Shown here piece after piece: positions 1-64,000 of a stretch of DNA of 64,000 nucleotides. The notes below the pieces were generated by a model, which saw only the letters and a program-made list of their open reading frames with translations, made no database searches and was not told where the DNA came from. The stretch is from positions 19,617 through 83,616 of the forward strand of contig JAGZEG010000004.1 of NCBI GenBank assembly GCA_018368455.1, read 5' to 3'. Positions within the stretch are counted from its first letter, which is position 1. Every line of letters begins with the position of its first letter. This stretch comes from Coriobacteriia bacterium (GTDB lineage: Bacteria > Actinomycetota > Coriobacteriia > Coriobacteriales > UMGS124). The position numbers were made by a program, and so were the translations under genes.

Positions 1-699
1 GCTGAGGTCGAGCTCATCAACCGGACGCGCGAAGTCAAGCGGCAGCTCGAGGAACAGCAGGCGGCGCTCGAGGCCCAATATGCCGAGCTTGACGGCCTGC
101 GCCAGGAGCAGGAGGCGCAGCTCGCCGACATGGAGGCGCGCCAGAACGACGCTTACGTGCTGTTGAGCGGCCTTGATGCCGAAGTGCAGGCGCTGACGGA
201 GCAGTACAACCAGGAGCTTATCGCCCAGGCTCAGGCAGCTGCGGAGGCGCAAGCCGCCGCTGAGGCGGCAGCCGCCGCAGCGGCGGGCTCGGGCGGCGGG
301 AGCAGCGTCGTCACGGGATCGGGCTCGGCGAGCGCCGTCGTCAATGCGTGCTACGCGACGCCCTCGCCGGGGGCGGGCTACTGCGCGGCATGGGTGACGA
401 ACGTGTTCCTCAACGCGGGCATCGGCGGCTTTTACGGTGATGCGTGCGACATGTATGCGTCGTGGTGCTACAGCTCGGATCGTGGCTCGCTACAGCCGGG
501 CATGATCGTGGCCGTCTCGTCGCACAGCCACACGGCCGCTGGCCAGGTGTACGGCCACATCGGCATCTACGTGGGCGGCGGCACGCTCATGGACAACATC
601 GGCAGCATTCGCAGCATCGACGTTGACAGCTGGATCTCGTACTACGGCGACACGGTGACGCCCCGCTGGGGCTGGCTCGGCGGCGTCGCGCTCGGGTAG
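1..699 (+). CDS. Cell-wall hydrolase, 5'-partial: coiled-coil N-terminal part plus C-terminal NlpC/P60- or CHAP-like cysteine peptidase domain
   Basis: Frame 1 is open from nt 1 (AEVELINRTREVKRQLEEQQAALEAQYAELDGL...), so the gene starts upstream of the window. An Ala/Gln/Glu-rich coiled coil and Gly/Ser linker are followed by 'GYCAAWVTNVF' (candidate catalytic Cys) and 'GHIGIYVGGG' (candidate His), as in PcsB-like hydrolases. Confidence 0.6.
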   Translation, partial: AEVELINRTREVKRQLEEQQAALEAQYAELDGLRQEQEAQLADMEARQNDAYVLLSGLDAEVQALTEQYNQELIAQAQAAAEAQAAAEAAAAAAAGSGGGSSVVTGSGSASAVVNACYATPSPGAGYCAAWVTNVFLNAGIGGFYGDACDMYASWCYSSDRGSLQPGMIVAVSSHSHTAAGQVYGHIGIYVGGGTLMDNIGSIRSIDVDSWISYYGDTVTPRWGWLGGVALG

Positions 700-732
700 G
701 GGTGGGGCGGGCGTTCGTCAGCCGGCTCGGAC

Positions 733-2352
733 CTAGGGGAGAGCGGGGCTGCTCGCGTCGATGAGGGCTACGAGCTCCTCTCGGCTGTGGACGCTGGCCT
801 TGCGATAGATGCGCCGCGTGTGCGACTTGAGCGTTCCGGGCGCGATGCAGAGCTCCCGCTCGATGTCGCTGGGCCCTTTGCCCTGCGCAAGCAGTTGAAG
901 CACCTCCCTTTCGCGTGGGCTCAAGCCGATCCGCGCGGCTAGCTCCTCGCAGGCTTGCCCGAGCACGTCCTGCTCGCTGCGGCCCGCGCCACCTGTCAGC
1001 TCCTCCATGCCGAACAGCGCTGCGCCCCAGCGTGCGTACTCGCGCTCTGTCAGCAGGACGACGCTTGCGACGATGACGAGGATGACGAGCGCTACGAGCA
1101 CCGCTGGGCTGTCAGGGGCCAGCGGCACTAACCCGCGATCCAGCGCCAGCCCCACGCCGTGCCCACCCAGGCTTGTGAGCATGATGAGCTCCTGGATGCT
1201 GCAAAGAAATGCTGCGGACACGCCATAGCGATGTGCCAAGTCGCACAGCAACACGGTGAGCACGAGGAACATCAGCGCGTAGCCCACGCATACGAGCAGA
1301 TCGGCGACGCCGCTGCCCGTCGACAGCGAGGCAAACGTCACGAGCAGCCCGCAGCTCATAAGTACGAACGGCGTGCGGTAGAGATACGTGAAGTCAAACC
1401 GGTGCGAGAAGAAGTACACAAGGCAGAAAAGCGTCATCGATGACAGGAGCACGCCCATGGTAAGCATTCCATCGGCGAAGGGGGCGCTTGCCTGACGCAC
1501 GCCAAGCACGAACTCGTAGACGCCTAGGGCAATAGCGAGGCGCCAGGGGAACTGAACGGCGTGTGTAAAGCCGCCAGGCCGCTCCGATGGGGGGATGCTT
1601 GTGAGCCCCCAGCGTAAGCAGATGTGGGAGAGAATGGGCAGCGCAAGTAAGGCCAGCGCGAGGCGCATGCCGTTCAGGCCGCCGATGAGCCATCCGAGCA
1701 GCGAGCCGAACAGAAAGCCTCCGGCGACATAGAGCACGATGAGAAACGAGCCGAAGCAACTTTGGAGCTCGGCCCACAGCAGGATGCCAAGCGCGATGCC
1801 AAACCCCACGACCAAACCGCCGATCAGGGCGAGCGGCAACGCGGCGCTTTGGGCAAGAGGTTCGCTGCCGGATGGGCCTGCCACGCTCGAAAGAGTGCCT
1901 ACCGCCAGAATGAGCCCTGCCCCGGCGACCATGAGAGCCGTTGCAATCGTCGCGGCGGAGCGACGGTCGCTGAGGGGTAAGAAGCGCCGCCCCGCCGCGA
2001 CGCAGGCGACGAATGCGGGCACCATGCCGATGACGACGATGTCCGGTCCAAGCCATGTGACCCCAGATATACCTGACAGGATGGTTGCGATTTGCCCGGA
2101 TGCGACGTCGTAGAACGCGCGGACAAACGCAAAGCCGAACAGGCATGGAGACAGGAGGCGCAGCTCGGTGAGCCGCCGTCCGACGCGACCTGGGGCGTCG
2201 CTTCCGGGGGGCACGTTGCTGCTCACCGGTATGGCCCGCCGTTCCTGCACGGGGATCGTGCTTGCGGGCAGGCTGTCTGCCTGGGCGGGCACCGGCGAGG
2301 CGCCCCGCATGTCGACGGGGCTGGCGGGGCTTGCGGTGCTGCCGTGGCGCAT
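733..2352 (-). CDS. Membrane-integrated LuxR-family transcriptional regulator (polytopic N-terminal domain plus C-terminal LuxR HTH)
   Basis: The C-terminus 'LSPREREVLQLLAQGKGPSDIERELCIAPGTLKSHTRRIYRKASVHSREELVALI' is a LuxR/GerE HTH. About 400 aa of hydrophobic helices precede it. RBS 'aaaggag' lies upstream of the ATG at 2352. It is divergent from the reductase gene at 2577. Confidence 0.85.
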   Translation of the reverse strand: MRHGSTASPASPVDMRGASPVPAQADSLPASTIPVQERRAIPVSSNVPPGSDAPGRVGRRLTELRLLSPCLFGFAFVRAFYDVASGQIATILSGISGVTWLGPDIVVIGMVPAFVACVAAGRRFLPLSDRRSAATIATALMVAGAGLILAVGTLSSVAGPSGSEPLAQSAALPLALIGGLVVGFGIALGILLWAELQSCFGSFLIVLYVAGGFLFGSLLGWLIGGLNGMRLALALLALPILSHICLRWGLTSIPPSERPGGFTHAVQFPWRLAIALGVYEFVLGVRQASAPFADGMLTMGVLLSSMTLFCLVYFFSHRFDFTYLYRTPFVLMSCGLLVTFASLSTGSGVADLLVCVGYALMFLVLTVLLCDLAHRYGVSAAFLCSIQELIMLTSLGGHGVGLALDRGLVPLAPDSPAVLVALVILVIVASVVLLTEREYARWGAALFGMEELTGGAGRSEQDVLGQACEELAARIGLSPREREVLQLLAQGKGPSDIERELCIAPGTLKSHTRRIYRKASVHSREELVALIDASSPALP

Positions 2353-2576
2353 GACGGTGACTCCTTTCGTGGCGCACCACCTCTGAGCTGGGCGGTTTAC
2401 ATCTCAGGTTACAAGGTTACCACTGGGTGCATCCCGCGTTGATGCTGACGGGACGACTGTGTGCTGCCTACTGTGGGAGCCGTACCGCAGCGGGACACGT
2501 GCGGCGCCGTTGCGCCTGCCTGACATGGTGCTTACGTCCCGTTCGCACATCTTGCCATGTATGTTGAATCGAAAGG

Positions 2577-4550
2577 ATGTTGCCCACCATGATCCGCTCA
2601 AACCAGCTTTCGAACATCTCGCGCCGTGACCTCGTTGCCGCTTCCTCTATCGCTGGCGTTTCCGTCGCCCTGTTCGGCCTGCCGGGCCTTGCTCGCGCTG
2701 CCGAGGGTCCGGCTGCCGGCGACGCCTCGTCCTCGTATGTGCCGGGTACGTACCATGCGAGTGCCGAGGGCAAGTTCGGCCCCATTGCTGTGGACGTGAC
2801 GTTTTCCGAGACGGCCATCACGGGCGTGATTGTGGGCGAGCACGAGGAAACGGCCTTCATCTCTGATCGCGCGCTCCAGGAGATTCCCGCTGCCATTGTC
2901 GAGCGCCAGACGCTTGACATCGATTCCATCACGGGCGCGACGCTGACGAGCTCCGCTCTCGTACGCGCCGTAAGCGACTGTGTTGAACAGGCCGGTGGCG
3001 ATCCGGCCGCGCTCTCTGGCGCTTCGTCTGACTCGGAGCCCGCTGGCGCCGCTCCGGTCGAGCAGGAGCTGGAAGCCGACGTCGTCATTGTGGGTGCTGG
3101 CGCCTCGGGCATGGTCGCGGCGATCTCGGCGGCGCGCATGGGTGCGAGCAAGGTCATTCTGCTCGAGAAGAGCTGCAACGTCGGCGGCAACGCGCTCGTC
3201 TCCGGCGGCTACCTCGAGTACGTTAACGCTCCCGACGAGCTGCGCGAGGACATGACGCCGAGCTATGAGGCTGAGCTCGCTGACGAGCTCGCCCAAGCGC
3301 CCGACTATCTGCCGGCGGAGGATCTTGAGAAGCTGATGGCCGAGTACGAGGCGTGGAAGGAGTCGGGCAGTACGAAGGTGTTCGACAGCATCTATCTCCA
3401 TGCACTGCAGTACGCGCTCCAGGGTGAGGGCAGCTATGACGAGATGCTCAAGACGGCAGAGAACATCGCCGCGCTCGACGAGTGGCTCGTTTCGGAGGAC
3501 TTTGGCTTTAAGAGCCTGTGCGGCATCGTCGGTTACTCGTGGCCGCGCTGGACGTCTCCGAAGCAGGGCGTGTGCGGCCAGGGCTACTTTACGTTCTACG
3601 CTGACGAGATCGAGCGCAACGCCTATCCTGTCGAGATCTATCTCAATACGCCGGCGACGGAGCTTATCGTCGAAGATGGCACGGTGGCGGGCGTCGTGGC
3701 ACAGGGTGAGGACGGTACGACGTATCGCGTGCGCGGCGCGCAGGGCGTCATCCTGGCGACGGGTGGATTCTCGGGCAGTCCGGACATGCTGCGCGAGTAC
3801 AACACGATGTGGCCGTTCAAGGAGGATGAGTACATCCCGACGACGAACTGCTATGGCCACACGGGCGACGGCATCACGATGGGCCTGGCGGCGGGCGGTA
3901 CCGTGGCGCTTATGGACGTGCAGATGCCGTTCCCGATGGCTGACTGCAAAAACTGGACGGACGAGACGACCGTCGGTGACGACGTCGATTGCGTCATCGT
4001 GAACAAGGAAGGCAAGCGCTTCATGAACGAGGTGCTCGACCGCTATACGATGACCGAGAACATCATGGCGCAGACCGACCAGATGATGTTCATGGTGACG
4101 GACGCCGACACGTGCCGCGTCGATGGCGAAAACAACCGCTATGGCCACAGCCTGCAGCGCCTTATTGACCAGGGACAGCTCTACCGTGCTGACACGCTTG
4201 AGGAACTTGCCGAACAGATGGGCTGTGACCCTGCCGTGCTTGTCGATACGGTCGAGCGCTACAACGAGGCTGCGCGCTCCGGCGAGGACCCCGAGTTCGG
4301 CCGCACGACGTTCTCCGAGCTGAGCCCCGTCGAGAAGGCTCCGTTCTACGCGTCTCCACGTACGTGGGCCATGCACATCACCGTCGGTGGCCTCGTCGTG
4401 GATATCCACGACGGTTACAAGGTGCTCGACGAGGCGGGCCAGCCGATTCCCGGCCTGCGCGCCATCGGCGAAACGATCGTCGGCAGCTGCGGCATTGGCG
4501 TTCAGGGCGAGGGCCTGGCCGTCGCGAAGGCGATGTTCATGGAGCGCTAA
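2577..4550 (+). CDS. Tat-exported flavoprotein reductase: N-terminal FMN_bind domain plus FAD-binding fumarate/urocanate-reductase-like domain
   Basis: Twin-arginine signal 'SRRDLVAASSIAGVSVALFGLPGLARA'. FMN_bind flavinylation-type motif 'DSITGATLTS'. Dinucleotide fold 'VVIVGAGASGMVAAISAARMG...LLEKSCNVGGNALVSGG'. The start could also be the ATG at 2589. Confidence 0.85.
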   Translation: MLPTMIRSNQLSNISRRDLVAASSIAGVSVALFGLPGLARAAEGPAAGDASSSYVPGTYHASAEGKFGPIAVDVTFSETAITGVIVGEHEETAFISDRALQEIPAAIVERQTLDIDSITGATLTSSALVRAVSDCVEQAGGDPAALSGASSDSEPAGAAPVEQELEADVVIVGAGASGMVAAISAARMGASKVILLEKSCNVGGNALVSGGYLEYVNAPDELREDMTPSYEAELADELAQAPDYLPAEDLEKLMAEYEAWKESGSTKVFDSIYLHALQYALQGEGSYDEMLKTAENIAALDEWLVSEDFGFKSLCGIVGYSWPRWTSPKQGVCGQGYFTFYADEIERNAYPVEIYLNTPATELIVEDGTVAGVVAQGEDGTTYRVRGAQGVILATGGFSGSPDMLREYNTMWPFKEDEYIPTTNCYGHTGDGITMGLAAGGTVALMDVQMPFPMADCKNWTDETTVGDDVDCVIVNKEGKRFMNEVLDRYTMTENIMAQTDQMMFMVTDADTCRVDGENNRYGHSLQRLIDQGQLYRADTLEELAEQMGCDPAVLVDTVERYNEAARSGEDPEFGRTTFSELSPVEKAPFYASPRTWAMHITVGGLVVDIHDGYKVLDEAGQPIPGLRAIGETIVGSCGIGVQGEGLAVAKAMFMER

Positions 4551-4576
4551 GCCACTGAACGCGGTAGGGTGCTGAC

Positions 4577-4628
4577 GGGCACCCCGGCACAGCCTTCTGC
4601 GGCCTGCCGGGGTGCCCGCTTGTGTTTC
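4577..4628 (+). terminator. Intrinsic terminator after the reductase gene
   Basis: GC-rich hairpin GGGCACCCCGGCA...TGCCGGGGTGCCC followed by a T-rich tail (gcttgtgttt). Confidence 0.6.
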
Positions 4629-4892
4629 GGCCCAACGGATCGCTTCTGCGAGGCCTTTTCGCCGTTGGACTCTTGCTTGCCCGTCATGGCGCGATGGGGG
4701 AGTTGTGGTTGTGCGCTGGCGCGTGCGGCTCGTGGTGGATAATGGAAGCGTGCCGTCCGCCGGCGTGCGGGGCACGGAATGTTGATCGAGGTGTTGACGA
4801 ATATCGGCAATTGCAGAAGGGGCGTCGCGCGGCGAGGCCGCTGCCTCCCGTGCGTGTGCAATGCCGATTGCCGTGGAAGGCGGGGCGAAGGG

Positions 4893-7292
4893 ATGACGCA
4901 GGCGGAAAAGCCGACGGTGAGGAGTCGCTACGTGGCGGCGCATGCGCACCGGGAGGAGGGCGCAAGCCAGGCCGAGACCGGGCGCTCCTCCTCTGGCGAT
5001 GGCCTCTACGCTAGTCGCTCCCGCCGCTCGACGCTTTATGGCGACGAGCCCCGTCCTCGCGGCGCTCGCTATGACGTGCCCCCCGCCTCGTCTGCCGGAA
5101 CGAATGCCGGCGGGGTTTCGGGCGCCCGTTCTGCGCAGACAACCCCCAACAATGCCGCTCGTCCATATGCTCGCCCCGCCGGCGGTAGTTTCACGCCGCG
5201 CGCGGGCGCCCCTGCCCCTGTGCCCGCCGGGCGCCGCTTTGCCCCGCGTGGCAGTAGCGCTCCCGCCGCGCACGCCGCTTCGGCTTCCTCTCGGCGCGTC
5301 ACGTCGCTTGAGGGTCTGCGCACACTCGCCATCCTGTCGGTCGTCGCCTACCACCTGGGCCTTTCGTGGCTGCCGAGCGGCCACATGGGCGTCGTCATGT
5401 TCCTCGTGCTCAGCGGCTACCTCGTGACGTGCTCCGTCGTGCGCGGCTTCGAGCGGGCACGCGATCGTGCCCAGGCCGACGGGACGGTTTTGCGCTTCGG
5501 CGCGGGGCTCGGCGCGTTCTGGTGGCGCCGCTTCAAGCGCATCTGGCCACCCATGATCGCGATGATCGTGCTCGTCGCCTTACTGTGCATTGCGTTTAAC
5601 CACGTGCTGCTCACGAAGATGCGCCCCGACATCGCGCCCGCGCTGCTGGGCTTCGAGAACATCTGGTACATCGTCCACGGCCTGTCGTATTTCGAGCAGA
5701 TCGGGGCGCCTTCGCCGCTGACGCACCTGTGGTACGTCGGCCTCGATGCCCAGCTCTGCGTCGTGGTGCCCCTGCTACTGAGCGCCTTTCTGTACGCCGG
5801 GGCGAGTCGTTCGACTATTCGTCGCGTCTTCCTGGGGCTCGCCCTGGTCTCCGCCGTTCTCATGGGCGTGCTGTTCGACCCGAACGCCGACCCGAGCCGC
5901 GTGTACTACGGGCCGGACACGCGTGCTTTCGCCGTGCTTATCGGCGCGTGGCTGGGCCTCGCGTGGCCCGTCGGCGGCCTGCCGGTGGCGGGGCGCGGCG
6001 CCTTGCTGCGCCTGGGTGCCCGAGGTGTGGCGGCTCTCGGCGGCGTGGCTTTGCTTGGTCTCGTCGCGATTATGGTGTTCGTGCCGAGCGATGCGGCGTT
6101 TTTCTACTACGGGGGCATGGTGCTCGTATGCCTGCTGACGGTGGTGCTGCTCGTCGCCCTGCTCAGCCCGTCCAACCCGTTGGAGCGCCTGTTCTCGCTG
6201 AAGCCCCTCGCGTGGCTGGGCGCGCGCTCCTATGCGCTCTACCTGTGGCACTATCCCCTCATCTACCTGGTGGGGGCAGACGGACCGGCTCCGTGGTGGC
6301 TCAAGCTGCTTGCCGTGGTCCTGTCGGTGGGCGCTGCCGAGGCGACGTGGCTGCTCGTGGAGCGTCCCCTTTCCGGCGGGCGTGTGGCGGCCGGTGTCAC
6401 GCAGTTTGCTGGCTGGGTGCGCCGAGGCCCGCTGCCTGCCGCGGGGACGTTTGCGGCGACGGGCGTCTGCGGTGCCGTGACGCTTGCGGCGCTCGTGGGA
6501 TGTCTTGTCGTGCCCGACAAGGTGCTCGTTCCGAAGGACGCCATCGTGAGCACGGGCGAGGCGGCGGGTCGCGGCATGGACCTTTCCGATCGTGCTCCCG
6601 GGGCGGCTGACGATTCTGCTGTGGACGATGCCGGCGTCCCTGTCGCGGAAGCGCCAGAGGCCACGCCCATCGTCGAGGCACCTATCGCCCCCGACGACGT
6701 CGTGCTGCCTGACGGGTACTTCTCGCTGCAGGCGTCGGACGGCGAGCAGACGGCCGGTCAGTACGACCCCGTGCTCGTCGGTGATTCCGTGCCGGGCGAC
6801 ACGAACTTCTACGACGTGTTCTTTGGCGGCTTCATCGACAGCTACATCGGTCGCCACCCGTTCCAGGCCGTCGACGTGCTGCAGGACTACCTCGACCAGG
6901 GTGTCGTGGGCCACGTCGTCGTGCTCGCTGTGTTCTCAAACAGTCTGGCGACGGCGGAGCAACTCGACCAGCTCGTGGCCGAGGCAGGCCCTGATCGCCA
7001 GGTTTACCTTGTGGGCACCGTGAACCCTGACGGCTTCCAGGACGAGGCCAACGCCGCGCTCATGGACTGCGCCTCGCGCTACGACAACGTGCACTACGTG
7101 GACTGGCCGGCCGTGTGCGCGGGCTATGAGGACGTCTACCTCTACCCCGATGGCACGCACCTCACGCCCGACGGCGCCCCTGTCTACCTCGACATGATCG
7201 CGCGCGCCATCGCCGGCGACGTCGTGGCTGCCGGCGGCTCGATCATCCCGTGGGACGACCCTGCAGCTGAGGATCCGGCTGCGGTGGCATAG
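4893..7292 (+). CDS. Acyltransferase family 3 (OafA/YrhL-like) membrane O-acyltransferase with C-terminal SGNH-like domain
   Basis: 'LRTLAILSVVAYHLGLSWLPSGHMGVVMFLVLSGYLVT' is the AT3 signature. Multiple TM helices follow, then a soluble C-terminal domain ('VLVGDSVPGD...'). The start is placed at ATG 4893 after the purine-rich 'ggaaggcggggcgaaggg'; the track ORF begins at 4779. Confidence 0.8.
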   Translation: MTQAEKPTVRSRYVAAHAHREEGASQAETGRSSSGDGLYASRSRRSTLYGDEPRPRGARYDVPPASSAGTNAGGVSGARSAQTTPNNAARPYARPAGGSFTPRAGAPAPVPAGRRFAPRGSSAPAAHAASASSRRVTSLEGLRTLAILSVVAYHLGLSWLPSGHMGVVMFLVLSGYLVTCSVVRGFERARDRAQADGTVLRFGAGLGAFWWRRFKRIWPPMIAMIVLVALLCIAFNHVLLTKMRPDIAPALLGFENIWYIVHGLSYFEQIGAPSPLTHLWYVGLDAQLCVVVPLLLSAFLYAGASRSTIRRVFLGLALVSAVLMGVLFDPNADPSRVYYGPDTRAFAVLIGAWLGLAWPVGGLPVAGRGALLRLGARGVAALGGVALLGLVAIMVFVPSDAAFFYYGGMVLVCLLTVVLLVALLSPSNPLERLFSLKPLAWLGARSYALYLWHYPLIYLVGADGPAPWWLKLLAVVLSVGAAEATWLLVERPLSGGRVAAGVTQFAGWVRRGPLPAAGTFAATGVCGAVTLAALVGCLVVPDKVLVPKDAIVSTGEAAGRGMDLSDRAPGAADDSAVDDAGVPVAEAPEATPIVEAPIAPDDVVLPDGYFSLQASDGEQTAGQYDPVLVGDSVPGDTNFYDVFFGGFIDSYIGRHPFQAVDVLQDYLDQGVVGHVVVLAVFSNSLATAEQLDQLVAEAGPDRQVYLVGTVNPDGFQDEANAALMDCASRYDNVHYVDWPAVCAGYEDVYLYPDGTHLTPDGAPVYLDMIARAIAGDVVAAGGSIIPWDDPAAEDPAAVA

Positions 7293-7464
7293 CGCGGGGC
7301 AGTGAGTTCGCTGCTCGGCATGGCATGGCAGGGATTATGCGCCTCTGTTGGGGTAGGATGAAACGTACTGCCGACGTCTTCCTTGTGCGCTGCCGATCGG
7401 GTGCGCGCGCAACGGCGTTGGATCCGGCGAGGGACCGCACGCGACCGCAACCAGGGGGCACCGC

Positions 7465-8424
7465 ATGATCGAATATTACAAGACGAGCCTCACGGGCGTT
7501 ACGGAGCGCGTCACTTCTCCGGAGCGCGGCTGCTGGATCAATGTCGTCCAGCCGACGGAGCGAGAGCGCGCCTGGCTCCAGAACGAGGCGGGCATCGTCC
7601 CTGAGTTCGTCCGCTCGGCACTCGATGAGGAGGAGAGCTCGCACATCGACTACGATGACGATGCCGACCAGGTGCTCATCATCGTGGACTGCCCCTCTGT
7701 CGAGGACGAGCAGGAGAAAGAGACACCCACGCTCACGCAGTACGACACGCAGCCCCTCTCGGTGCTGTTCCTGCGCGATAAGGGCATGCTTGTCACGATC
7801 AGCCTGCACGGCAGCGTCATCGTTGACGACTTCGCCGCGGGCCGCGTGCGCCAGATCGACACGACGCGCCGCGCCCGCTTCCTGCTGCAGTTGCTTTTGC
7901 GCATCTCCCAGCAGTACCTCGTCTACCTGCGCAGCATCGACCGCCAGTTCTCCAAGGCCGAAAAGCAACTGCACGCCACCATGCGCAACGAGGAGCTCAT
8001 CAAGATGCTCGGCCTCGAGAAGTCGCTCGTCTACTTCTCCATCTCGCTCAAGGCTGACGAGACGACACTCAACCGCATCATGGGCGGGCGCATCATCAAG
8101 CTCTACGAGGAGGACCAGGAGCTACTCGATGACGTCCTCATCGAGATCCACCAGGCCATGGAGATGTGCAAGATCTACTCGGACATTCTCACGAAGACGA
8201 TGGACGCGTTCAGCAGCGTCATCAGCAACAACCTGAACAACGTCATGCGCGTGCTCACGACGATCACGATCGTCATGGCCATCCCCACGATCATCTTCAG
8301 CTTCTACGGTATGAACGTGGGCGACCTGCCCGAGTCTTCGACGTGGCTGTTCCCAGCGCTGCTCTCGCTCGTGCTCTGCGTTATCGCCGTCGTGTTCTTC
8401 TGGCGCAAGAACATGCTCAAGTAG
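7465..8424 (+). CDS. corA: CorA-family magnesium/cobalt transporter
   Basis: C-terminal two TM helices with the 'FYGMNV' (GMN) signature; approx 319 aa, typical CorA size. Confidence 0.85.
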   Translation: MIEYYKTSLTGVTERVTSPERGCWINVVQPTERERAWLQNEAGIVPEFVRSALDEEESSHIDYDDDADQVLIIVDCPSVEDEQEKETPTLTQYDTQPLSVLFLRDKGMLVTISLHGSVIVDDFAAGRVRQIDTTRRARFLLQLLLRISQQYLVYLRSIDRQFSKAEKQLHATMRNEELIKMLGLEKSLVYFSISLKADETTLNRIMGGRIIKLYEEDQELLDDVLIEIHQAMEMCKIYSDILTKTMDAFSSVISNNLNNVMRVLTTITIVMAIPTIIFSFYGMNVGDLPESSTWLFPALLSLVLCVIAVVFFWRKNMLK

Positions 8425-8535
8425 GGAAGCCTGTTCCGAGGGCTTGTGCTCTGGATATGTCTGTTGGTCTTGTAGTTTAACGATAAACGATATATTCTTA
8501 TCGTGTACCGATAATCATTGACGAGGAGGTGCACG

Positions 8536-9288
8536 ATGGCCGACAGGTGGAGCAAGGCGTTCGGCGACATGCCAAAGGGGCGCGGCCCGGTTGTGGCTCG
8601 GCTCAAGAAGACGTGCACGCTGATGCAGGGGTTCTGCCTGACACTGTTCATCATCAGCCTTCTGGGGGTCTTTGCTGTCGCCTCGACAGCTCGGGATATG
8701 CTGATGGGCCCAGGGCCCGACATGGGGGGTCGACCCGCGACGCTCGTCGAGCGGCTCTACCTGAGTGACGAGTCCAATCGCGGGACGACGAACATCGTGG
8801 ACGGCATGGCCTCCATGGACTTCGGCGGCTCCGCTCAGGCCACGCGCGGGGATGTGGCGCAGTCTGGGCAGGTGGGCGATGCGGCGTCCGGACAGGGGGC
8901 GACGCCCACCCCTGTCATCACGAACGACAGCGCACCCGTCCTGCACATCGTGCGCAACCTTTCGATGACTGCTCTATTCATGGCGATGCTGTGGGTCGGC
9001 GCGCGGTTCTTCGGACGCATCGGCAAGACGGGCGAGCCGTTTCGCCCCGAGCGAGCGCGTGATTTGACCACGCTCTCCATGCTGATGATGAGCCTTGCCG
9101 TCGTTCCGGGCCTGCTCGAGGCGGGTACCCTCGCTGTGGGCATCGTCCTGCTTCCCGACGTGAGCTACGATGTGACGTGGGGCGTGTTCAACTACCTGTT
9201 TATGATGTGCTCCATCCTTGTCACGGCGTTCTCGCGCATATTCGCATACGGCTGCCTGCTTCAGGACCAAGACGACGAGCTCGTGTAG
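8536..9288 (+). CDS. DUF2975-like membrane protein
   Basis: Multi-TM protein ending in 'LLQDQDDELV', immediately upstream of a small XRE HTH gene (the common DUF2975/YozG pairing). RBS 'gaggagg' lies upstream of ATG 8536; the track ORF starts at 8518. Confidence 0.55.
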   Translation: MADRWSKAFGDMPKGRGPVVARLKKTCTLMQGFCLTLFIISLLGVFAVASTARDMLMGPGPDMGGRPATLVERLYLSDESNRGTTNIVDGMASMDFGGSAQATRGDVAQSGQVGDAASGQGATPTPVITNDSAPVLHIVRNLSMTALFMAMLWVGARFFGRIGKTGEPFRPERARDLTTLSMLMMSLAVVPGLLEAGTLAVGIVLLPDVSYDVTWGVFNYLFMMCSILVTAFSRIFAYGCLLQDQDDELV

Positions 9289-9297
9289 GGGGCGGCC

Positions 9298-9519
9298 GTG
9301 ATTGTGCTGAGACTCGACCGTGTGCTTGCCGACCGTAAGATCGCCTCGCGCGACCTGGCGCAACTCGTGGGCATTTCCGAGGTGAACATCTCGCGCATCA
9401 AGACGGGCAAGGTGAGTGCTATCCGGTTCTCGACGCTCGACGCTCTCTGCCGCGAGCTTGGCTGCCAGCCCGGCGACTTGCTCGAGTATGTGCCTGACAC
9501 CGAGGGTGGGGAGGGCTAG
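9298..9519 (+). CDS. Small XRE/YozG-like helix-turn-helix transcriptional regulator
   Basis: 'LDRVLADRKIASRDLAQLVGISEVNISRIKTGKVSAIRFSTLDALCRELGCQPGDLLEY' is a Cro/C1-type HTH. 73 aa, 9 nt after the upstream gene. Confidence 0.8.
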   Translation: MIVLRLDRVLADRKIASRDLAQLVGISEVNISRIKTGKVSAIRFSTLDALCRELGCQPGDLLEYVPDTEGGEG

Positions 9520-9828
9520 GGCGCTGCTTTTAGACATCTGGGGACGTTGCTGGCCCCCCAATGCCCATACGATGCCCTGACAATGTGGAGGTACTATCCC
9601 GCCCGGCCAAAGGCGAGCGGTTTTCTTCGGGATACTCCCTACAATGCCCCTTTAACCTGAATAGCCACGGGGCAGTTATACGTTCGGGCGAATCAGCTCA
9701 TGCCTCTTCGCGCGAACGTGCGGCCCCCGTCACGATGGGATGGGTATACATTTATGGCTCGCTTTGCTGATTCATCTGCGGAGTCGCAGGCTCGCAGCAC
9801 GATCTGTGCCCCCGTTCCCTCCGCCCGT

Positions 9829-11547
9829 ATGGGCCGGCGTGCCTTCGTTGCCGGGGCGCTGGCGACGGGTGCGATGCTGGCGCTGAGCGGCTGTGGCCAA
9901 GCTCAGGCTCCCGCGGCTTCCTCTGACGCCGCAGACACCTCTGACGGGGCGACTCTTTCCGACGGTGAAGTGAGCGCTGCCTCGTCCTCTGCCGACGCCG
10001 ACGCTGCCCACCGCGGCGGCTCGTTCGAGTTCGCGATCACGAACCCGGTTGCTATCGATCCGTACAACACGAACGAGAACCAAGGCTCGCTCGTCTCGGG
10101 CTTGCTGTTCGACGGCCTGACGACGTACGATTTCAAAGCGGGCAAGCTGGTGGGCGCGGCCGCCGAGAGCTGGGAGGGCAACGACGACGCGACGCAGTTC
10201 ACGTTCCACCTGCGCCCCGGCATGACGTTCCATAACGGTGACCCCGTCGACAGCGCCTCGTTTGCCCGCGGATGGAACCGCTTGTGCAATCCCGGCACCG
10301 ATTCGACGAACCCCTCGACCGTGAGCTCGTACATCTCGATGGTGGGTGGCTACGACGACGTGATGTCGGGCGCCTCTGACACGCTTGATGTCGAGTGCCC
10401 CGACGACCTCACGTTCGTCGTGAACCTCTCGTACTCCTGCGCTGAGTTCCCGCTCATCTGCTCGCGCGCGCCGCTGGCGCCCGTGCCCCAGGCCGCGCTT
10501 GACGACTACGACTCGTTCCGTGTGGCGCCCATCGGCAACGGTCCGTTCAAGATGGACGGCGAGTGGGTCGACGGCCAGTACATCAACCTGGTGCGCTTCG
10601 ATGACTACTACGGCGAGAAGCCGCTGATCGACGGCGTGAACTTCCACATCTTTAAGGACGAGAACTCGGCGTACGTCGAGTGGCAGGCCGGCAACCTCGA
10701 CCTGACGACCGTGCCCTCGGGTCAGGTGAAGGTCGTGCAGTCCGAGGTGGGCACCGCTGACGACGGCTACACGGTGCAGCCCGGCGCGCAGGTCGCTGAC
10801 GGTCCGGCACTCGGCACGTGGTTCATCGTGCTGAACAACGAGGACGAGAAGCTCTCCGACCCTACGCTGCGCCGCGCTCTGTCATGCGCCATCAACCGCC
10901 AGGCCATCTGCGACACGGTGTGGGAGGGCGTGCGCGAGCCTGCCGTGGGCATCGTGCCGCCGACGATCGGCGGGGCAGAGCGCTGCGGTTGGGACGACTG
11001 CGCGTATGACAAGGATCGCGCGGCCGAGCTGTTGGACGAGGCTGGCTACAAGGCTGGCGCCGACGGCAAGCGCGACCTGAGCCTCTCGCTGTCGTACAAC
11101 ACTGGCGGCGGCAACGAGACGATCATGCAGATGATCCAGGCTGACCTGGAGGCGCTGGGCATCACCGTCGAGGCGGAGGGCATGGAGATGGCCGCCTACC
11201 TCGACGAGCTGCGCGCCGACTATCAGGTGGGCCGCCTGGGCTGGGACGGCGGGTACCCGTCGCTCGACTCGTTCTTCTACTCGCTGTTTGACTCGAAGTC
11301 CGAGAACAACTTCTCGCGGTACCACAACGACGAGGTGGACGAGAAGATCGACGCGGCGCGCGCTATCGCCGACGACGAGAAGCGTGTGGATGCCTACGTC
11401 GAGATCAACGAGCTCGTGGCCAAGGACATGCCGGTTATCCCGATCGCGTACTACAACCTGAGCTACGTGAGCTCGGCGCGCGTGCATGACCTGTACATGA
11501 AGCCGTCATTCTCGACGGACTTTGTGGGGGCGTGGATCGAGAAGTAG
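9829..11547 (+). CDS. ABC transporter substrate-binding protein, family 5 (peptide/nickel type), lipoprotein; orphan (no adjacent permease)
   Basis: 'MGRRAFVAGALATGAMLALSGCG' is a Tat-like lipoprotein signal with a lipobox Cys. The body resembles DppA/OppA-type proteins ('FTFHLRPGMTFHNGDPV', 'YNLSYV'). The track ORF starts at 9700, so the start is uncertain. Confidence 0.85.
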   Translation: MGRRAFVAGALATGAMLALSGCGQAQAPAASSDAADTSDGATLSDGEVSAASSSADADAAHRGGSFEFAITNPVAIDPYNTNENQGSLVSGLLFDGLTTYDFKAGKLVGAAAESWEGNDDATQFTFHLRPGMTFHNGDPVDSASFARGWNRLCNPGTDSTNPSTVSSYISMVGGYDDVMSGASDTLDVECPDDLTFVVNLSYSCAEFPLICSRAPLAPVPQAALDDYDSFRVAPIGNGPFKMDGEWVDGQYINLVRFDDYYGEKPLIDGVNFHIFKDENSAYVEWQAGNLDLTTVPSGQVKVVQSEVGTADDGYTVQPGAQVADGPALGTWFIVLNNEDEKLSDPTLRRALSCAINRQAICDTVWEGVREPAVGIVPPTIGGAERCGWDDCAYDKDRAAELLDEAGYKAGADGKRDLSLSLSYNTGGGNETIMQMIQADLEALGITVEAEGMEMAAYLDELRADYQVGRLGWDGGYPSLDSFFYSLFDSKSENNFSRYHNDEVDEKIDAARAIADDEKRVDAYVEINELVAKDMPVIPIAYYNLSYVSSARVHDLYMKPSFSTDFVGAWIEK

Positions 11548-11580
11548 CTTTGCGCGCGAGGGGTTCGTGCACGTGAGATG

Positions 11581-11626
11581 GGGGGCGGCGAGCGCGGCTT
11601 GGATAGCGCTCGCCGCCCCTTTGCTC
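11581..11626 (+). terminator. Intrinsic terminator after the binding-protein gene
   Basis: Hairpin GGGGCGGCGAGCGC-loop-GCGCTCGCCGCCCC followed by TTTGCTCTG. Confidence 0.6.
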
Positions 11627-11739
11627 TGTCACGCTAGGGGAGCGCTGGGGTACAAGAACGGTGTCGAGCAAGTTCGCCAAATGCGTCGCCTGCTGGGTTT
11701 GGCGTGGCCGTGTCAGCCCCTGCTAGGAGGAGCCTCGTC

Positions 11740-12099
11740 ATGAGCGTCATCGCGAACATCCTATGGATCATCCTCGGCGGCCTGCCGCTCGCCATCGTGT
11801 GGACGATCGTTGGCCTGTTGTGGTGCGTCACGATTGTGGGCATTCCCGTGGGCGTGCAGTGCCTCAAGATCGCGCGTTTGGCGCTTGCACCGTTCGGTGC
11901 GGAGGTGCAGTACGGGGGAGGTGCGCCGTCGCTCATCCTCAACATCTTGTGGTTGATCTTCGGCGGCCTTGAGCTGGCACTTATCGGTGTTATCTCGGGT
12001 GCCATCCTGTGCATCACGATCATCGGCATTCCTGCCGGCTTGCAAGCGTTCAAGTTCGCACAGCTTGCTCTGATGCCGTTTGGCGCCAAGGTTGCCTGA
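11740..12099 (+). CDS. YccF-domain inner membrane protein (DUF307 repeat)
   Basis: Two repeats of 'NILW(I/L)I(L/F)GG...G(I/L)...C(V/I)TI(V/I)GIP.G.Q..K.A.LAL.PFGA'. RBS 'aggagg' lies upstream of ATG 11740. Confidence 0.8.
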   Translation: MSVIANILWIILGGLPLAIVWTIVGLLWCVTIVGIPVGVQCLKIARLALAPFGAEVQYGGGAPSLILNILWLIFGGLELALIGVISGAILCITIIGIPAGLQAFKFAQLALMPFGAKVA

Positions 12100-12100
12100 G

Positions 12101-12679
12101 ATGGGCTGCGAGAAAATCCTATTCGATGGCGTGGTGCAGCTGCGTGCGTTTCGCGAGAGCGACGCTGAGGCGATGTATCGCAACTGGGCAAACGATCCCG
12201 AGGTTACGCGCTACCTATCGTGGGAGCCGCACCGCGACGTGGGGGAGTCGCGCGAGCTCGTGACCCGCTGGGCGGCGGAAGGACTCGCCATAGACACGCC
12301 TACGTGGGCTATCGTGCTGGAGGGGCCCATAGAGGGCGTGCCGTTCTATCCCGATGAGCCCATCGGCTCCATTGGTATCGTTGCCTGGGACGCGGCTCAC
12401 GAGGCGCCTGAGATCGGCTACTGTATTGGACGACCGTGGTGGCACCACGGTGTCATGTCGCGGGCGCTGGCGCTCGTGGTGGAGGATTGCTTCGAGCATA
12501 GGGACGCCCAGCGTGTCGAGGCTATTCACGACGTGGATAACCCGCGGTCCGGCCTCGTTATGCAGCATTGCGGAATGGTGCGTGCATCCGAGGAGTGCGA
12601 GCTCCGCAACGGGCGTGCGTACTTGCGCTACGGCATTACGCGTGCCAGGTGGGAAGCGGTGCGCGGAGGGCTTGGGTAG
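12101..12679 (+). CDS. GNAT family N-acetyltransferase (RimJ/RimL-like)
   Basis: 'LRAFRESDAEAMYRNWANDPEVTRYLSWEPH' and '...IGYCIGRPWWHHGVMSRAL' are typical of RimJ/L-type GNATs. The ATG at 12101 directly follows the yccF-like stop. Confidence 0.75.
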   Translation: MGCEKILFDGVVQLRAFRESDAEAMYRNWANDPEVTRYLSWEPHRDVGESRELVTRWAAEGLAIDTPTWAIVLEGPIEGVPFYPDEPIGSIGIVAWDAAHEAPEIGYCIGRPWWHHGVMSRALALVVEDCFEHRDAQRVEAIHDVDNPRSGLVMQHCGMVRASEECELRNGRAYLRYGITRARWEAVRGGLG

Positions 12680-12868
12680 ACGGCGTGGGGCGGGTCGTTT
12701 TCGCGGGTGTGCCAGCGCTCCGGTGGCATGTCTGCGCGCTTCACGAGCTGCCCATGACGTTCTGCCATAATGCTCGCCACTGGCTTTATCGTGGCCCACC
12801 TGCCGCTTTGCGCGGCGAGCTGGCGGTGCCACTCCCATCCGCCCCGTTTCCCAAAGGACGGCAAAATC

Positions 12869-14548
12869 GTGGCAGAGTTTATCTACCAGATGTATCGCGC
12901 CCGCAAGGCGCACGGTGACAAGGTCATCCTCGACGACGTCACTCTGAGTTTCTACCCGGGTGCCAAGATCGGCGTCGTTGGCCCCAACGGTATGGGCAAG
13001 TCGACGCTGCTCAAGCTCATGGCCGGCATCGAGGAGGTCTCGAACGGCGAGGCCCGCCTCACGCCGGGCTACACCGTCGGTATCCTGCAGCAGGAGCCGC
13101 CGCTCGACGAGGACAAGACGGTCCTCGAGAACATCGAGCAGGCGTTTGGCGACGTCAAGGCCAAGATCGACCGCTTCAACCAGATCGGCGAGGAGATGGC
13201 CGCCCCTGACGCGGACTTCGACGCCCTCATGGCCGAGATGGGCAAGCTCCAGGACGAGATTGACGCCGCGAACGGCTGGGATCTCGACTCGCAGCTCTCG
13301 CAGGCCATGGACGCGCTGCAGTGCCCCGACCCTGACATGCCGGTTAACGTGCTTTCCGGTGGCGAGCGTCGCCGCGTCGCCCTGTGCAAGCTGCTGCTCC
13401 AGGCTCCCGACCTGCTGTTGCTCGACGAGCCGACGAACCACCTCGACGCCGAGTCCGTGCTGTGGCTCGAGCAGTTCCTCCACAAGTACCCCGGCGCCGT
13501 GCTCGCCGTGACGCACGACCGCTACTTCCTCGACAACGTTGCCGAGTGGATCTGCGAGGTCGACCGCGGCCAGCTTTACCCTTACAAGGGCAACTACTCC
13601 ACCTACCTCGAGACGAAGGCCGCCCGCCTCGCTGCCCAGGGCCAGCGCGAGGCCAAGCTCGCCAAGCGCATGCAATCCGAGCTTGAGTGGGTGCGCAGTT
13701 CTCCCAAGGCGCGCCAGGCCAAGAACAAGGCGCGTCTCGAGCGCTACGAGCAGATGGAGGCCGAGGCGCGCGCCGGCAAGCGCGTCGACGTGTCCGACAT
13801 CACGATCCCCGTAGGCCCGCGCCTGGGTGCCAAGGTGCTCGAGGCGCACAACCTGTGCAAGAGCTTCGGCGACCGTGTGCTCATTGACAACCTGTCGTTC
13901 AGCCTCCCGCGCAACGGCATCGTCGGCGTCATCGGCCCCAACGGCGTGGGCAAGACGACGCTGTTCAAGACGATCGTGGGCCTGGAGCCGCTGACGTCGG
14001 GCGAGCTCGAGATCGGCGAGACGGTCAAGCTGTCCTACGTTGACCAGATGCGTGGCGGCATCGATCCCGACAAGAACGTGTGGGAGGTCGTGTCCGACGG
14101 CAACGACGTCATCATCGTGGGCGAGAGCGAGATCCAGAGCCGCGGCTACGTCGCAGCATTCGGCTTCAAGGGCCCCGACCAGCAGAAGAAGGCCGGTGTG
14201 CTTTCCGGTGGCGAGCGCAACCGACTCAACCTGGCGCTGACGCTGCGCCAGGGCGGCAACCTGCTGCTGCTCGACGAGCCGACGAACGACCTGGACACCG
14301 AGACGCTCGAGAGCCTCGAGGAGGCGCTGCTGGCGTTCCCGGGCTGCGCCGTGGTGACGTCGCACGACCGCTGGTTCCTCGACCGCGTGGCGACGCACAT
14401 TCTGGCCTGGGAGGGCACCGACGAGGAGCCCGGTCGCTGGCACTGGTTCGAGGGCAACTTCGACGACTACCAGAAGGACCGCATCGCGCGCCTCGGCGAG
14501 GAGGCCGCCCGTCCGCATCGCCTGCATCGCAAGCTGACGCGCGACTAG
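12869..14548 (+). CDS. ettA: Energy-dependent translational throttle protein EttA (ABC-F ATPase)
   Basis: N-terminus 'AEFIYQMYRARKAHGDKVILDDVTLSFYPGAKIGVVGPNGMGKSTLLKLMAG' aligns with the E. coli EttA N-terminus. There are two ABC cassettes (GPNGMGKST, GPNGVGKTT; LSGGERRR, LSGGERNR). A GTG start at 12869 after 'aaaggacgg' gives approx 559 aa; the track ORF starts at 12770. Confidence 0.9.
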   Translation: MAEFIYQMYRARKAHGDKVILDDVTLSFYPGAKIGVVGPNGMGKSTLLKLMAGIEEVSNGEARLTPGYTVGILQQEPPLDEDKTVLENIEQAFGDVKAKIDRFNQIGEEMAAPDADFDALMAEMGKLQDEIDAANGWDLDSQLSQAMDALQCPDPDMPVNVLSGGERRRVALCKLLLQAPDLLLLDEPTNHLDAESVLWLEQFLHKYPGAVLAVTHDRYFLDNVAEWICEVDRGQLYPYKGNYSTYLETKAARLAAQGQREAKLAKRMQSELEWVRSSPKARQAKNKARLERYEQMEAEARAGKRVDVSDITIPVGPRLGAKVLEAHNLCKSFGDRVLIDNLSFSLPRNGIVGVIGPNGVGKTTLFKTIVGLEPLTSGELEIGETVKLSYVDQMRGGIDPDKNVWEVVSDGNDVIIVGESEIQSRGYVAAFGFKGPDQQKKAGVLSGGERNRLNLALTLRQGGNLLLLDEPTNDLDTETLESLEEALLAFPGCAVVTSHDRWFLDRVATHILAWEGTDEEPGRWHWFEGNFDDYQKDRIARLGEEAARPHRLHRKLTRD

Positions 14549-14796
14549 GCTGGGCGCGGGCGCGTCCTGCCCGAGGCGCGGCGCGGGGCTCGGCCGATGG
14601 GACGAGGCATCCTGATCATGATGACGCAGGGGCGACGGCACACGATGCTGCCGCCCCTGCGTTTTTCGCATCCAGGGTGCGGCGCCTTTCTTTCGGGCCG
14701 AAAAGACCGCACGGGCTGCAGCAAAAGACGGCAATCCGAGACGTCCCTGGGGGATGGGGCCTGGTGCGCTGCCAGAGCAGGAGGAGTTGGGCCTGC

Positions 14797-14940
14797 TTTG
14801 GTCAAAAGGGTGCCGCTTTGCGAGGATTTAGGGTGGGCTTCTCCCACCGTACGTTTTTTGTGCCGCGCTTACCTGGGGGTTTGTGGTGCCGTCGGGCGGA
14901 GATGAGGCGGTGATCCTCGCAAAGCAGGGGTGTTTTGACC
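14797..14940. repeat. MITE-like unit: imperfect 28-bp terminal inverted repeats flanking an approx 83-bp core with a hairpin/T-run
   Basis: Left arm GGTCAAAAGGGTGCCGCTTTGCGAGGAT (14800-14827). The reverse complement of the right arm (14912-14940) is GGTCAAAACACCCCTGCTTTGCGAGGAT; 22/28 match by hand alignment. The core has GGTGGG-cttc-TCCCACC followed by TTTTTT. It shares the TTGCGAGGAT core with the 25.1-kb repeats. Confidence 0.4.
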
Positions 14941-15127
14941 ATGCGAAGGCCTTTCGGTGCGTCTTTGGTTCAAGATGGGCGGTTTCGCCGGAAAGGATCG
15001 CTGGCGTCGACCCATCTGCACGGCCTGACATCTGGGCTTAGACCCGCTCGCTCCGACTTTGCGAGAAAAGAAGGCCTGCCCGTGTCGCCCCATCCCGGTA
15101 GAATGGCGCCAGGGAACGAGCGCAGAA

Positions 15128-16765
15128 ATGAGGGCAGGCATGGGGATGGGAAAGACGCGGGCGATGCGTTTGGGATCGGCACCGACGGTGGGCGAGGATG
15201 TCCGCGAGCAGACGGGCCCGAGGTCCATGGGCGGTACATCGTTGCCGAGCCTCGTGGCGCTGGGCGTGGGCATTGGCTGCATGTGGCTGCCGATCCACTA
15301 CTCGTTCTACCGCTATAGCATCGTCGGCGAGGGCCCCATCTACGCGTTGGCGCTTGCCGTCATGGCGCTTGCATGCGTGCTCGCTATCGCCCTGCGCTCG
15401 CGCCTGTCCGCCTGGCTTGCTCGCCGGCCCGTGCTCGTCGTGGGCGCCTCGCTGCTGACGCTCGCGGGCAACGGCTTGCTGCTCGGCCTGCCTTACCTGC
15501 CGCTGCCGCCGGGGCCTGCCGTCGCCATCCGCGTTGCGGCCGTCTCGCTGTACGCCGCGACGTTCGTGCTGCTGTTCTTTGCCTGGGTGCAGCGCATGGC
15601 TGACCTGATGTTCCAGGTGCCCATTGTCACGAGCGTCGGCGTTGTTGGGCTGTCCGTTACGGCGGTGTTCCTGCTGGTCAACCTGAGTTACGGAACGCCG
15701 CTCTACCAGGGCGCGGCTCTCGTGTGCCTCGCGGTGTCGGGCGCGTGCTGGCAGGCGTGCGCCATCGAGCCCGTCGAGGTCTCCGGCGGCCTGCGCCTGT
15801 TGCCGGCCGGTCGCACGATGCGCGAGTGGTCGCTGCTGTTCGTCGCGTTTCTGCTCGTGACGCTGCTTCACTCGGTGACGTTCTCGGCGGGCGGCCAGAG
15901 CGCGGAGCAGTCCGACTTCCCGACGCTGATGTTGCATCTCGTGCTCGTGCTGTTCGCGATGCCGTTCGCGGCGCTGCTGTGTGCGGGCCGCATGCGTGCT
16001 ATCTCGCCCCAACGCTCCCTGTCGCTCGTTGTCTCGCTCATCGTGGCATCTTACCTGGGGCTGCTGTGCGCGACGGCCATCCCGGGTGTCGTGACAGACG
16101 AGGGGCATCTCGCTGCGCTGACTGTCGTTCTGCGCACGCTGCGCATCTTCATCTTCGTCATGCTCATGACGATGTGCTACCAGGATGCCGCCGCTCCCGC
16201 CTCGACGTTTGGCCTGCTGTTCCTGCTGGTGGAGATCGTTGCCAACGCGCTGTGCTACCTCGTGGCTCCCGTCGTGTTCGCTGCGATCCCCGCCGAGCCA
16301 CACGACGTGTTCGTGCCGACATCGAGTGCCGTGGCGCTCGTGCTCATCGTGGTGCTAGGCGGCTTCTTGATGATGTACTTTGCCGGCAGCGGGCGCTTCG
16401 CGGCAGAGACGGATGCGCGTTTGCGGGATGCGAGCCGCCTGCCGGAGGAGCCTGAACCCGCGGGCTCCGATGCCGGCACTCCCTCTGAGACGCCTGCGAC
16501 CGAGCCGGCAGGGGAGACGGGGCCGTCAGATCGCGGCTCCCTGCGTCGCGAGCGCTGCCGAGAGATTGCGACTGCACACGGCCTGACGGAGCGCGAGGCC
16601 GACATCATGTACTACCTGAGCCTCGGCTTCTCGGTGAAGAAGATCGCCGACATGCTCGTCATCTCCGCAAACACCGTGGCGACCCACTCGGCGCGTCTCT
16701 ATCGCAAGCTCGATGTCCATGCGCGCCAGGAGCTCATCGATCTCGTCGATGGGGCGGATTTGTAG
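15128..16765 (+). CDS. Membrane-integrated LuxR-family transcriptional regulator
   Basis: C-terminal 'LTEREADIMYYLSLGFSVKKIADMLVISANTVATHSARLYRKLDVHARQELIDLV' (LuxR HTH) follows approx 400 aa of TM helices. The start is uncertain (track ORF 15059; ATGs at 15128 and 15227). A 'TAGAAT' -10-like box lies at 15098-15103. Confidence 0.8.
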   Translation: MRAGMGMGKTRAMRLGSAPTVGEDVREQTGPRSMGGTSLPSLVALGVGIGCMWLPIHYSFYRYSIVGEGPIYALALAVMALACVLAIALRSRLSAWLARRPVLVVGASLLTLAGNGLLLGLPYLPLPPGPAVAIRVAAVSLYAATFVLLFFAWVQRMADLMFQVPIVTSVGVVGLSVTAVFLLVNLSYGTPLYQGAALVCLAVSGACWQACAIEPVEVSGGLRLLPAGRTMREWSLLFVAFLLVTLLHSVTFSAGGQSAEQSDFPTLMLHLVLVLFAMPFAALLCAGRMRAISPQRSLSLVVSLIVASYLGLLCATAIPGVVTDEGHLAALTVVLRTLRIFIFVMLMTMCYQDAAAPASTFGLLFLLVEIVANALCYLVAPVVFAAIPAEPHDVFVPTSSAVALVLIVVLGGFLMMYFAGSGRFAAETDARLRDASRLPEEPEPAGSDAGTPSETPATEPAGETGPSDRGSLRRERCREIATAHGLTEREADIMYYLSLGFSVKKIADMLVISANTVATHSARLYRKLDVHARQELIDLVDGADL

Positions 16766-17065
16766 CTGTTCGTCGTAAAAGCCATCATTTCCGCAGCTCA
16801 AATGTGTCAAGTATCACCCTCATATTCGCGTACATGATTTCATGTGATGCGATCTTCATGGACGAAAAGCCCCTCGGATCATGGATTTCCGAGGTCGGCG
16901 TACGGTGGCGTTCGGCGTAGATTTCGACTCGTCAACGCGGAGCAGCCGCGGGGCACGCAAGCGAGCGCACGACATGCGCAGGCTTGCCCCCGCGGACGCA
17001 TCCGACATACGTACGACGTCCGAGCGGGCCGGCGCCCGCCGGGCATGACGAGAAGGAGAGTCCCC

Positions 17066-19144
17066 ATGAACGCCACCACCTCCACCCCCAAGCTCGAGCG
17101 CACCCGCCGCCAGTTCATCAAGACGGCTGGCGCCACCCTTCTGACGAGCGCCGCCGTCGCCGCCATGGCCGGCACCGGCTCGCAGGCCCTGGCCGCCTCG
17201 AAGTCGGCTGCAAACGACACGGCCACGAGCGTCGCTGACATCACGTGGGACGAAGAGTGCGATGTCCTCGTCGTTGGCGCTGGCCTGGCCGGCACGACGG
17301 CCGCCATCACGGCGGCCCAGAACGGCGCGAAGGTCCTGCTGCTCGAGAAGAGCCCGTGGATGAATGGTGGCGGCAACTCCAAGTACAGCTCGGGCTGGGC
17401 GCTGTTCACGTACAACGTCGAGGGCACGGCCACCTATCTTAAGAACTGCCGCGGCGACTTCGACGCCTCGCCCGACGCCATCTACGAGGCCTTCGCTGCC
17501 AACCTGGCCGAGAGCGACGACTGGGTGCTCGGCCTCAACCCGCCCGAGAACAACATGGGCTACTCCGCGACGCCCGAGGCCTCCTCTGACTACGGCGAGT
17601 ACAACGAGCACGAGGGCTCGCAGTGGAACGCCTGCATCTGCATGCAGCCTATGAACAAGCCGGGCACCTATCGTCACCTGCAGTTCTTCCTGATGGACAA
17701 GATCCGCGACGACTTTGCCGACCTCATCACCGAGAAGGTCAGCGCCCCTCTGACGGCCCTGGTGCAGGACCCGCAGTCCAAGGCGGTCATCGGCGGTGTC
17801 TACGAGTTCGAGGGCGCCTCGGTCTACGTCAAGGCCAACGCCGGCGTCGTCATGGCCTGTGGCGGCTTCGAGGCTGACCGCACGATGTGCCAGGACTATC
17901 TCTCCATGCCCGTGTACCATACGGTCGCTGCTCCGTTCAACACCGGTGACGGCCACCGCATCTGCGCCAAGCTGGGCGCCGACATGTGGCACATGAACTC
18001 GCTGGCCGGCGGCTGGACGAACTGCGTTGCGCTCGACGGCAGCAGCCACGGCACGTATCGCTGCCTCGAGAAGCAGATGGGCATCACCGTGGGCATCAAC
18101 GGCCGCCGCTTCTATATGGACTGGGACGGCTGCACGACGTACGACTACGACTTCGGCCCTGGCTCCGACGCCAGCGTGCACGTGGGCTGCCGCCACGGCC
18201 ACCAGCAGTTCGGCGGCGAGTTCACGCACCTGCCGATGCCCGGCGTGACGTGGTTCGTCTACGACTCGGCGGCTGCTGCTGACGAGAAGACGCCGGCCTA
18301 CCACAACATGAGCGGCGACCCCGTGGCCGACGGCTACGGCTACGTGGCCGACACGCTCGAGGAGCTCGCCGAGCAGATGGGCGTGCCTGCCGAGGAGCTC
18401 ACGACGACGGTGGCGCAGTGGAACGAGGCCGTCGCGGCTGGCAAGGACCCGTACTACTTCCGTCCCGATCACACGCTGACCCCCATCGAGACCGCCCCGT
18501 TCTACGCGGTGAAGTGCGAGCCCGAGCTGCTGAACACCGACGGTGGCCCCCGTCGTGACGAGCATGCCCAGATCCTCGACATCGACGGCGAGCCCATCCC
18601 CGGCCTGTTCTCGGCTGGCGAGTTTGGCAGCGTGTGGTGCCGCGACTACCAGGGCGGCGGCAACCTGGGCGAGTGCCTGGCCTGGGGCCGTCTGGCGGCT
18701 CGCAGCGCCCTGGGCATCGAGGTTGACCCGACGCAGTTCGAGCCGACGAACGAGGTCGAGGACGCCTTCCTGGCGGCCGGCGGCAAGCAGGGCGCGCTCA
18801 ACCAGTACACCGACGCGTTCAAGGAGGCTCGTGCCGCGGAGCGCGAGGCCGGCGCGAAGGCTGACGCCGAGGCCACGTACAAGGACGGCAGCTACGAGGG
18901 CGTGGCGTACGGCATGGGCGAGGAGGTGCCGGTGACGGTCGTCGTGAGCGGCGGCAAGATCTCCGAGGTTACCGTTGGCGACAACCAGGAGACGGCTGGC
19001 ATCGCCGACAAGGCCATCGAGCAGCTGCCGCCGGCGATCGTCGAGGGCAACGGCGTCAACGGCCTGGACTGCATCAGCGGCGCGACCGTGACGTCGCTGG
19101 CGATCATGAACGCCGTCGAGGCAGCGCTCACCCAGGCAAAGTAA
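17066..19144 (+). CDS. Tat-exported flavoprotein reductase: N-terminal FAD-binding fumarate-reductase-like domain plus C-terminal FMN_bind domain
   Basis: Tat signal 'TRRQFIKTAGATLLTSAAVAAMAGTGSQALA'. 'DVLVVGAGLAGTTAAITAAQNGAKVLLLEKSPWMNGGGNS' is the FAD fold. The C-terminal 'VTVVVSGGKISEVTV...GLDCISGATVTSLAIMNAV' is FMN_bind. RBS 'gaaggagag' lies upstream of ATG 17066. Confidence 0.85.
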   Translation: MNATTSTPKLERTRRQFIKTAGATLLTSAAVAAMAGTGSQALAASKSAANDTATSVADITWDEECDVLVVGAGLAGTTAAITAAQNGAKVLLLEKSPWMNGGGNSKYSSGWALFTYNVEGTATYLKNCRGDFDASPDAIYEAFAANLAESDDWVLGLNPPENNMGYSATPEASSDYGEYNEHEGSQWNACICMQPMNKPGTYRHLQFFLMDKIRDDFADLITEKVSAPLTALVQDPQSKAVIGGVYEFEGASVYVKANAGVVMACGGFEADRTMCQDYLSMPVYHTVAAPFNTGDGHRICAKLGADMWHMNSLAGGWTNCVALDGSSHGTYRCLEKQMGITVGINGRRFYMDWDGCTTYDYDFGPGSDASVHVGCRHGHQQFGGEFTHLPMPGVTWFVYDSAAAADEKTPAYHNMSGDPVADGYGYVADTLEELAEQMGVPAEELTTTVAQWNEAVAAGKDPYYFRPDHTLTPIETAPFYAVKCEPELLNTDGGPRRDEHAQILDIDGEPIPGLFSAGEFGSVWCRDYQGGGNLGECLAWGRLAARSALGIEVDPTQFEPTNEVEDAFLAAGGKQGALNQYTDAFKEARAAEREAGAKADAEATYKDGSYEGVAYGMGEEVPVTVVVSGGKISEVTVGDNQETAGIADKAIEQLPPAIVEGNGVNGLDCISGATVTSLAIMNAVEAALTQAK

Positions 19145-19177
19145 GGCGCGAACTCCGGGGATCGCGAGTCATAGCGT

Positions 19178-19230
19178 GAAAACGGGACGGCCCCACAGCG
19201 CGACAAACGCTGCGGGGCCGTCCCTTTGTG
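19178..19230. terminator. Bidirectional intrinsic terminator between convergent reductase genes
   Basis: Hairpin GGGACGGCCCCACAGCG-loop-CGCTGCGGGGCCGTCCC, flanked by an A-run upstream (gaaaac) and a T-run downstream (tttgtgg). Confidence 0.6.
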
Positions 19231-19256
19231 GAGCGATAGGCTATCGGGTGGGCGGC

Positions 19257-21212
19257 TTACGCCTCGGCGAACATCCCCGAGCCGGCGGCGAAGCCCAGAG
19301 CCATCGAGCTCACGCCGGACATGCCTACCGTCAGCTCACCGGCGGCATAGAGGCCCTCGATGCTCGTGCCGTCCTCGCGGACGATCTGCGAGAAGTCGTC
19401 GGTCACGACGCCACCCTCGGTGATGTGAGCGGCCCACGTGCGCGGGGAGGCGTAGAACGGCGGGTTCTCGATGGGGCTGTCGGCGGTGAAGATCATGCGG
19501 CCGAAGTCGGGATCCTCGCCGTTGCGGGCGATCTCATTGTAGCGCTCGACCGTTGCCGCAAACGTGGCCGGGTCACAGCCGATCTGCTCGGCGAGCTCCT
19601 CGATGGTGTCGGCGCGATAGAGCTGGCCCTGGTCGAGCAGGCGCTGGATGTCGCGGCCGTAGTAGTTCTTGTCACCCTCGACGCGGCAGGTGTCCTTGTC
19701 GCTGATGAGGTAGAGCACCTGGTCCGGCTGCTGCATGAGGGCCTCGGTCATCGTGTAGCGGTCGAGCGTCTCGTCCATGAAGCGCTCGCCGTTGGCGTTC
19801 ACGAGCAGGCAGTCGGTGTCGGCGCCCACCGTGGTCTCATCCGTGCCGTTCTTCACGTCAGCGAACGGGAACATCATGAGCGAGTCCATCATGGCCAGCG
19901 CTGCGCCCTCGCCCTGCGCCAGCTTGATGCCGTCGCCCTGGTGGCCGAACACGTTCGTCGTGGGGATGATGGTGTTCTCGTCCCACGGCCACATCGTGTT
20001 GTACTCAAGCAGCATGTCGGGGTTGCCCGAGAAGCCGCCCGTTGCCAGCAGCGCGCCGTGCGTCGCGCGGATGTTGTACGTCGTGCCGTCGTCGGCAACG
20101 GCCTTCAGGCCCACGACGCGGTCGCCGTCCTTGATGAGCTCGGTCGCGGGCGTGTCGAGCATGATCTCGATCGGGTAGTCGTTCTGCTCGATCTGGCGCT
20201 CGAAGAAGTCGAAGTAGCCCTGGCCGCAGACGCCCTCTGCCGGCGCGGACCAGTGCGGCCACGGATAGCCGACGATGCCGATGCACGGCTTCCACTCAAA
20301 GTTGTTCTCGTCCAGGAACGCGTCGAAGTCCGAGACGCACTGGGCAAAGCTCAGCGAACCGTAGTAGCCGTCGGCGCCGTAGAGCAGGCACTCCTGCAGC
20401 GCCATGAGCTCCTCGCAGTCGAACAGCGTCGTGTCGCCCGAGGCCAGGTACTCGTCGTATTTCTTCTGGATCTTCCCGAGCTCGTCGGCGGGGATCTCCT
20501 GGGCGATGGGGTTGGCCAGGTCGGACTCGAGCTGGTTGGTGAGCTCGGGCGTCATGGGAACGCGCAGCTCGGTCGGGGCGTTCACGTACTCGAGGTAGCC
20601 GCCGGACACGAGGGCGTTGCCGCCGACATTGCTGCCCTTCTCCAGGACGATGACCTTGCTCGCGCCGTTCTTGGCCGCGCCAAGGGCGGCGCCCATGCCT
20701 GCCGCGCCGGCGCCGGCAATGACGAGGTCGCACTCGAGGTCAACAACGTCGGTCGACTTCTCGGGGCGCACGTAGTTGGCCTTCATGGCCTCGACGTCGC
20801 CACCGGCCTGCTCGACGCAGTCGGCCACGGCCGTCATGATGGCGGCACACGTGATCGTGCAGCCCGTGATCGTGTCGATGCCCAGCGCCTGCTGCTCGAT
20901 GATCGTGGCGGGGATCTCGGCGAAGGCGCGGTCAGACACGCGCTCCGTCTCGGCGTGGTCCTTGACGACGATGTCGGTCAGCTCGCTGTCGGTGAACGTC
21001 ACCTCGAGCGTGAGGGGGCCGAACTTGCCCTGGCCCGTGCCCGTGTACGTTCCAGCGGTGAACGTCAGCGCGTTGGCCGGCGCGGCGTGGGCCGTGCGAA
21101 CGGGGGCAATTGTCGGCAGGCCGAGGACGGCCATCCCCACGCCGGCAAGCGTGGCTCCGGCAACGAACGTGCGGCGATTCATGCCCGTGACCTGCGCGAT
21201 GGAATCCTTCAT
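19257..21212 (-). CDS. Tat-exported flavoprotein reductase (FMN_bind plus FAD domain), paralog of 2577..4550
   Basis: 'NRRTFVAGATLAGVGMAVLGLPTIAPVRTAHA' Tat signal. FMN_bind with variant motif 'DTITGCTIT'. 'DLVIAGAGAAGMGAALGAAKNGASKVIVLEKGSNVGGNALVSGG'. Long collinear similarity to the 2577 protein (e.g. 'GGFSGNPDMLLEYNTMWP', 'PFYASPRTWA'). RBS 'agaggag'. Confidence 0.85.
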   Translation of the reverse strand: MKDSIAQVTGMNRRTFVAGATLAGVGMAVLGLPTIAPVRTAHAAPANALTFTAGTYTGTGQGKFGPLTLEVTFTDSELTDIVVKDHAETERVSDRAFAEIPATIIEQQALGIDTITGCTITCAAIMTAVADCVEQAGGDVEAMKANYVRPEKSTDVVDLECDLVIAGAGAAGMGAALGAAKNGASKVIVLEKGSNVGGNALVSGGYLEYVNAPTELRVPMTPELTNQLESDLANPIAQEIPADELGKIQKKYDEYLASGDTTLFDCEELMALQECLLYGADGYYGSLSFAQCVSDFDAFLDENNFEWKPCIGIVGYPWPHWSAPAEGVCGQGYFDFFERQIEQNDYPIEIMLDTPATELIKDGDRVVGLKAVADDGTTYNIRATHGALLATGGFSGNPDMLLEYNTMWPWDENTIIPTTNVFGHQGDGIKLAQGEGAALAMMDSLMMFPFADVKNGTDETTVGADTDCLLVNANGERFMDETLDRYTMTEALMQQPDQVLYLISDKDTCRVEGDKNYYGRDIQRLLDQGQLYRADTIEELAEQIGCDPATFAATVERYNEIARNGEDPDFGRMIFTADSPIENPPFYASPRTWAAHITEGGVVTDDFSQIVREDGTSIEGLYAAGELTVGMSGVSSMALGFAAGSGMFAEA

Positions 21213-21474
21213 GGTGCAAGCTCCTCTCTACAACCTGTTTTCAGGATGTGCTGCGTGCGGTGCACGGTCATTAGATTCGTCACAATGGACGTTCGAAGCA
21301 TCCCACGGGTGGAAAGTCAGGGTGTAACCTTGTAACCCGACGGTGTAACCCAATCCTCTGAGCTGGGATAACGATGTTTTGCGGGGAATGGGGCCACGCG
21401 CTGTACACCGGGCTGAGAAGTGGTGTACCCCTAGTACCTTGAAGCGCTGAGGTCGTGATGGTATAACGCCTTAC

Positions 21475-22956
21475 ATGGATATCACGGGGAAAGATAGGGG
21501 CGAGTCGGCCGCGACGAGCAGCGCGTCGGGGATCCTTGCGACGTGGCGCGCGAGGCTGTCCGCCCCGCACCCGATACGCCCACTTTTCTTTGGCTTTGCT
21601 TTCAGCCGGGCCGCCAACGATCTGCTCGGCCAGGGGTTCCTGACTGCGAGGCCCGCTGATCCCATCTGGGGAGATGACCTCTACTCGGGGTTCATGCTCC
21701 TCGCGTTTCTGACCTTTGTCGTTCTTGCGCGCAAGATCGCACCGCTGTACAACCGCCGCCCGGCCTTCGTCGCCATGCTCGCCCTGTCTGTCGCGGCGGC
21801 CATCGCGGATTTTCTGGGCGGCATGTTGGGGTACCCGCTGCCGCTCGTTGCCACGGCGGCCCTACTCGCGGGGTTTTCCTCGGCGCTCTCTATCTTGTTG
21901 TGGGCGGAGTTTCACAGCTGCCTCGAGCCGTTCGACATCATCTTCTACGTCTCGGGCGCCTTTCTGCTCGGAGGCCTGGGTTCCTGGATGCTCGGCGACG
22001 CGACTGGCCTGCGCAGGCTCGCGATACTGCTTGTGCTGCCGATGCTGTCGATCATCTGCCTGAGGCACAACTTCGCCCGCATGAGTCCGCTGGACCTGCC
22101 ACATCCTGCGTGGGGTCGGATGCGCATCCCTTGGAGCCTGATCGCCGTCCTGGGCATCTACGAGTTCACGTTCGGCATACAGGAGACGTCCATCGAGTTC
22201 TCGAGCGGCGCCTACACGTGCGGGACGCTGCTGGCTCCCGTGATTTCCCTGCTGTTCCTGTGCGTCCTCTCACGCAAGATGAGCTTCACGGCTATCTATC
22301 GAACGCCGTTTGCGCTCATGCTGTGCGGGCTTGCCCTTACGCCGCTGTCGTCCCCGCTTGCGGGGCCGTTCCCTGACCTGCTTGTCTCGACGGGGTATTC
22401 GTTCATCTTCCTGCTGCTGACGTTTCTCATGTGTGATCTCTCACGGCGTTACGGGGTATCGGTTCTTCTGCTGTGCGGCATAGAGGAGCTGACGGCGGCG
22501 TTTCGCTTGCTGGCGCATCGCGTGCCCGGCCTCATGCAGGGGGGCGCGTTGCCGCCATTCGTGGACGAGGGGTTCGTCTCCGCCGCGCTGACGTTGGGCA
22601 TCGTCGTGGCGAGCGTCGTTTTGCTAGCGGACCACCGCGCCTCGGACAGCTGGGGCGCCTCGTTCATGGGTGTGCACGTCAAGGGCCAGGACGGGCGTGA
22701 CGAGGCGTGGCTCGTGCAGAAGTGCGCCGAGCTCGCCAGGGCATACGGCCTGAGCCCCCGCGAGCTCGAGGTGCTCGAGTACATCGCGCGTGGCAAGACG
22801 TCGGCGTACATCGAGGACAAGCTCGTCATCGCGAACGGCACGCTCAAGTCGCACACGCGCCGCATCTACGCCAAGCTGGGCGTCCACAGCCGAAAGGAGC
22901 TACTCGGCATGATCGAGGCACACGAAGAGGATGCGGCTGCCCCTAGCGTGTCGTAA
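21475..22956 (+). CDS. Membrane-integrated LuxR-family transcriptional regulator
   Basis: C-terminal 'LSPRELEVLEYIARGKTSAYIEDKLVIANGTLKSHTRRIYAKLGVHSRKELLGMI' follows a polytopic N-domain collinear with the 733..2352 protein ('FFGFAFSRAANDL' vs 'LFGFAFVRAFYDV'). It is divergent from the reductase at 21212. Confidence 0.8.
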   Translation: MDITGKDRGESAATSSASGILATWRARLSAPHPIRPLFFGFAFSRAANDLLGQGFLTARPADPIWGDDLYSGFMLLAFLTFVVLARKIAPLYNRRPAFVAMLALSVAAAIADFLGGMLGYPLPLVATAALLAGFSSALSILLWAEFHSCLEPFDIIFYVSGAFLLGGLGSWMLGDATGLRRLAILLVLPMLSIICLRHNFARMSPLDLPHPAWGRMRIPWSLIAVLGIYEFTFGIQETSIEFSSGAYTCGTLLAPVISLLFLCVLSRKMSFTAIYRTPFALMLCGLALTPLSSPLAGPFPDLLVSTGYSFIFLLLTFLMCDLSRRYGVSVLLLCGIEELTAAFRLLAHRVPGLMQGGALPPFVDEGFVSAALTLGIVVASVVLLADHRASDSWGASFMGVHVKGQDGRDEAWLVQKCAELARAYGLSPRELEVLEYIARGKTSAYIEDKLVIANGTLKSHTRRIYAKLGVHSRKELLGMIEAHEEDAAAPSVS

Positions 22957-24295
22957 CGGGGATCTCGATGCTGCCCAGCCTGACGGCGGTTATACGGGTG
23001 ACGTCGACGATTCTTGGAGTGTAGCGCGCGATCTGCACCTCGCCGACGCCCTCGGTGTCGAGTGAGGCGGTGCCGCTCGAGCTCAGCGAGGGATAGCGTG
23101 CGTTGCCGGGGTAGGATCGCGCGATGTCGATGGCCTCTCCGCTGTCCAGAACGAGCGAGACCGGAAGGTCAAGAATCCTGTGGAGCTCCTCGAATGCATC
23201 GGGGCCTGTCTTGTCTGATTCGGTATACGCGCGCAGCTCAATGCGCACTGAGACGGGAGACACGCTCAGCGAGGCCACGGTTATTTTGTAGGGTCCGTTC
23301 GAGAACGTCTGGTCTGACGTCTCGACATCAAGCGTGTGATCCTCGTAGTTGAGCGGGAAGGAAAGTTCCCACGTGCCGTGTATGACGGTTCGCCTGATGA
23401 ACCTGTCGCCCGATCCGTCTGTGGAGGGGTCGCGCTCGCCCATGGCGGCGAGGTCGACGAAGCGGGCGTTGACCGTTGCGCCGACGAGGGGGCTCTCCGT
23501 GTGGATGGCGCAGATGAGCTGGAGCGCGTTGTCGTTCGGGTCGGCGTCGTAGGTTGTCGTCATGTAGCCCCAGTTCTGCATGGCCGCCTCATCGTCGAAC
23601 GTGATGTTGCTGCCTTGGAAGAGGAGCTCGGGCGAGCCAGGCATGCTGTCGATGCCCAGCTCGTCGAAGGGCGAGCCGTCGTCCTTTGCCGCGGTGAACA
23701 CGATGATGGCGACGTTGCGGTCGCCAATGACGCTGTCTGCCGTGATGGTTACGCCGCCAGAGCTGGCACCGACGCCGATGGGCGCACCGGGGAGTTCGTC
23801 GGAGCTGCCCGCGGTTGCCGCAGCGTCTTGCGCGGGATCGGGGAAGTAGACCGGTGCGCCGTCGGGGCCGACGGGGCCGCCGGGAATCTGGGAACGCGAG
23901 AAAACCCGTGCAATAAGGTCGGGGACGTCGACGCTGGTGAGGCCGGTCGCTGCGGCTATCCCCGCGGCTGCTGCGGTGAGCGTGGCAGCCGCGGCAAGGC
24001 CGACGAACGCGCGTCGGGAGACGGCGGAGTGCGTGCGAGTGCGTGAGGCTCGTGCGGCGGGGGTGGGGGAACTGCTTTTTTCGGGAGAGGACGGTTGCGC
24101 GGAGGAGTGGTTCTGTGGGGAGACGGCTGCCCCGGCGGAGAGATGCTGCGCGACGAGGGTGTTCACGAGGGCCTCCTTCTCGGTAGGGGAGAGGCGCAGG
24201 GCGCTCATGGCGCGGACGTAGGGTGAGGCGGAGCTGGGGGAGTGCGATGCGTCTTGCTGATTCGACTTGGGGTGCGCCTCGGGGGCTGTGCTCAT
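22943..24295 (-). CDS. Putative anti-sigma factor: single-pass membrane protein with large extracytoplasmic domain
   Basis: Its start overlaps the stop of the ECF sigma gene by 4 nt. It has a cytoplasmic N-terminus, one TM segment ('RRAFVGLAAAATLTAAAAGIAAATGL') and an approx 300-aa external domain. Function is assigned by position only. Confidence 0.5.
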   Translation of the reverse strand: MSTAPEAHPKSNQQDASHSPSSASPYVRAMSALRLSPTEKEALVNTLVAQHLSAGAAVSPQNHSSAQPSSPEKSSSPTPAARASRTRTHSAVSRRAFVGLAAAATLTAAAAGIAAATGLTSVDVPDLIARVFSRSQIPGGPVGPDGAPVYFPDPAQDAAATAGSSDELPGAPIGVGASSGGVTITADSVIGDRNVAIIVFTAAKDDGSPFDELGIDSMPGSPELLFQGSNITFDDEAAMQNWGYMTTTYDADPNDNALQLICAIHTESPLVGATVNARFVDLAAMGERDPSTDGSGDRFIRRTVIHGTWELSFPLNYEDHTLDVETSDQTFSNGPYKITVASLSVSPVSVRIELRAYTESDKTGPDAFEELHRILDLPVSLVLDSGEAIDIARSYPGNARYPSLSSSGTASLDTEGVGEVQIARYTPRIVDVTRITAVRLGSIEIPVTTR

Positions 24296-24930
24296 CGGGA
24301 GCCTCCTTCCAGCAGGGTGCGGAGCTTTGCACGGGCTCGGCTCAGGTGTTTGGCGACGGTGCCTTCTCGCTCGCCGGTGAGGGTCGCGATATCTCGTGCG
24401 GAATACCCCTCGTAGTAGTGCAGGTAGATGGCCTGTCGATAGGCTGGCGAGAGCGCGCTGACTGCAGCGAGTACGGAGGGGTCGGGCTCACTGGCCGCTA
24501 CGCTCTCCACGGGCTCAAAGCCGTCGCGCTCGCGCAGCTCATCGAGGGAGTCCACGCGCCCGCACCAGGCGGAGCGACGCAGGTCGATGCAGGCGTTGAT
24601 CGTGGCCCGAATGACCCATGCCTTCTCGTGCTCCGCGTTGCGGAATTGCACGGCACCGCCCTTCGAGGCGTCCAGCAGCTTGAGCAGCACGGTCTGACAG
24701 ATGTCCTGGGCATCGTCGGATGATCCGAGACGCGCATAGCTCAGCCGAAGGATAAGGTCGGCATAGACGGTGACGACGCGCTCTATGTATGCGCGCGCGG
24801 TGTCGGCGTCGCACGCCGGGTGCGGCTCGACTGGGTTGGCGCCCGGGATGTCCGGCGCCGCCGGCTGCGGCGACGGCCCTTGCGATGCCTCGCGGCTATC
24901 GTGTACCACGATGCCTCCCTTCCGCGCCAC
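24292..24930 (-). CDS. ECF-type RNA polymerase sigma-70 family factor
   Basis: Region 2 ('DAQDICQTVLLKLL...FRNAEHEKAWVIRATINACIDLRR') and region 4 ('LSPAYRQAIYLHYYEGYSARDIATLTGEREGTVAKHLSRARAKLR'). GTG start with RBS 'gaggagg'. Confidence 0.85.
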   Translation of the reverse strand: MARKGGIVVHDSREASQGPSPQPAAPDIPGANPVEPHPACDADTARAYIERVVTVYADLILRLSYARLGSSDDAQDICQTVLLKLLDASKGGAVQFRNAEHEKAWVIRATINACIDLRRSAWCGRVDSLDELRERDGFEPVESVAASEPDPSVLAAVSALSPAYRQAIYLHYYEGYSARDIATLTGEREGTVAKHLSRARAKLRTLLEGGSR

Positions 24931-25112
24931 CGGTCGTGCCTCCTCGCGGAGCCACTATGCCTTGCCCGCGCTGTTGTACGCCTCGGACTTTCCTTCATTG
25001 CTAACACGAATGATGGGGCCCCATTCGGACAGCCCGAGAGAGGTTTTTTGACTTTTTGGGCGAGGGGGAAGTCGCGCGATGTGCCAGGTGGCTGGCGTGT
25101 TCAGAAGCGGCG

Positions 25113-25460
25113 GGTCTGCGAGGATTTGCGAAATGGTGCGCTCGGGATGGACGCGAATTGCGGCTCTGCGAGGATTTGCAGGGAGGCGTCCTCGGAATGG
25201 GCGCGAATTGCGGGCGTGTGAGGTTTGCGGGGGAGTTCGTGTTACGAATTTCAGGCATGGCGGGAGGGCTTGCTGGCCAGGGGCGCGTTGGTAACACCTA
25301 GCAAGAATGGATCCTAGCAGTTTGCGCGCAAAGCTCGCACAGCCGTGATTCGAGGCCGCGCGGGATCCCTCGTGTTGCAAAACCTTGCACAAACGTGATT
25401 AGGGGCCACCCGGGGCCCGCGCGCAGCAGAATCTCGCGCAGGCGCAGGGGGCCGAGGCGG
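25113..25460. repeat. Complex intergenic repeat array: approx 3 direct copies then approx 3 inverted copies of an approx 50-bp unit with core TGCGAGGATTTGC
   Basis: Direct units at 25113-25161, 25162-25211 and a degenerate one at 25212-25252 (ggTCTGCGAGGATTTGCg...CGCGAATTGC). Opposite-orientation units at approx 25325-25372, 25373-25421 and 25422-25460 (CGCAAAGCTCGCACAG..GTGATTCGAGGCC / TGCAAAACCTTGCACAA..GTGATTAGGGGCC). Confidence 0.55.
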
Positions 25461-25516
25461 CGCCCGATCCTCTGCCATCGAACGCGCGCTTAGAATCCCG
25501 CACTCGGCGCTTGGCC

Positions 25517-26611
25517 CTACTCTCCAGCCCGTGCTTCTCGCTCACGCACTGCTTTCTCGATTGCGATGAGCTGCTCGGCCAGTGCGCCGAAGTTCAGGCC
25601 ATTTACCCGCTCGATGAGCGCGACATCTTCCGGGTCGAACGCGTCCTCGCCGCGCAGGCCGCCGCAGATCGCGCACGCCATGGAGGCGACGGTGTCGGTG
25701 TCGCTGCCGGCAGCGGTCGCCATACAGGCGCACACGCGTGGATCGCCGCCCGAGAGCTGCACGAACGCCAATGCCGCCGGGACGCTCTCGCATGCCAGCG
25801 GGGAACAGCCGATGAGGTCGCGCACGTCCTCGGGGATGCTCAGGCCGCGGGCCATCTCGATGCGAGCTGCCACGGAGGCCGAGGCGAAGTCGACGCCGCG
25901 TAGCTCGCCGAGGTCGGCCGCGTCGCCGGCGGCGTCGAGCACGCTGTTCAGCTGGGCCCCGCGCACGGCGGCACCCACGGCGGCTCCGATGGCGCTGGCC
26001 GCCGCGATGGCGACGCCGGTGTGGTGTGTCGGCAGGCTGATGGCTTCGGCGGCGTCCACGATGCGCTCAGGGCGGGCCGGGTCGCCGAACACGATGCCGA
26101 GCGGGGCCATCTTCATCGCGCCGCCGTTCGTGTAGCCGCGCGAGCCCGTCTGCTCCATCGGCACGCCTGCGTCGATCTGCTCGAGGGCGCGCCGTGTGCT
26201 CGGCCCGAGCACGGCGGTGGACTTGGGACAGGTTGTGGCCCAGCGGCGCAGCTTCTCGAGGAAGAGCCGCGCGTCGACGCGTCCGCCCGTCTCGGCGAGC
26301 ATCTCGATGACAAACAACGTGTGCATCGTGTCGTCGGTGACCTCGCCGGCCGCGAGCCCGCGCGAGATGTCGTTGTCGGGCATACCTGGCATGAGATGGT
26401 CGACGAGGCCGACTTCGCGCACGATGCGTCGCGCGCTCCATCCCTCGACTGGCATGCCGAACGCGTCGCCGTACGCCGCGCCGATGAGCGCCCCGCGCAC
26501 ACGGGTGTAATCCAGCTCTGCCATCCCGCCGCCTACCTCTCCGGCTCGCATGCCTCGCACCCACGCATCGAATGCGGGCTGATGTGGGCCTTTCAGCAAC
26601 CTGAACGTCAT
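25517..26611 (-). CDS. ADP-ribosylglycohydrolase family protein
   Basis: 'RGALIGAAYGDAFGMPVEGW', 'EVTDDTMHTL' and 'AAGSDTDTVASMACAICGGL' match the conserved metal-binding motifs of the DraG/ARH family. Confidence 0.85.
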   Translation of the reverse strand: MTFRLLKGPHQPAFDAWVRGMRAGEVGGGMAELDYTRVRGALIGAAYGDAFGMPVEGWSARRIVREVGLVDHLMPGMPDNDISRGLAAGEVTDDTMHTLFVIEMLAETGGRVDARLFLEKLRRWATTCPKSTAVLGPSTRRALEQIDAGVPMEQTGSRGYTNGGAMKMAPLGIVFGDPARPERIVDAAEAISLPTHHTGVAIAAASAIGAAVGAAVRGAQLNSVLDAAGDAADLGELRGVDFASASVAARIEMARGLSIPEDVRDLIGCSPLACESVPAALAFVQLSGGDPRVCACMATAAGSDTDTVASMACAICGGLRGEDAFDPEDVALIERVNGLNFGALAEQLIAIEKAVREREARAGE

Positions 26612-26690
26612 AACCGCAGGGAGATAATCCCCAAACGAGGTATCATCGCGAAAACACCCGCGAGCCAGCCTTCACTCGATGGAGCGCGGG

Positions 26691-27653
26691 CTATGCCGGG
26701 TCGCCTGCCTGCTCGGCTCGCGCGGCCATTTCGGCTTGCACCTGCGCGAGCGTCGGCGAGAACCGCGCACCCAGCCCGCTCACCGTGTGGGCTGCGCACG
26801 CGGTGGCGAACTCCATGGCGTCGCGTAGGCCACGGCCCTCCAGGCAGTACGCGTGCGTGAACCCACCGAGATACGAGTCGCCGGCGCCTGTCGTGTCGAC
26901 GGTCTCCACCGGCAGGGCTGCCACGTCGACGTGTGTTCCGTCCGGCGCGTAGGCTACGGAGCCTGCCGAGCCCAGCGTGAACAGCAGCGTGCCGGCGGCC
27001 CCGTGGCGGCGCAGGTAGGCGGCGCACTCGTCGGGATCCTCGCTGTCGCACAGCGCGAACAGGGCGGCGCGGCACGGAGCAAACACGTCGATGAGTGGCA
27101 GCGCGGCGAGGATGTCGGGGGCCTCGAAGCCGAAGCCCTGCATCGTCATGAGGTCGACCTGCACGTTGACGACTGTCGTGACGCCTGCCTCGCGTGCGGT
27201 GGCCAGCGCAGCGAGGGCTGGCTCCTTGGGCAGCAGGTCGGTGTAGAGCACGCGGGCGTGTCGCAGCTGCTCGAGGTCGATGTCGGCGCTGGTCAGGGCC
27301 GCGAAGGCATCGCCCAGGTTCAGCATGATGAACTTCTCGCCGCCGTCAGCGATGACGATGTCGGTGTGCAGCGTCTCTCCGCCGGGGCGCACGACCATCG
27401 GCGTGGTATCGACGTCCTCGCCCGCAAGGCTGTCGAGCACGGCGTGCCCCAGTGCGTCGTCGCCGACCTCTCCAGCGTAGGAGCAGGCGTCGCCGAGGCG
27501 CGCGAGCTGCACGATGACGTTCGTCCCGCTGCCACCGGGCTGCTTCGTCGAGCTCTTGACGACGCAGAAGCCGTCGGCCGCGGGCAGGTGGTCCACGCGG
27601 ATGAGAACGTCGGTCGCAAGCGTGCCCAGGCCAAACACGTCGATGCCGCTCAT
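26691..27653 (-). CDS. PfkB-family carbohydrate/nucleoside kinase (ribokinase-like)
   Basis: 'GGSGTNVIVQLARLG' N-terminal motif and 'VDTTGAGDSYLGGF' PfkB signature 2. 320 aa. Confidence 0.85.
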   Translation of the reverse strand: MSGIDVFGLGTLATDVLIRVDHLPAADGFCVVKSSTKQPGGSGTNVIVQLARLGDACSYAGEVGDDALGHAVLDSLAGEDVDTTPMVVRPGGETLHTDIVIADGGEKFIMLNLGDAFAALTSADIDLEQLRHARVLYTDLLPKEPALAALATAREAGVTTVVNVQVDLMTMQGFGFEAPDILAALPLIDVFAPCRAALFALCDSEDPDECAAYLRRHGAAGTLLFTLGSAGSVAYAPDGTHVDVAALPVETVDTTGAGDSYLGGFTHAYCLEGRGLRDAMEFATACAAHTVSGLGARFSPTLAQVQAEMAARAEQAGDPA

Positions 27654-28054
27654 GGGGCTCCCTTCTCAGGTGGGCGGGTGCGCTGCGGTGCCGTCTGGTC
27701 TTGCGGCGCCGGGGACAGTGGGGCTCGCCCACAGGTATGTTCACCGTCATCCTAGTCCCAAATCGAGCGAATCGGACGTACGAAAGAGACTTTGCGTCGC
27801 GCCCCCCTACGCGATCCTGCACAACGGCGTCGTGGCCGAGTGGGACGCGTGGCGGACTCCTTGCGGCCGGCAGTGCATTTGCGGGGATGGTACGCCTGCA
27901 GGGCGTCTCTACCGACTGGGGCCCACGACCGCGACGTACGTTTCTGGGTGCTTTTGCATGTGCGCCCACGCCAATTGCCAACGCCGAACGCTTTACTGCT
28001 TTACTTTTGTTACAACACGTGCTAGCCTCAAGAAAAAGGGGAGATGGAGGTTCC

Positions 28055-28498
28055 ATGGCGCGAACCACGTCAACGACGCTTCTCGAGGCGCCAGGGCACG
28101 CCACCGCTGCAGCTGCAAATGCCTCGGGGGCTGCGCAGATCAACGTCCGCATCGACGCCGGCCTCAAGAGGCGGGGCGATGCCGCGCTGGCCGCCGCAGG
28201 CCTCACACCGTCGCGGGCTGTTCGTGCGCTCTGGGAGCTCGCCGAATCCCATGCTGCTGAGCCGGAGTCTATCCTGCGGGCCATCATGCCCAGTAAGGCA
28301 TGCGCTGTGGAGGAGGAGCGTGCCGCTCGGCTCAGACAACGCGAGGAGGCGTTTGCTCGTGGTCCGCGCGTCGTCGAAGAGGCTTATCGCGCGGCGGGGC
28401 TGTCGTGGCCGGCATATGAGGACGCACCCTCGTATGAGAAGCTCCAGGAGCGGGCCTACGAAGAGCGCTACGGCGAATTGATGGGGTGGACATCGTGA
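28055..28498 (+). CDS. RelB/DinJ-type (ribbon-helix-helix) antitoxin with extended C-terminal region
   Basis: 'QINVRIDAGLKRRGDAALAAAGLTPSRAVRALWE' resembles DinJ/RelB antitoxins. RBS 'ggagatggagg' lies upstream of ATG 28055. The stop overlaps the start of the PIN gene. The track ORF (27701) is over-extended upstream. Confidence 0.65.
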   Translation: MARTTSTTLLEAPGHATAAAANASGAAQINVRIDAGLKRRGDAALAAAGLTPSRAVRALWELAESHAAEPESILRAIMPSKACAVEEERAARLRQREEAFARGPRVVEEAYRAAGLSWPAYEDAPSYEKLQERAYEERYGELMGWTS

Positions 28499-29034
28499 GC
28501 GTCGACGCCTCAAGGGCGGCACGGCGCCTCTCGCTCCTGCTGGATACAAACGTGTGGATCGACTACTACCTTGGGTATCGCCCTCTCCACAGGCAGGCGT
28601 GTGAGTTGGTGAGGCTGGCCGTCAGACTTGACGCCGATGTGCTGTACGCTGTCACTTCGTCAAAGGACTTGTTCTTTCTTATCGCGGCAGACTTCAAGCG
28701 GGAGTATCGCCGCGTGCACGGCGGGATGCTCGATGCCGAGGGCGCTGCCTCGGCGGATGCGGTGGCGTGGGGCTGCCTGGAACACCTGACCGAGAATGCC
28801 ACGGCGGTGGGCTGCGACCTCTCTGACATCTGGTTGGCGTGCAAGCAGCGTCCCCTTCATGCGGACTACGAGGACAATCTCATCGTTGCCGCTGCTCAGC
28901 GCGCCAAGGCTGACCTTCTCGTTACGAGTGACGAGAGCCTGCTGCGCCATTGCCCGGTCGCGGCGCTCGACATCCCCGACGCCATCGCTGCGTTGCGCGT
29001 GCGCGCGAGTGACGCGGAGGAGCCTGAGAACTAG
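28486..29034 (+). CDS. PIN-domain toxin (VapC-like ribonuclease)
   Basis: 'LLLDTNVWIDYYLG' (first acidic PIN residue), later 'DNLIVAAAQRAKADLLVTSDESL' (typical C-terminal PIN motif). GTG starts at 28486/28495 overlap the antitoxin stop. Confidence 0.75.
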   Translation: MDIVSVDASRAARRLSLLLDTNVWIDYYLGYRPLHRQACELVRLAVRLDADVLYAVTSSKDLFFLIAADFKREYRRVHGGMLDAEGAASADAVAWGCLEHLTENATAVGCDLSDIWLACKQRPLHADYEDNLIVAAAQRAKADLLVTSDESLLRHCPVAALDIPDAIAALRVRASDAEEPEN

Positions 29035-29150
29035 GTTTTCGGGGGACTCGCAAACCGATCGCCTCCCGTTCGCACCTCTGATGCCATTCCATTTAGTTTA
29101 ATACAGCTTACATAAACGTATAGCGCGGCGCTCGGTGCTGGGCCATCCCT

Positions 29151-29714
29151 ATGCTCCGCCCGGGTCGTCTGGAGGAGGCTGGCGTGGCACTTGAAAGGGA
29201 CACCGTCCAGCACACGCTATGTATTCCGCTGTGGGGCCGTGCAATCTCCGCGCAGCGACAGCCGGATTTCTTTCCCGACCCCGACGCCGCGCGCATTCTC
29301 AGCGAGCTGGGAGAGCCTCGGCTGGCGAGCCTGTTCTACCGGCTGGAATATCCCGGGTTGCAGTGCATCGTGCGCCAGTACGATATGGCGTGTGAGATTG
29401 AGGGCTATGTGCGTGAGCATCCTGGGGCCTGCGTCATCGAGCTGGGCTTCGGCCTCTCGTGTCTGCGCCGGCAGATGACGGCTGGCCACGCGCTCCTACT
29501 TTTCGCTCGAGGACCCGGTGCGCGAGGTCCCTCTGGGAGCCCCCATATCGTCGGGGCATCCGAATGCGACTACCTGAGTGTCTACGCAACACCGGGCGTG
29601 ACGTATCGAGCTGGTTGGCTCACCCGCCGCATCATGACCCACATGCGCCGCCGTCATCTGGGCTTTATCGTCCACGTGGACTTTGCGGAGCCGGGGGCGG
29701 GAGGCGCGCGATGA
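29151..29714 (+). pseudogene. Remnant of a class I SAM-dependent (LCM/TcmP-like) methyltransferase
   Basis: The first approx 110 aa ('TLCIPLWGRAISAQRQPDFFPDPDAARIL...ACVIELGFGLSCLRRQ') resemble the N-terminus of COG3315-type O-methyltransferases. The remainder loses resemblance and the ORF is approx 90 aa shorter than family members, suggesting an internal deletion or frameshift. Confidence 0.4.
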
Positions 29715-30782
29715 GGGTGCTCGTGTACGGGGCGGGCGTGCTGGGCTGTCTGCTGGCGCATCGACTGCAGACGTCAGGCTGCGCTGACGTCACGCTGCTG
29801 GCGCGCGGAGCGTGGGCGGACGTGCTTGAGCGCGACGGCCTGACCATCCGGAATATCCTGCAGCGCCGCACGACGACCGATCGTGTGCGCATCATTCGCG
29901 AGCTGGTACCGGACGACGCCTATGACCTCGCGTTTGTCGTGATGCAGGCGAGGCAGGTTCCTGACGTTCTGCCCACGCTGGCGGCTGCGAGTGCCGTGCG
30001 CCGTGTCGTGTTCGTGGGCAACAACGCCGACGCGCAGGGCACGGCCGCGCGTCTTACCGAGCTGAAGGCACGGCGGCCGTCTGGTGCCGGTGGGGTTGTG
30101 TCTAGCCCGCGCGAAATCGCATTCGCCTTCCAATCGACGGGAGGGCGCCGGGAGGCCGGACGGGTCATCAGCGTGTACGCGCGGCTGGGCATGACGCTGG
30201 GCGGGGCCGACGTCGCTCTCCGAAGGGTTTCGCCGCGAGGTGGAGGGGCTGCTTGCCGCTGCGGGCTATCGCGTAACGCGCGAGGACCAGATGGATGCCT
30301 GGCTCAAGTGCCATCTTGCCTTCATCCTGCCCATCGCGTTTGTCTCCTATACGTGCGGCTGCGACCTGAGACGCTCGACAAGGGCCCAGCGCCGTGCCAT
30401 CCTCGATGCCTGTCGCGAGGGATATGCACTGCTAGCGGCCCGGGGCATCCCGATTCGCCCCGCCGGCGACGAGGTGTATCTGGAGCCGGGGCCCCGCCGC
30501 CCGCTCCTGGCAGCGATGGTATACGCCATGGCGAAGACGCCGCTCGGCCGCCTCGCCGTGACGGATCACTGCGCCCATGCCGTCGCCGAGATGCGCGACC
30601 TCACGCGAGTCTTCGAACGCCTGCGCGTGGCCCTGCCGGCGCCAGATGAGCCGCCACGGTCCAACCACATGCGCCCGGTTTCGTTCGCGATGCCAACCTG
30701 GGACACCCTACGCGCCCAGATGCCAAGTTGGGATGACCTGTTGGCCGACCCGCGTTGTTCATCCTGTAGGAACGGCTACTAG
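29711..30782 (+). pseudogene. Frameshifted 2-dehydropantoate 2-reductase (ApbA/PanE)-family oxidoreductase
   Basis: The N-domain 'MRVLVYGAGVLGCLLAHRLQTSGCADVTLLARG' is in the frame of 29711. The C-domain ('MDAWLKCHLAFILPIAF...AMAKTPLGRLAVTDHCAHAVAEMRDL') is in the +1 frame from approx 30220 (track ORF 30240..30782). A single-nt indel near 30190-30240 is implied. Confidence 0.65.
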
Positions 30783-30789
30783 GAACAGT

Positions 30790-31300
30790 GTTCTCCCGCT
30801 GTTTGCACGGGAGCTTGTGGGCAAAGAAATTCATCGCTATTATTAGCAATGCTTTTCCCTTATAGGATGGAACATGCTCTTTGTCGTTTTTATTAGGTAA
30901 ATCAAAATAATATGTATTTTTATAAATTATTAGTTTTGATAATAGATTATCTCTACTTAATTTCATTATATCATAACATTTAGTAATATCAAAACTTCAT
31001 CTGATGCTTTGCATGCATTCGCAAAGCAATACCGAACTTCAATATCATTCCAAGTATCATCGGATATCGATGATTTGCTGGCGTATTCGGGCCACGCTTT
31101 CTCTATTTCACGTAACCGTCTATTTTCATAAAAGAAAATCCTCTGCTCTGCCTGTGAGTTTTCGCTACCGCTTACACCATGGTCTTTGATATAGAGATCG
31201 CGAACATAGTCATCTCTCGTATACGCCATTATTCGTCTCCTTAAAGCAGTAATTTACCTATTAAAATTATAGATAATATGTAGGCCGCGTAGCTATTTTG
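30790..31300. other. AT-rich foreign insert (compositional island)
   Basis: Hand counts of individual 60-nt lines give roughly 13-35% G+C (e.g. 30901-30960 has 8 G/C of 60), against a clearly GC-rich background. It carries a minus-strand TATAAT box, an RBS, one small ORF and the 5' end of a second, truncated ORF. Confidence 0.6.
30966..31229 (-). CDS. Hypothetical small protein (87 aa) encoded in the AT-rich insert
   Basis: RBS 'aaggagacgaata' lies upstream of the ATG and 'tataat' approx 45 nt upstream. The stop overlaps (TAATG) the start of a second AT-rich ORF (MKLSRDNLLSKLIIYKNTYYFDLPNKNDKEH...), which runs out of the island into GC-rich antisense sequence and is probably truncated. I recognise no family. 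Confidence 0.35.
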   Translation of the reverse strand: MAYTRDDYVRDLYIKDHGVSGSENSQAEQRIFFYENRRLREIEKAWPEYASKSSISDDTWNDIEVRYCFANACKASDEVLILLNVMI

Positions 31301-31645
31301 CAAGCGGGGGGTGTCAATGCCTCTTCTGATATTCGCAAAACTCGATGCAAATTTGCTTTGTGTGATGGGTTGTCAGAACACCTTCTATCCACCGAATGCT
31401 TCGACGCCCTGCATGGCGGACGTCGGCACGGGTCTTATGAAGATACGTGGGGCCAAGTGCGCTCGATCACCAGTCGGAGACTAGGGTGGATGGACTTTTG
31501 CCCGCCGAGTAATATGCGCTTCTCTCCAGGGGTGAGAAGAAGTGCCTGCAACTTCTCGCGAATGACGAGAAGTTTTGGTAGAATCTTCTTGTGAATAACA
31601 CGAAGTATGGCTATGCCGAATTATGCCAATCGGAGGATGACCCTT

Positions 31646-33013
31646 ATGTCGCCCACGATGCACGACTATGCCGAGCTTGTTCGAGAGGCTCGCGCGTTTG
31701 TGTTTCCTCATCCCAGCGAGCGCATCGATGTCATACGGGAGCTGCCGGCTCCTGCCCTGTTCAACCTCGTCCACATCATTACGGGCGTGCGGCGCTGTGG
31801 TAAGACGTTCTATGCGTTTCAGCTGATAAATCGCCTGCTCTCCCAGGGTGTTTCCCGTGACAGCATCCTGTACTTCAACTTTGCCGACGATCGACTGAGG
31901 CCCGCGTCGCCCACGCTGCTGAGCGACGTTGTCGAGGAGTACTGGCGACAGGTTCCTTCCGCGCGCTCCCAGGGCTGCTATCTGTTTCTCGATGAGGTCC
32001 AGGAGGCGGAGAACTGGCAGGGCGTTTGCCAGCGACTTGCGGAGCACGAGCGCGTGACGCTAGTTATCACGGGATCGTCGTCAAAGCTGTCGGCCGACGA
32101 GATCGCCTCGACGTTTCGCGGACGCTCTCAAGAGCATCCGATGCGCCCCCTCTCGTTTCGCGAGTACTGCCTCTTTCACGACATCGAGACGCCGTCTGCC
32201 GAGGAGCTGCGAGCCGTGGGCGCGGTGCCGCCCGACATGCGAACGCAACTTGAGGGGGCGTTCTCGCGTTATCTTGTCATGGGTGGCTTCCCTGGCGTCC
32301 AGCACATGGGCCCGGAGGAGCGCACCATGATGCTGCAGGCGTACATGCGCGACGTCGTGGCGCGCGACGTTGTCGAACGCTACGGTCGTGCAGACATTGC
32401 GCTGGCTACGCAGGTGGCTCTGTTTGGCTTGCGCAACACGGCGTGCGACCTCTCGGTGAACAACCTGGTTGAGAGCCTGCGCACCGTGGGCTACCGGACT
32501 TCGTGGGAGACCGTGAACGAGGTGGTCCGACTGTTCTGCCAGGCGCACCTGTTGAGCCTGCTGCCCGAATACGCCACCTCTCTAGCGCCGAGTACGGCCG
32601 CCTCCAAGGTGTACGCTGTTGACACCGGTCTAGCCCATGCGACTGCCCGGGCGAGCCAGCAGGACGTGGGAAAACGTTTGGAGACTGCCGTCTTTAGCGA
32701 GCTTGAGCGTAGAAGAGCCGGGAGCCGGATTGAAACAATAACCTCATACACCGCCCCAACGTCGCGTCGCGAGAAGGTCGACTTCCTGGTGGGCGATGCG
32801 TTGGCAAGTGAACCGTACGAGCTTATCCAAGTCACAGCCGACATGAGCGCCGAGAAAACGCGTCGGCGAGAGATTGGCTCTCTCGAGGTGGCGATGACCC
32901 AGACGGGGGTTGCTGCCGGCACCATCATCACCTTGCGTGAGAACGGGTCTGTCACGAACGACGGGGGCACCATTCGCATTATTCCAGCATGGAAGTGGGC
33001 GCTCGAGGCGTAG
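31646..33013 (+). CDS. AAA-family ATPase with C-terminal DUF4143 domain (COG1373-type)
   Basis: Walker A 'ITGVRRCGKTF', Walker B 'LFLDEVQEAENW', 'LVITGSSSKL'. The C-terminal 'KVDFLVGD...YELIQVTAD' region corresponds to DUF4143. RBS 'ggagga' lies upstream of ATG 31646. The gene looks visibly lower in GC than its neighbours. Confidence 0.8.
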   Translation: MSPTMHDYAELVREARAFVFPHPSERIDVIRELPAPALFNLVHIITGVRRCGKTFYAFQLINRLLSQGVSRDSILYFNFADDRLRPASPTLLSDVVEEYWRQVPSARSQGCYLFLDEVQEAENWQGVCQRLAEHERVTLVITGSSSKLSADEIASTFRGRSQEHPMRPLSFREYCLFHDIETPSAEELRAVGAVPPDMRTQLEGAFSRYLVMGGFPGVQHMGPEERTMMLQAYMRDVVARDVVERYGRADIALATQVALFGLRNTACDLSVNNLVESLRTVGYRTSWETVNEVVRLFCQAHLLSLLPEYATSLAPSTAASKVYAVDTGLAHATARASQQDVGKRLETAVFSELERRRAGSRIETITSYTAPTSRREKVDFLVGDALASEPYELIQVTADMSAEKTRRREIGSLEVAMTQTGVAAGTIITLRENGSVTNDGGTIRIIPAWKWALEA

Positions 33014-33033
33014 GACGTACGGCAGCTGGTGGT

Positions 33034-34389
33034 CTACTCCCCGAAGCCGCGGGCGAGGAACTCGGTCGTGTACGCGAGCGTGGCGGCGACGCCGAGGGCC
33101 AGCGCGTCCTCGTCGATGTCGAACTGCGGGGTGTGGTGGGGCGCGCCAGTGCCTGCGGCCTCGTTGGCGATGCCGACGTGGGCGAAGACGCCGGGGTAGC
33201 GCCGCAGGTAGTGGCCGAAGCTCTCCGAGGCGTACCACGGCGCGCACGCCGAGACAGCGCCCTCGGGCAGCACGTCTGCTAAGGCTCGCTTGGCCAATGC
33301 GGCGGCGCGGGCCTCGTTCACGACGGGCAACGCGAGGTCGGCTGTTCCCCGAACCTCGGCCGTGCACCCGTGCATGGCGGCCGTATGCTCGGCAACGCTT
33401 CGCACGATAGCAAGTGCTTGGCGCCCAGCTCCTTCGTCGAAGAAGCGCATCAACCCGGTGATGCGCGCCTCGTCGGGGATGACGTTGAACGCCTGGCCGC
33501 CGCTGATCGTCGTGGGTCCCAACGTGACGGGCGTGTTGGGCGCGATCTGGTTCACCCAGGCAACCGCGAGGTTGTTGAGCAGGTTGGCCGCGACGAACGT
33601 GGGATTGCGCGCCATGTCAGGCCGCGAGCCATGGCCGCCGAGGCCGTGAATCGTGACGTCGAGGTCGGCCGCGCCCGCCATGCGAGGGCCGGCGTCGACG
33701 CAGATACGCCCGGAGGCGAGCCCCGCGTAGAGGTGGATGCCCCACACGGTCTCGATGGGGTAGCGCTCGATGGCTGCCAAGACGTGCGGGAAGCCCGCCA
33801 TCGTCTCTTCTGCTGCCTCGAAGCATAGGATGACGGTGCCGCTGAGCCGTCCCTCGTCGCGCAGGCGGGCCATGGCGCGGGCGGCGCCGAGCAGCATGGC
33901 TGTGTGACCGTCGTGCCCGCAGGCGTGGGAGGTGGTCCCCGTGCTCGAGACGCAGGCGCGTGGCCCGGCGAGGTTGCACGGATCCTCGGAGACGGGTAGC
34001 GCGTCCATGTCGGCTCGCAGCGCGACGCAGCGGCCTGGTCGGCCGGTCTCCAGTACGCCGATCACGGAGGTGCTTGCCGGCGTGGCGTCCGAGGCTGAGG
34101 TTGCCGGCTCGCCCGTGCTCCCGACGGCCTCGTTCTTAGCAGTCTTGCTCCTGATGCCGTCGCTCGCCAGATAGTTCTCAATTCCCAGCGCATCGAGCTC
34201 GCGGCGCACCAGCGCGCTTGTCTCGAACTCCTGCCCGCTGAGCTCGGCGAGCCCGTGGATGCGTCGGCGCATCTCGACGACGTACCCCGTCCCTTGGCAC
34301 ACGAGCTCCCGAATCTGCTCCGTGCTTGCAGGTGCCATTGTGGTGGAGTCGAAAGTCGAAGATGTCTGCGAGGCGGGGGAATGCGGCAT
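33034..34389 (-). CDS. M20-family amidohydrolase (N-acyl-L-amino-acid amidohydrolase / peptidase M20D type)
   Basis: 'SHACGHDGHTAMLLGAARAM' metal-binding motif and 'AGAADLDVTIHGLGGHGSRPD' dimerisation-domain motif. It is the last gene of the minus-strand peptide ABC operon. Confidence 0.85.
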   Translation of the reverse strand: MPHSPASQTSSTFDSTTMAPASTEQIRELVCQGTGYVVEMRRRIHGLAELSGQEFETSALVRRELDALGIENYLASDGIRSKTAKNEAVGSTGEPATSASDATPASTSVIGVLETGRPGRCVALRADMDALPVSEDPCNLAGPRACVSSTGTTSHACGHDGHTAMLLGAARAMARLRDEGRLSGTVILCFEAAEETMAGFPHVLAAIERYPIETVWGIHLYAGLASGRICVDAGPRMAGAADLDVTIHGLGGHGSRPDMARNPTFVAANLLNNLAVAWVNQIAPNTPVTLGPTTISGGQAFNVIPDEARITGLMRFFDEGAGRQALAIVRSVAEHTAAMHGCTAEVRGTADLALPVVNEARAAALAKRALADVLPEGAVSACAPWYASESFGHYLRRYPGVFAHVGIANEAAGTGAPHHTPQFDIDEDALALGVAATLAYTTEFLARGFGE

Positions 34390-34505
34390 GGGGGCTCCTC
34401 GGGTTGGCGGCGTACGGCCTGGCGGTGTGCCAGCGGGGATGTACCGTGCATTCTACGGACGTTTCCTCGAAAGAGGGCGACAATGCACGCGACAGGCGGC
34501 TCCCT

Positions 34506-35471
34506 CTACTCCTCGTACAGATGGCATGCGACCGTGTGACCGGGGGCGAACTCGCGGATGGCGGGCTCGACGCGCGCGCAGACGTCCATGCGACGTGGGC
34601 ACCTCCCGCAGAAGCGGCAGCCGGGCGTGGGGTTCACGGGACTCGGAGCGTCGCCGCTCAGCACGATGCGCTCCCGTTCGTGTGCGAGCTTGGGGTCGGG
34701 GATGGGCGCGGCGGCGAGCAACGCGCGGGTGTAGGGGTGCAACGGCTCGCGGTAGAGCTCCTCGGCCGGCGCGTGCTCCACGAGCTTGCCCAGGTACATG
34801 ACGCCCACCTGGTCGGAAATCTGCTTGACGACAGCCAGGTCGTGCGCGATGAACAGCATCGTGAGCCCGCGCTCGCGCTGCAGTCGGATGAGCAGGTTCA
34901 CGATCTGCGCCTGCAGGGAGACGTCCAGCGCCGACACGGGCTCGTCACACAGCAGAAACTCCGGGCCCACCGACAGTGCCCGCGCGATGCCGATGCGCTG
35001 ACGCTGCCCGCCCGAGAACTCGTGCACGTTGCGCTCGGCGCACTCGGTACCCAAGCCCACCTGGTCGAGCAGGTTGAACACCATCGTGCGCTCCTCGGCC
35101 CGGCTGCGCGCCAGCTTGTGAATGCGGATGCCCTCGGCCACGATGGCGTAGACCTTCTGCTGTGGGTCGAGCGAGGCATAGGGGTCCTGGAACACCATCT
35201 GCGCCTGCCGCGTGAAGGCGAAGCGCTCGCGGCGCCCCATCGTGTGGACGTCGGCGCCGCGGAAGCGCACCTGCCCGTCCGTGCGGCCCAGCACGCCAAG
35301 GCACGTCTTGCCGCATGTCGTCTTGCCGCAGCCTGACTCGCCCACCAGGCCGAGCGTCTCGCCGCGCCGAATGGAAAACGACACGTCGTCGACGGCCTTG
35401 AGCAGCTGGCCTGCGCCAACGGGATAGTACTTCTTGAGGTGCGACACCTCGAGTTCCACGTCGCCGGCCAT
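34506..35471 (-). CDS. Oligopeptide/dipeptide ABC transporter ATP-binding protein (OppF/DppF-like)
   Basis: Walker A 'GESGCGKTT', signature 'FSGGQRQRIGIARAL', Walker B 'LLCDEPVSALD', and the C-terminal oligopeptide-transporter extension 'PLHPYTRALL...CRFCGRCP'. Confidence 0.9.
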   Translation of the reverse strand: MAGDVELEVSHLKKYYPVGAGQLLKAVDDVSFSIRRGETLGLVGESGCGKTTCGKTCLGVLGRTDGQVRFRGADVHTMGRRERFAFTRQAQMVFQDPYASLDPQQKVYAIVAEGIRIHKLARSRAEERTMVFNLLDQVGLGTECAERNVHEFSGGQRQRIGIARALSVGPEFLLCDEPVSALDVSLQAQIVNLLIRLQRERGLTMLFIAHDLAVVKQISDQVGVMYLGKLVEHAPAEELYREPLHPYTRALLAAAPIPDPKLAHERERIVLSGDAPSPVNPTPGCRFCGRCPRRMDVCARVEPAIREFAPGHTVACHLYEE

Positions 35472-36614
<1,143 letters not shown>

Positions 36615-37613
36615 CTACCTCGCCACCTTCGGCGCCAGCGCGCTGCGCAGCACGTCTCCCAGCAGGTTGAACGCCAGCACGGTGATCAGGATCATCAGTC
36701 CCGGGTACACGGCCAGCATCGGGTGGCTTAGGATCTGCGCCTGGGCACCCTGTAGCATGCTGCCCCACGACGCGTAGGGAATGGATACGCCCAGCCCCAG
36801 AAAGCTCAGCGACGACTCCGACAGGATGGCGCTGGCCACGCTCAGGCTTGCCGCGACGCTCACCGGCCCTAGGATGTTCGGCAGGATGTGCAGCACGGCC
36901 ATGCGTAGGTGTCCCGCGCCTAGCTGCCGCGTCGCCACCATGAAGTCGCGCTCCTTGAGCGAGAGCGTCTCGGCGCGGGTGATGCGGGCGACCGACGCCC
37001 ACCCGAACAGGCTGAGCACGGCGATGAGCGTTGGGATGCTCGGTCGCAGAAACGCGTTGAGAATGACCATGAGCAGCATGCTCGGCAGCGCGAGGAACAC
37101 GTCGGTGAAGCGCATGAGCAGCGTGTCGAGCTTGCCGCCCACATAGCCCGCCGCGATGCCGATGAGCGAGCCCAGGGCCACCGTCAGCAGCATGGCGCAG
37201 AAGCCGACGAGCAGCGAGATACGCCCGCCGTACAGCACACGCGTGAAGTAGTCGCGGCCGTACTCATCGGTGCCGAACCAGTGCGCCGCCGAGGGCCCGA
37301 GCAGCTTGGACTTGACGTCGAGCGCGTAGGGGTCGTAGGGCGACAGCGGCGCCAGCAGCGTCGCGATAATGACGACCAGCAGCAGGATCGTGCTGACGAG
37401 CGCGAGCTTGTTGGCGACGAGCTCGCGCAGGAACGTTCGCGCGAAGCCGATGGCCTTGGGAGGCAGTTGCGTGCGATCGCGCTTCTCGAGCCGCTCGAAC
37501 GCGCCGGCCTCGAACTCGAGCCGCGGCAGCGCCCGGCCCTGGGCAGCTGGCATCTCGGCCTCGTCCTCGGTGGCAACGCTTCCGGCCTCGATGACGTACC
37601 CAGTCCTAGCCAC
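36615..37613 (-). CDS. Peptide ABC transporter permease (DppC/OppC-like)
   Basis: Multi-TM protein with an N-terminal OppC-type region and the BPD-transporter motif 'ETLSLKERDFMVATRQLGAGHLRMAVLHILPN'. Confidence 0.9.
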   Translation of the reverse strand: MARTGYVIEAGSVATEDEAEMPAAQGRALPRLEFEAGAFERLEKRDRTQLPPKAIGFARTFLRELVANKLALVSTILLLVVIIATLLAPLSPYDPYALDVKSKLLGPSAAHWFGTDEYGRDYFTRVLYGGRISLLVGFCAMLLTVALGSLIGIAAGYVGGKLDTLLMRFTDVFLALPSMLLMVILNAFLRPSIPTLIAVLSLFGWASVARITRAETLSLKERDFMVATRQLGAGHLRMAVLHILPNILGPVSVAASLSVASAILSESSLSFLGLGVSIPYASWGSMLQGAQAQILSHPMLAVYPGLMILITVLAFNLLGDVLRSALAPKVAR

Positions 37614-38580
37614 GGTGGCCCCCCTTCTCGGCGACGAGCTTGATGCGCGGGTCGACGACGGCGTACAGCACGTCGGCCAGGAAGTTGCCCACGACGAGGA
37701 TCGTGCCCGACAGCATGATGTAGGCCATGATGACTGTGTAGTCGCGCGCCCCGATGGCGCTCATCGCCAGCGTGCCTACGCCGGGCCAGCCGAACACGGT
37801 CTCAATGATGAACGAGCCGCATACCAGCGATGCCAGGTTCATGCCCAGCAGTGTCACGATCGGCAGCAGCGTGTTCTTGAGCACGTGCTTGAACAGCACC
37901 TTCACTCGCGGCGTGCCTCGCGACTCCGACGCCAGCACGTACTCCTCGCCCAGCTGGCCTATCGTGTTGGCTCGGATGTAGCGGATGTAGACGGCCACCT
38001 CGCCCAGCGCCAGCGCCAGCGTCGGCATGATGAGGTGCCGCAGCGTGTCCAGGGGCCCCTCGGAGCCTACGGTGTGCATGCCCGAGGAGGGCAGCACGTG
38101 CAGCACGGCTGCGAACAGGATGATGAGCAGCATGCCGAACCAAAACGAGGGGATGGACATGCCGACGTAGGACACTCCGCTGATGATGGCGTCGGCCTTC
38201 GAGTTGCGCCGGTAGCCAGCCCACAGCCCCAGCGGGATGGCCAGCACGAGAGCCAGTCCTAGCGAGCTGCCCATGAGCAACAGCGTGGCGGGCAGGCGGT
38301 TGGCGAGAAGCGTTGCAACCGGCATGTCGTGATTCGTCGCCGAGACGCCGAGGTCTCCCTGTATCGCTTTGGATGCCCAGGCGAGGTACTGCTCGGGCAG
38401 GCTCTTATCGAGCCCGAGCGTCGCAATGACGGCAGAACGTTGCTCATCGGTCATGTCGGGCGTGATGTACATCTGCGAGATGTCGCCGGGCGCGAAGTAG
38501 ATGACCGCAAACGACAGAAACGAGATGAGCACGAGCACGACGGCGAGTTGGACGGCTTTCTTGACGACGTATCTCAGCAT
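37606..38580 (-). CDS. Peptide ABC transporter permease (DppB/OppB-like)
   Basis: 'MLRYVVKKAVQLAVVLVLISFLSFAVIYFAPGD' is the typical DppB N-terminus. 'SESRGTPRVKVLFKHVLKN' is the EAA-type loop. It overlaps the next gene by 8 nt. Confidence 0.9.
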   Translation of the reverse strand: MLRYVVKKAVQLAVVLVLISFLSFAVIYFAPGDISQMYITPDMTDEQRSAVIATLGLDKSLPEQYLAWASKAIQGDLGVSATNHDMPVATLLANRLPATLLLMGSSLGLALVLAIPLGLWAGYRRNSKADAIISGVSYVGMSIPSFWFGMLLIILFAAVLHVLPSSGMHTVGSEGPLDTLRHLIMPTLALALGEVAVYIRYIRANTIGQLGEEYVLASESRGTPRVKVLFKHVLKNTLLPIVTLLGMNLASLVCGSFIIETVFGWPGVGTLAMSAIGARDYTVIMAYIMLSGTILVVGNFLADVLYAVVDPRIKLVAEKGGHRG

Positions 38581-38652
38581 GGAGGGACTTTCTTTTGGGG
38601 GCGAGCCCTCCGCGTTTGCGCAGAGGGCCCGCCTGCGTTATGAGGCTCTCTC

Positions 38653-40293
38653 TTACGCCAGCTTGATGGCGGCGAACTGCGAGAACTCGGGGATGATCGG
38701 CGAGGCGTCCAGGCCGCTGACGTCCTTGCGCGACACCATGACGTAGTTCGTGTACGTCAGCGGGTACTCCCAGCACTCATCGAGGTAGCGCTGCTGGATC
38801 TCCTTCCACTGATCCTTGCGCGCCGCCTGGTCGGGGTTGGAGTTGGCGGCCTTGGTGAGCTCGCCCAGCTCATCGGAGAAGCCGGTCATGAAACGCGACG
38901 TGCCCGACGTGAGGTAGTTGTAGGCCTGGCGCGAGCTGATGCCGCGCTCGGAATCCCAGCCGTTGGAGCCCAGGTCCCACGTGTTGCCCTGGTCGGTGCC
39001 GTACGCGCCGTAGAAGAAGCGGTTGAAGAACGTTGTGGAGTCGAGGCCCTCGATGCTGAGGTTGACGCCGATGGCCTGGAGCTGCTGCTGCACGACGACA
39101 GCGACCTGCTCCATGTTCGGGCGGTCGGCGTTGAAGATGTACGTGAGCGTCTGACCGGCCAGGCCGCTGGACTCGGCGAGCTGCTTTGCCTGCTCGATGT
39201 CCTGCGTATAGCCGGGGCACTCCGGGTCGTAGTCGTACTGGTCGGGTGTCAGCGGGCTGTTGGCTGGCGTGGCCAGCTTGTCGGTGCCGTAGGCGAAGTC
39301 GACGATCTCCTGGCCGTTGAGTGCGAGGAACAGGGCCTTGCGTGCGTCCTCGCCCAGCGTGGACATGACGGGCCCCTGGGGGTTGAGCTGCAGGTAGTTG
39401 AGGCGCGCCTCGGAGACGGAGTACAGTGTGTACGTGGCCTCGTCGGCGGCGTACTTCTCCAGGTCCTCGGCCGTCGTGACGCGCATGTAGCTGACCTCGC
39501 CGTTCTCAAAGGCGAGCTGCTTGGTGCTGCCCGAGCCGATCGTCTTGGCTACGAGCTTCTTAATGGAGAGCTCGCCGCCGTAGTAGTCGGCGCGCGGGGC
39601 GTAGACGATGCTGTCCTCGTTGATCTGCTCGACGGTGAATGCGCCGCTCGTCACCATGTCGGTCGTGAAGAAGTAGCCGGCGTTATCCGCGACCTTCGAG
39701 GGGTCGTTGTCAAAGGCGTGAGCGGGCAGCGGCGTCCAATTGCACATCGTGTAGATGTAGGTGACGTAGACGGAGGGCAGCACGACCTCAAGCGTCTTGT
39801 CGTCCTTCTTCGTGAACGTGACGTCCTCGCCGTTGACCTGTGTCGTGCTCGTCTTGCCGTCGTACTTCAGGCCGTTGTACTCGATCGTGAACAGAATGTC
39901 GTCGACGGTGATGGGCTCGCCATCGCTCCAGTTTGCGTTGTCGCGGATGTGGATCGTGTAGGTGAGGCCGTCCTCGGAAATCTCGACGCCATCAGCGAGG
40001 TGGTACTCGATCTTGTCGCCGTCGAGCTCCTGGAACAGGCACTCGTAGACGGGACGCACGACGATGGTCTGATCGTCGTTGCCGCCGGAGGAGGGCTGCA
40101 GCGAGGAGGGCATGAAGCTGATGGCCATCGTGAACGTGCCGTCGGACTCGTCGGCGCGTGCCACCTGTGGCGCGAGGCCGGCGGGCAGCACGGAGGCCAG
40201 GCCGAGGCCGAGTGTGGCGGCCAGCGTGCCCTTTACGAGCGAGCGGCGGGAGAGGGGAGTGGTGAGCAAAGGCTGCATGAGGAATCCTTTCAT
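38653..40293 (-). CDS. ABC transporter substrate-binding protein, family 5 (peptide type), Tat-type signal
   Basis: 'MKGFLMQPLLTTPLSRRSLVKGTLAATLGLGLASVLPAGLAPQVARA' followed by an SBP_bac_5-like body. The start is placed at 40293; the upstream part of the track ORF (to 40626) is the leader RNA region. Confidence 0.85.
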   Translation of the reverse strand: MKGFLMQPLLTTPLSRRSLVKGTLAATLGLGLASVLPAGLAPQVARADESDGTFTMAISFMPSSLQPSSGGNDDQTIVVRPVYECLFQELDGDKIEYHLADGVEISEDGLTYTIHIRDNANWSDGEPITVDDILFTIEYNGLKYDGKTSTTQVNGEDVTFTKKDDKTLEVVLPSVYVTYIYTMCNWTPLPAHAFDNDPSKVADNAGYFFTTDMVTSGAFTVEQINEDSIVYAPRADYYGGELSIKKLVAKTIGSGSTKQLAFENGEVSYMRVTTAEDLEKYAADEATYTLYSVSEARLNYLQLNPQGPVMSTLGEDARKALFLALNGQEIVDFAYGTDKLATPANSPLTPDQYDYDPECPGYTQDIEQAKQLAESSGLAGQTLTYIFNADRPNMEQVAVVVQQQLQAIGVNLSIEGLDSTTFFNRFFYGAYGTDQGNTWDLGSNGWDSERGISSRQAYNYLTSGTSRFMTGFSDELGELTKAANSNPDQAARKDQWKEIQQRYLDECWEYPLTYTNYVMVSRKDVSGLDASPIIPEFSQFAAIKLA

Positions 40294-40434
40294 GTGGGCT
40301 GGGCGACCCGTTGGGGCCGCAGGGAGGTTGAGTCGTGGCGTGCCCGAACCGGACGCGCGTGGCTGGTGCTCAGGGCGATGCCCCACGTGCGGCGGGAGCG
40401 CTTTTCCCTGCAGGCTGCCCTGGAATCGCGGCAT

Positions 40435-40645
40435 GAAAAAAGCCCTGGCCGTGGGCGCCCTCTGCGCTTCCACCTGCCAAGACCCTCGTTTGCTCTTCTG
40501 CTGCCACGCCTCTCGCCGCACGGGCGAGGATGGCTGTTCTGTTGGACCCGCGACCCTGCACACGGCAGGTCGTTGCACTACATGATCCCCGTATCCCCAT
40601 GTCTTCTCGCACCTCCCTTCCCTCATTCTTGGCTCGGATTCATCG
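40435..40645 (-). ncRNA. Structured 5' leader with intrinsic terminator (candidate riboswitch/attenuator), copy 1; paralog of 48819..49040
   Basis: RNA sense: ...UCAUGUAG-UGCA-ACGACCUGCCGUGUGCAGGG-U-CGCGGGU...CAGAAGAG...GCAGAGGGCGCCCACGGCCAGGGC-UUUUUU. A 40-nt block (40545-40584) is 35/40 identical to 48891-48930. The terminator hairpin is at approx 40442-40486 and the U-run at 40436-40441. Confidence 0.5.
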
Positions 40646-40652
40646 CTGCGAC

Positions 40653-40681
40653 ATAGTGCCGATTGCCAGCTTGCTTGTCAA
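40653..40681 (-). promoter_or_regulatory. Sigma70-like promoter for leader 1 / peptide ABC operon
   Basis: Minus-strand TTGACA (40676-40681), 17 nt, CACTAT (40653-40658). It lies downstream of the stop of the desulfurase-family gene (40757). Confidence 0.45.
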
Positions 40682-40756
40682 GCTCGGACGTCGCGCCTCT
40701 GCTTGTCGAGTGCGGGCCGCTTCTTGCCCCAGAATCAGCCCGCACTCGATGAAGCT

Positions 40757-41908
40757 CTATCCTGCCAGCTCGCCCGTGATCTCGGTCATTGCGGCGATGC
40801 CAGCGTCGATCTCGTCTTCGGTGTTGAGGTGCGAGAAGCTGAAGCGCACGGCTCCCTGGCTCACGGTGCCCAGCGCGCGGTGCATGAGCGGCGCGCAGTG
40901 CGCTCCGGAGCGCGTGCAGATGCCGTAGTGCTCGGCCAGCAGGCTCGTGATGCGCCCCGAGTCCACCTCGCCCACGTTGAGCGCCACGACGCCCGTGCGC
41001 GCTACGCCGCCGTGACCGCCGTACACGCGCACGCCCGGCAGGTTCGCGACGCCGGTCTCGAAGCGCTCTGTGAGCTCGGCCACGCGTGCGGCCACGTGCT
41101 CCACGCCGACGCGCTGCAGGTAGTCGATGCCGGCTGCGAGTCCCGCCAGTCCGTGCGCGTTGAGCGTGCCGGCCTCGAGGCTCTCAGGCATCGCAAGCGG
41201 CTGACGCTCGTCGTAGCTGTGCACGCCGGTGCCGCCCTCGAGCAGTGGGCGCACCTCGACGCCTTCCGCCACGCAGAGCCCGCCTGTGCCCTGCGGCCCC
41301 AGCAGACTCTTATGTCCGGTGAAGCACAGCACGTCGACGCCGAGGGCAGCCATGTCGACGGGCAGGGCGCCGGCCGTCTGCGCCGCGTCGAGCACGAACA
41401 GCGCCCCGACCTCGTGGGCCATGTTCGCCATACGCGCCACGTCGTACACGTCGCCCGTGAGGTTGGAGGCGTGCGTCGCCACGACGAGGCGCGGCCGTCC
41501 GGTGCGCAGCAGCTCGCCATAGGCGTCGAAGTCGAGCGAGGCATCGGGGCGGATGGGCGCTACGTCCACGGCGCAGCCTCGCTCGTCGCGCGCGCGGAAC
41601 AGCGGGCGCAGCACCGAGTTGTGGGAGGCAGCCGTTGTGAGCGCCCGGTCGCCGTCGCGCAGCAGGCCCGCGATGGCGACGTTGAGCGCTTCGGTGACGT
41701 TGTAGCCAAAGGCCACGCGCGAGGGGGAGGGGGCGCCCAGCAGCTCGGCAACCTTGCGCCGCGCGTCAAACACCGCCATGTCGGCCGAGATGGCGGCGTC
41801 GTGCGCCCCGCGCCCCACGTTGCCAAACGTCGTGAGCGCGCGCACGACGGCGTCGACGACCTCCTGCGGGCGGGCCATGGCCGTGGCGGCGTTGTCGAAG
41901 TAGATCAT
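40757..41908 (-). CDS. Class V aminotransferase-fold, cysteine desulfurase family protein (NifS/SufS-like)
   Basis: 'MIYFDNAATA', 'ATHASNLTG', PLP-lysine region 'FTGHKSLLGPQGTGGL', and active-site Cys loop 'TRSGAHCAP'. Confidence 0.85.
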   Translation of the reverse strand: MIYFDNAATAMARPQEVVDAVVRALTTFGNVGRGAHDAAISADMAVFDARRKVAELLGAPSPSRVAFGYNVTEALNVAIAGLLRDGDRALTTAASHNSVLRPLFRARDERGCAVDVAPIRPDASLDFDAYGELLRTGRPRLVVATHASNLTGDVYDVARMANMAHEVGALFVLDAAQTAGALPVDMAALGVDVLCFTGHKSLLGPQGTGGLCVAEGVEVRPLLEGGTGVHSYDERQPLAMPESLEAGTLNAHGLAGLAAGIDYLQRVGVEHVAARVAELTERFETGVANLPGVRVYGGHGGVARTGVVALNVGEVDSGRITSLLAEHYGICTRSGAHCAPLMHRALGTVSQGAVRFSFSHLNTEDEIDAGIAAMTEITGELAG

Positions 41909-41989
41909 GGGACGGGTATCCTCTCGGGATTATGTGGCACGGACGCTCGTGCGGGCGGGCCGCGCGGACAAGGTGGGACGGCCGGTGGC

Positions 41990-42226
41990 TTACAGCTCGA
42001 TGTCGAACACGCCCTCGTGGGTGATGCCGTGTGTTTCAAGCGCTCTTACGACGACGTCGCGCTCGGCGGCCTCGGCGCGCCACGCGAGCCCACAGCCTGC
42101 GGAGATGGCCGACGGAATCGGGATGAGCCGCCCGGGGATGCCCAGGCGCTTGGCCGCGTCCTCCATCCCGCATGCATCCGGCGTATTCGCAAACGTGACC
42201 ACGACGCACGGCCGCTTTTCGAGCAT
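41990..42226 (-). CDS. DUF3343-domain protein (putative sulfur/selenium carrier-like)
   Basis: 78 aa. 'VVTFANTPDACGMEDAAKRLGIPGRLIPIPSAISAGCGLAW' matches the DUF3343 pattern (beta-alpha fold with 'IP.P..IS..CG'). RBS 'gaaggagag'. It lies directly upstream of the desulfurase-family gene. Confidence 0.7.
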   Translation of the reverse strand: MLEKRPCVVVTFANTPDACGMEDAAKRLGIPGRLIPIPSAISAGCGLAWRAEAAERDVVVRALETHGITHEGVFDIEL

Positions 42227-42282
42227 GGAACTCTCCTTCGTTAACGTCGCGAGCCGCTCGGGCCGGTGTGCCGTAAATATAC

Positions 42283-42358
42283 GGCAATCTGCTCTAGCGC
42301 CCTACGGTGCAGCAGATGCAAGGCGCGCCGAGGCGAAGCGTATTCGACATACGTGAGC
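42283..42358 (-). repeat. Copy of a dispersed approx 75-nt hairpin plus GCGCCTTGCATCTG repeat (see 62900..63080)
   Basis: The minus-strand sequence ACGTATgtcgaATACGc-ttcgcctcg-GCGCGCCTTGCATCTGctGCAC aligns with CGCGTATttcaATACGCG-tcgggccgcg-GCGCCTTGCATCTGacGCAC at 62902-62948. It lies in the 168-nt gap between the double-cubane reductase gene and the DUF3343 gene. Confidence 0.45.
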
Positions 42359-42394
42359 CGAAGCGCAACGCCGCAGATGATGTGCCGTAGGCCG

Positions 42395-43597
42395 CTAGAG
42401 CGTCTCGATAAAGGCGGCGATGCGCGTCTCGATTTGCCCCGAGTCGCCCATGGAGTAGTCGGTCTCGAGCTTCATGTACGGGACGCCGTGCTCCTCCATG
42501 ACGCGGCCCATGCGCGCGGCCTCGATGTTGAACGTGTGGCATGCCTGCAGCACGGCATCGATGACGCCGTCGACATGGTACTTCTCCACCATGGCCAGCG
42601 TGTTCTCCATGCGGCCCTCGTTGGGCGTCATGACGGAGCAGTTGATGTTCAGGTAGCGCTCTGCGATGGCGCGCAGGATGTCGGGCGCCTCTTCGTCGAC
42701 GAGCAGCTTGTTCGTGCGCTCGCCGGAGCAGTCGTCCAGGCAGACGATGACGCCGCCGTTGGCCTCGATGACCTTGCCCACCTTGTTGATGAGGCCGCCG
42801 GAGGGGCAGCCCGTCAGCAGGATGCGCTTTGCGCTGGGAGAGACCTCGCTTTTGCCCTCAGCAGCCTGTGCGGCACGCTGGTTGACGAGCTGCTCGACGC
42901 GGTCGGCGAAGTTGTGCACGTCGAAGTTGAACGACCCGGCTAGAAGCGAGCTCATCATCTCGGTGCCGCGCACGGCCGGCGGCTCAGAGGTCTGCAGGTT
43001 GTAGAGCTTGATGAGGGCGCGGCGCAGACGGTTGCGCGTGCGCGCGGCCTCGCGCAGGTCGTCATCGGTGATCGTGATTCCGTAGAAGTCCTCGAGATAC
43101 CCCTTGAACCGCTTGAGCTCCTCGTACCACTCGTCGTGCTCGTAGGAGCGCGAGCGCGAGTTGGGCAGGTGCAGCACGTACGTGTTCTTGAGATCACCGA
43201 GCAGCTCGTACATCTTCTTTTTGCCGTCGCACGTCGTCTCGCCCACGATCATGTCGGCGAAGTACGTATAGGGGCACTTCTCCGTAAGCGCGAAGCCGTA
43301 CGTCGACTTGATGAGCGGGCAGAGGTTCTTGGGCAGCACGGTCTCGGCGGCGGGAATCGTCTCGTCACTCATGCCGCACAGGCCGACGGCCGACACGTGG
43401 GCGGCGTCGAGGATCTCGAGCGGGGTGAACGAGCACAGCACGCCGGCAAGGCGCCCTCCGCTCTCCTTGAACTGCTTGACGCGCATGAAGCCGGCCTTGC
43501 GCTGCTCGTTGAACTCCTCGAACGTGCGGGGCAGCGGCTCAAGCTCCTCGGTTGAACTCTTCTGAACTTCGGGTTCAATGGTCGTTTCGGCGCTCAT
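42395..43597 (-). CDS. Double-cubane-cluster-containing anaerobic reductase (2-hydroxyacyl-CoA dehydratase/BcrBC-superfamily, YjiM-like)
   Basis: 400 aa. '[24 protein letters not shown]', '[11 protein letters not shown]', '[13 protein letters not shown]', 'LLTGCPSGG', '[10 protein letters not shown]' and '[11 protein letters not shown]' give the multi-Cys pattern of the single-subunit HgdB-like family. It is adjacent to its activase. Confidence 0.8.
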
Positions 43598-43678
43598 ATT
43601 GGCGTTCCCTCTCTTTTTTCCTATGGTTCGACGGGGTTGCGTGCCTGTTCAGCGCGTCCGGCCCCGCGTTCGTTTCTC

Positions 43679-44512
43679 TTACAGGTGGGCTGCCGAGATG
43701 GCTGCCCCGATGGCACCGGCATAGCGCGCTTGCGGGCGTGTCACCACCTCGTGACCGAGATGTGCGCCGAGCTGGGCGACAAAGTAATCGTTGTCGCACA
43801 GGCCGCCCGTCAGGAAGTACGAACCCGCCGCGTCGCCGCTGACCTGCCCTACGAGCGCGGCGACCTTCTTGACGACGCTGCCGATGATGCCGTTGGCGAT
43901 GTTCTCGCGCGGCTCTCCCTTGCCGACGAGCGAGATGACCTCGCTCTCGGCGAACACGGTGCACATCGTCGAGATCGTTGTGGGCTGGCCGGCGCGCGCA
44001 AGGCGTGACAGCTCCTCCTGGCTGACGCCGAGGCGGTTGGCCATGATCTCGAGGAAGCGCCCCGTGCCGGCAGCGCACTTATCGTTCATGACGAACTTCT
44101 TTACGTTGCCGCCGGCCAGGTGCATGACCTTCGTGTCCTGTCCGCCAACGTCGACAACGACGCCATCGGGCCCGAACAGATATGCCGCACCGCGCCCGTG
44201 GCACGTGATCTCCGTGATGGCCTTGTCGGCATAGGGCACGGCGATGCGGCCGTATCCCGTGGCGACGCATGCGAAGCTTCCCTTGGGATAGCCCGCCTCT
44301 TCGAGCATTCCCAGGGCCCGCTCGGCGGCATCGACGCTGCTGTACCCCGTGGGTGCGAGCAGCGTGCGCTCGAGTGCGAGCGAGCCGTCTTTCGCAGCGG
44401 TCCTCGCCGCCGCGGCTTCGTCTCCAGCGAAGGCCGTGACTGCCTCGGCAGGCAGTCCCATAACGGCGATCTTCGTTGCGGTCGAGCCGATGTCAACGCC
44501 TACGTAGTGCAT
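43679..44512 (-). CDS. BadF/BadG/BcrA/BcrD-type ATPase: acyl-CoA dehydratase/double-cubane reductase activase (YjiL-like)
   Basis: 'MHYVGVDIGSTATKIAVMG' (ASKHA phosphate-1), 'VVVDVGGQDTKV', and the cluster-bridging Cys motif 'NDKCAAGTGRFLE'. Confidence 0.85.
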   Translation of the reverse strand: MHYVGVDIGSTATKIAVMGLPAEAVTAFAGDEAAAARTAAKDGSLALERTLLAPTGYSSVDAAERALGMLEEAGYPKGSFACVATGYGRIAVPYADKAITEITCHGRGAAYLFGPDGVVVDVGGQDTKVMHLAGGNVKKFVMNDKCAAGTGRFLEIMANRLGVSQEELSRLARAGQPTTISTMCTVFAESEVISLVGKGEPRENIANGIIGSVVKKVAALVGQVSGDAAGSYFLTGGLCDNDYFVAQLGAHLGHEVVTRPQARYAGAIGAAISAAHL

Positions 44513-44557
44513 GGTTCTCCTTGCTGTTCTCCCCCTGGGCGTTCGCGCGCGCCTGTC

Positions 44558-45775
44558 CTACAGCGTATGCACTGCCACCGTGAGCCGGTCGAGCGCCTCG
44601 CGCAGCACATCCGTGGGGCAGGCGATGTTTATGCGTTCGAAGCCGGCGCCGCCCGTTCCGAACGCGGCGCCTTCGTCTCCGAACAGGTGCGCCCTCGTGT
44701 GCAGGAATGTTTTGAGCGTGTCTGCGTCCATGTCGAAAGCGCGCATGTCAAGCCACTGCAGGTACGTCCCTTCAAGCGGCATGACCTTGATCTGGGGTAG
44801 CTCGCGTGCCACATAGTCTTCGACAAAGCGGCGGTTGCCGTCGAGCACCTCGAGCAGCTCGTCGAGCCAGTTCTCGCACTCGTTGTATGCGCAGGCGCAC
44901 ACCGGGTATGCAAACGCGTTGAGGCTGAACGGGCCGCCGCGCCTGAACCCGAGCCGCTTGAACTTTGTTCGTACTTCCTCATCGGGAATGAAGATGTTCG
45001 AGCACTCGAGCCCGGCTAGGTTGAACGTCTTGGACGGGGCGGTGCACACGGCGATGTGACCGAGTTCGTCGTCTGGAATGACGCGTGCCAGCGTCGTGTG
45101 CGTGTGTCCGGGCATGATCAGGTCGTTGTGGATCTCGTCGCAGACGATGAACACGCCGTGGGCCAGACAGATCTCGGCGCAGCGGCGCAGCTCGCCGGCC
45201 GTCCACACACGGCCGGCGGGGTTGTGCGGGCTGCACAGCAGGATCATCTTTGTCGCAGGGTCGGCGGCCTTGCGCTCAAGGTCGTCGAAGTCCATCTCGT
45301 AGTGGGCCTGCGGCGTGCCGTCGCCCACAAGCCGCAGCGGATTTTCGACAAGCGTGCGGCCGGCGCTTTGGACGGCGCTCTTGAACGGGAAGTAGACCGG
45401 CGGCTGAATGATGACGCCGTCGCCGGGCTCTGTCAGCGCCTCGACAAAGCGGTAGAGCGCCGGCACGACGCCCGGGCACGTCGCGATCCAGTCGCGCTCG
45501 GGCGCCCACTTGTGGCGGCGCTCCTGCCAGCCGATGACCGCTTCATAGTAGGCGTCAGTGGGTCCGGTGTAGCCGAGAATGGCCTCGTCGGCGATGCGAT
45601 GCAAACACGTGGCGATCTCGGGCTGCTTGACGAACTCCATGTCAGCTACGGACAGCGGCACGACGTCGGCAGGGACATCGGGGCAGTCTTTCAACATCCC
45701 GTCCCATTTGGACGAGCCAGTGCCGGCGCGATTGACGCGCGTCGTAAAGTCGTACCGCATAGCATTGCGTCCCAT
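44558..45775 (-). CDS. PLP-dependent C-S beta-lyase of the MalY/PatB family (cystathionine beta-lyase-like)
   Basis: 'YDFTTRVNRAGTGSSKWDG', 'LLCSPHNPAGRVW', 'VCDEIHNDL', PLP-Lys 'TAPSKTFNLAGL', 'GTGGAGFERINIA'. RBS 'aggagg'. 12 nt after the upstream permease. Confidence 0.85.
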   Translation of the reverse strand: MGRNAMRYDFTTRVNRAGTGSSKWDGMLKDCPDVPADVVPLSVADMEFVKQPEIATCLHRIADEAILGYTGPTDAYYEAVIGWQERRHKWAPERDWIATCPGVVPALYRFVEALTEPGDGVIIQPPVYFPFKSAVQSAGRTLVENPLRLVGDGTPQAHYEMDFDDLERKAADPATKMILLCSPHNPAGRVWTAGELRRCAEICLAHGVFIVCDEIHNDLIMPGHTHTTLARVIPDDELGHIAVCTAPSKTFNLAGLECSNIFIPDEEVRTKFKRLGFRRGGPFSLNAFAYPVCACAYNECENWLDELLEVLDGNRRFVEDYVARELPQIKVMPLEGTYLQWLDMRAFDMDADTLKTFLHTRAHLFGDEGAAFGTGGAGFERINIACPTDVLREALDRLTVAVHTL

Positions 45776-45787
45776 AAGGGGCGCCTC

Positions 45788-46504
45788 CTATCCTTTGCGA
45801 GGCTGCAGCGCCCGATATCGTCCAGCGCGCAGCTCGATGACGTGGAACACGCGGTTGAACGCGAAGCTCAGCACCTCGTAGATGATGGTGACGAGCAGGT
45901 AGGCTTCGAGGTAGGCGTAACTCTGGTTTGCCTCGAGCACGCTTGTCGCCATGATCTCGTGGACGCCGACGAAGTACGCCAGCGACGTGCCGTGCAACAG
46001 GCCCACGAACAGGCCGTTGAGGTTGGGCAGCGCCGCCACGATGGCCTGGGGCAGCACGATGCGCCTCATGGCTTGGCCGTGCGTCATGCCACACGCCAGC
46101 GCCGCCTCCATCTGCGTCGCGTCCACCGAGGCGATGGCCGAGCGCAGCACCTCGCACGAGTACGCCGCCTGGTTGAGCACGAACGTCAGCACGGCGAACA
46201 CGACGGGCGGCACCGCGGCGACGTTGGCCTCGATCCCGGCGGACAGCAGTGCGTTGTAGATGACGACCGGCATGAAGTAGTACATGACGTAGAGCAGCAC
46301 CACTTCGGGCACGGAGCGCATCATGGACACAAACACGGCGACGAGCTGGTTGAGGACGGGGATGCGCTTGAGCCGGGCCTGGGCGAGCGCGAAGCCGAGC
46401 AGCCAGCCGAGTGGGGCCGAGGCGAACACCATGGCCAGCGTCAGCGGCAGCGCGCTGAGGACCGCGGGGGCCGCTTGGAGCAGGAAATCGACGTCGAAGA
46501 TCAT
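45788..46504 (-). CDS. Amino-acid ABC transporter permease (His/Glu/Gln/Arg/opine family)
   Basis: Polytopic, with conserved loop 'EVLRSAIASVDATQMEAALACGMTHGQAMRRIVLPQA'. Confidence 0.85.
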   Translation of the reverse strand: MIFDVDFLLQAAPAVLSALPLTLAMVFASAPLGWLLGFALAQARLKRIPVLNQLVAVFVSMMRSVPEVVLLYVMYYFMPVVIYNALLSAGIEANVAAVPPVVFAVLTFVLNQAAYSCEVLRSAIASVDATQMEAALACGMTHGQAMRRIVLPQAIVAALPNLNGLFVGLLHGTSLAYFVGVHEIMATSVLEANQSYAYLEAYLLVTIIYEVLSFAFNRVFHVIELRAGRYRALQPRKG

Positions 46505-46517
46505 CGCGGCACCCCCC

Positions 46518-47225
46518 CTACGCCGTTGCCCGGCGACGCCCGCGCGTCGTCGTGCGCTCGAGGCCCATGAACGCGAGCATGAGCACGACGCACACCACCC
46601 AGTAGATGATGGCGACGGAGACGTAGAGCTCGAGGCGATAGGCGCCGTAGTTGGCGGCGGCTATGACGTTTGCGCGCCCCATCATGTCGATGACGCCGAT
46701 GGAGAACGCCAGTGACGTGCTCTTGAACAGCGAGATGACGAGGTTGCCGAACAGCGGGATGGCCGTGGCGACGGCCTGGGGCAGCACGATGCGGCGCACG
46801 GCCTGCGCCTGCGTCATGCCGCAGGCCAGGGCCGCCTCCGTCTGAACGCGCGGCACGGCGAGAAACGACGAGCGCATCATCTCGCCCATGTCGGCGCTGG
46901 CGATGAGCGAGAGCGCCGCCACGATGAAGTACACCTTGTTCGCCGCCGCGATGTCTATTCCCGCCGTCGCTTTGAGCACCTGCGGAAGCGCGAAGTACAG
47001 CAGGAATATCATCACGAGCGACGGGATGCCGCGCATGAGCGACACCCAGGTGCGAGCGATGACGTGCGCCCAGCGCTTCGAGCCGAGCTGCGCCATGGCG
47101 ACGAGCAAGCCAAGGGCCATGGCGATGAGCAGCGACGTCACCATGATGAGCAGCGTCAGGGGAAACGCTTGGAGCACCTTGAGTATGAACTCGGGGATTC
47201 TCTCCGGGAATACCAGGTAAGTCAT
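46518..47225 (-). CDS. Amino-acid ABC transporter permease (His/Glu/Gln/Arg/opine family)
   Basis: 'EMMRSSFLAVPRVQTEAALACGMTQAQAVRRIVLPQA'. The start is placed at 'MTYLVFPERIPEF' (47225); the track ORF extends to 47297. Confidence 0.85.
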   Translation of the reverse strand: MTYLVFPERIPEFILKVLQAFPLTLLIMVTSLLIAMALGLLVAMAQLGSKRWAHVIARTWVSLMRGIPSLVMIFLLYFALPQVLKATAGIDIAAANKVYFIVAALSLIASADMGEMMRSSFLAVPRVQTEAALACGMTQAQAVRRIVLPQAVATAIPLFGNLVISLFKSTSLAFSIGVIDMMGRANVIAAANYGAYRLELYVSVAIIYWVVCVVLMLAFMGLERTTTRGRRRATA

Positions 47226-47376
47226 CGCGTGCAGAACCTCTCGCTCTTCGGGGACGCTTGCGGGGCGGGCGTGTCGGGCGCGGCGCCGGCGGGACAATGG
47301 TACCGCGTGTTGGCGCCGCGCCCGAGGTGCTCAGGCAAACGGGGGCGAAGAAACCCGCTCGGGCGCCCCGGTGCTC

Positions 47377-48363
47377 CTACTTGCCAGCCTCCTTGGCGTC
47401 CGACGCAGCCGAGCTGTCCTTCTGGGCGCTCACGTCGACGAGGACGCCGTCATCGGAGACGGAGTAGTACGTGTCGCCCTTGCCGACGATGATGTCGGCG
47501 CCCTCCTTGAGGAAGTCAGCGTTCTCGGCGAACACGTCGCCGCCGAGCCACTTCTTGCCCAGCTCGCCGAGGCTGCCGTCAGACTTTGCCTCCCTGAGCG
47601 CCGTCGTGAGGTCGGCCGCCAGACCCTCCATGCCGGGGCGCAGCATGAAGAAGTCTAGGCCGTACGTGACGGTCTCCGTCAGTGCGAGGTCGGTGCCGGC
47701 TCCCTGCTGAATGGAGTCAAAGCTCGAGACGAGCGTGTAGCAGGCATCGGCCTGACCGTTGGCGACGGCGCGGAACCAGCTCGCCACATCACCGACGTTC
47801 TCGGCTTCGACGAGCTCGATGGCCTCGTCGGGATGCTCGTCGTTGTACTTCACGAGGGCCTGGTAGTAGGCGTTCGTCGGGTTGACGAGCAGCTTCTTGC
47901 CAGCCAGGCCATGGACGTCCGTGATGCCGGAGTCCTTGCGCACCGCCGCTGCCATGGGCCCGATGCAGTAGGGCTCCTCGGGGAAGATGAACTTCTCGAG
48001 GCGCTCGGGCGTGCGGGCGATGGCGCACGACACGAGGTCGCATGCGCCCGACTGCAGCGAGGCGACCATGCTCTGGAACTGCATGCCGTCGAACTGGAAC
48101 TGGTACTTTCCGCCGAGCTTCTGTTCGCAGAGCTTCAGGACATCGATGTCATAGCCCTGCAGCTCGTTGTCCTCGTTGACGAAGCAGTACGGCTTCGTCT
48201 GGTTCGAGGTGATGATCTTTACGACCTGCGGGTTGTCGGCGGCAAAGGCACGGCACGTCAGAGGGGCAGCCGTGCTGGCGATCGCGAGGCCGGCGGCCAG
48301 GCAGAAGAAGCTGCGGCGGGAGATGCCACGCGTGCTGGACGCGGTGGAGTGGGCGCTGTTCAT
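47377..48363 (-). CDS. Amino-acid ABC transporter substrate-binding protein (family 3) with Tat-like signal and C-terminal extension
   Basis: 'SRRSFFCLAAGLAIASTAAPLTCRAFA', then an SBP_bac_3-like body ('KPYCFVNEDNELQGYDIDVLK...'). It is a paralog of 51134..52198, including the shared tail 'GADIIVGKGDTYYSVSDDGVLVDVS'. Confidence 0.85.
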   Translation of the reverse strand: MNSAHSTASSTRGISRRSFFCLAAGLAIASTAAPLTCRAFAADNPQVVKIITSNQTKPYCFVNEDNELQGYDIDVLKLCEQKLGGKYQFQFDGMQFQSMVASLQSGACDLVSCAIARTPERLEKFIFPEEPYCIGPMAAAVRKDSGITDVHGLAGKKLLVNPTNAYYQALVKYNDEHPDEAIELVEAENVGDVASWFRAVANGQADACYTLVSSFDSIQQGAGTDLALTETVTYGLDFFMLRPGMEGLAADLTTALREAKSDGSLGELGKKWLGGDVFAENADFLKEGADIIVGKGDTYYSVSDDGVLVDVSAQKDSSAASDAKEAGK

Positions 48364-48434
48364 GGGATGTTCTTCTTTCTGTGATGAGGCGAGGAGCTGG
48401 ATTTTTGTGGCTCCTTCACCGCGCGAGATGGGGG

Positions 48435-48662
48435 TTACTGAATGCCTGCGACAGACGTGGGCTCGGGATCTGCCTGCTGAGTGTCGGCGGGGATGGGACG
48501 GCGGGGCGTCGGGCGATTGGTCGTCTCGCGTTCGGGGCGCAGGGCGACGAGGCCGCCAACTAGGCTGATGCCGGCAATGCCCAGGGCGATGCCGACGAGG
48601 TCGTTACGCGACGCTGCGCCGAAGCGGGCAGGGCCGTGCGAAGAGGGGGTGTTCACACTCAC
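48435..48662 (-). CDS. Possible small membrane protein (75 aa) between leader 2 and the binding-protein gene
   Basis: A GTG-initiated ORF with one hydrophobic helix ('LVGIALGIAGISLVGGLVAL'). No recognisable RBS or family, so it could be non-coding. Confidence 0.25.
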   Translation of the reverse strand: MSVNTPSSHGPARFGAASRNDLVGIALGIAGISLVGGLVALRPERETTNRPTPRRPIPADTQQADPEPTSVAGIQ

Positions 48663-48818
48663 GATGTGACCTGCGTTTCTCGAAGACGCGCAACAAGGCG
48701 CATGCCGATGCGGGCTGCCCAGACCGGGCGGGTGTTTCGCTCACTCAGGGCGAGGCGCCGCGAGCCGGATGGGGCGACACCGTCGCGGGCCGAGAGCGGT
48801 CGGCCTGTTTTTGCGCAT

Positions 48819-49040
48819 AAAAAAAGCCCTTGCCGCGCCCTCTGTTGGCGCCGCCCGGGACCTCTTCTGTGCTGGCTGCTCTTCCGTTGTACCCGCGTCC
48901 CTGCACACGGCAGGTCGTCTCTCTACATGACGATCGTCCCTGCCCCTTGCTCCATGGCATCATGTGAACACCCCCTCTCTCCGTAACGTGGGCGCATCGC
49001 TGATCTGCGTACTGCGCGCGATGCCCCTTCTCCATCTGCT
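48819..49040 (-). ncRNA. Structured 5' leader with intrinsic terminator (candidate riboswitch/attenuator), copy 2
   Basis: RNA sense: ...GGAGAGAGGGGGUGUUCACAUG...UCAUGUAG-AGAG-ACGACCUGCCGUGUGCAGGG-A-CGCGGGU...CAGAAGAG...CCCGGGCGGCGCC-AACAGA-GGGCGCGGCAAGGGC-UUUUUUU. The terminator stem is at approx 48826-48862 and the U-run at 48819-48825. Confidence 0.5.
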
Positions 49041-49047
49041 ATCGCGC

Positions 49048-49077
49048 ATCTTGCGACAGGCGTGGAGGCGCCGTCAA
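49048..49077 (-). promoter_or_regulatory. Sigma70-like promoter for leader 2 / amino-acid ABC-lyase-reductase operon
   Basis: Minus-strand TTGACG (49072-49077), 18 nt, CAAGAT (49048-49053). Confidence 0.35.
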
Positions 49078-49219
49078 GTCGTCTTTGGGCGCGGGAAAAC
49101 GAAATCCTCCCCAATCGCACGGATTGCTCACGCGAGGTTTTTCTGTCCGCCTGGCTCGATATTGCGTCCATACGCTGCGCGTTTGCGTTTGGTTTGCGTG
49201 CGCTGTGGGGTGTTGGCGT

Positions 49220-50776
49220 ATGCTGGATCGTGACGTACAGGTGAAGGATGGCATGTCGTCGGGCCTTGCTGGCCGACGGCGCGGGGGTGGGATTGACATG
49301 GGCGCGCAGCGCTCCGCTGACAGCAAGATGCCCGGGACGATGGTGCACGACTCCTCGTACGACTCGATGCCGCACTCGCTCACGAATGCTGAGATCGAGG
49401 CGCTCGAGCATGAGCTCTCCACGCGCACGATCGACTCGCGCCACGACTCCCACCTCCATCGCAGCGCCGACCTGCGCAGCCTCAAGCTCCGCTGGGAGAG
49501 CGTCATCGAGGACCGGGACGTGCTGGCAAAGGACGCGAGCATTTCCACGAAGTCCTCCATCGTCATGCGCGTCGGCCGGCTCGTGCTGTCAAGCGGTGCG
49601 AGCGGCTATCGCGTCGAGAAGGTCATGGGGCACGTGGCGGCTCTGCTCGGGACTTCCTGTCAGGCTGAGGTGGGCCTCGTGTCCATTGACCTGACGATCA
49701 CGGACGGCCACGCCGCGTTTACCGAGGTCGCCTCCCTTCCGGCGACGGGCGTCAACACGGAGCGCATGCAGATCCTCGAGCGCGTCGTCGACGAGCTCGA
49801 GGAGGGGTTGGGCGAGTTGACGGTCAGCGACGTGCATCGTCTGCTCGACACGATCGAGAAGCATCCCGGCCGCTACAGCCCGTGGCAGCAGGGTCTCGCG
49901 GCGGGCCTCGCGTGCTGCGCGTTCGTCTTTCTGCTCGGCGGTGGGCTCATCGAGATGTTCGGCGCCCTCGTCGGCGCAGGCATCGGCAACTTCGTGCGCT
50001 GCCTCATGCTCAAGCGCCGCATCAACCAGTTCGGTTCCGCCGCGCTCTCCGTTGCTGTTGCGGGTCTGTGCTACGCCGCGACGCTCGCCCTGCTGTCGCT
50101 GGTCATCCCCAACGCCATGCACCACGCGGCGGGCTATATCGGCGCGATGCTCTTCGTCATTCCGGGCTTCCCGCTCATCACGAGCGGCCTGGATATCGCG
50201 AAGTTCCGCTTTGCCTCGGGCCTCCAGCGGCTGGCGTATGCGCTCACTATCGTCATCGGCGCCACGATCGTGGGGTGGATGATTGCCAAGCTCGTGGCAC
50301 TGCAGCCCGATGAGTTTGCGCCACTCGGGCTCGATCCGGGCGTGGAGTGCCTGCTACGCGTCGTGGCGAGCTTTGTCGGCGTGTTCGGCTTCTCCGTCAT
50401 GTTCAACAGCCCGCCGCGCATGTGTCTGGCCGCCGCGCTCATCGGGGCAGTCTCCAACACGGCACGTCTCGAGCTCATCGATTTCGCGGGTATGCCGCCT
50501 GAGGCCGCCGCGTTGCTGGGCGCCCTCATCTCGGGCTTGCTCGCGTCCGTTATCGGCCTTCGCTTCACCTTGCCGCGCATCAGCCTGACCGTGCCGTCCA
50601 TCGTCATCATGGTGCCGGGCCTCTACCTGTACCGCGCGATGTACTACCTGGGCGACCTTAGCGCGATGGCGGCGCTGAGCTGGGGCATGGAGGCGTTCAT
50701 CATCATACTGTGCCTGCCGATCGGTCTGGCGATCGCGCGCATGCTCACCGACAAGAACTGGCGCTACGACCGATAG
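49220..50776 (+). CDS. Threonine/serine exporter family protein (ThrE; fused YjjP-like DUF1212 plus YjjB-like DUF3815)
   Basis: 'IVMRVGRLVLSSGASGYRVEKVMGHVAALLG' is typical of ThrE/DUF1212, followed by approx 10 TM helices. The start is uncertain (track 49085; ATGs at 49220 and 49253). Confidence 0.8.
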   Translation: MLDRDVQVKDGMSSGLAGRRRGGGIDMGAQRSADSKMPGTMVHDSSYDSMPHSLTNAEIEALEHELSTRTIDSRHDSHLHRSADLRSLKLRWESVIEDRDVLAKDASISTKSSIVMRVGRLVLSSGASGYRVEKVMGHVAALLGTSCQAEVGLVSIDLTITDGHAAFTEVASLPATGVNTERMQILERVVDELEEGLGELTVSDVHRLLDTIEKHPGRYSPWQQGLAAGLACCAFVFLLGGGLIEMFGALVGAGIGNFVRCLMLKRRINQFGSAALSVAVAGLCYAATLALLSLVIPNAMHHAAGYIGAMLFVIPGFPLITSGLDIAKFRFASGLQRLAYALTIVIGATIVGWMIAKLVALQPDEFAPLGLDPGVECLLRVVASFVGVFGFSVMFNSPPRMCLAAALIGAVSNTARLELIDFAGMPPEAAALLGALISGLLASVIGLRFTLPRISLTVPSIVIMVPGLYLYRAMYYLGDLSAMAALSWGMEAFIIILCLPIGLAIARMLTDKNWRYDR

Positions 50777-51035
50777 GGGCGGCCGGGCCTGCTGGGCGAC
50801 ACGCTGGCTTTGCTCGGGGAGCCTCGCTTCGTGGGCAGAAATCGAGTTCGTGAATGGGCCGTCTGGAAGCCGAGGCTCGCTCGCTGCATGCGACCTGCGG
50901 TTTTGCTGGCTGCATGGCGCGCCGTGGTCTCTTCGGTTGCGAGGCGGCATGCATCAGCTCTGTTTCTGTCCGTGGAACGGCGGATCCGATGCGAAAGTGC
51001 TCGCGCTGCGGCGACGAGGGACCTTCCGCGCGCCC

Positions 51036-51080
51036 AAAAAAGCCCGGGGGCGATGGACTTCCCATCCGTCGCCCCCGGGC
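51036..51080 (-). terminator. Intrinsic terminator downstream of the minus-strand binding-protein gene
   Basis: Plus strand: AAAAAA-GCCCGGGGGCGATGGA-cttc-CCATCCGTCGCCCCCGGGC. On the minus strand this is a strong hairpin followed by a U-run. Confidence 0.6.
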
Positions 51081-51133
51081 GCTGCGAGATCTTGTGGCGG
51101 ACGCCTCGCTGGTCGGGAGGGGCGTCCGCAGAC

Positions 51134-52198
51134 TTAGTCGCGAGAGGCATCCTTTGTCGAACTTGCAGAGTTCGCCTTTGCGTCCTTGGACGAGCTCGCG
51201 GAGCCTACCTTTGCGTCGGCGTCCGAGCTCGCCGCGCTCAGCACGCCGTCCTCGACGACGGAGTACACGGACGACCCACCGTCGATCATGATGTCGGCAC
51301 CGATGGGGAAGTCCGGATAGGCGGCGAATACGTCTTCGCCGAACCACTGCTGCGCCACCTTGCCGAGCGAGCCGTCCTCGCGGGCGGTCGCTAGGGCGGC
51401 TGACACGTCGGCGCACAGCTCCTCGTCGCCGACGCGCATCAGGTAGTACAGCGCGTTGATCATGACAGGGCCCACGGCCACGAGGTCAGTGCCGGCGCCC
51501 TTCTGAGCGTCGTCGAAGCCGCCCTTGAAGATGAGGATGCCGTCGCACTGGCCGTTCTCGACAGCGCGGAACAGGTCGGCGTCGCTGACGATGGGATCCT
51601 GGCTGTTGACGGTGATCTGCGCGTCGGGATGGTCGGCGTTGTACTTGAGGATGGCCTGGTACTCGGCGAGCGTCGCGTTGCAGCGCAGCGTCTTGCCCGC
51701 CATGTCAGCCAGGCTCTCGATGCCCGAGTCCTTGCGCACGGCGAGGACCATGGGGGCGAGGCCGTAGGGCTGGTCGGGCACGAGGTACTTCTCGAGGCGC
51801 TCCTCGGTACGGGAGAGCGCGCAGCTCGCCATGTCGCTCGAGCCGGACTGCAGCGAGGCGATCATCGTATCGAACGGCATGCCCTCGAACGAGAACGCGT
51901 ACTTGCCGTCGAGCTTCTCCTCGACGAGCTTGAGGCTGTCGATGTCGTAGCCGGCCAGTTCGCCGTCTTCGTTGATGAAGCAGTAGGGGCGCGTCGAGTT
52001 GTTGCTGGAGATCTTGACGGCGCAGGCCTCTCCCTGCGCGGGGGCATCCGATCCGGCGTCGCTGGCTGCCGTGTCGGTGTCAGCTCCGCAGCCAGCGAGC
52101 ACGAGGCTCAGGGCACCGGCGCCGGCAACTGCGCCGCCTAGCCCGATGAATGATCGGCGTGAGATGCCCGCTGCGGGACGTATGTCGTGCTGTGCCAT
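51134..52198 (-). CDS. Orphan amino-acid-type substrate-binding lipoprotein (family 3), paralog of 47377..48363
   Basis: 'ISRRSFIGLGGAVAGAGALSLVLAGCG' (Tat plus lipobox). The body is collinear with the 47377 protein ('RPYCFINEDGELAGYDIDSLK', 'ASLQSGSSDMASCAL'). Low-complexity Ser/Ala/Lys/Asp tail. RBS 'gggagagg' fits the ATG at 52198. Confidence 0.8.
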   Translation of the reverse strand: MAQHDIRPAAGISRRSFIGLGGAVAGAGALSLVLAGCGADTDTAASDAGSDAPAQGEACAVKISSNNSTRPYCFINEDGELAGYDIDSLKLVEEKLDGKYAFSFEGMPFDTMIASLQSGSSDMASCALSRTEERLEKYLVPDQPYGLAPMVLAVRKDSGIESLADMAGKTLRCNATLAEYQAILKYNADHPDAQITVNSQDPIVSDADLFRAVENGQCDGILIFKGGFDDAQKGAGTDLVAVGPVMINALYYLMRVGDEELCADVSAALATAREDGSLGKVAQQWFGEDVFAAYPDFPIGADIMIDGGSSVYSVVEDGVLSAASSDADAKVGSASSSKDAKANSASSTKDASRD

Positions 52199-52512
52199 GG
52201 TTGGCATCCTCTCCCTGTGGAAGCGATCGCGCGTCCGCGGTCGGGCGCAGACGCGCATGTATATATGGGCAACCTTATTCCCCCAAGTGTTGCGGGTAAG
52301 AAAAGAAATCTCGCCTGCACCGTACCGCGACAATATTCCCAGTCCCCAGCCTGTTGGGGCGTTGGGTGCTCCCTCGCTGTGTTTCCTTTGTCGGATGTGG
52401 GGGCGTGAAGCCTATCGCGCCGGTGGGAGGGACGAAGGCGGGCATGATAGCCCGCACGCACGGCACAGGACGCAGACAAGGCCCGAGCGGCCGCCCCGAG
52501 GAGGTATCGCGC

Positions 52513-52923
52513 ATGAACCTGAGTGACATCCTGCAGGTGGAGTACGTCAAGATGGAGCCGAACGAGGGCCTGACGCGCACGAAGGTGAGCGACGTCATGC
52601 TGCAGCCCAACGGCATTCTGCACGGCGGCATCAGTGCGTGGCTCGCGGAGAACTGCGCCAACAAGGCCGCCATGACCGGCTATTCGCCCGACTATGCGCA
52701 CCCGGTTGGCCTGAACCTCGAGTCGACGCACATGCTGCCGGTCAACCTGGGCGACACGATCGAGACGCACGCTCACATGGTGCATGGCGGCGGCCGCACG
52801 CAGGTGTGGGCCATCGAGCAGAAGCGCCTGTCCGACGGCGCGACGTTCAACGTCTCCCAGTTGACGATCTACATCAAGTACCTGCACAAGAAGCCCGGGT
52901 CCCCGGTCAGCGCCGAGGCCTAG
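52513..52923 (+). CDS. PaaI/YbdB-type hotdog-fold thioesterase
   Basis: 'LQPNGILHGGISAWLAENCA' and 'HMVHGGGRTQVWAIE' are typical of PaaI-family thioesterases. RBS 'gaggaggt' lies upstream of ATG 52513. Confidence 0.75.
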   Translation: MNLSDILQVEYVKMEPNEGLTRTKVSDVMLQPNGILHGGISAWLAENCANKAAMTGYSPDYAHPVGLNLESTHMLPVNLGDTIETHAHMVHGGGRTQVWAIEQKRLSDGATFNVSQLTIYIKYLHKKPGSPVSAEA

Positions 52924-52945
52924 GAGCGGGCGGGCATCTCGGCAC

Positions 52946-53002
52946 GAAAAGGCGCCCCGGGCGACGGAGGAACAGCCGTTGCCCGGGGCGCCTGACGTTT
53001 TG
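52946..53002. terminator. Bidirectional intrinsic terminator between convergent genes
   Basis: gaaaa-GGCGCCCCGGGCGACGG-aggaacag-CCGTTGCCCGGGGCGCC-tgacgtttt. Confidence 0.6.
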
Positions 53003-53023
53003 TGCGACGAATGCGTCGGTCGC

Positions 53024-53995
53024 CTACTTTGACCCAGCGGGATCGTCGGTCGCCTTGAACAGCTCGCCAGCGGTCGTGGCCAGGCCGGCGAGGCCTTGCA
53101 GCTCCGAGGGGATGATGATCTTCGTTGCCTGGCCGTCGGCGACGCGCTGCATTGTCTCGAGGCTCTTGAGCGTGAGCACCGCGCTGTCGGCGCCTGCCTC
53201 GCGGATCATCTCGATGCCCTGGGCCGTGGCCTTCTGCACGCTGAGGATGGCCTCCGCCTCGCCCTGGGCCGCAAGGATTTGTGCCTGCTTCTCGGCTTCG
53301 GCTGCCAGGATCTTGGCCTGCTTCTCGGCCTCGGCGTGGAGCACTGTGGACTGCTTGTTGCCCTCGGCCTCGAGGATCTGCGACTGCTTCTCGCCTTCGG
53401 CCTGCAGGATGGCGGCGCGGCGCTCGCGCTCGGCCTTCATCTGCTTCTCCATGGCCTGTCGGATGCTCTGGGGCGGCGTGATGTCCTTGAGCTCGACGCG
53501 GTTCACCTTGATGCCCCAGGCGTCCGTCGCCTCGTCGAGCGCGATGCTCATGCGCGAGTTGATGCTCTCGCGCGACGTGAGCGTCTGGTCGAGCTCGAGG
53601 TCGCCGATGACGTTGCGCAGCGTCGTGGCCGTGAGGTTCTCGATGGCGGCCAGCGGGTTGTTGACGCCGTACGCGTAGCGCTTGGGATCGGTGACCTGGT
53701 AGAACACGACGGTGTCGATCTGCACGGTTACGTTGTCGCGCGTGATGACCGACTGCGGCTCGAAGTCGACGACGTTTTCCTTCAGGCTGACGCGCCGCAC
53801 GATGCGCTCGACGAACGGCAGCTTGAAGTGCAGGCCAGCCTTCCACGTGGCGCGGTAGCTGCCGAGGAACTCGATGATGAGCGCGTCAGTCTGCTGCACC
53901 ATCTTTATGCACGTGGACAGTAGCCACAACACGATGACGGCGGCCACGATGATGGCGATGACGCCGGCGAAGTTGATATCGAGCGACTCGAACAT
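53024..53995 (-). CDS. SPFH/Band-7 (stomatin/prohibitin-like) membrane protein
   Basis: N-terminal TM then 'ALIIEFLGSYRATWKAGLHFKLPFVERI...TRDNVTVQIDTVVFYQVTDPKRYAYGV', and a coiled-coil 'AEGEKQSQILEAEGNKQS...' region. Confidence 0.9.
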   Translation of the reverse strand: MFESLDINFAGVIAIIVAAVIVLWLLSTCIKMVQQTDALIIEFLGSYRATWKAGLHFKLPFVERIVRRVSLKENVVDFEPQSVITRDNVTVQIDTVVFYQVTDPKRYAYGVNNPLAAIENLTATTLRNVIGDLELDQTLTSRESINSRMSIALDEATDAWGIKVNRVELKDITPPQSIRQAMEKQMKAERERRAAILQAEGEKQSQILEAEGNKQSTVLHAEAEKQAKILAAEAEKQAQILAAQGEAEAILSVQKATAQGIEMIREAGADSAVLTLKSLETMQRVADGQATKIIIPSELQGLAGLATTAGELFKATDDPAGSK

Positions 53996-54041
53996 GAGCG
54001 TTCCCTTCTTGAAGGGGGTGAATGGGGCGTGCGTGCCAGAG

Positions 54042-54491
54042 CTAGGCGGCGCCTCCTCCCAGCGGCTCGACGACGAGCCGCGCTCCGTCGACGGAGACGA
54101 CGCGGGCCTGGGAGCCGCTGGAGAGCTCGCCCCCGTTGGCGCAGCGTGCGAGCCACGACGTGTCGCCGAGCAGCGCGCGTCCGTCGTGCGTTGCGGTGAT
54201 GCCTTGCGTGACGGTGACGACGCGCCCCACGTAGCCGTCGGCGTTCATCTGGGGCTCCCCCTTGGCGTTGACGCGCTTGCGCATGAAGGGACGCAGGGCG
54301 AGCAGCATGACGAACGAGGCGACGAGGAACACGATGACCTGCGTGAGCACGTTGTCGACGAAGAGGCTCACGACGAACGTGACTGCGGCGCCCAGGCAGA
54401 ACCAGATGCAGATGAGCAGCGGTGAGGCCGCCTCAACGAGGCCGGCCACGACGGCGACGCCGAGCCAGACGAACGGCAGAAACGATCCCAT
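54042..54491 (-). CDS. NfeD-family membrane protein (partner of the SPFH protein)
   Basis: 'MGSFLPFVWLGVAVVAGLVEAASP...' has three TM helices, then a C-terminal OB-like 'GRVVTVTQGI...GRALLGDTSWLARC...GSQARVVSVDGARLVVEP'. It lies 46 nt upstream of the SPFH gene. The track ORF (to 55292) is over-extended. Confidence 0.8.
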   Translation of the reverse strand: MGSFLPFVWLGVAVVAGLVEAASPLLICIWFCLGAAVTFVVSLFVDNVLTQVIVFLVASFVMLLALRPFMRKRVNAKGEPQMNADGYVGRVVTVTQGITATHDGRALLGDTSWLARCANGGELSSGSQARVVSVDGARLVVEPLGGGAA

Positions 54492-54710
54492 GAGCCGCCT
54501 CCTTGTGCGATGCGTGCGATATGCCCCAGTATACCCCCACGCGGGGATGTTCAGCGGTTGCGAAGGCAGGTCGAACCTCCCCGCATGGGCTCGTTGCCTG
54601 CACCTCGTCATGGGGGCGCGCCCCGCATGATGAGGCCTCATATCGACAGGCAGTGACGGCGCGACGTATGGTGGACCGGTCGGGGCGAGGCGGGAGAGCG
54701 GGGGCGTGAG

Positions 54711-55571
54711 GTGGCACTGCGATCGTCGAGGGCAATGCGGGCGCGCGGGGCGGCGGGTCGCCCCACGCTCGCGAGGGGCGCGATGCGCGTGCCGGTTCGC
54801 GTTCGTCGTGCGGTGCGCGAGCTGGGGGAGGGCTTCGAGGAGCTGCTGTGGCCCACGCGCTGTGCGGGCTGCGACGCTCCCGGCGTGCTGCTGTGCGACG
54901 CGTGCCGGGCACGCTTGCCCCTCGCTGACCAGGCGCATGCCTGTCCGCGCTGTGGGGCCCCGTTTGGGGCGCTGGTCTGCACGGAGTGCACGGACTGGCA
55001 TACCGGCGCCGATGACGAGGGCGTTTCCGACCCCAGCCCGGACGACGCCTCCGCCGCTGGGCTGCTGGCGAGTGCCCTGGACGGCGTGTGCTGCGCCGGG
55101 TCGCTTGCCTGGCCGCTCGACGCGCTCATCCGTGCGTACAAGGACGCGGGGGAGCGCCGCATTGCCCCGCTGCTTGCGGACGTGCTCTTCCAGGCGCTGG
55201 CGTTCACCCGAGCGTTTGACGTGCGCGATGCCACGTGCCTCGCGTTCGTCCCCGCGACGCCCGCCGCGTTCGCTCGCCGCGGCTTCGACCACATGGACGC
55301 CGTCGCCCGCCCCCTCGCCGGGCTGCTCGGCCTGCCCGTGCGCGACGTGCTGGCGCGCGGCGGGGGCGCCGACCAGCGTCGCCTGACGCGGGAGGGCCGC
55401 CGCGCCAACGCCCGGGGCGACGTTGTGGCGTGCGCGCGGCTCGACGGCGAGCGCGTCCTGCTCGTTGACGACGTGCTCACAACGGGCGCGACGCTGCTCG
55501 CCTGCGCCGGTGCCCTGCGCGCCGCGGGCGCTTGCCGGGTGTACGGGGCCTGCGTCGCCCGCGCGTGGTGA
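54711..55571 (+). CDS. comFC: ComF-family protein (ComFC-like phosphoribosyltransferase-domain protein)
   Basis: N-terminal zinc-ribbon Cys pairs 'CAGCDAPGVLLCDAC...CPRCGAPFGALVCTEC' and PRTase motif 'VLLVDDVLTTGATL'. The start is uncertain (54711 / 54783). Confidence 0.8.
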   Translation: MALRSSRAMRARGAAGRPTLARGAMRVPVRVRRAVRELGEGFEELLWPTRCAGCDAPGVLLCDACRARLPLADQAHACPRCGAPFGALVCTECTDWHTGADDEGVSDPSPDDASAAGLLASALDGVCCAGSLAWPLDALIRAYKDAGERRIAPLLADVLFQALAFTRAFDVRDATCLAFVPATPAAFARRGFDHMDAVARPLAGLLGLPVRDVLARGGGADQRRLTREGRRANARGDVVACARLDGERVLLVDDVLTTGATLLACAGALRAAGACRVYGACVARAW

Positions 55572-55679
55572 CGTCGCCCTCGGCCTCGTGGCCGGCGCGT
55601 GGTGTGACCCTGTGCGGGGTCCAAGTTGTCTCCCGTCTGCTACTATTACCAGGTTCCCCCGGGTCTGTGGTTGCGGGCG

Positions 55680-55930
55680 TCCCCATGGGGTCGCCCTAGT
55701 CCATGGCAGACGAGGCCAAAGGGATCCACGTAAGCGTCGGCGTGCGCGCGGGCGCGAGCATGGCTCGTCCTAGGGGTAAGTCGTGCCGCCCGTTGATAGG
55801 GACAAACCTGTCCCGCGGGCGAGAGGGCCAGTAGTGAGGGCCGCTGCGGCGGCGTGAGCGACCGTCCCAGCACGCGAGTGTGGGGCCAAATACCAGGTCA
55901 GCCGGGGGAACACCGTTCGTTTTGACAGGA
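55680..55930 (+). ncRNA. Structured intergenic RNA candidate in raiA-motif genomic context
   Basis: A 446-nt non-coding gap after comFC contains nested helices: GCCCTAG(55693)..CTAGGG(55770), GACGAGGCC..GGCTCGTC, hairpin GGGACAaaccTGTCCC, and GGCC..GGCC. The raiA motif is reported downstream of comFC and upstream of raiA/hpf in Actinobacteria and Firmicutes. I could not check the consensus from memory. Confidence 0.4.
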
Positions 55931-56017
55931 GGCCGCACGCAGCGGCCCGTATGTCGGCGCAAGCGACGCCCGTACCAGCCGAGCGCGCTCGCCGCGAGCC
56001 AGAAGAGAGCTGACGCC

Positions 56018-56962
56018 ATGAAGCGCATCACCCGTCTCGCCGTCTCCGCCGTTGTCGCCACCGCCTGTGCGTTGGCCCTGACCGGCTGCAGCAGCTACCC
56101 GTCCGTGCAGGAGGCGATGGACGCCGCGGCGAAGCAGCCCGTCGTCAGCTCGCCCGTCGTCAAGACGGACGGCGTGCTCACGATCGGCATCAACTCGTCC
56201 AACGCGCCCTATGCGTGGGCTGCGCAGTCCGGCTCGAGCACCATCAGCGGCGTCGACGTGGACGTTGCGCTCGCTCTGGCCGAGCAGATGGGCCTCACCG
56301 CTCGCTTCGTCAACGTGGGCACGGGCGTGACGGGCGCCTCGACCGGCGACGTCGACGTCGTCATGGGCGTGAGCCCCACGCAGATCACCGACGGCCTGAG
56401 CGTCGTCGTGGGCAGCTACGCAGATGCCGCGCCCGCTGTGTTCATGAAGGACTACACGGGCGCCAAGCTCACGCTCGACGAGGTCATCGCTGGCCCCGTT
56501 GGCGTGCAGAGCGAGTCCGCGAGCTCCAAGACGTTTGCCGACATGGCGCCGACGGCTGCGCAGCAGGGCTTTGCCACGCTCAACGACGCGTTCGACGCGC
56601 TCCAGGCCGGCACCGTGAAGTACGTTGTGTGCGACTCGTTCATGGGAGGCTATCTGGCCGCCTCCTATGACGACATCTCGCTGGCGGGCGCGCTCCAGAT
56701 GCCCACGACGCGCGGCATCGCCGTGGCGGCGAGCAACGCCGAGCTCCAGAGCGCTGTGCAGAGTGCCGTCGACGAGCTTGCGTCCAACGGCATCCAGAGC
56801 CTGATCCGCAGCTCATGGGTGGGAGATCTGCCCTCCATCACGGCGGAGAACCAGGTGGCGGCCGCCGTGCCCACCGCGCCCGCCGTCGACCCCGCCGCGG
56901 TGCCTGCCGAGGGCGAGGCGGCTCCCGCCGAGGGCGAAGCCGCTCCCGTCGAGGGCGAGTAA
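56018..56962 (+). CDS. Substrate-binding lipoprotein, family 3 (amino-acid type), orphan
   Basis: 'MKRITRLAVSAVVATACALALTGCSS' lipoprotein signal. 'LTIGINSSNAPYAW...ISGVDVDVALALAEQMG' is an SBP_bac_3-like body. The C-terminal tail is an 'AEGEAAP' repeat. Confidence 0.8.
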   Translation: MKRITRLAVSAVVATACALALTGCSSYPSVQEAMDAAAKQPVVSSPVVKTDGVLTIGINSSNAPYAWAAQSGSSTISGVDVDVALALAEQMGLTARFVNVGTGVTGASTGDVDVVMGVSPTQITDGLSVVVGSYADAAPAVFMKDYTGAKLTLDEVIAGPVGVQSESASSKTFADMAPTAAQQGFATLNDAFDALQAGTVKYVVCDSFMGGYLAASYDDISLAGALQMPTTRGIAVAASNAELQSAVQSAVDELASNGIQSLIRSSWVGDLPSITAENQVAAAVPTAPAVDPAAVPAEGEAAPAEGEAAPVEGE

Positions 56963-57148
56963 CGCCGCGCGGGGCCTTCGCCAACTTTTGCCAACTTGCT
57001 GCGGGAACTCGACTCAACCGGGGCCATTTACGGGTAAGCTAGGGATACGCACCGGATGCCCGCGGCGGGCGTCCCTCCTGCGAAGCGCGACCTGCCTCGA
57101 GGCCACAGCCCTGGGGCGGGATCTACTGGTCGATTGATTGGAGCCGTC

Positions 57149-57760
57149 ATGAACGTCACCGTCACTGGTCGCAACATCGCCGTCACTGACGCCCTTCGCG
57201 ACTATGTCGAGGAAAAGCTGTCGGCGGCAACGAACGTGTTCGACATCCCGATGAATACCGAGGTCGTCCTGCGCGTTGAGAAGAACCCGTCCAACCCCGT
57301 TCCTCAGGTCGTCGAGGTCACGGTCTTCATCAAGGGCGCCGTCGTTCGCGTGTCCGAGGCCGCAACCGACATGTATGCCGCCGTCGACATGGCGGCTGAC
57401 CGCGTGTCCCGCCAGCTGCGCAAGTTCAAGACGCGCGTCGTTGACCGCCGTCAGCGCGCCTCCCGTCCCGAGGCCGAGCCCGGCGTGCCGCTTGACGAGC
57501 TTGTGACGCCCGAGCCGGATCCCGCGGCGCCCGAGGCAGACGACGAGGAGGACTACGTCGTCCGCGAGAAGCTCATCGAGTTCACGAAGCTGACGGAGGA
57601 CCAGGCCCTGCTGCAGGTCGACCTGCTTGGGCACGACTTCTTCGTCTATACGAACGCTGACACGGGTGACGTCAACGTCATGTATCGCCGCAAGAACGGC
57701 GGCTACGGTGTCATCAAGCCGGTCGCACCGGCGCCGGCGATGCCCGAGCACACCGCCTAG
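57149..57760 (+). CDS. hpf: Ribosome hibernation-promoting factor, long form (HPF/RaiA family)
   Basis: 'MNVTVTGRNIAVTDALRDYVEEKLSAATNVFD' N-domain, and the C-terminal dimerisation domain '...LLQVDLLGHDFFVYTNADTGDVNVMYRRKNGGYGVI'. Confidence 0.9.
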   Translation: MNVTVTGRNIAVTDALRDYVEEKLSAATNVFDIPMNTEVVLRVEKNPSNPVPQVVEVTVFIKGAVVRVSEAATDMYAAVDMAADRVSRQLRKFKTRVVDRRQRASRPEAEPGVPLDELVTPEPDPAAPEADDEEDYVVREKLIEFTKLTEDQALLQVDLLGHDFFVYTNADTGDVNVMYRRKNGGYGVIKPVAPAPAMPEHTA

Positions 57761-57780
57761 CTCTGCAAACGCTCGTCCGC

Positions 57781-57820
57781 GTGCGCCCCGCGCCCCAAAC
57801 GCGGGGCGCACGTGTATGTG
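57781..57820 (+). terminator. Probable terminator after hpf
   Basis: Hairpin GTGCGCCCCGCG-ccccaaa-CGCGGGGCGCAC followed by gtgtatgtg (a weak U-tract). Confidence 0.45.
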
Positions 57821-57863
57821 GCGCCCTCACGTTCCCAGCCCTCTCGTCGAAAGGCTTACCTGC

Positions 57864-58817
57864 ATGGCTTCGCCTGTACCTCATCTCCTCGCGTTCTCGA
57901 CGCACCCCACCTGCCGCATCATCATCGACTCGTGCAGCGATGTCAGCTCCGAGCTCGCGCAGCGCCTCGGCGTCGACGTCATCGAGTTCCCGTTTGTTCT
58001 GGGCGGCGAGGAGCACTGGGACGATCTGGGCGCCTCGCTGTCGTCGCAGGACTTCTACGGGCGCATGCGCTCTGGCGAGCGAGCCTCGACGAGCGCCATT
58101 CCCACAGGCGTGTTCGCCGAGATATTCGAGTGGTGCGCCAAGCAGGGTGTTCCGACGCTCTACCTGAGCTTCACGGCGGGCCTCTCCTCGTCGGTTCATG
58201 ACGCGGAGACGGCTGCCGCCCAGGTTCGCTGTGCCCACCCGACGTTCGAGCTGTCGGTGCTCGATAACCGTGCTCCGGCTCTCACGGCGTTGCTGCTGGC
58301 CGAGCAGGCGTGCAAGCTGCGCGACGAGGGCATGCCCATGGGCGACATCGCCGACTGGGCAGACGAAGCGTGCAACCGCATGCACGGCTACTTCACGCTC
58401 GAGTCGCTCAAGTGGCTCGCTGCGGGCGGCCGCATCCCCAAGGCGGCGGCGTCCGTGTCGTCGCTGCTCAACGTCAAGCCCGACCTCACCTATGACCTCG
58501 ACGGCTCGCTGACGCTCATGGGCGTGTCGCGCGGCCGCAAGAAGGCGCTCAAGTGGGTCGTCGACCAGATGCGTGCATGCTGGGACGGTGACACCTCGCT
58601 GCCGCTGGGCATCGTCGACGCCGACTGCCGCGAGGACGGCGATGCTCTCGAGGCGCTCGTGCGCGCATACTGCGACGAGCGCGGCGTTGCCTGCCCCGAG
58701 ATCATCCGCTTCGAGCTCGATCCCACGATCGGGTCGCACGTCGGGCCCGGCATGCTGGCCCTGGCGTTCTGGGGCACGGATCGCCGTTCCATGGCCGGCG
58801 GACGCGGCAAGCGCTAG
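57864..58817 (+). CDS. DegV-family fatty-acid-binding protein
   Basis: 'RIIIDSCSDVSSELAQRLGVDVIEFPFVLGGEEHWDD', 'STSAIPTGVFAEIFE', '...IGSHVGPGMLALAFWG' are the typical DegV motifs. Confidence 0.85.
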   Translation: MASPVPHLLAFSTHPTCRIIIDSCSDVSSELAQRLGVDVIEFPFVLGGEEHWDDLGASLSSQDFYGRMRSGERASTSAIPTGVFAEIFEWCAKQGVPTLYLSFTAGLSSSVHDAETAAAQVRCAHPTFELSVLDNRAPALTALLLAEQACKLRDEGMPMGDIADWADEACNRMHGYFTLESLKWLAAGGRIPKAAASVSSLLNVKPDLTYDLDGSLTLMGVSRGRKKALKWVVDQMRACWDGDTSLPLGIVDADCREDGDALEALVRAYCDERGVACPEIIRFELDPTIGSHVGPGMLALAFWGTDRRSMAGGRGKR

Positions 58818-58860
58818 GCGTCTCTCGCACACGTATCGACTCCCATCGGAAGGGACTTCC

Positions 58861-59958
58861 TTGGACATCAAGACCATCGCCTTTATCGGCACGGGCCTCA
58901 TGGGTGCCCCCATGGCGGGGCATCTCATCGACGCCGGCTACGAGCTCACCGTCTACAACCACACGCCTGAGAAGGCCCTGCCGCTCGTGGGCAAGGGAGC
59001 CAAGCTCGCCGCGAGCGCCGTCGAGGCCGTGCAGGGCGCCGACGTCGTCATCACGATGGTGGGCTACCCCGAGCAGGTCGAGGAGCTGTACCTCGCGAAG
59101 GACGGCATCGTCTCGGCGGCGAAGCGCGGCGCGTACCTCATCGACATGACGACGTCGTCGCCACAGCTCGCTCGCGACATCCACGACGTTGCCGAGCTCG
59201 CTGGCCTCCATGCGTTCGACGCGCCCGTCACGGGTGGCGAGGACGGGGCCAAGGCCGCGACGCTCACGATATTTTGCGGTGCCGACGACGAGACCGTTGC
59301 GCCCGTGCTCGACGTGCTCAAGGTGCTCGGCACGCTCGTGTTGACGTTTGACCGCGCGGGCCAGGGCCAGATGGCCAAGCTCACGAATCAGGTGGCGCTG
59401 GCCGGTTGCATGCTCGGTCTCGTCGAGGGCCTCACGTTTGCCAAGCAGGGTGGCCTCGATGTCGAGAAGATGCTCGGGGCGCTGCTCACGGGTACGGCCG
59501 GCTCTACGATCATGCGCGGTCTCGGCCCCAAGATCCTGCGTGACGACTATCGCCCCGGCTTCATGGTCGAGCACTACGTGAAGGACCTCAACCTCGCGCT
59601 GACGACGGCCGAGGACGAGGAGGTCACGCTGCCCGCGACGGAGACGGCGGCCCAGCTGTACAGCATGCTTGCCGAGATCGGCGGCTCGCGCATGGGCACG
59701 CAGGCGCTGTCGCTCGTCTACTCCGACGAGGAGAGCTGCGCCAAGGCGGGCCTGGACTGGTCGGTGCTCAACCTCGACGACGATGACGAGGAGGCCGACG
59801 AGGTCGAGGGCGGTGACGCATGCGGCTGCGGGCACGACCACGGCCACGCGCATGGCGAGGGCTGCTCGTGCGGCTGCGACGACGCTGACGATGACGACGA
59901 GGAGGAGACGCCGGCCGAGCGCCTGAGCGGCTTCGAGGCGCCGTTCTCGCAGAACTAG
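58861..59958 (+). CDS. NAD(P)-dependent 3-hydroxyisobutyrate/2-hydroxy-3-oxopropionate reductase-family dehydrogenase with acidic Cys/His-rich C-terminal tail
   Basis: TTG start after 'ggaaggga'. 'IAFIGTGLMGAPMAGHLIDAGYELTVYNHTPEKA' is a Rossmann fold; 'DAPVTGGEDGAKAATLTI' and 'QMAKLTNQ' are also present. The approx 70-aa tail is 'DDDDEEADEVEGGDACGCGHDHGHAHGEGCSCGCDDADDDDEEE'. Confidence 0.8.
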   Translation: MDIKTIAFIGTGLMGAPMAGHLIDAGYELTVYNHTPEKALPLVGKGAKLAASAVEAVQGADVVITMVGYPEQVEELYLAKDGIVSAAKRGAYLIDMTTSSPQLARDIHDVAELAGLHAFDAPVTGGEDGAKAATLTIFCGADDETVAPVLDVLKVLGTLVLTFDRAGQGQMAKLTNQVALAGCMLGLVEGLTFAKQGGLDVEKMLGALLTGTAGSTIMRGLGPKILRDDYRPGFMVEHYVKDLNLALTTAEDEEVTLPATETAAQLYSMLAEIGGSRMGTQALSLVYSDEESCAKAGLDWSVLNLDDDDEEADEVEGGDACGCGHDHGHAHGEGCSCGCDDADDDDEEETPAERLSGFEAPFSQN

Positions 59959-59978
59959 CGACGGAAGGGCCTGTTCGC

Positions 59979-60413
59979 ATGGACTTTGGAACCGCCGTCA
60001 TCTCCCTGCTCTTCATGGTGCTGGGTATCGTCATCGGCAACAAGGTGGGAGAGACGCTCGCCACTCGCCTGGGAAGCAATCGCCAGTTCTGGGCGTACAA
60101 CATCGCGGCCATCGCCGTGGGCATCGTCGTGTCGGCCTTCGTGTCGGCCCTGGGCCTGCTGTGGGTCGCCGGCCTCGTCATCGGCCTCATCGGCGGCAGC
60201 ATATTCGGCCTCAAGATGGGCTACGGCAAGAGTGTCGGCGTCTGGGCCAAGCACGACCGGCACTTCCGCGTCAACGCCGACCAGGTGAAGGCCGGGGAAG
60301 CCGTCAAGCGCGGCGAGGATCCGGACGAGATCGCCAAGCGCGACCTCATCAGCGTGGCACCCGACGGGGAAGAGAAGCATCCCACCACGAAGAGCGGCCG
60401 AAGGGGTCGATAA
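59979..60413 (+). CDS. Small membrane protein, unknown function
   Basis: Three predicted TM helices then a charged tail. It lies 20 nt after the upstream gene and 3 nt before rlmKL. I recognise no family. Confidence 0.5.
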   Translation: MDFGTAVISLLFMVLGIVIGNKVGETLATRLGSNRQFWAYNIAAIAVGIVVSAFVSALGLLWVAGLVIGLIGGSIFGLKMGYGKSVGVWAKHDRHFRVNADQVKAGEAVKRGEDPDEIAKRDLISVAPDGEEKHPTTKSGRRGR

Positions 60414-60416
60414 GCC

Positions 60417-62837
60417 ATGAGCGAGGAGACGAAGATGGACGAATTCGACCCCACGGTTGCTGACGCTGCGGCCGTGAAGGCACCGGAGCGCGGCAAGCGC
60501 TCCGGTGCGGCCAAACCTGCCCTCGAGTTCTCGGCGACGTGCCCCTCGGGCTTCGAGGCGGCGCTTGCCGGCGAGCTGCGCGGCCTGGGCTGCGCCCGCG
60601 TGCGCCCGCTGAAGGGCAGCGTCTCGTTTGCGGGCGACGTGGCGTGCGGCCTGCGCGTCTGCCTGTGGAGTCGTCTCGCGTCTCGTGTCGTGCTCGTTGT
60701 CAAGCGCGTGCCGTGCGCTACGGCTGACGAGCTATACGACGGCGTGCGCGGCATCGCGTGGGAGGACCACATCGCGCCGGGCGCCACGATCGCGGTGAGC
60801 GCGCGCGGTGGAAACGACGAGCTTCATGACCCGCGCTTCGCGGCCCTGCGCGTGAAGGACGGCGTGGCCGACCGCCTGCGCGAGCAGCGTGGCGAGCGCC
60901 CCAACGTTGACCCCGAGCGGCCCGACCTGCGCCTGACGTGCGCCGTGCACGACCGCCGCGCGACGATCGGCATCGACCTGTCCGGCGATCCGCTTATCGA
61001 CCGCGGCTATCGCGTGCGCGCCCGCGCCCGCTCGCAGGCGTCGCCGGCGACGTTTCTGCGCGAGGACCTCGCGGCGTTCGTGCTGGCCCAGGGCGACTGG
61101 CCCCGCCGCTCCCGCCGCGATGCCCGCGCCGTGTTCGTAGACCCTCTGGGAACCTCGCCCGTGCTTGCCGTCGAGGCCGCGGCCATCGCGTGCGACCGCG
61201 CGCCGGGCCTGACGCGCGACCGCTGGGGCTTCGACGCCTGGCTCGGCTTTGACGCGCAGGCGTGGGAGGCCGAGATCTCGGCGGCTGACGAGCGCTTCGA
61301 CGCTGGCCTTGCGACGGGGCGCCGCGTCGTCGTGGCGGCTCGCGACGCCGGAGTGCGCAGCGAGCTCACCGACATGGCGAAGCGTGCGCACCTGCTCGAC
61401 GCCATCGAGATCACGAGCGGAGGCCCGTCCGGGCTCAACCTGGGCGAGACGGCGCTGCCGAGCTCGCTCGCGGGTTGCGTCATCGTGGATGAGGGACTCT
61501 CCGGCGTCACGGGCGACCAGCCGGCCCGCCTTGCGACTGTGGCGGCCCTGCTGCGGACGCCGGCGCTGCGCGAGGTGCCACTCGTCGCGCTTGAGCCGGG
61601 TGACGCCCTCGGCTACCTGCTGGGCTACAAGCCCGAAGCCAGCGTCGATGTCATGAACGGCTCGGCGCGCGCCATCGTTGCGAGCTACCCCTCGGCTGCC
61701 CGTGCGGCGCGTCTCGCGGGGGAGAGCGGGCTCGCGGACGTGCCCGCTGCTCAGGGCGCCGGGGACGAGGACGGTGCGCTGCCACCCGTGCCGAGCGTGA
61801 GCGCCTACAGCGACATCGCGCTGCCCGACGGCTCGACGATGGGCGTGCTCGTGCCGGCGAGCGACCAATTTGCGGCGCGCCTGGCAAAGGTGGGCAAGCT
61901 GCGCGCCAAGTGGGCGAAGCGCACCGGCGTGAGCTGCTATCGCGTGTACGACGCCGACCTGCCCGACTACGCTGTCACCGTCGACCTGTACCAGGGCAGC
62001 GCCCAGACGCCGGGCCGCTGGCTCGTCATGAGCGAGTACGCGGCGCCCAAGGAGGTCGACGAGGCCCTGGCGGCGCGTCGTCTGGCCGATGCGCTCGCCA
62101 TTGCGCCGCGCGTGCTGGGCGTCGACCCCGAGGACGTGTTCCTCAAGGTGCGCAAGCGCGCGAAGGGCGGCTCGCAGTATGCCTCCGACGCGCGCAGCCG
62201 CCGCGGACGTGGCGCGCTCGTGGAAGAGGGGGGCCTCACGTTCGAGGTCAACTTCTCCGACTACCTCGACACGGGCATCTTCCTCGACCATCGCGACGTG
62301 CGCGGGCGCATCCGCGAGCTGGCGAGTGGGACGCGCTTCCTGAACCTGTTCGCGTATACGGGCACGGCGAGCTGCTATGCGGCCGACGGCGGCGCGTTCT
62401 CCACGACGACGGTCGACCTGTCGGGGACGTACCTCGAGTGGGCCAAGCGCAACATGGAGCAGAACGGCTTCGCGGGCGGCTCGCACGAGTACATCCAGGC
62501 TGACGTCATGCCGTGGATCCAGCAGACGCGCCACACGGCGCTGCGCTGGGACCTCATCTTCATCGACCCGCCGACGTTCTCCAACTCGGCTAAGATGCGC
62601 CAGAGCGGCTTTGACGTGCAGCGCGACCATGCCGAGCTGCTCATCGGGGCGTCGCGCATCATGAGGCGAGGCGGCATGATCCTGTTCTCGTGCAACCTGC
62701 GCGGCTTCACGCCCGACAGCGAGGCGCTGGCCAAGGCAGGCCTCGAGATCCGCGACACGACGGAGGGCACGATCCCCGAGGACTTCTCGCGCAACGCGAA
62801 GATCCACCATGTGTATGAGGTGCGTCGCGTCGATTAG
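60417..62837 (+). CDS. rlmL: Bifunctional 23S rRNA methyltransferase RlmKL-like (THUMP plus two class I methyltransferase domains)
   Basis: N-terminal THUMP-like region ('CPSGFEAALAGELRGLGC...'). The C-terminal module 'FLNLFAYTGTASCYAADGGA...DLIFIDPPTFSNS' is the RlmK-type SAM MTase with the DPPxF motif. The size (806 aa) suits the fused enzyme. Confidence 0.85.
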   Translation: MSEETKMDEFDPTVADAAAVKAPERGKRSGAAKPALEFSATCPSGFEAALAGELRGLGCARVRPLKGSVSFAGDVACGLRVCLWSRLASRVVLVVKRVPCATADELYDGVRGIAWEDHIAPGATIAVSARGGNDELHDPRFAALRVKDGVADRLREQRGERPNVDPERPDLRLTCAVHDRRATIGIDLSGDPLIDRGYRVRARARSQASPATFLREDLAAFVLAQGDWPRRSRRDARAVFVDPLGTSPVLAVEAAAIACDRAPGLTRDRWGFDAWLGFDAQAWEAEISAADERFDAGLATGRRVVVAARDAGVRSELTDMAKRAHLLDAIEITSGGPSGLNLGETALPSSLAGCVIVDEGLSGVTGDQPARLATVAALLRTPALREVPLVALEPGDALGYLLGYKPEASVDVMNGSARAIVASYPSAARAARLAGESGLADVPAAQGAGDEDGALPPVPSVSAYSDIALPDGSTMGVLVPASDQFAARLAKVGKLRAKWAKRTGVSCYRVYDADLPDYAVTVDLYQGSAQTPGRWLVMSEYAAPKEVDEALAARRLADALAIAPRVLGVDPEDVFLKVRKRAKGGSQYASDARSRRGRGALVEEGGLTFEVNFSDYLDTGIFLDHRDVRGRIRELASGTRFLNLFAYTGTASCYAADGGAFSTTTVDLSGTYLEWAKRNMEQNGFAGGSHEYIQADVMPWIQQTRHTALRWDLIFIDPPTFSNSAKMRQSGFDVQRDHAELLIGASRIMRRGGMILFSCNLRGFTPDSEALAKAGLEIRDTTEGTIPEDFSRNAKIHHVYEVRRVD

Positions 62838-62899
62838 GGGGATCCTTCGATAACAACGGGCGGCGCTGGAGCACGTCATCTGCTGCGCTCCCGCGGTCC

Positions 62900-63080
62900 C
62901 TCGCGTATTTCAATACGCGTCGGGCCGCGGCGCCTTGCATCTGACGCACTCCAGCGTCGCCTAACGGCGATAGCTTTCGCATGGTATCTGCGGCGTTGAA
63001 GGGCGGCTCGCGTACTTAGTACGCGTCGCCACCCTTCGCCTTGCATCCGGCGCACTGTGGCCTCGCTTAACGGGGTAAGG
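62900..63080 (+). repeat. Two direct copies (approx 107-nt period) of an approx 75-nt element: 7-bp hairpin plus GCCTTGCATC box plus small 3' hairpin
   Basis: U1 (62900-62973): CTCGCGTATttcaATACGCGTCGggccgcgGCGCCTTGCATCTGaCGCACTccagcgTCGCCtaacGGCGA. U2 (63007-63080): CTCGCGTACttaGTACGCGTCGccacccttCGCCTTGCATCCGgCGCACTgtggCCTCGcttaaCGGGG. The hairpin stems differ by compensatory changes. A third copy is at 42283-42358 (minus). Confidence 0.5.
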
Positions 63081-63268
63081 GTGCTTGCGAGCTCGCCGCT
63101 ATTTCATAGCCCAACCCGCTCTACCTGCGGGTTGCAACTGGTAGGCGCCTTGCGGTTGCAGGAAAATGCAGCCTGTGGGTTGGTGGAGGGCGTTTGGGAC
63201 GGCGCGTATTATGGGCTGCGTACCCGGCTTTCAGCAGCCAAAGCCCGCCCTCTCTGAAAGGCGCCCCT

Positions 63269-64000
63269 ATGAGCTTTCGTGACAACCTACAGCACCTGAG
63301 GGCCATGCGTAACATGACGCAGGAACAGCTTGCGATGCTGCTTGGTGTCAGTCGCCAGTCGGTGACAAAGTGGGAGGCGGAAAAGGCCTCTCCCGAGATG
63401 GATAAGCTGCTTGCCATCTGCGACATTTTCGGCTGCACGCTTGACGACCTCGTTCGGGGCGACCTCAGCACTCGTCCTGCTGAGCCTTGCCCTCAGATGG
63501 TACAAGCAACCGGCCCCGTTCACGACGTCTGCGGCTACGACGAACACGCACGTCGTTTTGCCCTACAGGTTCCCACGGGCGTCGCGCTCTGTATCGCGGG
63601 CTTCATCCCTTCCGGGCTGCTTGCGAATATCGCCCTCGTTCCAGGCAGGCAGACGGGCATCTTGTCGGTAGTCTGCCTGTTCGCAGGCGTCTTGGCGGGG
63701 CTTGCCCTGCTTATCCCTGCCAGTATGGGGCACATCGCGTTCCAGAAGGCGCATCCTTACGTGCAGGACTTCTATACGGAGAAAGATCGTGCGCGGGCTC
63801 GGCGCACTATGTCGATCTGTCTCGTTGCAGGTATCGGACTCATCCTGCTGGGCCTCTTGGGGTTCTTTCTTTTCGATGGAACAGCGCACGAAGACACGTG
63901 GGGTAGCGCCGCTCTGTTTGCCGGTATCTCTGCGGGAGTGTGGTTTATCGTCTACGGCGGCATGACGCTGGGGCGCATGAACATCGCCGGCTATAACAAG
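63269..64000 (+). CDS. XRE-family HTH protein fused to a membrane domain (3'-partial at window end)
   Basis: 'MSFRDNLQHLRAMRNMTQEQLAMLLGVSRQSVTKWEAEKASPEMDKLLAICDIFGCTLDDLVRGD' is a Cro/C1 HTH, followed by hydrophobic helices. The frame stays open to nt 64000 and is not in the ORF track because it lacks a stop. Confidence 0.75.
   Translation, partial: MSFRDNLQHLRAMRNMTQEQLAMLLGVSRQSVTKWEAEKASPEMDKLLAICDIFGCTLDDLVRGDLSTRPAEPCPQMVQATGPVHDVCGYDEHARRFALQVPTGVALCIAGFIPSGLLANIALVPGRQTGILSVVCLFAGVLAGLALLIPASMGHIAFQKAHPYVQDFYTEKDRARARRTMSICLVAGIGLILLGLLGFFLFDGTAHEDTWGSAALFAGISAGVWFIVYGGMTLGRMNIAGYNK

Follow-up and report, generated by a model that had tools for sequence, protein, structure and literature searches.

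Drugs, dietary polyphenols and host metabolites are among the compounds that gut Eggerthellaceae reduce, and any of their orphan reductases may represent a new transformation. Little et al. (bioRxiv 10.1101/2022.12.26.521950) described reductase arsenals such as UrdA, CrdA-D and IrdA of Eggerthella lenta and CirA-D of Holdemania filiformis, in which the enzymes have the PF00890 domain, signal peptides and TM-regulator neighbours, with more than 30 reductases per genome as the criterion, and found that the induction of a reductase predicted its substrate. E. lenta also has the cardiac glycoside reductase system Cgr1/Cgr2 (Koppel et al. 2018, PMC5953540), with an FAD reductase that belongs to this superfamily, shows Tat-type secretion and shares its operon with a TM LuxR. 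In the same species, genetics showed that the 12-TM LuxR proteins DadR, HcdR and CadR activate the reductase gene next to them in response to its substrate, for which neither the TM nor the DNA-binding domain is dispensable, and 50 of the 83 TM LuxRs of E. lenta were found near flavin enzymes (Dong et al. 2022, PMC9734109). That study (PMC9734109) names neither an operator nor the fold of the TM domain and leaves ligand sensing open, whereas candidate operators and a fold are proposed here for further regulators of this type.

The window analysed, a stretch of 64,000 nucleotides from the 3.03-Mb genome of a gut Coriobacteriia bacterium, carries three modules within 22 kb, each consisting of a membrane LuxR gene and the gene of a Tat-exported flavin reductase. 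An earlier note on this DNA had claimed as much, and the claim is borne out by open frames, Pfam matches and RR motifs. The six genes are open frames at the following places:

733-2352, minus strand: LuxR1, 539 aa, with a polytopic domain at about 60-440 and a GerE/LuxR HTH at 477-529 (Pfam GerE E 1.7e-13)
2589/2577-4550, plus strand: Red1, 653 aa from 2589 or 657 aa from 2577, with a Tat signal, FMN_bind at 66-137 and FAD_binding_2 at 168-646
15140-16765, plus strand: LuxR2, 541 aa, with 12 TM helices and a GerE HTH (Pfam GerE E 2.2e-15)
17066-19144, plus strand: Red2, 692 aa, with a Tat signal, FAD_binding_2 first and FMN_bind C-terminal (616-688 of 692)
19257-21212, minus strand: Red3, 651 aa, with a Tat signal, FMN_bind at 63-134 and FAD_binding_2 at 162-635
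21475-22956, plus strand: LuxR3, 493 aa, with 12 TM helices at 40-385, a linker helix and a GerE HTH at 426-477 (Pfam GerE E 8.4e-15)

Modules 1 (LuxR1/Red1) and 3 (Red3/LuxR3) are divergent pairs with gaps of 224-236 bp and 262 bp respectively, and module 2 is a tandem pair in which LuxR2 is followed by Red2 after 300 bp. Red1 likely starts at 2589, judging by ribosome-binding-site spacing and a database protein (P0102), and Red2 likely at 17066, where an exact database match begins; LuxR1 has the ribosome-binding site AAAGGAG 8 nt upstream of its ATG. The genes stand where they had been placed, except that module 2 had been stated to begin at 15128 and LuxR2 likely starts at 15140.

Such modules are abundant in this genome, in which about 101 reductase ORFs (PF00890, at least 400 aa) were counted, approximately one per 30 kb and well over the 30 of Little et al., most of them with RR signals. 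About 78 TM-LuxR genes were counted, i.e., dozens per genome as in E. lenta (83). When reductases located at most 600 bp from a TM-LuxR gene were counted as adjacent, about 55 pairs were obtained, 55 of the 101 reductases adjoining a polytopic LuxR gene, and the export and flavinylation machinery is represented by one TatC and two ApbE genes. The reductase-arsenal architecture of Eggerthellaceae, to which the earlier note had assigned the locus, is thus recovered in this genome and fits the descriptions of both Little et al. and Dong et al. 2022 (PMC9734109). Because this design has already been described for E. lenta, the three pairs are further examples of something published and common, with nothing new in kind.

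We consider it likely that the locus comprises three independent, substrate-inducible modules of an Eggerthellaceae-type respiratory arsenal, each made up of a sensor and an extracytoplasmic reductase. In the mechanism that we propose, the MFS-like membrane domain of the 12-TM regulator would detect a small organic molecule at the membrane, and its cytoplasmic LuxR HTH would activate the promoter of the neighbouring reductase through a family-specific upstream site. The folded reductase would then be exported by Tat and its FMN_bind domain flavinylated by ApbE outside the cell, allowing electrons to pass from the membrane to FMN, to FAD and to the substrate, in which, judging by the family, a C=C or similar bond would probably be reduced.

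All three reductases match Pfam FAD_binding_2 (170, 141 and 164 bits for Red1, Red2 and Red3; E 6e-41 to 1e-49) and FMN_bind (E 3e-12 to 2e-11). The same layout had been ascribed to all of them, and both domains are indeed present in each, but their order is reversed in Red2, in which the FAD domain comes first. Tat signals, judged by motif alone (direct reading and regular expressions), include RR, a hydrophobic stretch and an AxA site in three of three: SRRDLV followed by ARA/A in Red1, TRRQFIK followed by ALA/A in Red2, and NRRTFV followed by AHA/A in Red3. The predicted FMN acceptor is Thr122 of Red1, in DSITGAT, and Thr674 of Red2, in DCISGAT, TGAT and SGAT both conforming to the canonical motif [ST]GA[ST], whereas Thr119, the candidate acceptor of Red3, lies in the variant DTITGCT, the TGCT of which is kept in 34 of 34 orthologue clusters (at least 75% identity).

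Among solved structures, Red1 and Red3 match best to the urocanate reductase UrdA (PDB 6T85) and the flavocytochrome c3 (Fcc3) fumarate reductase (PDB 1QJD) of Shewanella, at 140 and 125 bits; the FAD fold is the same and UrdA, like Red1 and Red3, has an N-terminal FMN_bind domain. The relationship is a remote one. The PDB search with the reductases returned no close characterised enzyme, and none of the curated NCBIfam models reached its cut-off for Red1-3, the flavocytochrome c model TIGR01813 giving 207, 153 and 212 bits against a cut-off of 285. For these reasons the earlier statement that substrate specificity cannot be assigned was correct. In the NCBIfam and PDB comparisons none of the three clustered tightly with a characterised reductase, and a literature search found no later characterisation of the Red1-3 clades.

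Red1-3, which we could tie to none of the enzymes named by Little et al., do not conserve the arginine pair of the fumarate/urocanate ('clade 1') reductases, Arg402 and Arg545, which is incomplete in both clades examined (Red1/3 and Red2). Relative to Fcc3, His365 is replaced by Phe452 in Red1, Arg402 and His504 are kept as Arg489 and His600, and Arg545 is lost; the same holds for the Red1/3 clade, which retains the equivalents of Arg402 and His504 and has lost those of His365 and Arg545, and owing to this loss the dicarboxylate/urocanate binding site is absent in Red1 and Red3. In Red2, compared with flavocytochrome c, His504 is replaced by Leu and Arg545 by Tyr. The H. filiformis homologue L020 (43% identical) was considered as CirA, CirC, CirD or CrdD and rejected, the published residue numbers fitting none of these.

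The canonical substrate-binding arginine, missing in Red1 and Red3 and a Tyr in Red2, would also be compatible with enzymes of another kind, namely dehydrogenases or detoxifying enzymes resembling 3-ketosteroid dehydrogenase, which would oxidise a metabolite, or alter it in another way, and conserve no energy in doing so. KstD-type enzymes use a Tyr in catalysis, and 3-ketosteroid dehydrogenases do occur, with similar scores, among the solved relatives of Red1-3. A Tyr at the Arg545-equivalent position is, however, also conserved in proven cinnamate reductase clades, and membrane-fed extracytoplasmic reductases are characterised by Tat export, by ApbE genes and by a fused FMN_bind domain through which electrons enter, whereas the KstD-type entries in Supplementary Table 1 of Little et al. 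are without signal peptides (bioRxiv 10.1101/2022.12.26.521950). We regard dehydrogenase activity as improbable and interpret Red1-3 as extracytoplasmic reductases.

The three modules are not equivalent, and by sequence comparison modules 1 and 3 are paralogues that would have arisen by duplication of a whole module, while module 2 is unrelated, has a permuted domain order and would be of separate origin. Red1 and Red3 are 53% identical and LuxR1 and LuxR3 41% identical over 475 aa, the whole membrane domain included; sequence homology of the LuxR2 membrane domain to that of LuxR1/3 was considered and rejected, as BLASTP and hhalign align the HTH alone. Proteins related to Red2 at no more than 55% identity are FAD-only and 540-555 aa long, in which they resemble Cgr2, and in the tree of the reductases of this genome, whose clades are highly sub-branched, Red2 itself, with its fused C-terminal FMN_bind domain, is the sister of a FAD-only paralogue; acquisition of this domain by Red2 forms part of the best explanation. 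Since a whole module was duplicated, modules 1 and 3 probably handle related compounds, and cross-regulation between them may occur, given the near identity of their recognition helices and operators.

At 15 loci from Raoultibacter, Gordonibacter, Adlercreutzia, Slackia, E. sinensis and MAGs, a reductase 55-80% identical to Red1 or Red3 has retained its divergent LuxR1/3-like gene, and across these loci the subtype of the regulator follows that of the reductase; orthologues of Red3 at 76-80% are found in Adlercreutzia, Gordonibacter and Slackia. The tandem LuxR2-like gene is kept at four of the four module 2 loci examined, with differing flanks, and the gene arrangement of all three pairs is preserved across genera. 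The Red1 and Red3 orthologous groups, which span genera and have their own sensors, lend themselves well to induction screens with metabolite panels.

The presence of three modules in 22 kb, two of them with paralogous enzymes, might suggest a single dedicated pathway in which the reductases act in series on one compound. Orthologues of Red1, Red2 and Red3 nevertheless occur in different contexts in other genomes, where the modules are not syntenic, those of Red2 are limited to 3 of 18 family genomes and are missing from a same-genus genome, and unrelated genes stand between the modules. This idea was rejected for lack of shared synteny, and we would call it very improbable indeed. The density of modules follows from the existence of 55 of them: when a 22.2-kb frame was slid over the genome, at least three complete modules were contained at 1.5% of positions and at least three reductases at 6%, so three modules in 22 kb is only mildly above chance and the locus is not an unusual one in this genome. 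The clustering is in part due to modules 1 and 3 being duplicates, and no further module was found among the ten longest frames scanned between 23 and 64 kb of the window. We therefore keep to the interpretation of three independent modules.

As had been described, each regulator was found to have a polytopic membrane domain, about 400 aa long, followed by a GerE/LuxR HTH (pfam00196) at the C-terminus, which is the sole Pfam domain of LuxR1, LuxR2 and LuxR3 (E 2e-13 to 2e-15); a crude hydropathy scan gave 8-12 TM segments and structural models of LuxR3 and LuxR2 gave 12 helices. They are in this respect similar to the 10-12-TM LuxRs of Dong et al., with an N-terminal 12-TM domain of about 400 aa, a C-terminal HTH and a position beside a reductase. 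The likeness is drawn from architecture and position. DadR, HcdR and CadR control molybdopterin catechol dehydroxylases whereas LuxR1-3 adjoin flavin reductases. By analogy, the three 12-TM LuxRs that activate their neighbours on substrate support the earlier suggestion that these proteins are plausible ligand sensors (PMC9734109).

AlphaFold (AF2) modelling with a 15-sequence alignment gave a LuxR3 model with 12 helices (pLDDT 79, pTM 0.72), and the LuxR2 model also has 12 helices (pLDDT 73; the other four LuxR2 models 52-60). In Foldseek searches against the PDB, all of the 50 matches listed were MFS transporters for LuxR3 (E from 1.6e-5, target TM-score 0.5-0.64) and likewise for LuxR2, and the two models gave 32 and 59 matches at E ≤ 0.001 (prob 1.0, target TM-score 0.45-0.64). 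The same MFS-only outcome was thus obtained for two TM domains unrelated in sequence. Given TM-scores of about 0.5 and models of moderate quality (pLDDT 79 and 73), the MFS assignment is to be read at the level of fold; the Pfam search of LuxR1-3 matched no MFS model, LuxR1 giving a weak TMEM144 match (E 0.005), and our literature search found no MFS description of TM-LuxRs.

MFS-fold sensors, or 'transceptors', such as UhpC of E. coli and Snf3/Rgt2 of yeast, sense an external solute and drive transcription, signalling via separate partner proteins. In LuxR1-3, by contrast, the MFS-like domain and the DNA-binding domain are directly joined in one polypeptide, and the likeness is functional and not one of family membership. 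We tentatively suggest, at somewhat less than even chances, that polytopic LuxRs are MFS-fold 'one-component transceptors', in which a transporter-derived ligand pocket is fused to a DNA-binding domain, with subfamily-specific, readable operators and modules 1 and 3 perhaps cross-wired (two sensors, two reductases). The MFS-like fold would provide a concrete hypothesis for ligand sensing by the TM-LuxR family.

Given the MFS transporter fold predicted for both modelled membrane domains (LuxR3 and LuxR2), these proteins might instead be working transporters that import the compound and regulate secondarily, or they might regulate genes other than the adjacent reductase; a 12-mer, CTGAGCTGGGAT, common to several reductase promoters (7 copies in the genome, 6 of them at most 210 bp upstream of reductase genes), hints at an additional shared regulator. 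LuxR1-3, however, match no Pfam MFS model, import of the substrate is unnecessary where the reductases are exported, regulator and reductase have been passed on and duplicated together, the conserved repeats described below point to the reductase promoter, and in E. lenta genetics it was the neighbouring gene that was activated (PMC9734109). Both variants seem unlikely to us, and the regulators are treated below as sensors acting on the adjacent reductase gene, through the following candidate elements:

2380-2392: 13-mer CCTCTGAGCTGGG, copy 1, related to the above 12-mer, present without mismatch in the control region of module 3 as well, but with its orientation to the genes reversed
2394-2421, plus strand: candidate LuxR1/3 operator of module 1, direct repeats GGTTTACA-N5-GGTTACA-A-GGTTACC pointing to Red1
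16832-16895, plus strand: candidate LuxR2 elements upstream of Red2, the palindrome ACATGA-TT-TCATGT (16832-16845) and the block ATCATGGATTTCCGAGGT (16878-16895)
21323-21350, minus strand: candidate LuxR1/3 operator of module 3, three GGTTACA repeats with spacing 13 and 8, pointing to Red3
21355-21367: 13-mer CCTCTGAGCTGGG, copy 2, in the module 3 control region

The operator architecture is the same in modules 1 and 3, and the recognition helix GTLKSHTRRIY is invariant across the LuxR1/3 family, that of the LuxR2 family being NTVATHSARLY. In module 1 the operator lies about 45 bp upstream of a -10-like CCTACT/TACTGT (2467-2474), and a -10-like TAGATT (16918-16923) follows the candidate LuxR2 elements. 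A scan of the module regions (2300-4900 and 14500-23100) revealed no canonical sigma-70 promoter, in keeping with a dependence on activators; terminators were uninformative.

GGTTAC repeats in the same orientation are present in 17 of 17 orthologous LuxR1/3-Red1/3 control regions, and the 3.03-Mb genome contains three tandem GGTTAC pairs against 0.2 expected, all of them in modules 1 and 3; elsewhere, none were found in 298 kb of loci or in six control loci. In a blind search for the pattern in 18 family genomes, 11 of 17 matches lay beside LuxR1/3-family regulators. As a reversed-pattern control gave 15 matches against 20 for the GGTTAC pattern, the association with the regulators resides in the location of the matches and not in their number. 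Their conservation makes the GGTTACA repeats putative binding sites of LuxR1/3, and the palindrome a putative site of LuxR2. Candidate operators of this kind might be used as reporter handles and for reading TM-LuxR regulons and, if the operator code is true, the regulons of dozens of orphan TM-LuxRs per genome would be predictable from sequence. The palindrome and ATCATGGATTTCCGAGGT are both conserved at four orthologous metagenome loci, within a LuxR2-Red2 spacer that is otherwise unalignable.

The observation of three LuxR/reductase pairs in the window is real and its earlier interpretation right: all six genes that the earlier note had placed at three sites are open frames and, by Pfam, have the domains it gave. 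LuxR1-3 are polytopic membrane regulators with a LuxR helix-turn-helix (TM-LuxRs) and Red1-3 are secreted flavin reductases; modules 1, 2 and 3 comprise the regulator and reductase of the same number.

Genes of the three modules (window positions)
733-2352, minus strand: LuxR1, open frame, Pfam match to GerE only, C-terminal
2577 or, likelier, 2589-4550, plus strand: Red1, FAD_binding_2 and FMN_bind
15140-16765, plus strand: LuxR2, open frame, Pfam match to GerE only, C-terminal
17066-19144, plus strand: Red2, FAD_binding_2 and FMN_bind
19257-21212, minus strand: Red3, FAD_binding_2 and FMN_bind
21475-22956, plus strand: LuxR3, open frame, Pfam match to GerE only, C-terminal

Database proteins share the starts of Red2, Red3 and LuxR1-3, and for Red1 the start at 2589 is more likely than that at 2577, because of the database protein P0102 and the spacing of the ribosome-binding site. 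Each of the three reductases starts with a twin-arginine motif, followed by a hydrophobic segment and an AxA site, and the genome encodes one TatC and two ApbE flavin transferases. The modules are separated by unrelated genes (AT3 acyltransferase, CorA, family-5 solute-binding protein, ABC-F ATPase), with a terminator-like hairpin and T-run (14832-14848) in the 590 bp that separate the ABC-F gene from LuxR2, and a scan of the remaining window, covering its ten longest frames, found no further module. At 22943-24930, a 450-aa minus-strand frame with no Pfam match shares 14 nt with the 3' end of LuxR3 and is followed by a 212-aa frame.

The design in kind has already been described and is very common, also in this genome (3.03 Mb, 37 contigs, 65% GC, 98% complete), whose GTDB family is represented by 19 species in the genome set examined and whose nearest named protein relatives (55-80% identity) belong to Adlercreutzia, Gordonibacter, Eggerthella, Raoultibacter and Slackia. 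When six-frame ORFs of the whole genome were compared with Red1-3 and with the HTH domains of LuxR1-3, they included 101 reductase paralogues 400 aa or more in length, 91 with an RR motif close to the N-terminus (by a loose regular expression), together with 80 LuxR-HTH ORFs, all but two of them polytopic (78). Fifty-five reductases have a polytopic LuxR gene within 600 bp (17 tandem, 38 divergent), which bears out the assignment of the modules to an Eggerthellaceae-type reductase arsenal with membrane LuxRs. This is the picture already published for Eggerthella lenta DSM 2243, in which 50 of 83 TM-LuxRs lie near flavin enzymes and three have been proven to be substrate-responsive activators of the adjacent reductase gene (Dong et al. 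2022, PMC9734109), and by Little et al. (bioRxiv 10.1101/2022.12.26.521950), who described genomes that encode from 30 to over 100 secreted reductases of the flavin or molybdopterin type and, in E. lenta, 64 reductase genes adjoining such regulators. Three modules within 22 kb are not unusual for this genome: frames of 22.2 kb with three complete modules make up 1.5% of genome positions, and those with at least three reductases 6%. Fused FMN_bind domains occur in 31 reductases (17 C-terminal, 14 N-terminal), two of which, C7:5104-7140 and C7:13602-16097, lie on the contig that holds the window (C7:19617-83616), no more than 20 kb before its start, so that 5 of the 31 fall within about 41 kb. 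On contig C23, two small proteins with two FMN_bind domains each (C23:64957-65595 and C23:140354-141028; 212 and 224 aa) directly adjoin FAD-only reductases and, by analogy with PplA of Listeria, may be their separate electron-entry partners.

Our additions to this picture are modest, namely operator candidates, evidence for a whole-module duplication and a probable MFS-like fold, and they open the TM-LuxR regulators to experiment. LuxR1 and LuxR3 are 41% identical across 475 residues, including the entire membrane domain, and each is the closest paralogue of the other in the genome; Red1 and Red3 are 53% identical and, in a tree of 100 paralogues, form one clade with C25:87826, with FMN_bind N-terminal. 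Because both halves are paralogous and both modules are arranged as divergent pairs, modules 1 and 3 go back to a duplication of one whole module. Module 2 is unrelated to them, the similarity of LuxR2 to LuxR1 and LuxR3 being confined to the HTH and Red2 being 27% identical to Red1. FMN_bind is placed C-terminally in Red2 (Pfam) and is kept there only by orthologues at least 68% identical; since it is absent both from relatives at most 55% identical (540-555 aa, FAD-only) and from the sister paralogue in the genome tree (C20:4415-6259, FAD-only), the fusion looks recent. A C-terminal FMN_bind is in general common in the genome, and N- and C-terminal states are scattered over the paralogue tree.

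The LuxR-reductase pairs themselves are inherited as units. Scanning GTDB species genomes yielded 23 loci, and in 15 of these, where the reductase is 55-80% identical to Red1/Red3, a LuxR1/3-like gene (37-52% identity, at least 84% coverage) lies divergently upstream; these loci come from an uncultured Coriobacteriia MAG (79%), E. sinensis, Raoultibacter, Gordonibacter, Adlercreutzia and Slackia. Cultured carriers of Red1 or Red3 orthologues include Adlercreutzia equolifaciens, A. caecimuris, Eggerthella sinensis and Raoultibacter massiliensis. Regulator subtype follows enzyme subtype: the two closest Red1-like enzymes (loci L001 and L017) are paired with LuxR1-like regulators, and all four Red3-like enzymes with LuxR3-like ones. 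Homologues at most 47% identical, including that of Holdemania filiformis, are found without a LuxR1/3-like regulator. The latter (DSM 12042, NZ_GG657551.1; 646 aa, 43% identity) carries a lipoprotein-type signal (LSGC) rather than a Tat signal, and no polytopic LuxR adjoins it. For module 2, the four loci examined, all from human-gut metagenomes, have a LuxR2-like gene (48-63% identity) directly upstream in tandem, with differing flanks; Red2 orthologues occur in only 3 of 18 family genomes and are absent from the same-genus genome: module 2 is accessory.

Candidate operators can be proposed for both regulator families and are new here, none having been named for TM-LuxRs by Dong et al. (PMC9734109).

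Candidate LuxR1/3 operators (direct repeats)
2394-2421, plus strand: module 1, GGTTTACA-N5-GGTTACA-A-GGTTACC
21323-21350, minus strand: module 3, GGTTACA-N6-GGTTACA-A-GGTTACA

The control regions of modules 1 and 3 are 224 and 262 bp long, respectively. Exact GGTTAC occurs in one to three copies in all 17 orthologous control regions, always directed towards the reductase gene, at a spacing of 8 or 12-14 bp and with a -10-like CATACT about 45 bp downstream; regions with a single exact copy mostly have a degenerate GGTTTACA alongside. The hexamer is found 377 times in the whole genome, and tandem pairs spaced 7-15 bp only three times (0.2 expected), in each case in the module 1/3 control regions; none was found outside control regions in 298 kb of fetched loci, nor in six control loci. 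In the other 18 genomes of the family, a blind search for the pattern yielded 17 matches, 11 of them between a LuxR1/3-family regulator (28-51% identity across the membrane domain) and a reductase gene in divergent orientation. With the pattern reversed as a control, the raw number of matches was similar (15 versus 20 for the GGTTAC pattern), and the signal therefore rests on the location of the matches, not on their number. No sigma-70 consensus promoter was seen in the scanned module regions (2300-4900 and 14500-23100), as expected if the promoters are activator-dependent.

In module 2, the conserved blocks of the LuxR2-Red2 spacer differ from these GGTTACA repeats.

Candidate control elements of module 2 and shared 12-mer
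16832-16845, LuxR2-Red2 spacer: palindrome ACATGA-TT-TCATGT, conserved in the LuxR2 family
16878-16895, LuxR2-Red2 spacer: block ATCATGGATTTCCGAGGT, conserved in the LuxR2 family
2380-2392 and 21355-21367; C23:9454, C25:38324, C25:87683, C25:191724 and C25:239718: copies of the 12-mer CTGAGCTGGGAT

The recognition helix is GTLKSHTRRIY, invariant across the LuxR1/3 alignment, and NTVATHSARLY in the LuxR2 family; the DNA-binding helices of both families fit their respective candidate sites, where binding is inferred. Of the seven exact copies of the 12-mer in the genome, six lie no more than 210 bp upstream of a reductase gene, in one orientation or the other. The 12-mer may serve as a promoter element or be bound by a regulator that the arsenal has in common; the two window copies share the 13-mer CCTCTGAGCTGGG.

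With moderate confidence, the AF2 models point to an MFS-like sensor domain. That of LuxR3 (pLDDT 79, pTM 0.72; 15-sequence alignment) has 12 TM helices, a linker helix and the HTH, and that of LuxR2 reached pLDDT 73 and pTM 0.65 (12-sequence alignment), the remaining four models only 52-60. The 50 Foldseek PDB matches listed for each of the two are without exception major-facilitator transporters, including VMAT1/2, the monocarboxylate transporter SfMCT, NorA, MdfA, OxlT, MelB and MCT1, with E from about 2e-5 and target-normalised TM-scores of 0.45-0.64 over about 380-470 columns. The basic loops read after TM2, TM6, TM8 and TM10 agree with an N-in/C-in topology that has the HTH on the cytoplasmic side. 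None of LuxR1-3 matches any Pfam MFS model, and the membrane parts of LuxR1/3 and LuxR2 share no sequence similarity. The fold assignment is new here: neither MFS nor transporters come up in Dong et al. (PMC9734109), who call TM-LuxR mechanism and origin unclear, and our literature search found no later MFS description of TM-LuxRs.

That the substrates cannot be read from sequence, as the earlier note held, agrees with the failure of any NCBIfam model to reach its cut-off for Red1-3. In flavocytochrome c3 numbering, Red1 retains the proton donor Arg402 (as Arg489) and His504 (as His600), has Phe at His365 and lacks Arg at the HGANR position; Arg489, His600 and Phe452 are invariant across ten Red1/3-clade members. 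In Red2, Leu takes the place of His504 and Tyr that of Arg545, the position at which non-urocanate cinnamate-reductase clades have a conserved Tyr (Little et al., bioRxiv 10.1101/2022.12.26.521950). Since active-site residues are altered, Red1, Red2 and Red3 are neither fumarate nor urocanate reductases. Residues 113-119 of Red3 (window 20856-20867) read DTITGCT, which departs from the canonical flavinylation motif [ST]GA[ST], and because the Cys (residue 118) is kept in all 34 orthologue clusters at least 75% identical while a 72% relative has TGAT, TGCT is a fixed trait of the Red3 orthologous group and not an error.

Follow-up and report, generated by a model that had tools for sequence, protein, structure and literature searches.

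I found that a 400-aa protein encoded in a 64-kb stretch of Coriobacteriia DNA (the whole stretch analysed, hereafter the window) is, judging from profile and structure matches, a double-cubane cluster protein (DCCP), neither a true 2-hydroxyacyl-CoA dehydratase nor a benzoyl-CoA reductase. It almost certainly forms a two-component DCCP/DCCP-reductase system with the ATPase encoded beside it. According to gene neighbourhoods, the conserved partners of this DCCP subfamily are a DUF3343 carrier and a class-V PLP enzyme, not the adjacent PatB-type lyase. The region may be a chalcogen-salvage island, most likely for selenium, a reading to which I give slightly less than an even chance.

The DCCP and its activase

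The two ORFs lie exactly at the following coordinates on the minus strand.

42395-43597, minus strand: DCCP, 400 aa, predicted [8Fe-9S] cluster (NF040772, match to 6ENO, seven motif cysteines)
43679-44512, minus strand: DCCP reductase/activase, 277 aa, ASKHA "archerase" ATPase with a predicted bridging [4Fe-4S] cluster (TIGR00241, 1HUX, 7YYL_E)

In profile searches, the 400-aa ORF scored 368 bits with the Pfam HGD-D model and 482.8 bits with the NCBIfam model NF040772 ("double-cubane-cluster-containing anaerobic reductase", cutoff 350), a family also known as "cluster IV" of the FldB/C family. Family membership was defined as a score above the curated cutoff and above those of the sister families, and the ORF passes on both counts. 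The next best model, BzdN, gave 95 bits (cutoff 453.8), followed far under their cutoffs by HadC (80 versus 700) and BadC (53 versus 421). The closest solved structure is the DCCP of Carboxydothermus hydrogenoformans (DCCP_Ch; PDB 6ENO/7YYL, E=4.5e-84). The DCCP signature consists of seven cysteines, six cluster ligands and one nearby residue, as described in a 2020 review (PMC7317905) and a 2022 paper (PMC9351452). C55, C74, C93, C123, C290, C320, and C353 of the window DCCP all align with cysteines of 6ENO, and the seven are invariant in an alignment of the window DCCP, its relatives, a 39% paralog, and DCCP_Ch. The published spacing regex, taken literally, does not match the window DCCP (X18 and X29 here versus X19 and X32-34 published). 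Since the alignment shows that all seven cysteines are kept, this miss was set aside, and the signature is read from the alignment, not from the regex. Thus, the earlier note was right to place the pair in the double-cubane family. It also called the physiological substrates of the family unknown, and this holds according to PMC7317905 and PMC9351452. The substrates on record (acetylene, azide, and hydrazine) are non-physiological only.

Is the protein instead a component of a true 2-hydroxyacyl-CoA dehydratase or class I benzoyl-CoA reductase whose partner subunits are encoded elsewhere? The Pfam domain is named HGD-D, and an identical protein is annotated at source as "2-hydroxyacyl-CoA dehydratase". 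However, the equivalog models of these enzymes reached just 53-95 bits (cutoffs 421-700), whereas the protein passes NF040772, and the seven-cysteine signature is intact. The ORF list and profile search revealed only one PF06050/HGD-D gene in the operon and no CoA-transferase or ligase at the DCCP locus. I regard this assignment as extremely improbable. HadBC/HgdAB with HadI/HgdC, as well as Bzd/Mbd, share with the window the superfamily fold (PF06050) and an ATP-dependent, electron-injecting activase. These dehydratases and class I reductases are heteromeric, have one [4Fe-4S] cluster per subunit and act on CoA thioesters, whereas the window DCCP has one type of subunit, which carries the double-cubane cysteine set.

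The activase matched BcrAD_BadFG and TIGR00241 ("acyl-CoA dehydratase activase", 214.9 bits versus a cutoff of 125.4), and its structural matches were 1HUX (HgdC, E=4.6e-45) and 7YYL_E (E=6e-35). C146 and C184 align with the cysteines of the 1HUX motifs MNDKCAAGTGRF and C-T-V-F-A-E-S-E-V, HgdC positions that I take to be cluster ligands. Two conserved cluster cysteines, C115 and C152, are described for DCCP-R (PMC9351452). The gene for this archerase, with its two putative cluster cysteines, lies 81 nt upstream of the DCCP gene. By homology, the activase with its bridging [4Fe-4S] cluster would inject ATP-energised electrons into the [8Fe-9S] double-cubane cluster.

The C. hydrogenoformans DCCP/DCCP-R (CHY_0487/0488; 6ENO, 7YYL) is about 40% identical to the window DCCP over about 360 residues. 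Both systems have two genes, all seven motif cysteines, and an adjacent ASKHA activase with cysteines at both HgdC-aligned positions. Unlike its counterpart, the window DCCP has an N-terminal region about 21 residues shorter before the aligned core, and its gene follows that of the activase amid PLP lyases, an Se/S carrier, and importers. E. coli YjiM/YjiL, the proposed class II DCCP, was compared by description only. It belongs to the same NF040772 family (Haft and Gwadz) and has the same seven-cysteine motif and a partner activase; YjiM is 388 aa (PMC7317905), versus 400 aa for the window DCCP. No selenium or lyase context is reported for YjiM in the literature, unlike the window DCCP.

Neighbouring genes and their conservation

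The pair belongs to an eight-gene unit on one strand, in the order SBP3, permease, permease, PatB, activase, DCCP, DUF3343, and class-V enzyme, with the activase-to-class-V module as its distal half. The other six genes are as follows.

47377-48363, minus strand: family-3 solute-binding protein (SBP3) with a Tat/lipoprotein-like N-terminus (SBP_bac_3; gene call in L086)
46518-47225, minus strand: ABC permease 1, 235 aa (BPD_transp_1; gene call in L086; the mechanical ORF runs to 47297)
45788-46504, minus strand: ABC permease 2 (BPD_transp_1; PRK15100 127 bits, under cutoff)
44558-45775, minus strand: PatB/MalY-type PLP C-S lyase of a DCCP-linked paralog clade (TIGR04350)
41990-42226, minus strand: DUF3343/Se_S_carrier, 78 aa (PF11823)
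40757-41908, minus strand: class-V PLP enzyme of the EF2568 family, cysteine desulfurase/selenocysteine-lyase-like (Aminotran_5, TIGR01977)

The arrangement is real: one independent assembly contains all 16.2 kb in identical form, and a second shows the genes in the same order. A promoter and terminator scan was uninformative, with counts at the shuffle level.

The DUF3343 gene lies in an apparent 486-nt gap and was overlooked in the earlier note. Its product scored 70.6 bits with PF11823 (gathering threshold 25) and has the AGCGLAW cysteine. The class-V enzyme scored 278 bits with Aminotran_5 and has visible GHK and RSGAHCAP motifs. It barely passed TIGR01977 (377.5 versus a cutoff of 377) and failed the SclA model NF040779 (325.7 versus 525), and it could act on cysteine.

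The module conserved in this DCCP subfamily comprises the activase, the DCCP, DUF3343, and an EF2568/SclA-type class-V enzyme, with YedF and SelD joining in other lineages. In relatives with 74-93% identity, the activase, DCCP, and class-V genes are present at each locus, and DUF3343 accompanies them except at the P0008 loci (L083/L084). In every close relative with a long enough contig, except L100, the class-V gene follows the DCCP gene at a short distance, and DUF3343 mostly does too. Among 80 genome loci with 65-69% identical DCCPs, 69 have SelD and YedF and 66 a class-V gene within 10 kb, most of the remaining loci being on short contigs. For example, L044 matched SelD (TIGR00476, 340 bits), YedF (TIGR03527, 212 bits), and TIGR01977 (419 bits), while L001 has SelD, YedF, DUF3343, class-V, DCCP, DCCP, and activase genes contiguous on one strand. 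The association of DCCPs with Se/S genes spans GC contents from 0.35 to 0.71 (L124, L126, L127, L148, and L158). In metagenome loci of at least 12 kb, Se/S neighbours were counted manually at 15 of 19 loci with at least 60% DCCP identity versus 2 of 22 below 60%.

PatB scored 398.1 bits with TIGR04350 (cutoff 340), and the SKTFN PLP-lysine motif was seen by eye in its translation. The earlier note had stressed its tight linkage to the activase; PatB is indeed directly upstream, with a spacing of 45 nt rather than 46. Is this linkage conserved? PatB is directly 5′ of the activase in the window and three further close lineages, about half of the closest lineages. None of the 80 Collinsella/Atopobiaceae-type orthologous loci has it, nor do the relatives at 93%, 87%, and 74% identity, and the syntenic loci L082 and L183 differ by its presence. 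Read strictly, the refuting condition of the earlier note (a patB linkage that is not conserved) thus applies, but the linkage is non-random. The DCCP-linked PatBs form a paralog clade apart from the sbcCD-linked PatB clade, and all five members with known context are DCCP-linked. A PatB-like gene also adjoins a 56%-identical DCCP in a low-GC lineage (L138/L139). A second PatB in the window's sample lies beside a complete SBP3-permease-permease-ATPase system and RidA.

SBP3 is of the polar amino acid type, with the cystine-binding model PRK11260 among its top matches (57 bits versus a cutoff of 312). The best model for permease 1 is likewise a cystine ABC permease (PRK15100, 117 bits, under cutoff). 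Neither the operon nor the rest of the 64 kb yielded a polar-amino-acid-type ABC ATPase by profile search or tblastn; the ATPase of a 93% relative, used as a tblastn query, matched only the Opp ATPases and an ABC-F protein. The importer therefore consists of a binding protein and two permeases without an ATPase. In the syntenic 93%-identical relative, a 312-aa ABC ATPase occupies the slot held by PatB in the window. Lacking its ATPase, the window importer may not be functional. In L087, the SBP3 ORF looked like a pseudogene, but the split results from an N run and unrelated low-GC sequence, a scaffold gap or insertion rather than decay. The earlier note's "dedicated amino-acid importer" is thus only partly borne out: SBP3 and two permeases do lie upstream, but no ATPase accompanies them and the importer is not conserved with the DCCP/activase pair across relatives. 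Importers recurring beside DCCPs are of the polar-amino-acid, Opp/Nik, ModA, and SaoP/SaoA-like types. I propose that PatB and the amino-acid importer are lineage-specific accessories widening the range of usable precursors. The earlier note took the surroundings as an unusually specific clue to the substrate. The lyase and importer neighbours are real, but the clue was incomplete because the conserved DUF3343 and class-V genes downstream had been missed.

A leader shared with an Opp-type operon

It was found that a non-coding leader precedes the eight-gene unit and, in a second copy, the adjacent operon.

48792-48961, minus strand: leader copy 1, non-coding, 5′ of the SBP3-to-class-V operon; core ACGACCTGCCGTGTGCAGGGACGCGGG at 48892-48918, then a terminator-like hairpin and U-run
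40391-40618, minus strand: leader copy 2, 5′ of the Opp-type operon; same core at 40547-40573, a variable hairpin, then a terminator and U-run
38653-40278, minus strand: family-5 solute-binding protein (SBP5), peptide/nickel/opine type, 541 aa (profile search; gene call in L086)
34506-38580, minus strand: OppB, OppC, OppD, and OppF-like permeases and ATPases of the second operon (profile search; L086)
33034-34389, minus strand: M20 amidohydrolase, last gene of the second operon (TIGR01891, 262.7 bits versus 153.75; L086)

The leader has an invariant 27-nt hairpin core and a terminator. The core occurs twice in the window versus zero expected matches. In different genomes, the leader precedes SBP3 operons, SBP5-opp operons, activase-DCCP, DUF3343-activase-DCCP-class-V, and PatB-activase-DCCP genes. 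Since a common leader stands ahead of the SBP3, opp, and DCCP modules, its distribution argues for one regulon. Rfam 15 has no family for it: the whole window gave none at the gathering threshold, and both leader regions gave only chance-level matches at E up to 10. An exact scan of metagenome contigs for the core gave no matches. The folding energies are weakly better than those of shuffles (z of -0.5 to -1.8); the case for the leader is its sequence invariance, position, and terminator covariation, not folding energy. A coding region was considered and rejected, as the two window copies lie in different mechanical-ORF frames and differ by a 30-40 nt insertion.

In B. subtilis, PatB together with operons for cystine and S-conjugate uptake (TcyJKLMN, and the yxe/ytm operons with their M20 amidohydrolases) serves sulfur amino-acid salvage. 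The window likewise has polar-amino-acid importer genes, a PatB-type lyase, and an M20 amidohydrolase. In contrast, the B. subtilis PatB/cystine operons have no DCCP, activase, DUF3343, or class-V enzyme.

Proposed selenium salvage and competing explanations

The link between DCCP and selenium has already been published on bioinformatic grounds, drawn solely from co-occurrence and synteny. SelD-containing assemblies account for 955 of 970 NF040772 proteins (Haft and Gwadz, bioRxiv 10.1101/2022.07.06.499078). In Slackia, STRING connects Sec lyase, YedF, DUF3343, and SelD with genes for the activase and a "dehydratase subunit" (PMC5322559, Table 1), and a published drawing of putative selenium genes includes DCCP and DCCP-R (PMC10418091, Fig. 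5). Selenophosphate synthetase can be supplied by NifS-like enzymes, which form Cys-S-Se(-) (PMC3266270). The Collinsella/Atopobiaceae/Slackia selenium clusters share with the window the DCCP (65-69%), activase, DUF3343, and class-V enzyme (52-55%) (PMC5322559, Table 1). Those clusters, in which the DCCP gene precedes that of the activase, contain SelD, YedF, and a second DCCP paralog but neither PatB nor the leader. In the window, PatB, a cystine-like importer, and the leader are present, with no SelD or YedF nearby. Collinsella SelD and YedF queries gave no tblastn match in the 64-kb window, and both genes are absent within 10 kb on either side of the closest relatives' loci. ARAGORN found no tRNA in the window, hence no tRNA-Sec, and Pfam scans of it revealed no recognised selenoprotein family. 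Thus, there is no SelD-centred cluster in the window, although the 69 orthologous genome loci mentioned above have one.

In a chalcogen-salvage island, imported Se/S amino acids or peptides would be cleaved by two PLP lyases. The class-V enzyme would generate an enzyme-bound Cys-S-Se(-)/Cys-S-S(-) species, and PatB would carry out beta-elimination of seleno/thio-conjugates or (seleno)cystine. DUF3343 would be the chalcogen carrier. The low-potential electrons of the DCCP would convert a Se(0)-level or organo-Se product to selenide, the substrate of SelD, and the second leader copy would place the adjacent Opp-type importer and M20 amidohydrolase operon under control. It is plausible, as the earlier note suggested, that a lyase acting on an imported amino acid yields the substrate; the evidence favours the released chalcogen (Se or S) over the carbon skeleton. 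More speculatively, this DCCP subfamily might provide bacterial selenium salvage with its missing ATP-driven reductase. Such an enzyme would reduce a Se(0)-level sulfoselenide on the Sec-lyase-like enzyme/DUF3343, or organo-selenols such as methylselenol from the PatB paralog, to selenide for SelD, with the module and importers switched by an undescribed chalcogen-sensing leader RNA. I consider this fuller proposal possible but rather doubtful. Because sulfoselenides and persulfides are reducible by ordinary thiols, it is not evident why an ATP-driven reductant would be required, and the scarcity of Se/S neighbours around the sampled DCCPs below 60% identity speaks against selenium. By analogy, the proposed job on organo-selenium resembles that of the nitrogenase-like methylthio-alkane reductase (MarBHDK), an ATP-driven low-potential metalloenzyme with which anaerobes free usable chalcogen from organo-sulfur compounds through reductive C-S cleavage. 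The analogy is functional only, as MarBHDK has an unrelated fold and cofactor and no homology to DCCP. Methylthio-alkane reductase is mentioned in PMC10418091.

Three other explanations were weighed. The DCCP may reduce an organic compound that PatB elimination yields from the imported amino acid, for instance a thiol, a 2-aminoacrylate derivative, or an unsaturated intermediate, the S/Se neighbours being incidental. This was the view of the earlier note, and it draws on the 45-nt spacing without a predicted terminator between PatB and the activase, the dedicated DCCP-linked PatB clade, the PatB-like gene flanking the distant DCCP in L138/L139, and the reduction of small unsaturated molecules by DCCP_Ch in vitro (PMC7317905). 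However, the module otherwise persists where PatB is missing, including the one of the syntenic pair L082 and L183 that lacks it, the importer is unconserved and has no ATPase, and the carbon products of beta-elimination (pyruvate and ammonia) require no low-potential reductase. I regard it as unlikely. Alternatively, the class-V enzyme and DUF3343 may be NifS-like maturation factors giving sulfide or selenide for the double-cubane cluster, with a DCCP substrate unrelated to the neighbours. Cysteine desulfurases are classically encoded beside their client Fe-S enzymes, as the class-V gene is beside the DCCP gene in nearly all close relatives. Selenide delivery to the cluster was raised as a formal possibility by Haft and Gwadz (bioRxiv 10.1101/2022.07.06.499078), and a Se-containing cofactor would account for the SelD co-occurrence too. 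Against this, DCCP_Ch overproduced in E. coli, the protein on which the [8Fe-9S] cluster was characterised, was brown with Fe-S clusters, and the accessible part of that source names no dedicated partner (PMC7317905). Moreover, class-V/DUF3343-type neighbours are lacking at 20 of the 22 more distant DCCP loci, and the Sec-lyase-like/DUF3343/YedF set near SelD and selenium genes was described without reference to DCCP (PMC5322559). A maturation role appears improbable.

The locus may also serve sulfur only, degrading cysteine, cystine, or cystathionine or mobilising sulfur, while the DCCP reduces a persulfide, a polysulfide, or a C-S compound. Cystine transporters are at or near the top of the model ranking for the permeases and binding protein, PatB belongs to a C-S lyase family, the class-V enzyme fits the cysteine-desulfurase family model, there is no selD in the 64 kb, and DUF3343 has no selenium-specific subfamily (PMC5322559). 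On the other side, in many lineages SelD and YedF are interspersed with the genes of the orthologous modules. ATP-energised electrons are not needed for S(0)/HS- chemistry. SelD is present in nearly all DCCP genomes (Haft and Gwadz). I give a sulfur-only role little credence.

If the selenium reading fails, the locus remains a well-annotated DCCP operon. If it is true, it would account for the published near-universal co-occurrence of DCCP and SelD and would bear on the competition of gut Coriobacteriia for dietary selenium. Should the DCCP prove to be a selenium-salvage reductase, a physiological role would be known for the first time for an [8Fe-9S] enzyme. The ligand or regulator of the leader would reveal what the system senses. 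The locus and its relatives narrow the search for the DCCP substrate to Se/S species from two PLP lyases, carried by DUF3343, and Collinsella aerofaciens, which is cultivable and carries the orthologous cluster, offers a tractable organism.

The double-cubane pair and its operon

The earlier note had placed a YjiM/YjiL-like pair in an amino-acid uptake and PatB operon and suggested that its substrate derives from the imported amino acid. The pair was confirmed, and the operon contains the following genes.

42395-43597, minus strand: double-cubane cluster protein (DCCP), 400 aa
43679-44512, minus strand: activase, its ATP-dependent reductase partner, 277 aa
44558-45775, minus strand: PatB-family C-S lyase (398 bits versus 340), with its stop 45 nt ahead of the activase
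41990-42226, minus strand: DUF3343/Se_S_carrier, 78 aa (PF11823, 70.6 bits)
40757-41908, minus strand: EF2568-family class-V PLP enzyme, after the DUF3343 gene

The 400-aa protein has a Pfam HGD-D match, and a MAG record lists an identical protein as '2-hydroxyacyl-CoA dehydratase [Coriobacteriia bacterium]'. A true dehydratase or reductase is a very unlikely rival assignment. On NCBIfam NF040772 ('double-cubane-cluster-containing anaerobic reductase') the protein scored 482.8 bits (cutoff 350), while the benzoyl-CoA reductase and 2-hydroxyisocaproyl-CoA dehydratase equivalogs gave just 53-95 bits against cutoffs of 421-700. The top solved structure is Carboxydothermus hydrogenoformans DCCP (6ENO/7YYL, E=4.5e-84). 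C55, C74, C93, C123, C290, C320, and C353 match the 6ENO cysteines in the alignment and are unchanged in close relatives, a 39%-identical paralog, and the C. hydrogenoformans protein. Conservation of the seven motif cysteines holds by alignment, but the published seven-cysteine regex (motif from PMC7317905), taken literally, found no match in the 400-aa protein, whose spacing is slightly different. TIGR00241 (214.9 bits) identifies the 277-aa protein as an activase of the archerase type, with structure matches to HgdC (1HUX, E=4.6e-45) and the DCCP partner (7YYL_E, E=6e-35). Both conserved HgdC motifs have cysteines opposite its C146 and C184 in the alignment. An identical 16.2 kb is present in an independent assembly. 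With this pair the DCCP family gains a new member; its relatives already carry that name at NCBI.

PatB and importer genes are there as the earlier note had it, but the class-V gene and the DUF3343 gene, which fills a 486-nt apparent gap 3′ of DCCP, had been overlooked. PatB does lie directly 5′ of the activase, at 45 nt rather than the 46 given. The class-V enzyme scored 377.5 on TIGR01977 (cutoff 377) and 325.7 on the selenocysteine-lyase SclA model (cutoff 525). Farther downstream on the same strand are an Opp/Nik-type ABC importer and an M20 amidohydrolase. The 'dedicated amino-acid importer' upstream consists of a family-3 binding protein (SBP3) and a pair of permeases that score best, though below cutoff, on models of cystine-transporter components; it has no ATPase gene.

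Several other features were seen in the window. At 49298-52198, a plus-strand ThrE-family exporter separates the operon from a second, orphan family-3 binding protein (51134-52198, minus strand), as it does in the related locus L081. A raiA RNA motif (55654-55910, plus strand; RF03072, 151.7 bits versus 101.3) extends over the start of an ORF resembling family-3 binding proteins (55880-56962), with a hibernation-factor gene downstream (57056-57760). The segments 733-4550 and 15059-22956 together carry three regulators of the LuxR(GerE) type, close to three FAD_binding_2/FMN_bind flavoprotein reductases (2577-4550, 16844-19144, and 19257-21212), a pattern typical of Eggerthellaceae-like Coriobacteriia. 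The GC content of the window is ~65% and dips to 0.55 at 30001-32000, flanked by a PIN-domain gene (28486-29034) and an AAA_14/DUF4143 gene (31607-33013); the dip may be foreign or mobile DNA.

PatB among the relatives

The gene orders of the closest DCCP-bearing loci (L) and PatB-bearing relatives (P) are as follows.

L081 (DCCP 93%): syntenic throughout at 79-93% nucleotide identity, ABC ATPase in the PatB slot
L082 (DCCP 87%): DUF3343-leader-activase-DCCP-DUF3159-classV
L085 (DCCP 74%): DUF3343-activase-DCCP-classV
P0008, P0009 (DCCP 80%): PatB-activase-DCCP-classV-Opp
P0126: M19 dipeptidase-DUF3343-PatB-activase
P0127: DUF3343-leader-PatB-activase-DCCP, syntenic with L082 but for PatB

Between permease 2 and the activase, with collinear flanks, the window has PatB (44513-45787) and L081 a 312-aa ABC ATPase (7957-9082). 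With PatB in this slot, the window importer has no ATPase. In a neighbor-joining tree, every DCCP-linked PatB falls in a single clade, apart from the clade of sbcCD-adjacent PatBs, one of which (L097) comes from the window's own sample (ERZ28599210). The MAG of the window probably has two PatB paralogs. In L096/L097 (8001-9209), the second PatB (61% identity) adjoins sbcCD and is followed by a complete SBP3-permease-permease-ATPase set, Amt/PII, RidA, and an Orn/DAP decarboxylase.

The PatB-DCCP linkage did not prove strictly conserved. PatB is missing from the gene orders of L081, L082, and L085, and was found within 10 kb in 0/80 genome loci with a 65-69% identical DCCP, mostly from Collinsella. 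Since it recurs yet is missing from some relatives, PatB is a dedicated but dispensable accessory. The invariant core is the activase, DCCP, and the class-V enzyme, usually with DUF3343.

In one assembly, the SBP3 gene of locus L087 is broken by low-GC sequence and an N run (5688-5751); the break is a scaffold gap or insertion and no reliable sign of a pseudogene.

A shared leader element

Comparison with L081 revealed a repeated non-coding leader with an invariant 27-nt core, ACGACCTGCCGTGYGCAGGGNCGCGGG.

Window 48792-48961, minus strand: copy 1, core 48892-48918, upstream of SBP3
Window 40391-40618, minus strand: copy 2, core 40547-40573, upstream of the Opp-type binding protein
L081 5020-5213 and 13006-13235: 5′ of SBP3 and of the family-5 binding protein (SBP5)
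L082 5681-5888: 5′ of activase-DCCP
L085 8558-8763: 5′ of DUF3343-activase-DCCP-classV
L100 8907-9100, minus strand: 5′ of SBP5-opp
L183 6983-7126: 5′ of PatB-activase-DCCP

The core occurs twice in the window, versus 0 expected by chance. In the full leader (~130-230 nt), the core hairpin is followed by a variable one and then by a terminator-like stem and its U-run, with compensatory changes in the stem. Folding energies alone are unremarkable, an Rfam search matched no family, and the core had zero exact matches in the metagenome collection. Candidate identities for the leader are a riboswitch, an attenuator, or an operator of a new kind; its half-palindromic invariant core would suit a protein operator just as well. 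RNA element or operator alike, it links both importers, PatB, and the DCCP module as a single regulon, and it favors transcription of the eight genes from SBP3 through the class-V gene as one unit.

The ~310 nt between copy 1 and the SBP3 start are missing from L081; in the window they contain a putative GTG-started ORF (48435-48662, minus strand) of ~75 aa with one hydrophobic helix. Leaderless PatB-linked lineages have another conserved element 5′ of PatB (L083 7629-7827, L084 1-193, L101 7426-7826, and L092 7481-8003), with a strong RBS, a 13-14-codon uORF, and a conserved GC-rich hairpin (…CCCGAGCTCGCCTGGTCGGGG…).

Selenium genes and the proposed function

Among the same 80 genome loci, SelD and YedF are found in 69 and the class-V enzyme in 66, and a second DCCP paralog and the activase are present in almost every one. 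In L001, the order SelD-YedF-DUF3343-classV-DCCP-DCCP-activase is contiguous. The intervening genes of Collinsella aerofaciens L044 encode SelD (TIGR00476, 340 bits) and YedF (TIGR03527, 212 bits), together with an 88-aa DUF3343 homolog and a TIGR01977 protein (419 bits); a ModABC-like importer lies upstream. The same association was found in metagenome loci L124, L126, L127, L148, and L158, in lineages with a GC content from 0.35 to 0.71. When neighbors were counted by hand in metagenome loci of at least 12 kb, class-V, DUF3343, YedF, or SelD genes accompanied 15 of the 19 DCCPs with at least 60% identity, versus 2 of the 22 below 60%. Among the loci sampled, the physical linkage is largely confined to the DCCP subfamily of the window.

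In a low-GC lineage (GC 0.38; L138 8526-14280 and L139), a PatB-like lyase (290 bits on TIGR04350, sub-cutoff) is followed by a 56%-identical DCCP and then by ABC genes that score best on the SaoP/SaoA models (selenocysteine-assisted organometallic system). A tblastn search out to 10 kb gave no activase.

The DCCP-selenium association is already published as bioinformatics. Haft and Gwadz found 955/970 NF040772 proteins in SelD-positive assemblies (bioRxiv 10.1101/2022.07.06.499078), a 2015 STRING table for Slackia linked activase and 'dehydratase subunit' genes with Sec lyase, YedF, DUF3343, and SelD (PMC5322559), and DCCP and its reductase have been drawn with putative selenium genes (PMC10418091). 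No experimentally established DCCP substrate was found in the literature searched.

The recurring neighbors comprise two unrelated PLP lyase families cleaving C-S or C-Se bonds, the Se/S carriers DUF3343 and YedF, SelD, and importers of several kinds. NifS-like enzymes keep the chalcogen enzyme-bound as Cys-S-Se(-)/Cys-S-S(-), and they can supply selenophosphate synthetase (PMC3266270). From these neighbors and the NifS-type bound chalcogen, I propose that DCCP would give ATP-energised electrons for reducing Se(0)-level or organo-selenium products to selenide. Selenium, as Se(0)/HSe-, is reduced at a far more negative potential than sulfur, as S(0)/HS-, which would rationalise an ATP-driven reductase; since thiols can reduce sulfoselenides, one may not be needed. 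In a sub-variant, PatB would make methylselenol from Se-methylselenocysteine, and DCCP would reductively demethylate it. The nitrogenase-like methylthio-alkane reductase is a sulfur analogy, and PMC3266270 (ref. 15) mentions a 'methylselenol demethylase' activity in mammals.

Other, less likely explanations may be considered for the same neighbors. The DCCP substrate may be an organic product of PatB, the dispensable member of the locus. The class-V enzyme and DUF3343 may instead serve dedicated cluster maturation, or the module may have a role in sulfur only.

As far as the literature searched shows, the clade of DCCP-linked PatB paralogs, the PatB/ATPase swap, the shared leader, and the confinement of selenium-gene linkage to one DCCP subfamily are new. 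The locus makes the question of the DCCP substrate more testable.

Follow-up and report, generated by a model that had tools for sequence, protein, structure and literature searches.

The minus strand of the window, that is, the whole 64,000-nt stretch of DNA analysed here, carries two copies of a leader element in which an upstream open reading frame (uORF), led by a Shine-Dalgarno sequence, passes through a strong intrinsic terminator. Judged by sequence comparison, the two copies belong to a family of conserved cis-regulatory leaders with a terminator, lying outside any known class. On balance, each copy probably works as a ribosome-mediated attenuator of the pyrBI type, in which a closely following ribosome would suppress the terminator. 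The original prediction had described the leaders as candidate riboswitches or attenuators; the conserved, terminator-containing cis-regulatory leader stands, while the riboswitch reading is not supported, since neither aptamer helices nor an antiterminator above controls was found.

The two leaders and their relatives

In both copies, a strong terminator hairpin with its U-run comes after an invariant 16-mer, CCUGCCGUGUGCAGGG. The similarity described between them is real: the 20-mer ACGACCTGCCGTGTGCAGGG has two exact matches in the window, at 48899-48918 and 40554-40573, with no further match at up to three mismatches (chance expectation 0.02), and the block around it is identical at about 40 of 45 positions. 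The parts of the two leaders are located as follows.

Copy 2 promoter-like site, 49048 to 49077, minus strand: TTGACG (49077-49072), an 18-nt spacer and CAAGAT (49053-49048)
Copy 2 Shine-Dalgarno sequence, 48969 to 48981, minus strand: GAGAGGGGGUG, 7 nt upstream of the uORF start codon
Copy 2 leader ORF, 48745 to 48963, minus strand: 72 codons plus UGA, containing the core hairpin and the terminator
Copy 2 invariant core, 48899 to 48914, minus strand: CCUGCCGUGUGCAGGG, with the hairpin CCUGC-CGUGU-GCAGG at 48914-48900
Copy 2 intrinsic terminator, 48819 to 48864, minus strand: hairpin plus U7 (48825-48819), inside the uORF, with the U-run decoded as Phe-Phe; -23.2 kcal/mol, z = -3.3
Copy 1 promoter-like site, 40653 to 40681, minus strand: TTGACA-17-CACTAT, read from the sequence
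Copy 1 Shine-Dalgarno sequence, 40617-40610, minus strand: GGGAGGUG
Copy 1 leader ORF, 40370 to 40600, minus strand: 76 codons plus UGA
Copy 1 invariant core, 40554 to 40569, minus strand: CCUGCCGUGUGCAGGG
Copy 1 intrinsic terminator, 40436 to 40487, minus strand: hairpin plus U6 (40441-40436), inside the uORF; -28.2 kcal/mol, z = -3.8

Homologues were found in several other genomes, giving nine distinct family members from about five Coriobacteriia genomes or metagenome-assembled genomes (MAGs). Downstream of them lies a cystine-like or an Opp/Nik-like ABC operon or, for one copy, an ABC ATPase gene, and the gene context of one member is cut off. Well-sampled genomes have two copies each, of which one precedes an SBP_bac_3 operon and the other an SBP_bac_5 operon. 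Because the sample of nine copies is small and phylogenetically narrow, counts made over it are not fully independent.

Wider searches added little to this set. A scan of the GTDB representative genomes with the core plus AAGAGC returned one true match, which was already known, and four chance matches, including an RNase P RNA-like sequence; a scan of JGI metagenomes with a codon-wobble pattern gave only chance matches in coding regions. A covariance model of the core found no additional copies in the window and 22 loci, and a peptide profile run over 5.8 billion proteins and 1.84 billion cluster representatives retrieved only P0017 and P0018. The original prediction that no known riboswitch class is involved agrees with the Rfam results: at gathering thresholds the only match in the window was raiA, located elsewhere in it, and a permissive scan (E <= 10) of both leaders yielded just two chance-level matches and none to the SECIS models. 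The core sequence appeared in no paper found by a literature search, which also returned nothing on leader peptides in Coriobacteriia.

Reading frame, terminator and core hairpin

The promoter predicted for copy 2 is present, and the relatives L001, L004 and L027 have the same -35 hexamer TTGACG together with CATGAT at a distance of 17-18 nt. A generic sigma-70 scan flags neither leader promoter. The leader had been thought to contain no convincing ORF, and this was wrong: the purine-rich 5' segments noticed in both copies are Shine-Dalgarno sequences, each lying 7-9 nt ahead of an ATG codon that opens a conserved frame. In all nine members an in-frame ATG or GTG follows a GGAGG-like Shine-Dalgarno sequence at a distance of 6-10 nt. 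Two other motifs, CAGAAGAG and CAGAGGGCGC, are indeed common to both window copies, as had been reported, and they are not family-wide; beyond the window, CAGAGGGCGC is confined to the close orthologue L031, with only a looser GAAGAG tract in several other members.

In copy 2, the uORF reads MMPWSKGQGRSSCRETTCRVQGRGYNGRAAS...GKGFFYA...ARGASP* and in copy 1 MGIRGSCSATTCRVQGRGSN...GQGFFHAA...ARGASP*. In each of the nine members it remains open for 63-92 codons and passes through the terminator, whose U-run is read as Phe-Phe in seven of them. Across the family, the uORF frame contains no stops, whereas the two alternative frames contain 14 and 11; by shuffling, a stop-free frame is expected by chance at 0.09-0.19 per sequence. 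Length differences between members respect this frame. All distances from the start codon to the core are multiples of three, as are those from the core to the UGA, which take seven different lengths between 138 and 198 nt; for the distance from the core to the U-run this holds in 8/9 members, the exception being L032 (97 nt). The closest pairs are separated by indels of 3, 30 and 54 nt. Relative to copy 1, L031 has synonymous changes in the MG.RGS and ARGASP segments plus a 3-nt in-frame indel, and the differences in MG.RGS among copy 1 (win_c1), L031 and L006 are likewise synonymous. After the core, the conserved peptide reads ...C-R-(V/A)-Q-G-R-G-x-N....

Taken over the whole uORF, substitutions show little third-position excess. 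Since this codon-position bias is weak, the coding evidence rests on the maintenance of the frame and on the conserved end blocks. The GC3 of the uORFs is 0.58-0.71 (0.69 in copy 2), versus 0.8-0.93 in neighbouring genes; the peptide is not conserved in its central part, whose length varies, and a Pfam search with the uORF peptides gave no matches. On this comparative evidence the uORF appears to be translated, and it does not look like an ordinary protein gene.

A GC-rich hairpin followed by U7 had been predicted in copy 2 and was recovered by folding. In all nine members a hairpin abuts the U-run, with energies of -20.6 to -34.6 kcal/mol and z-scores from -3.0 to -7.8; the stem sequences differ, and compensatory pairs are present according to RNAalifold. 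A simple terminator scanner misses both leader terminators because their stems contain internal loops. From these comparisons we regard the terminator, and its location inside the uORF, as real.

The hairpin CCUGC-CGUGU-GCAGG noted in the core also bears out, with a family consensus of CCUGC-CGUGY-GCAGG in which four of five pairs never vary in the nine sequences; no covariation is seen in it. The six core codons ACG ACC UGC CGU GUG CAG show zero synonymous changes, so that selection on the core appears to act on RNA (or DNA) and not only on the peptide. Two conserved Cys codons stand five codons apart; in copy 2, the first (UGU) is at 48927-48925 and the second is overlapped by the hairpin. 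The helix UCGUC/GACGA said to covary upstream of this hairpin does not survive comparison, since it is 54.5% paired across nine homologues without a compensatory change.

Conservation of this kind could also be expected if the core hairpin and its flanks bound a small molecule or a regulatory protein and controlled the terminator directly, the frame being incidental or secondary. In support of this, the conservation of a 16-18-nt core at the nucleotide level, free of synonymous variation, extends even to the divergent L006; one of the few core changes is non-synonymous and falls in the loop (U to C, Val to Ala); and a terminator follows in every member. Such an RNA would have to be new, as no known family matches it. 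However, the sole structure before the terminator is a single 5-bp hairpin lacking covariation, with no aptamer-like architecture; beyond this hairpin and the terminator, RNAalifold proposed only two isolated pairs and a pairing of the Shine-Dalgarno sequence with the U-run, which we read as compositional. No conserved multi-helix aptamer was found in the nine members. The 5' arm of the terminator has no upstream partner above shuffled controls in any of them (RNAduplex), so that neither antiterminator nor anti-antiterminator pairing exceeds chance, and folding of truncated single-sequence leaders revealed no consistent alternative structure. A binding RNA would also leave unexplained the Shine-Dalgarno sequence and start codon, a frame kept over at least six independent length changes, and the synonymous pattern in the RGASP codons described below. 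We therefore consider a riboswitch or protein-binding RNA unlikely; the frame-conserved, Shine-Dalgarno-led uORF favours attenuation by the ribosome over ligand binding by an aptamer.

The Pro-UGA module and the downstream operons

A second conserved module lies at the end of the uORF, followed by a C-rich spacer and the transporter operon.

Copy 2 second module, 48717 to 48762, minus strand: R-G-A-S-P codons (48762-48748), UGA (48747-48745), a 15-nt spacer and a mini-hairpin (48729-48717), GCCC-GGUCU-GGGC
Copy 2 spacer between the second module and the SBP gene, 48364 to 48716, minus strand: C-rich and G-poor
Operon behind copy 2, 40757 to 48363, minus strand: SBP_bac_3 (cystine-like), two permeases, then sulfur-related enzymes
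Copy 1 second module, 40342 to 40387, minus strand: R-G-A-S-P codons, UGA (40372-40370), a 15-nt spacer and a mini-hairpin (40354-40342), GUCC-GGUUC-GGGC
Operon behind copy 1, 34506 to 40278, minus strand: SBP_bac_5 (Opp/Nik-like) substrate-binding protein, Opp-type permeases and further same-strand genes

The uORF ends in (R/L)G(A/S/P)SP-UGA in 7/9 members, and the same ending is found in a mini-uORF of L034; the SP-UGA module is missing from L006 and L027+. The five codons before the UGA vary at all five third positions and at two of the ten first or second positions, an excess with p of about 0.007 by Fisher's exact test on our own count. The mini-hairpin has the consensus G[C/U]CC-[G/A]GU[C/U]N-GGGC, and its spacing from the UGA is exactly 15 nt in 7/7 cases, the spacer sequence itself not being conserved.

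After the UGA, the spacer has a C content of 0.31-0.46 and a G content of 0.23-0.31 in the seven members whose sequence could be followed as far as the main gene, compared with about 0.29 C and 0.37 G in the uORF. This C-rich, G-poor composition is compatible with a rut site, and composition alone does not show Rho action. In this organism, the copy 2 spacer has an extra segment of about 300 nt that is absent from the orthologues L001 and L004. An ORF of 75 codons was called within this segment (48662-48435), and the segment also contains a stretch of 16 nt (48657-48642) that is perfectly complementary to the Shine-Dalgarno region of the uORF (48978-48963).

The sulfur-related genes expected downstream of copy 2 are present. 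Behind the cystine-like substrate-binding protein and the permeases, the operon encodes a PatB-family C-S lyase, an acyl-CoA dehydratase activase and a double-cubane-cluster reductase, followed by an Se/S carrier (42226-41990) and then by an SclA-like member of the cysteine-desulfurase family. The window contains no tRNA genes.

The mini-hairpin raises the question of selenium. The UGA and the hairpin could form a SECIS-like SelB site, so that selenocysteine decoding, or SelB binding alone, would set the expression of an operon that includes an Se_S_carrier gene and an SclA-similar protein. The stop is UGA in 8/8 copies of the second module, the hairpin keeps its distance despite the variable spacer sequence, and loop positions 2-3 are invariantly G-U (GGUCU, GGUCC, GGUUC, AGUUC, GGUCG). 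Published criteria for bacterial SECIS elements include a loop of 3-9 nt, a stem of at least 4 bp and a G in the first two loop positions, as well as a UGA-to-loop distance of 16-37 nt and an MFE of -7.5 or lower (PMC13188914); here a 5-nt loop on a stem of 4-5 bp, a spacing of 19 nt (16 in L034) and MFE values of -9.6 to -24.5 in context all fall formally within criteria that are loose and easily reached by a GC-rich hairpin. The confirmed element of E. coli fdhF similarly has an in-frame UGA and a small loop with G-U, GGUC at 18 nt, and in L004 and L031 a hairpin of about 40 nt begins 2-3 nt after the UGA, as in fdhF.

Unlike the site in fdhF, however, the present one lies in a regulatory uORF and not in an enzyme gene (a SECIS-like site in a selAB leader was also compared), its minimal stem is only 4-5 bp, and the Rfam SECIS models do not match it. 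No coding sequence or peptide is conserved after the UGA, where L034 has a UAG one codon later, and the peptide-level conservation of the five residues before the UGA is not expected for a SECIS element. The frame entered by reading through the UGA is not consistently related to the main start codon; a fusion of the uORF to the SBP gene by UGA readthrough was considered and rejected, being in frame only in L001. A connection to SelD was also dropped, since the AIRS-domain gene beside the L006 operon encodes HypE. A selenium-responsive leader is thus quite unlikely. Less likely still, one could envisage a two-checkpoint sensor in which the ribosome would read sulfur or selenium, by means of the hairpin and nascent peptide at the internal terminator and then of a Pro-UGA responsive to SelB and Sec-tRNA(Sec); if true, selenocysteine decoding would be a regulatory input for an operon with a Sec-lyase-like enzyme and an Se/S carrier.

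The remaining explanations are highly improbable. If the Arg/Gly-rich product of 63-92 residues were itself functional, the terminator merely lowering downstream expression, then the conserved frame with its N-terminal and C-terminal peptide motifs, and the annotation of P0017 and P0018 by gene callers in two assemblies, would be accounted for; against such a small protein gene stand a codon-position base composition that looks non-coding, the unconserved middle and variable length of the peptide, the lack of family matches or of relatives other than P0017 and P0018 among the 1.84 billion cluster representatives, and the strong internal terminator, which would truncate most of the gene's own messages. 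Equally improbable is a palindromic operator, CCTGC-N5-GCAGG, at which a transcription factor would block elongation or initiation: both arms of the inverted repeat are invariant, but the non-palindromic spacer CGTGT is conserved as strongly as the arms, the site lies at a variable 31-86 nt downstream of the Shine-Dalgarno sequence within the transcribed and translated region, and the family loci contain no conserved neighbouring regulator gene.

A probable ribosome-dependent attenuator and its known counterparts

In the favoured explanation, a ribosome-dependent attenuator, transcription would start at the conserved promoter, and the strong Shine-Dalgarno sequence would load ribosomes onto the uORF of 63-92 codons. 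A ribosome close behind the RNA polymerase would prevent formation of the terminator hairpin, and the transporter operon would be transcribed; if the ribosome were delayed, the terminator would form. Such a delay could occur at the Cys codons, at the hairpin or via the nascent peptide. The Pro-UGA may provide a second checkpoint like that of TnaC, where slow release would protect the RNA beyond it against Rho. Sequence analysis shows the parts themselves, the upkeep of the reading frame, the terminators and the pattern of conservation; the coupling of ribosome and polymerase, stalling, any part played by Rho and the identity of the effector are inferred.

Because sulfur-related genes are controlled, the probable signal is how much cysteine, or a related sulfur compound, is available, and our guess for the effector is a sulfur amino acid. 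A ribosome stalled by scarcity of Cys-tRNA would be predicted to lower the expression of a cystine-type importer, a logic that would be sensible only if the operon were a substrate-induced utilisation system.

To our knowledge, very few leader-peptide attenuators have a frame that runs through their own terminator, pyrBI being the textbook one, and no example is known from Coriobacteriia, gut bacteria whose gene regulation, so far as we are aware, has hardly been studied. The combination found here is unusual: besides running through the terminator, the frame encloses an invariant hairpin and encodes a nascent peptide that is conserved, and it closes with a conserved Pro-UGA that a hairpin follows at a fixed distance. 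The compact leader could represent a new metabolite sensor based on the ribosome, placed before two importer operons and enzymes for the mobilisation of cysteine and sulfur (or selenium). It also calls for caution in riboswitch hunting, since a conserved "non-coding" leader in GC-rich genomes can hide a frame-conserved uORF.

Like the trp, his and leu leaders and polycysteine leaders, the uORF has its own Shine-Dalgarno sequence and start codon, two Cys codons, and a terminator before genes of the relevant amino-acid class. Unlike the trp, his and leu leaders, it has no run of regulatory codons and no leader stop before the terminator, and no 2:3 antiterminator was found.

The end of the uORF recalls tnaC. 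In TnaC, Rho is blocked by arrest at the terminal Pro-UGA (PMC8450073). Here too the frame ends in Pro-UGA, its C-terminal residues are conserved at the peptide level, and a C-rich, G-poor untranslated spacer leads to an operon with a transporter and a PLP-dependent lyase. However, there is no sequence similarity to TnaC and no Trp/Asp motif at its spacings (W12, D16, P24), and the present uORF is 3-4 times longer, with an intrinsic terminator inside it and a hairpin at a fixed distance after the stop.

The closest counterpart is E. coli pyrBI, where a leader ORF of 135 bp encloses the terminator, and where a ribosome trailing closely suppresses it by preventing the hairpin, so that an antiterminator RNA can be dispensed with (PMC4824070). 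In both systems, a Shine-Dalgarno-led leader ORF extends through a rho-independent terminator, here in 9/9 members. The two differ in what is sensed and controlled: pyrBI regulates pyrimidine genes in response to UTP, sensed through pausing of the polymerase at U-rich sites, whereas in the present family no U-rich tract or consensus pause site is apparent upstream of the terminator in the alignment, and the genes controlled encode ABC importers and enzymes that handle sulfur. Three features of the uORF described here have no equivalent in pyrBI, namely its conserved peptide, its invariant hairpin and the conserved module at its C-terminal end.

The two leaders and their relatives

The conserved element is represented in the window by two paralogous leaders:

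~49077 down to 48717, minus strand: copy 2 leader
~40681 down to 40342, minus strand: copy 1 leader

The 20-mer ACGACCTGCCGTGTGCAGGG occurs exactly twice in the window, and scanning the window at up to 3 mismatches yielded no additional site (chance expectation 0.02); in a pairwise alignment of the two copies, conservation around it extends over about 45 nt. An Opp/Nik-like SBP_bac_5 transporter (SBP, substrate-binding protein) lies downstream of copy 1, and copy 2 is followed by an operon encoding, in order:

gene 1: cystine-like SBP_bac_3 protein
genes 2-3: two permeases
next: PatB-family C-S lyase (398 bits, cut-off 340)
next: acyl-CoA dehydratase activase
next: double-cubane-cluster reductase (483 bits, cut-off 350)
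next: Se/S carrier protein
last listed: cysteine-desulfurase family protein, similar also to selenocysteine lyase SclA

The GC-rich hairpin and U7 originally predicted to end the copy 2 leader were borne out, with a hairpin of -23.2 kcal/mol directly against U7; in copy 1, a hairpin of -28.2 kcal/mol directly abuts U6 (z of about -3.3 to -3.8 versus shuffles for both). A generic terminator/promoter scanner detected neither the terminator nor the promoter of either leader, owing to internal loops in the stems and to -10 hexamers (CAAGAT, CACTAT) that match TATAAT weakly. The Rfam scan of both leaders returned nothing, even at E <= 10, leaving them assigned to no family. Across the window Rfam gives a single match, a raiA motif RNA at full length (RF03072, 55654-55910 (+), 151.7 bits, gathering threshold 101.3), which overlaps the start of ORF 55880-56962. 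The window also carries three paralogous FMN_bind/FAD_binding_2 flavoprotein reductases and a LuxR-type regulator (coordinates listed for this group: 2577-4550, 16844-19144 (+), 19257-21212 (-); 15059-16765 (+)). The stretch from the close of the cysteine-desulfurase family gene to the promoter of copy 1 contains, at 40706-40749, an inverted repeat (arms of 19 nt, 89% complementary; loop of 6 nt) that is not followed by a U-run and possibly marks where the upstream operon ends.

Relatives were sought by fetching the contigs that encode homologues of both downstream SBPs and searching the DNA upstream of these genes; with the results of a peptide-profile search added, nine distinct full members were obtained, including relatives outside the window's genome.

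Table. Full members of the leader family (L numbers are handles for retrieved contigs or loci)
win_c2, win_c1 (copies 2 and 1): window (MAG GCA_018368595.1); identical in L012-L015
L001: ENA assembly; copy 2 orthologue
L004, L031: one ENA assembly species; two copies
L006, L032: MAG GCA_964619775.1; two copies
L027+, L027-: single 901-nt contig; two copies, divergently oriented

Adequately sampled genomes carry two copies each, and the operons behind them are of the SBP_bac_3 ABC type for one and of the SBP_bac_5 ABC type for the other. Such leaders are rare: in 185,579 representative genomes, an exact-pattern scan found one true locus and four chance matches, a JGI metagenome scan gave chance matches only, and searching the window and 22 loci with a covariance model built on the core revealed no additional copy. 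Weak matches to this model (about 10-12 bits) at 51721-51745 (-) of the window, L001 159-183, L004 101-125, L020 2984-3008 and L021 2924-2948, at least three of them within SBP_bac_3 coding sequence, are probably a coding coincidence. The two members of contig L027 (1-901) stand back to back, with both promoters in a common middle segment of about 300 nt; an ABC ATPase gene follows the L027+ copy, whose uORF (leader reading frame) is without the in-frame SP-UGA and overlaps the start of this gene by 14 nt.

A leader reading frame spanning the core and terminator

The original prediction saw no convincing ORF in the leader, which does not agree with the presence, in all nine members, of a Shine-Dalgarno sequence and a start codon in frame with the core. 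The shared purine-rich 5' segment that it described is present, and is now read as this Shine-Dalgarno sequence (GGAGG-like, 6-10 nt before ATG or GTG, 9/9). From the start codon the frame is open for 63-92 codons; it contains no stops in any member, compared with 14 and 11 in the other two frames (probability of a stop-free frame in shuffled controls, 0.09-0.19 per sequence). In the seven members sharing the distal UGA, the core-to-UGA distances are 165, 138, 192, 195, 198, 153 and 174 nt, seven distinct lengths that are all multiples of three and imply at least six independent length changes; by our calculation, the frame would be kept in all six without selection with a probability of (1/3)^6, roughly 0.001. 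Start-to-core distances are likewise multiples of three throughout, as are core-to-U-run distances with the sole exception of L032 (97 nt), and indels of 3, 30 and 54 nt distinguish the closest member pairs. These comparisons argue for selection to keep the frame. On the opposite strand, a terminator-like hairpin with a T-run (48788-48801 (+)) falls within the variable 30-nt insertion of the copy 2 uORF, just downstream of the leader terminator.

The encoded peptides have three blocks in common: ...(S)C-x-x-T-T-C-R-(V/A)-Q-G-R-G-x-N-(G/R)-x-A..., then G-x-G-F-F-(Y/H)-A, which is the terminator 3' arm with the U-run read as Phe-Phe, and a C-terminal (R)G(A/S/P)SP in 7/9 members. In the five codons preceding UGA, variation affects 5/5 third positions and 2/10 first and second positions (Fisher's exact test on our own count, p ~0.007), and the N-terminal M-G-x-R-x-S shows synonymous differences among win_c1, L031 and L006. 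The third-position excess across overall substitutions is small. The uORF is not an ordinary gene: its GC3 is 0.58-0.71 versus 0.8-0.93 in neighbouring genes, the peptide lacks conservation in its middle part, a Pfam search gave no match, and very large protein collections contain just two related predicted proteins, a profile that fits a regulatory uORF.

None of the six core codons (ACG ACC UGC CGU GUG CAG) has changed synonymously in the seven to nine sequences compared, while third positions vary in 6/8 of the next eight codons (our counts), which indicates that selection on the core acts on the nucleotide sequence itself. It includes a 5-bp hairpin, CCUGC-CGUGY-GCAGG, with four of five pairs invariant and the fifth broken once, in L032; with pairs so nearly invariant, covariation neither supports nor contradicts the hairpin. 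The upstream helix first described as covarying is 54.5% paired with zero compensatory changes. RNAalifold of the nine leaders recovered no structure beyond the core hairpin, the terminator, which shows compensatory pairs, and base pairing between the purine-rich Shine-Dalgarno region and the U-run; the last is regarded as compositional. Terminator hairpins are present in all nine members (-20.6 to -34.6 kcal/mol) with quite dissimilar stems, and in none was the best duplex of the terminator 5' arm with upstream sequence stronger than with shuffled arms, giving no evidence for an antiterminator.

The distal module and a possible SECIS-like role

In seven members, the UGA stop is followed exactly 15 nt on, across a spacer of unconserved sequence, by a mini-hairpin, G[C/U]CC-[G/A]GU[C/U]N-GGGC. 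The module can stand alone: in L034 (1865-1940), which is related to the copy 1 operon, the core hairpin and terminator are gone, and what is left is a 15-codon mini-uORF, MVNVCAVPIPLGASP-UGA, ending in LGASP-UGA, with a G-U-loop hairpin 12 nt from the stop.

One could suppose that the UGA and hairpin form a SECIS-like element: the stop is always UGA, a constant distance separates it from the hairpin, the loop has G-U at positions 2-3 without exception, and this loop lies 19 nt from UGA, resembling bacterial SECIS elements such as that of E. coli fdhF (sequence confirmed in 5,419 genomes), which folds with a GGUC loop 18 nt from UGA. The published bacterial SECIS constraints (PMC13188914) are all formally satisfied by the module. 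However, these constraints are loose, Rfam SECIS models gave no match, conservation does not extend past UGA (L034 has UAG one codon later), the peptide-level conservation ahead of UGA is not a SECIS feature, and the gene with an AIRS domain near L006 encodes HypE rather than SelD. We consider this role improbable. A similar layout is seen at the core, where the first conserved Cys codon (UGU, 48925-48927 in copy 2) precedes the core hairpin (48900-48914 in copy 2; equivalent in copy 1) by a constant 10 nt (7 nt in L032), and where the hairpin loop, CGUGY, likewise carries G-U as its second and third nucleotides.

Downstream of UGA, the RNA leading up to the main start codon is rich in C and poor in G (C 0.31-0.46, G 0.23-0.31 in the seven members whose sequence extends as far as the main gene; uORF, C ~0.29, G ~0.37). 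A perfect 16-nt inverted repeat (48642-48657 versus 48963-48978) makes the copy 2 uORF Shine-Dalgarno region AGAGGGGGUGUUCACA exactly complementary to the start of ORF 48662-48435, about 305 nt downstream, and could sequester the uORF ribosome-binding site. This called ORF (75 codons, one predicted membrane helix, weak DUF6479 match) lies in a segment of about 300 nt absent in orthologues L001 and L004.

Proposed mechanism and precedents

Altogether, the comparative data indicate that the leader is a real, conserved and undescribed cis-regulatory element of narrow distribution, defined well enough for direct testing. Of the original proposal, a riboswitch or attenuator of no known class, the conserved cis-regulatory leader stands; ribosome-mediated (leader-peptide) attenuation appears a better classification than a riboswitch. 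The terminator inside a frame-conserved, Shine-Dalgarno-led ORF, the frame kept past it and the lack of a detected antiterminator point to control by a translating ribosome in preference to an RNA switch. The conserved Cys codons, hairpin and nascent peptide would modulate the rate of advance of the first ribosome, whose speed would decide whether the terminator forms. The downstream genes suggest that the effector is cysteine, cystine or a related sulfur (or selenium) compound. The sign of regulation is the weak point of this mechanism: Cys-tRNA scarcity would lower expression, which would make sense only for a utilisation operon induced by its substrate, like tnaCAB. Where transcription does read through, the ribosome may be released slowly at the conserved Pro-UGA, which could shield the C-rich spacer from Rho in the manner of tnaC (PMC8450073). 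The nearest known parallel is pyrBI, whose own terminator sits in a leader ORF of 135 bp and is suppressed only if the ribosome closely trails the polymerase (PMC4824070).
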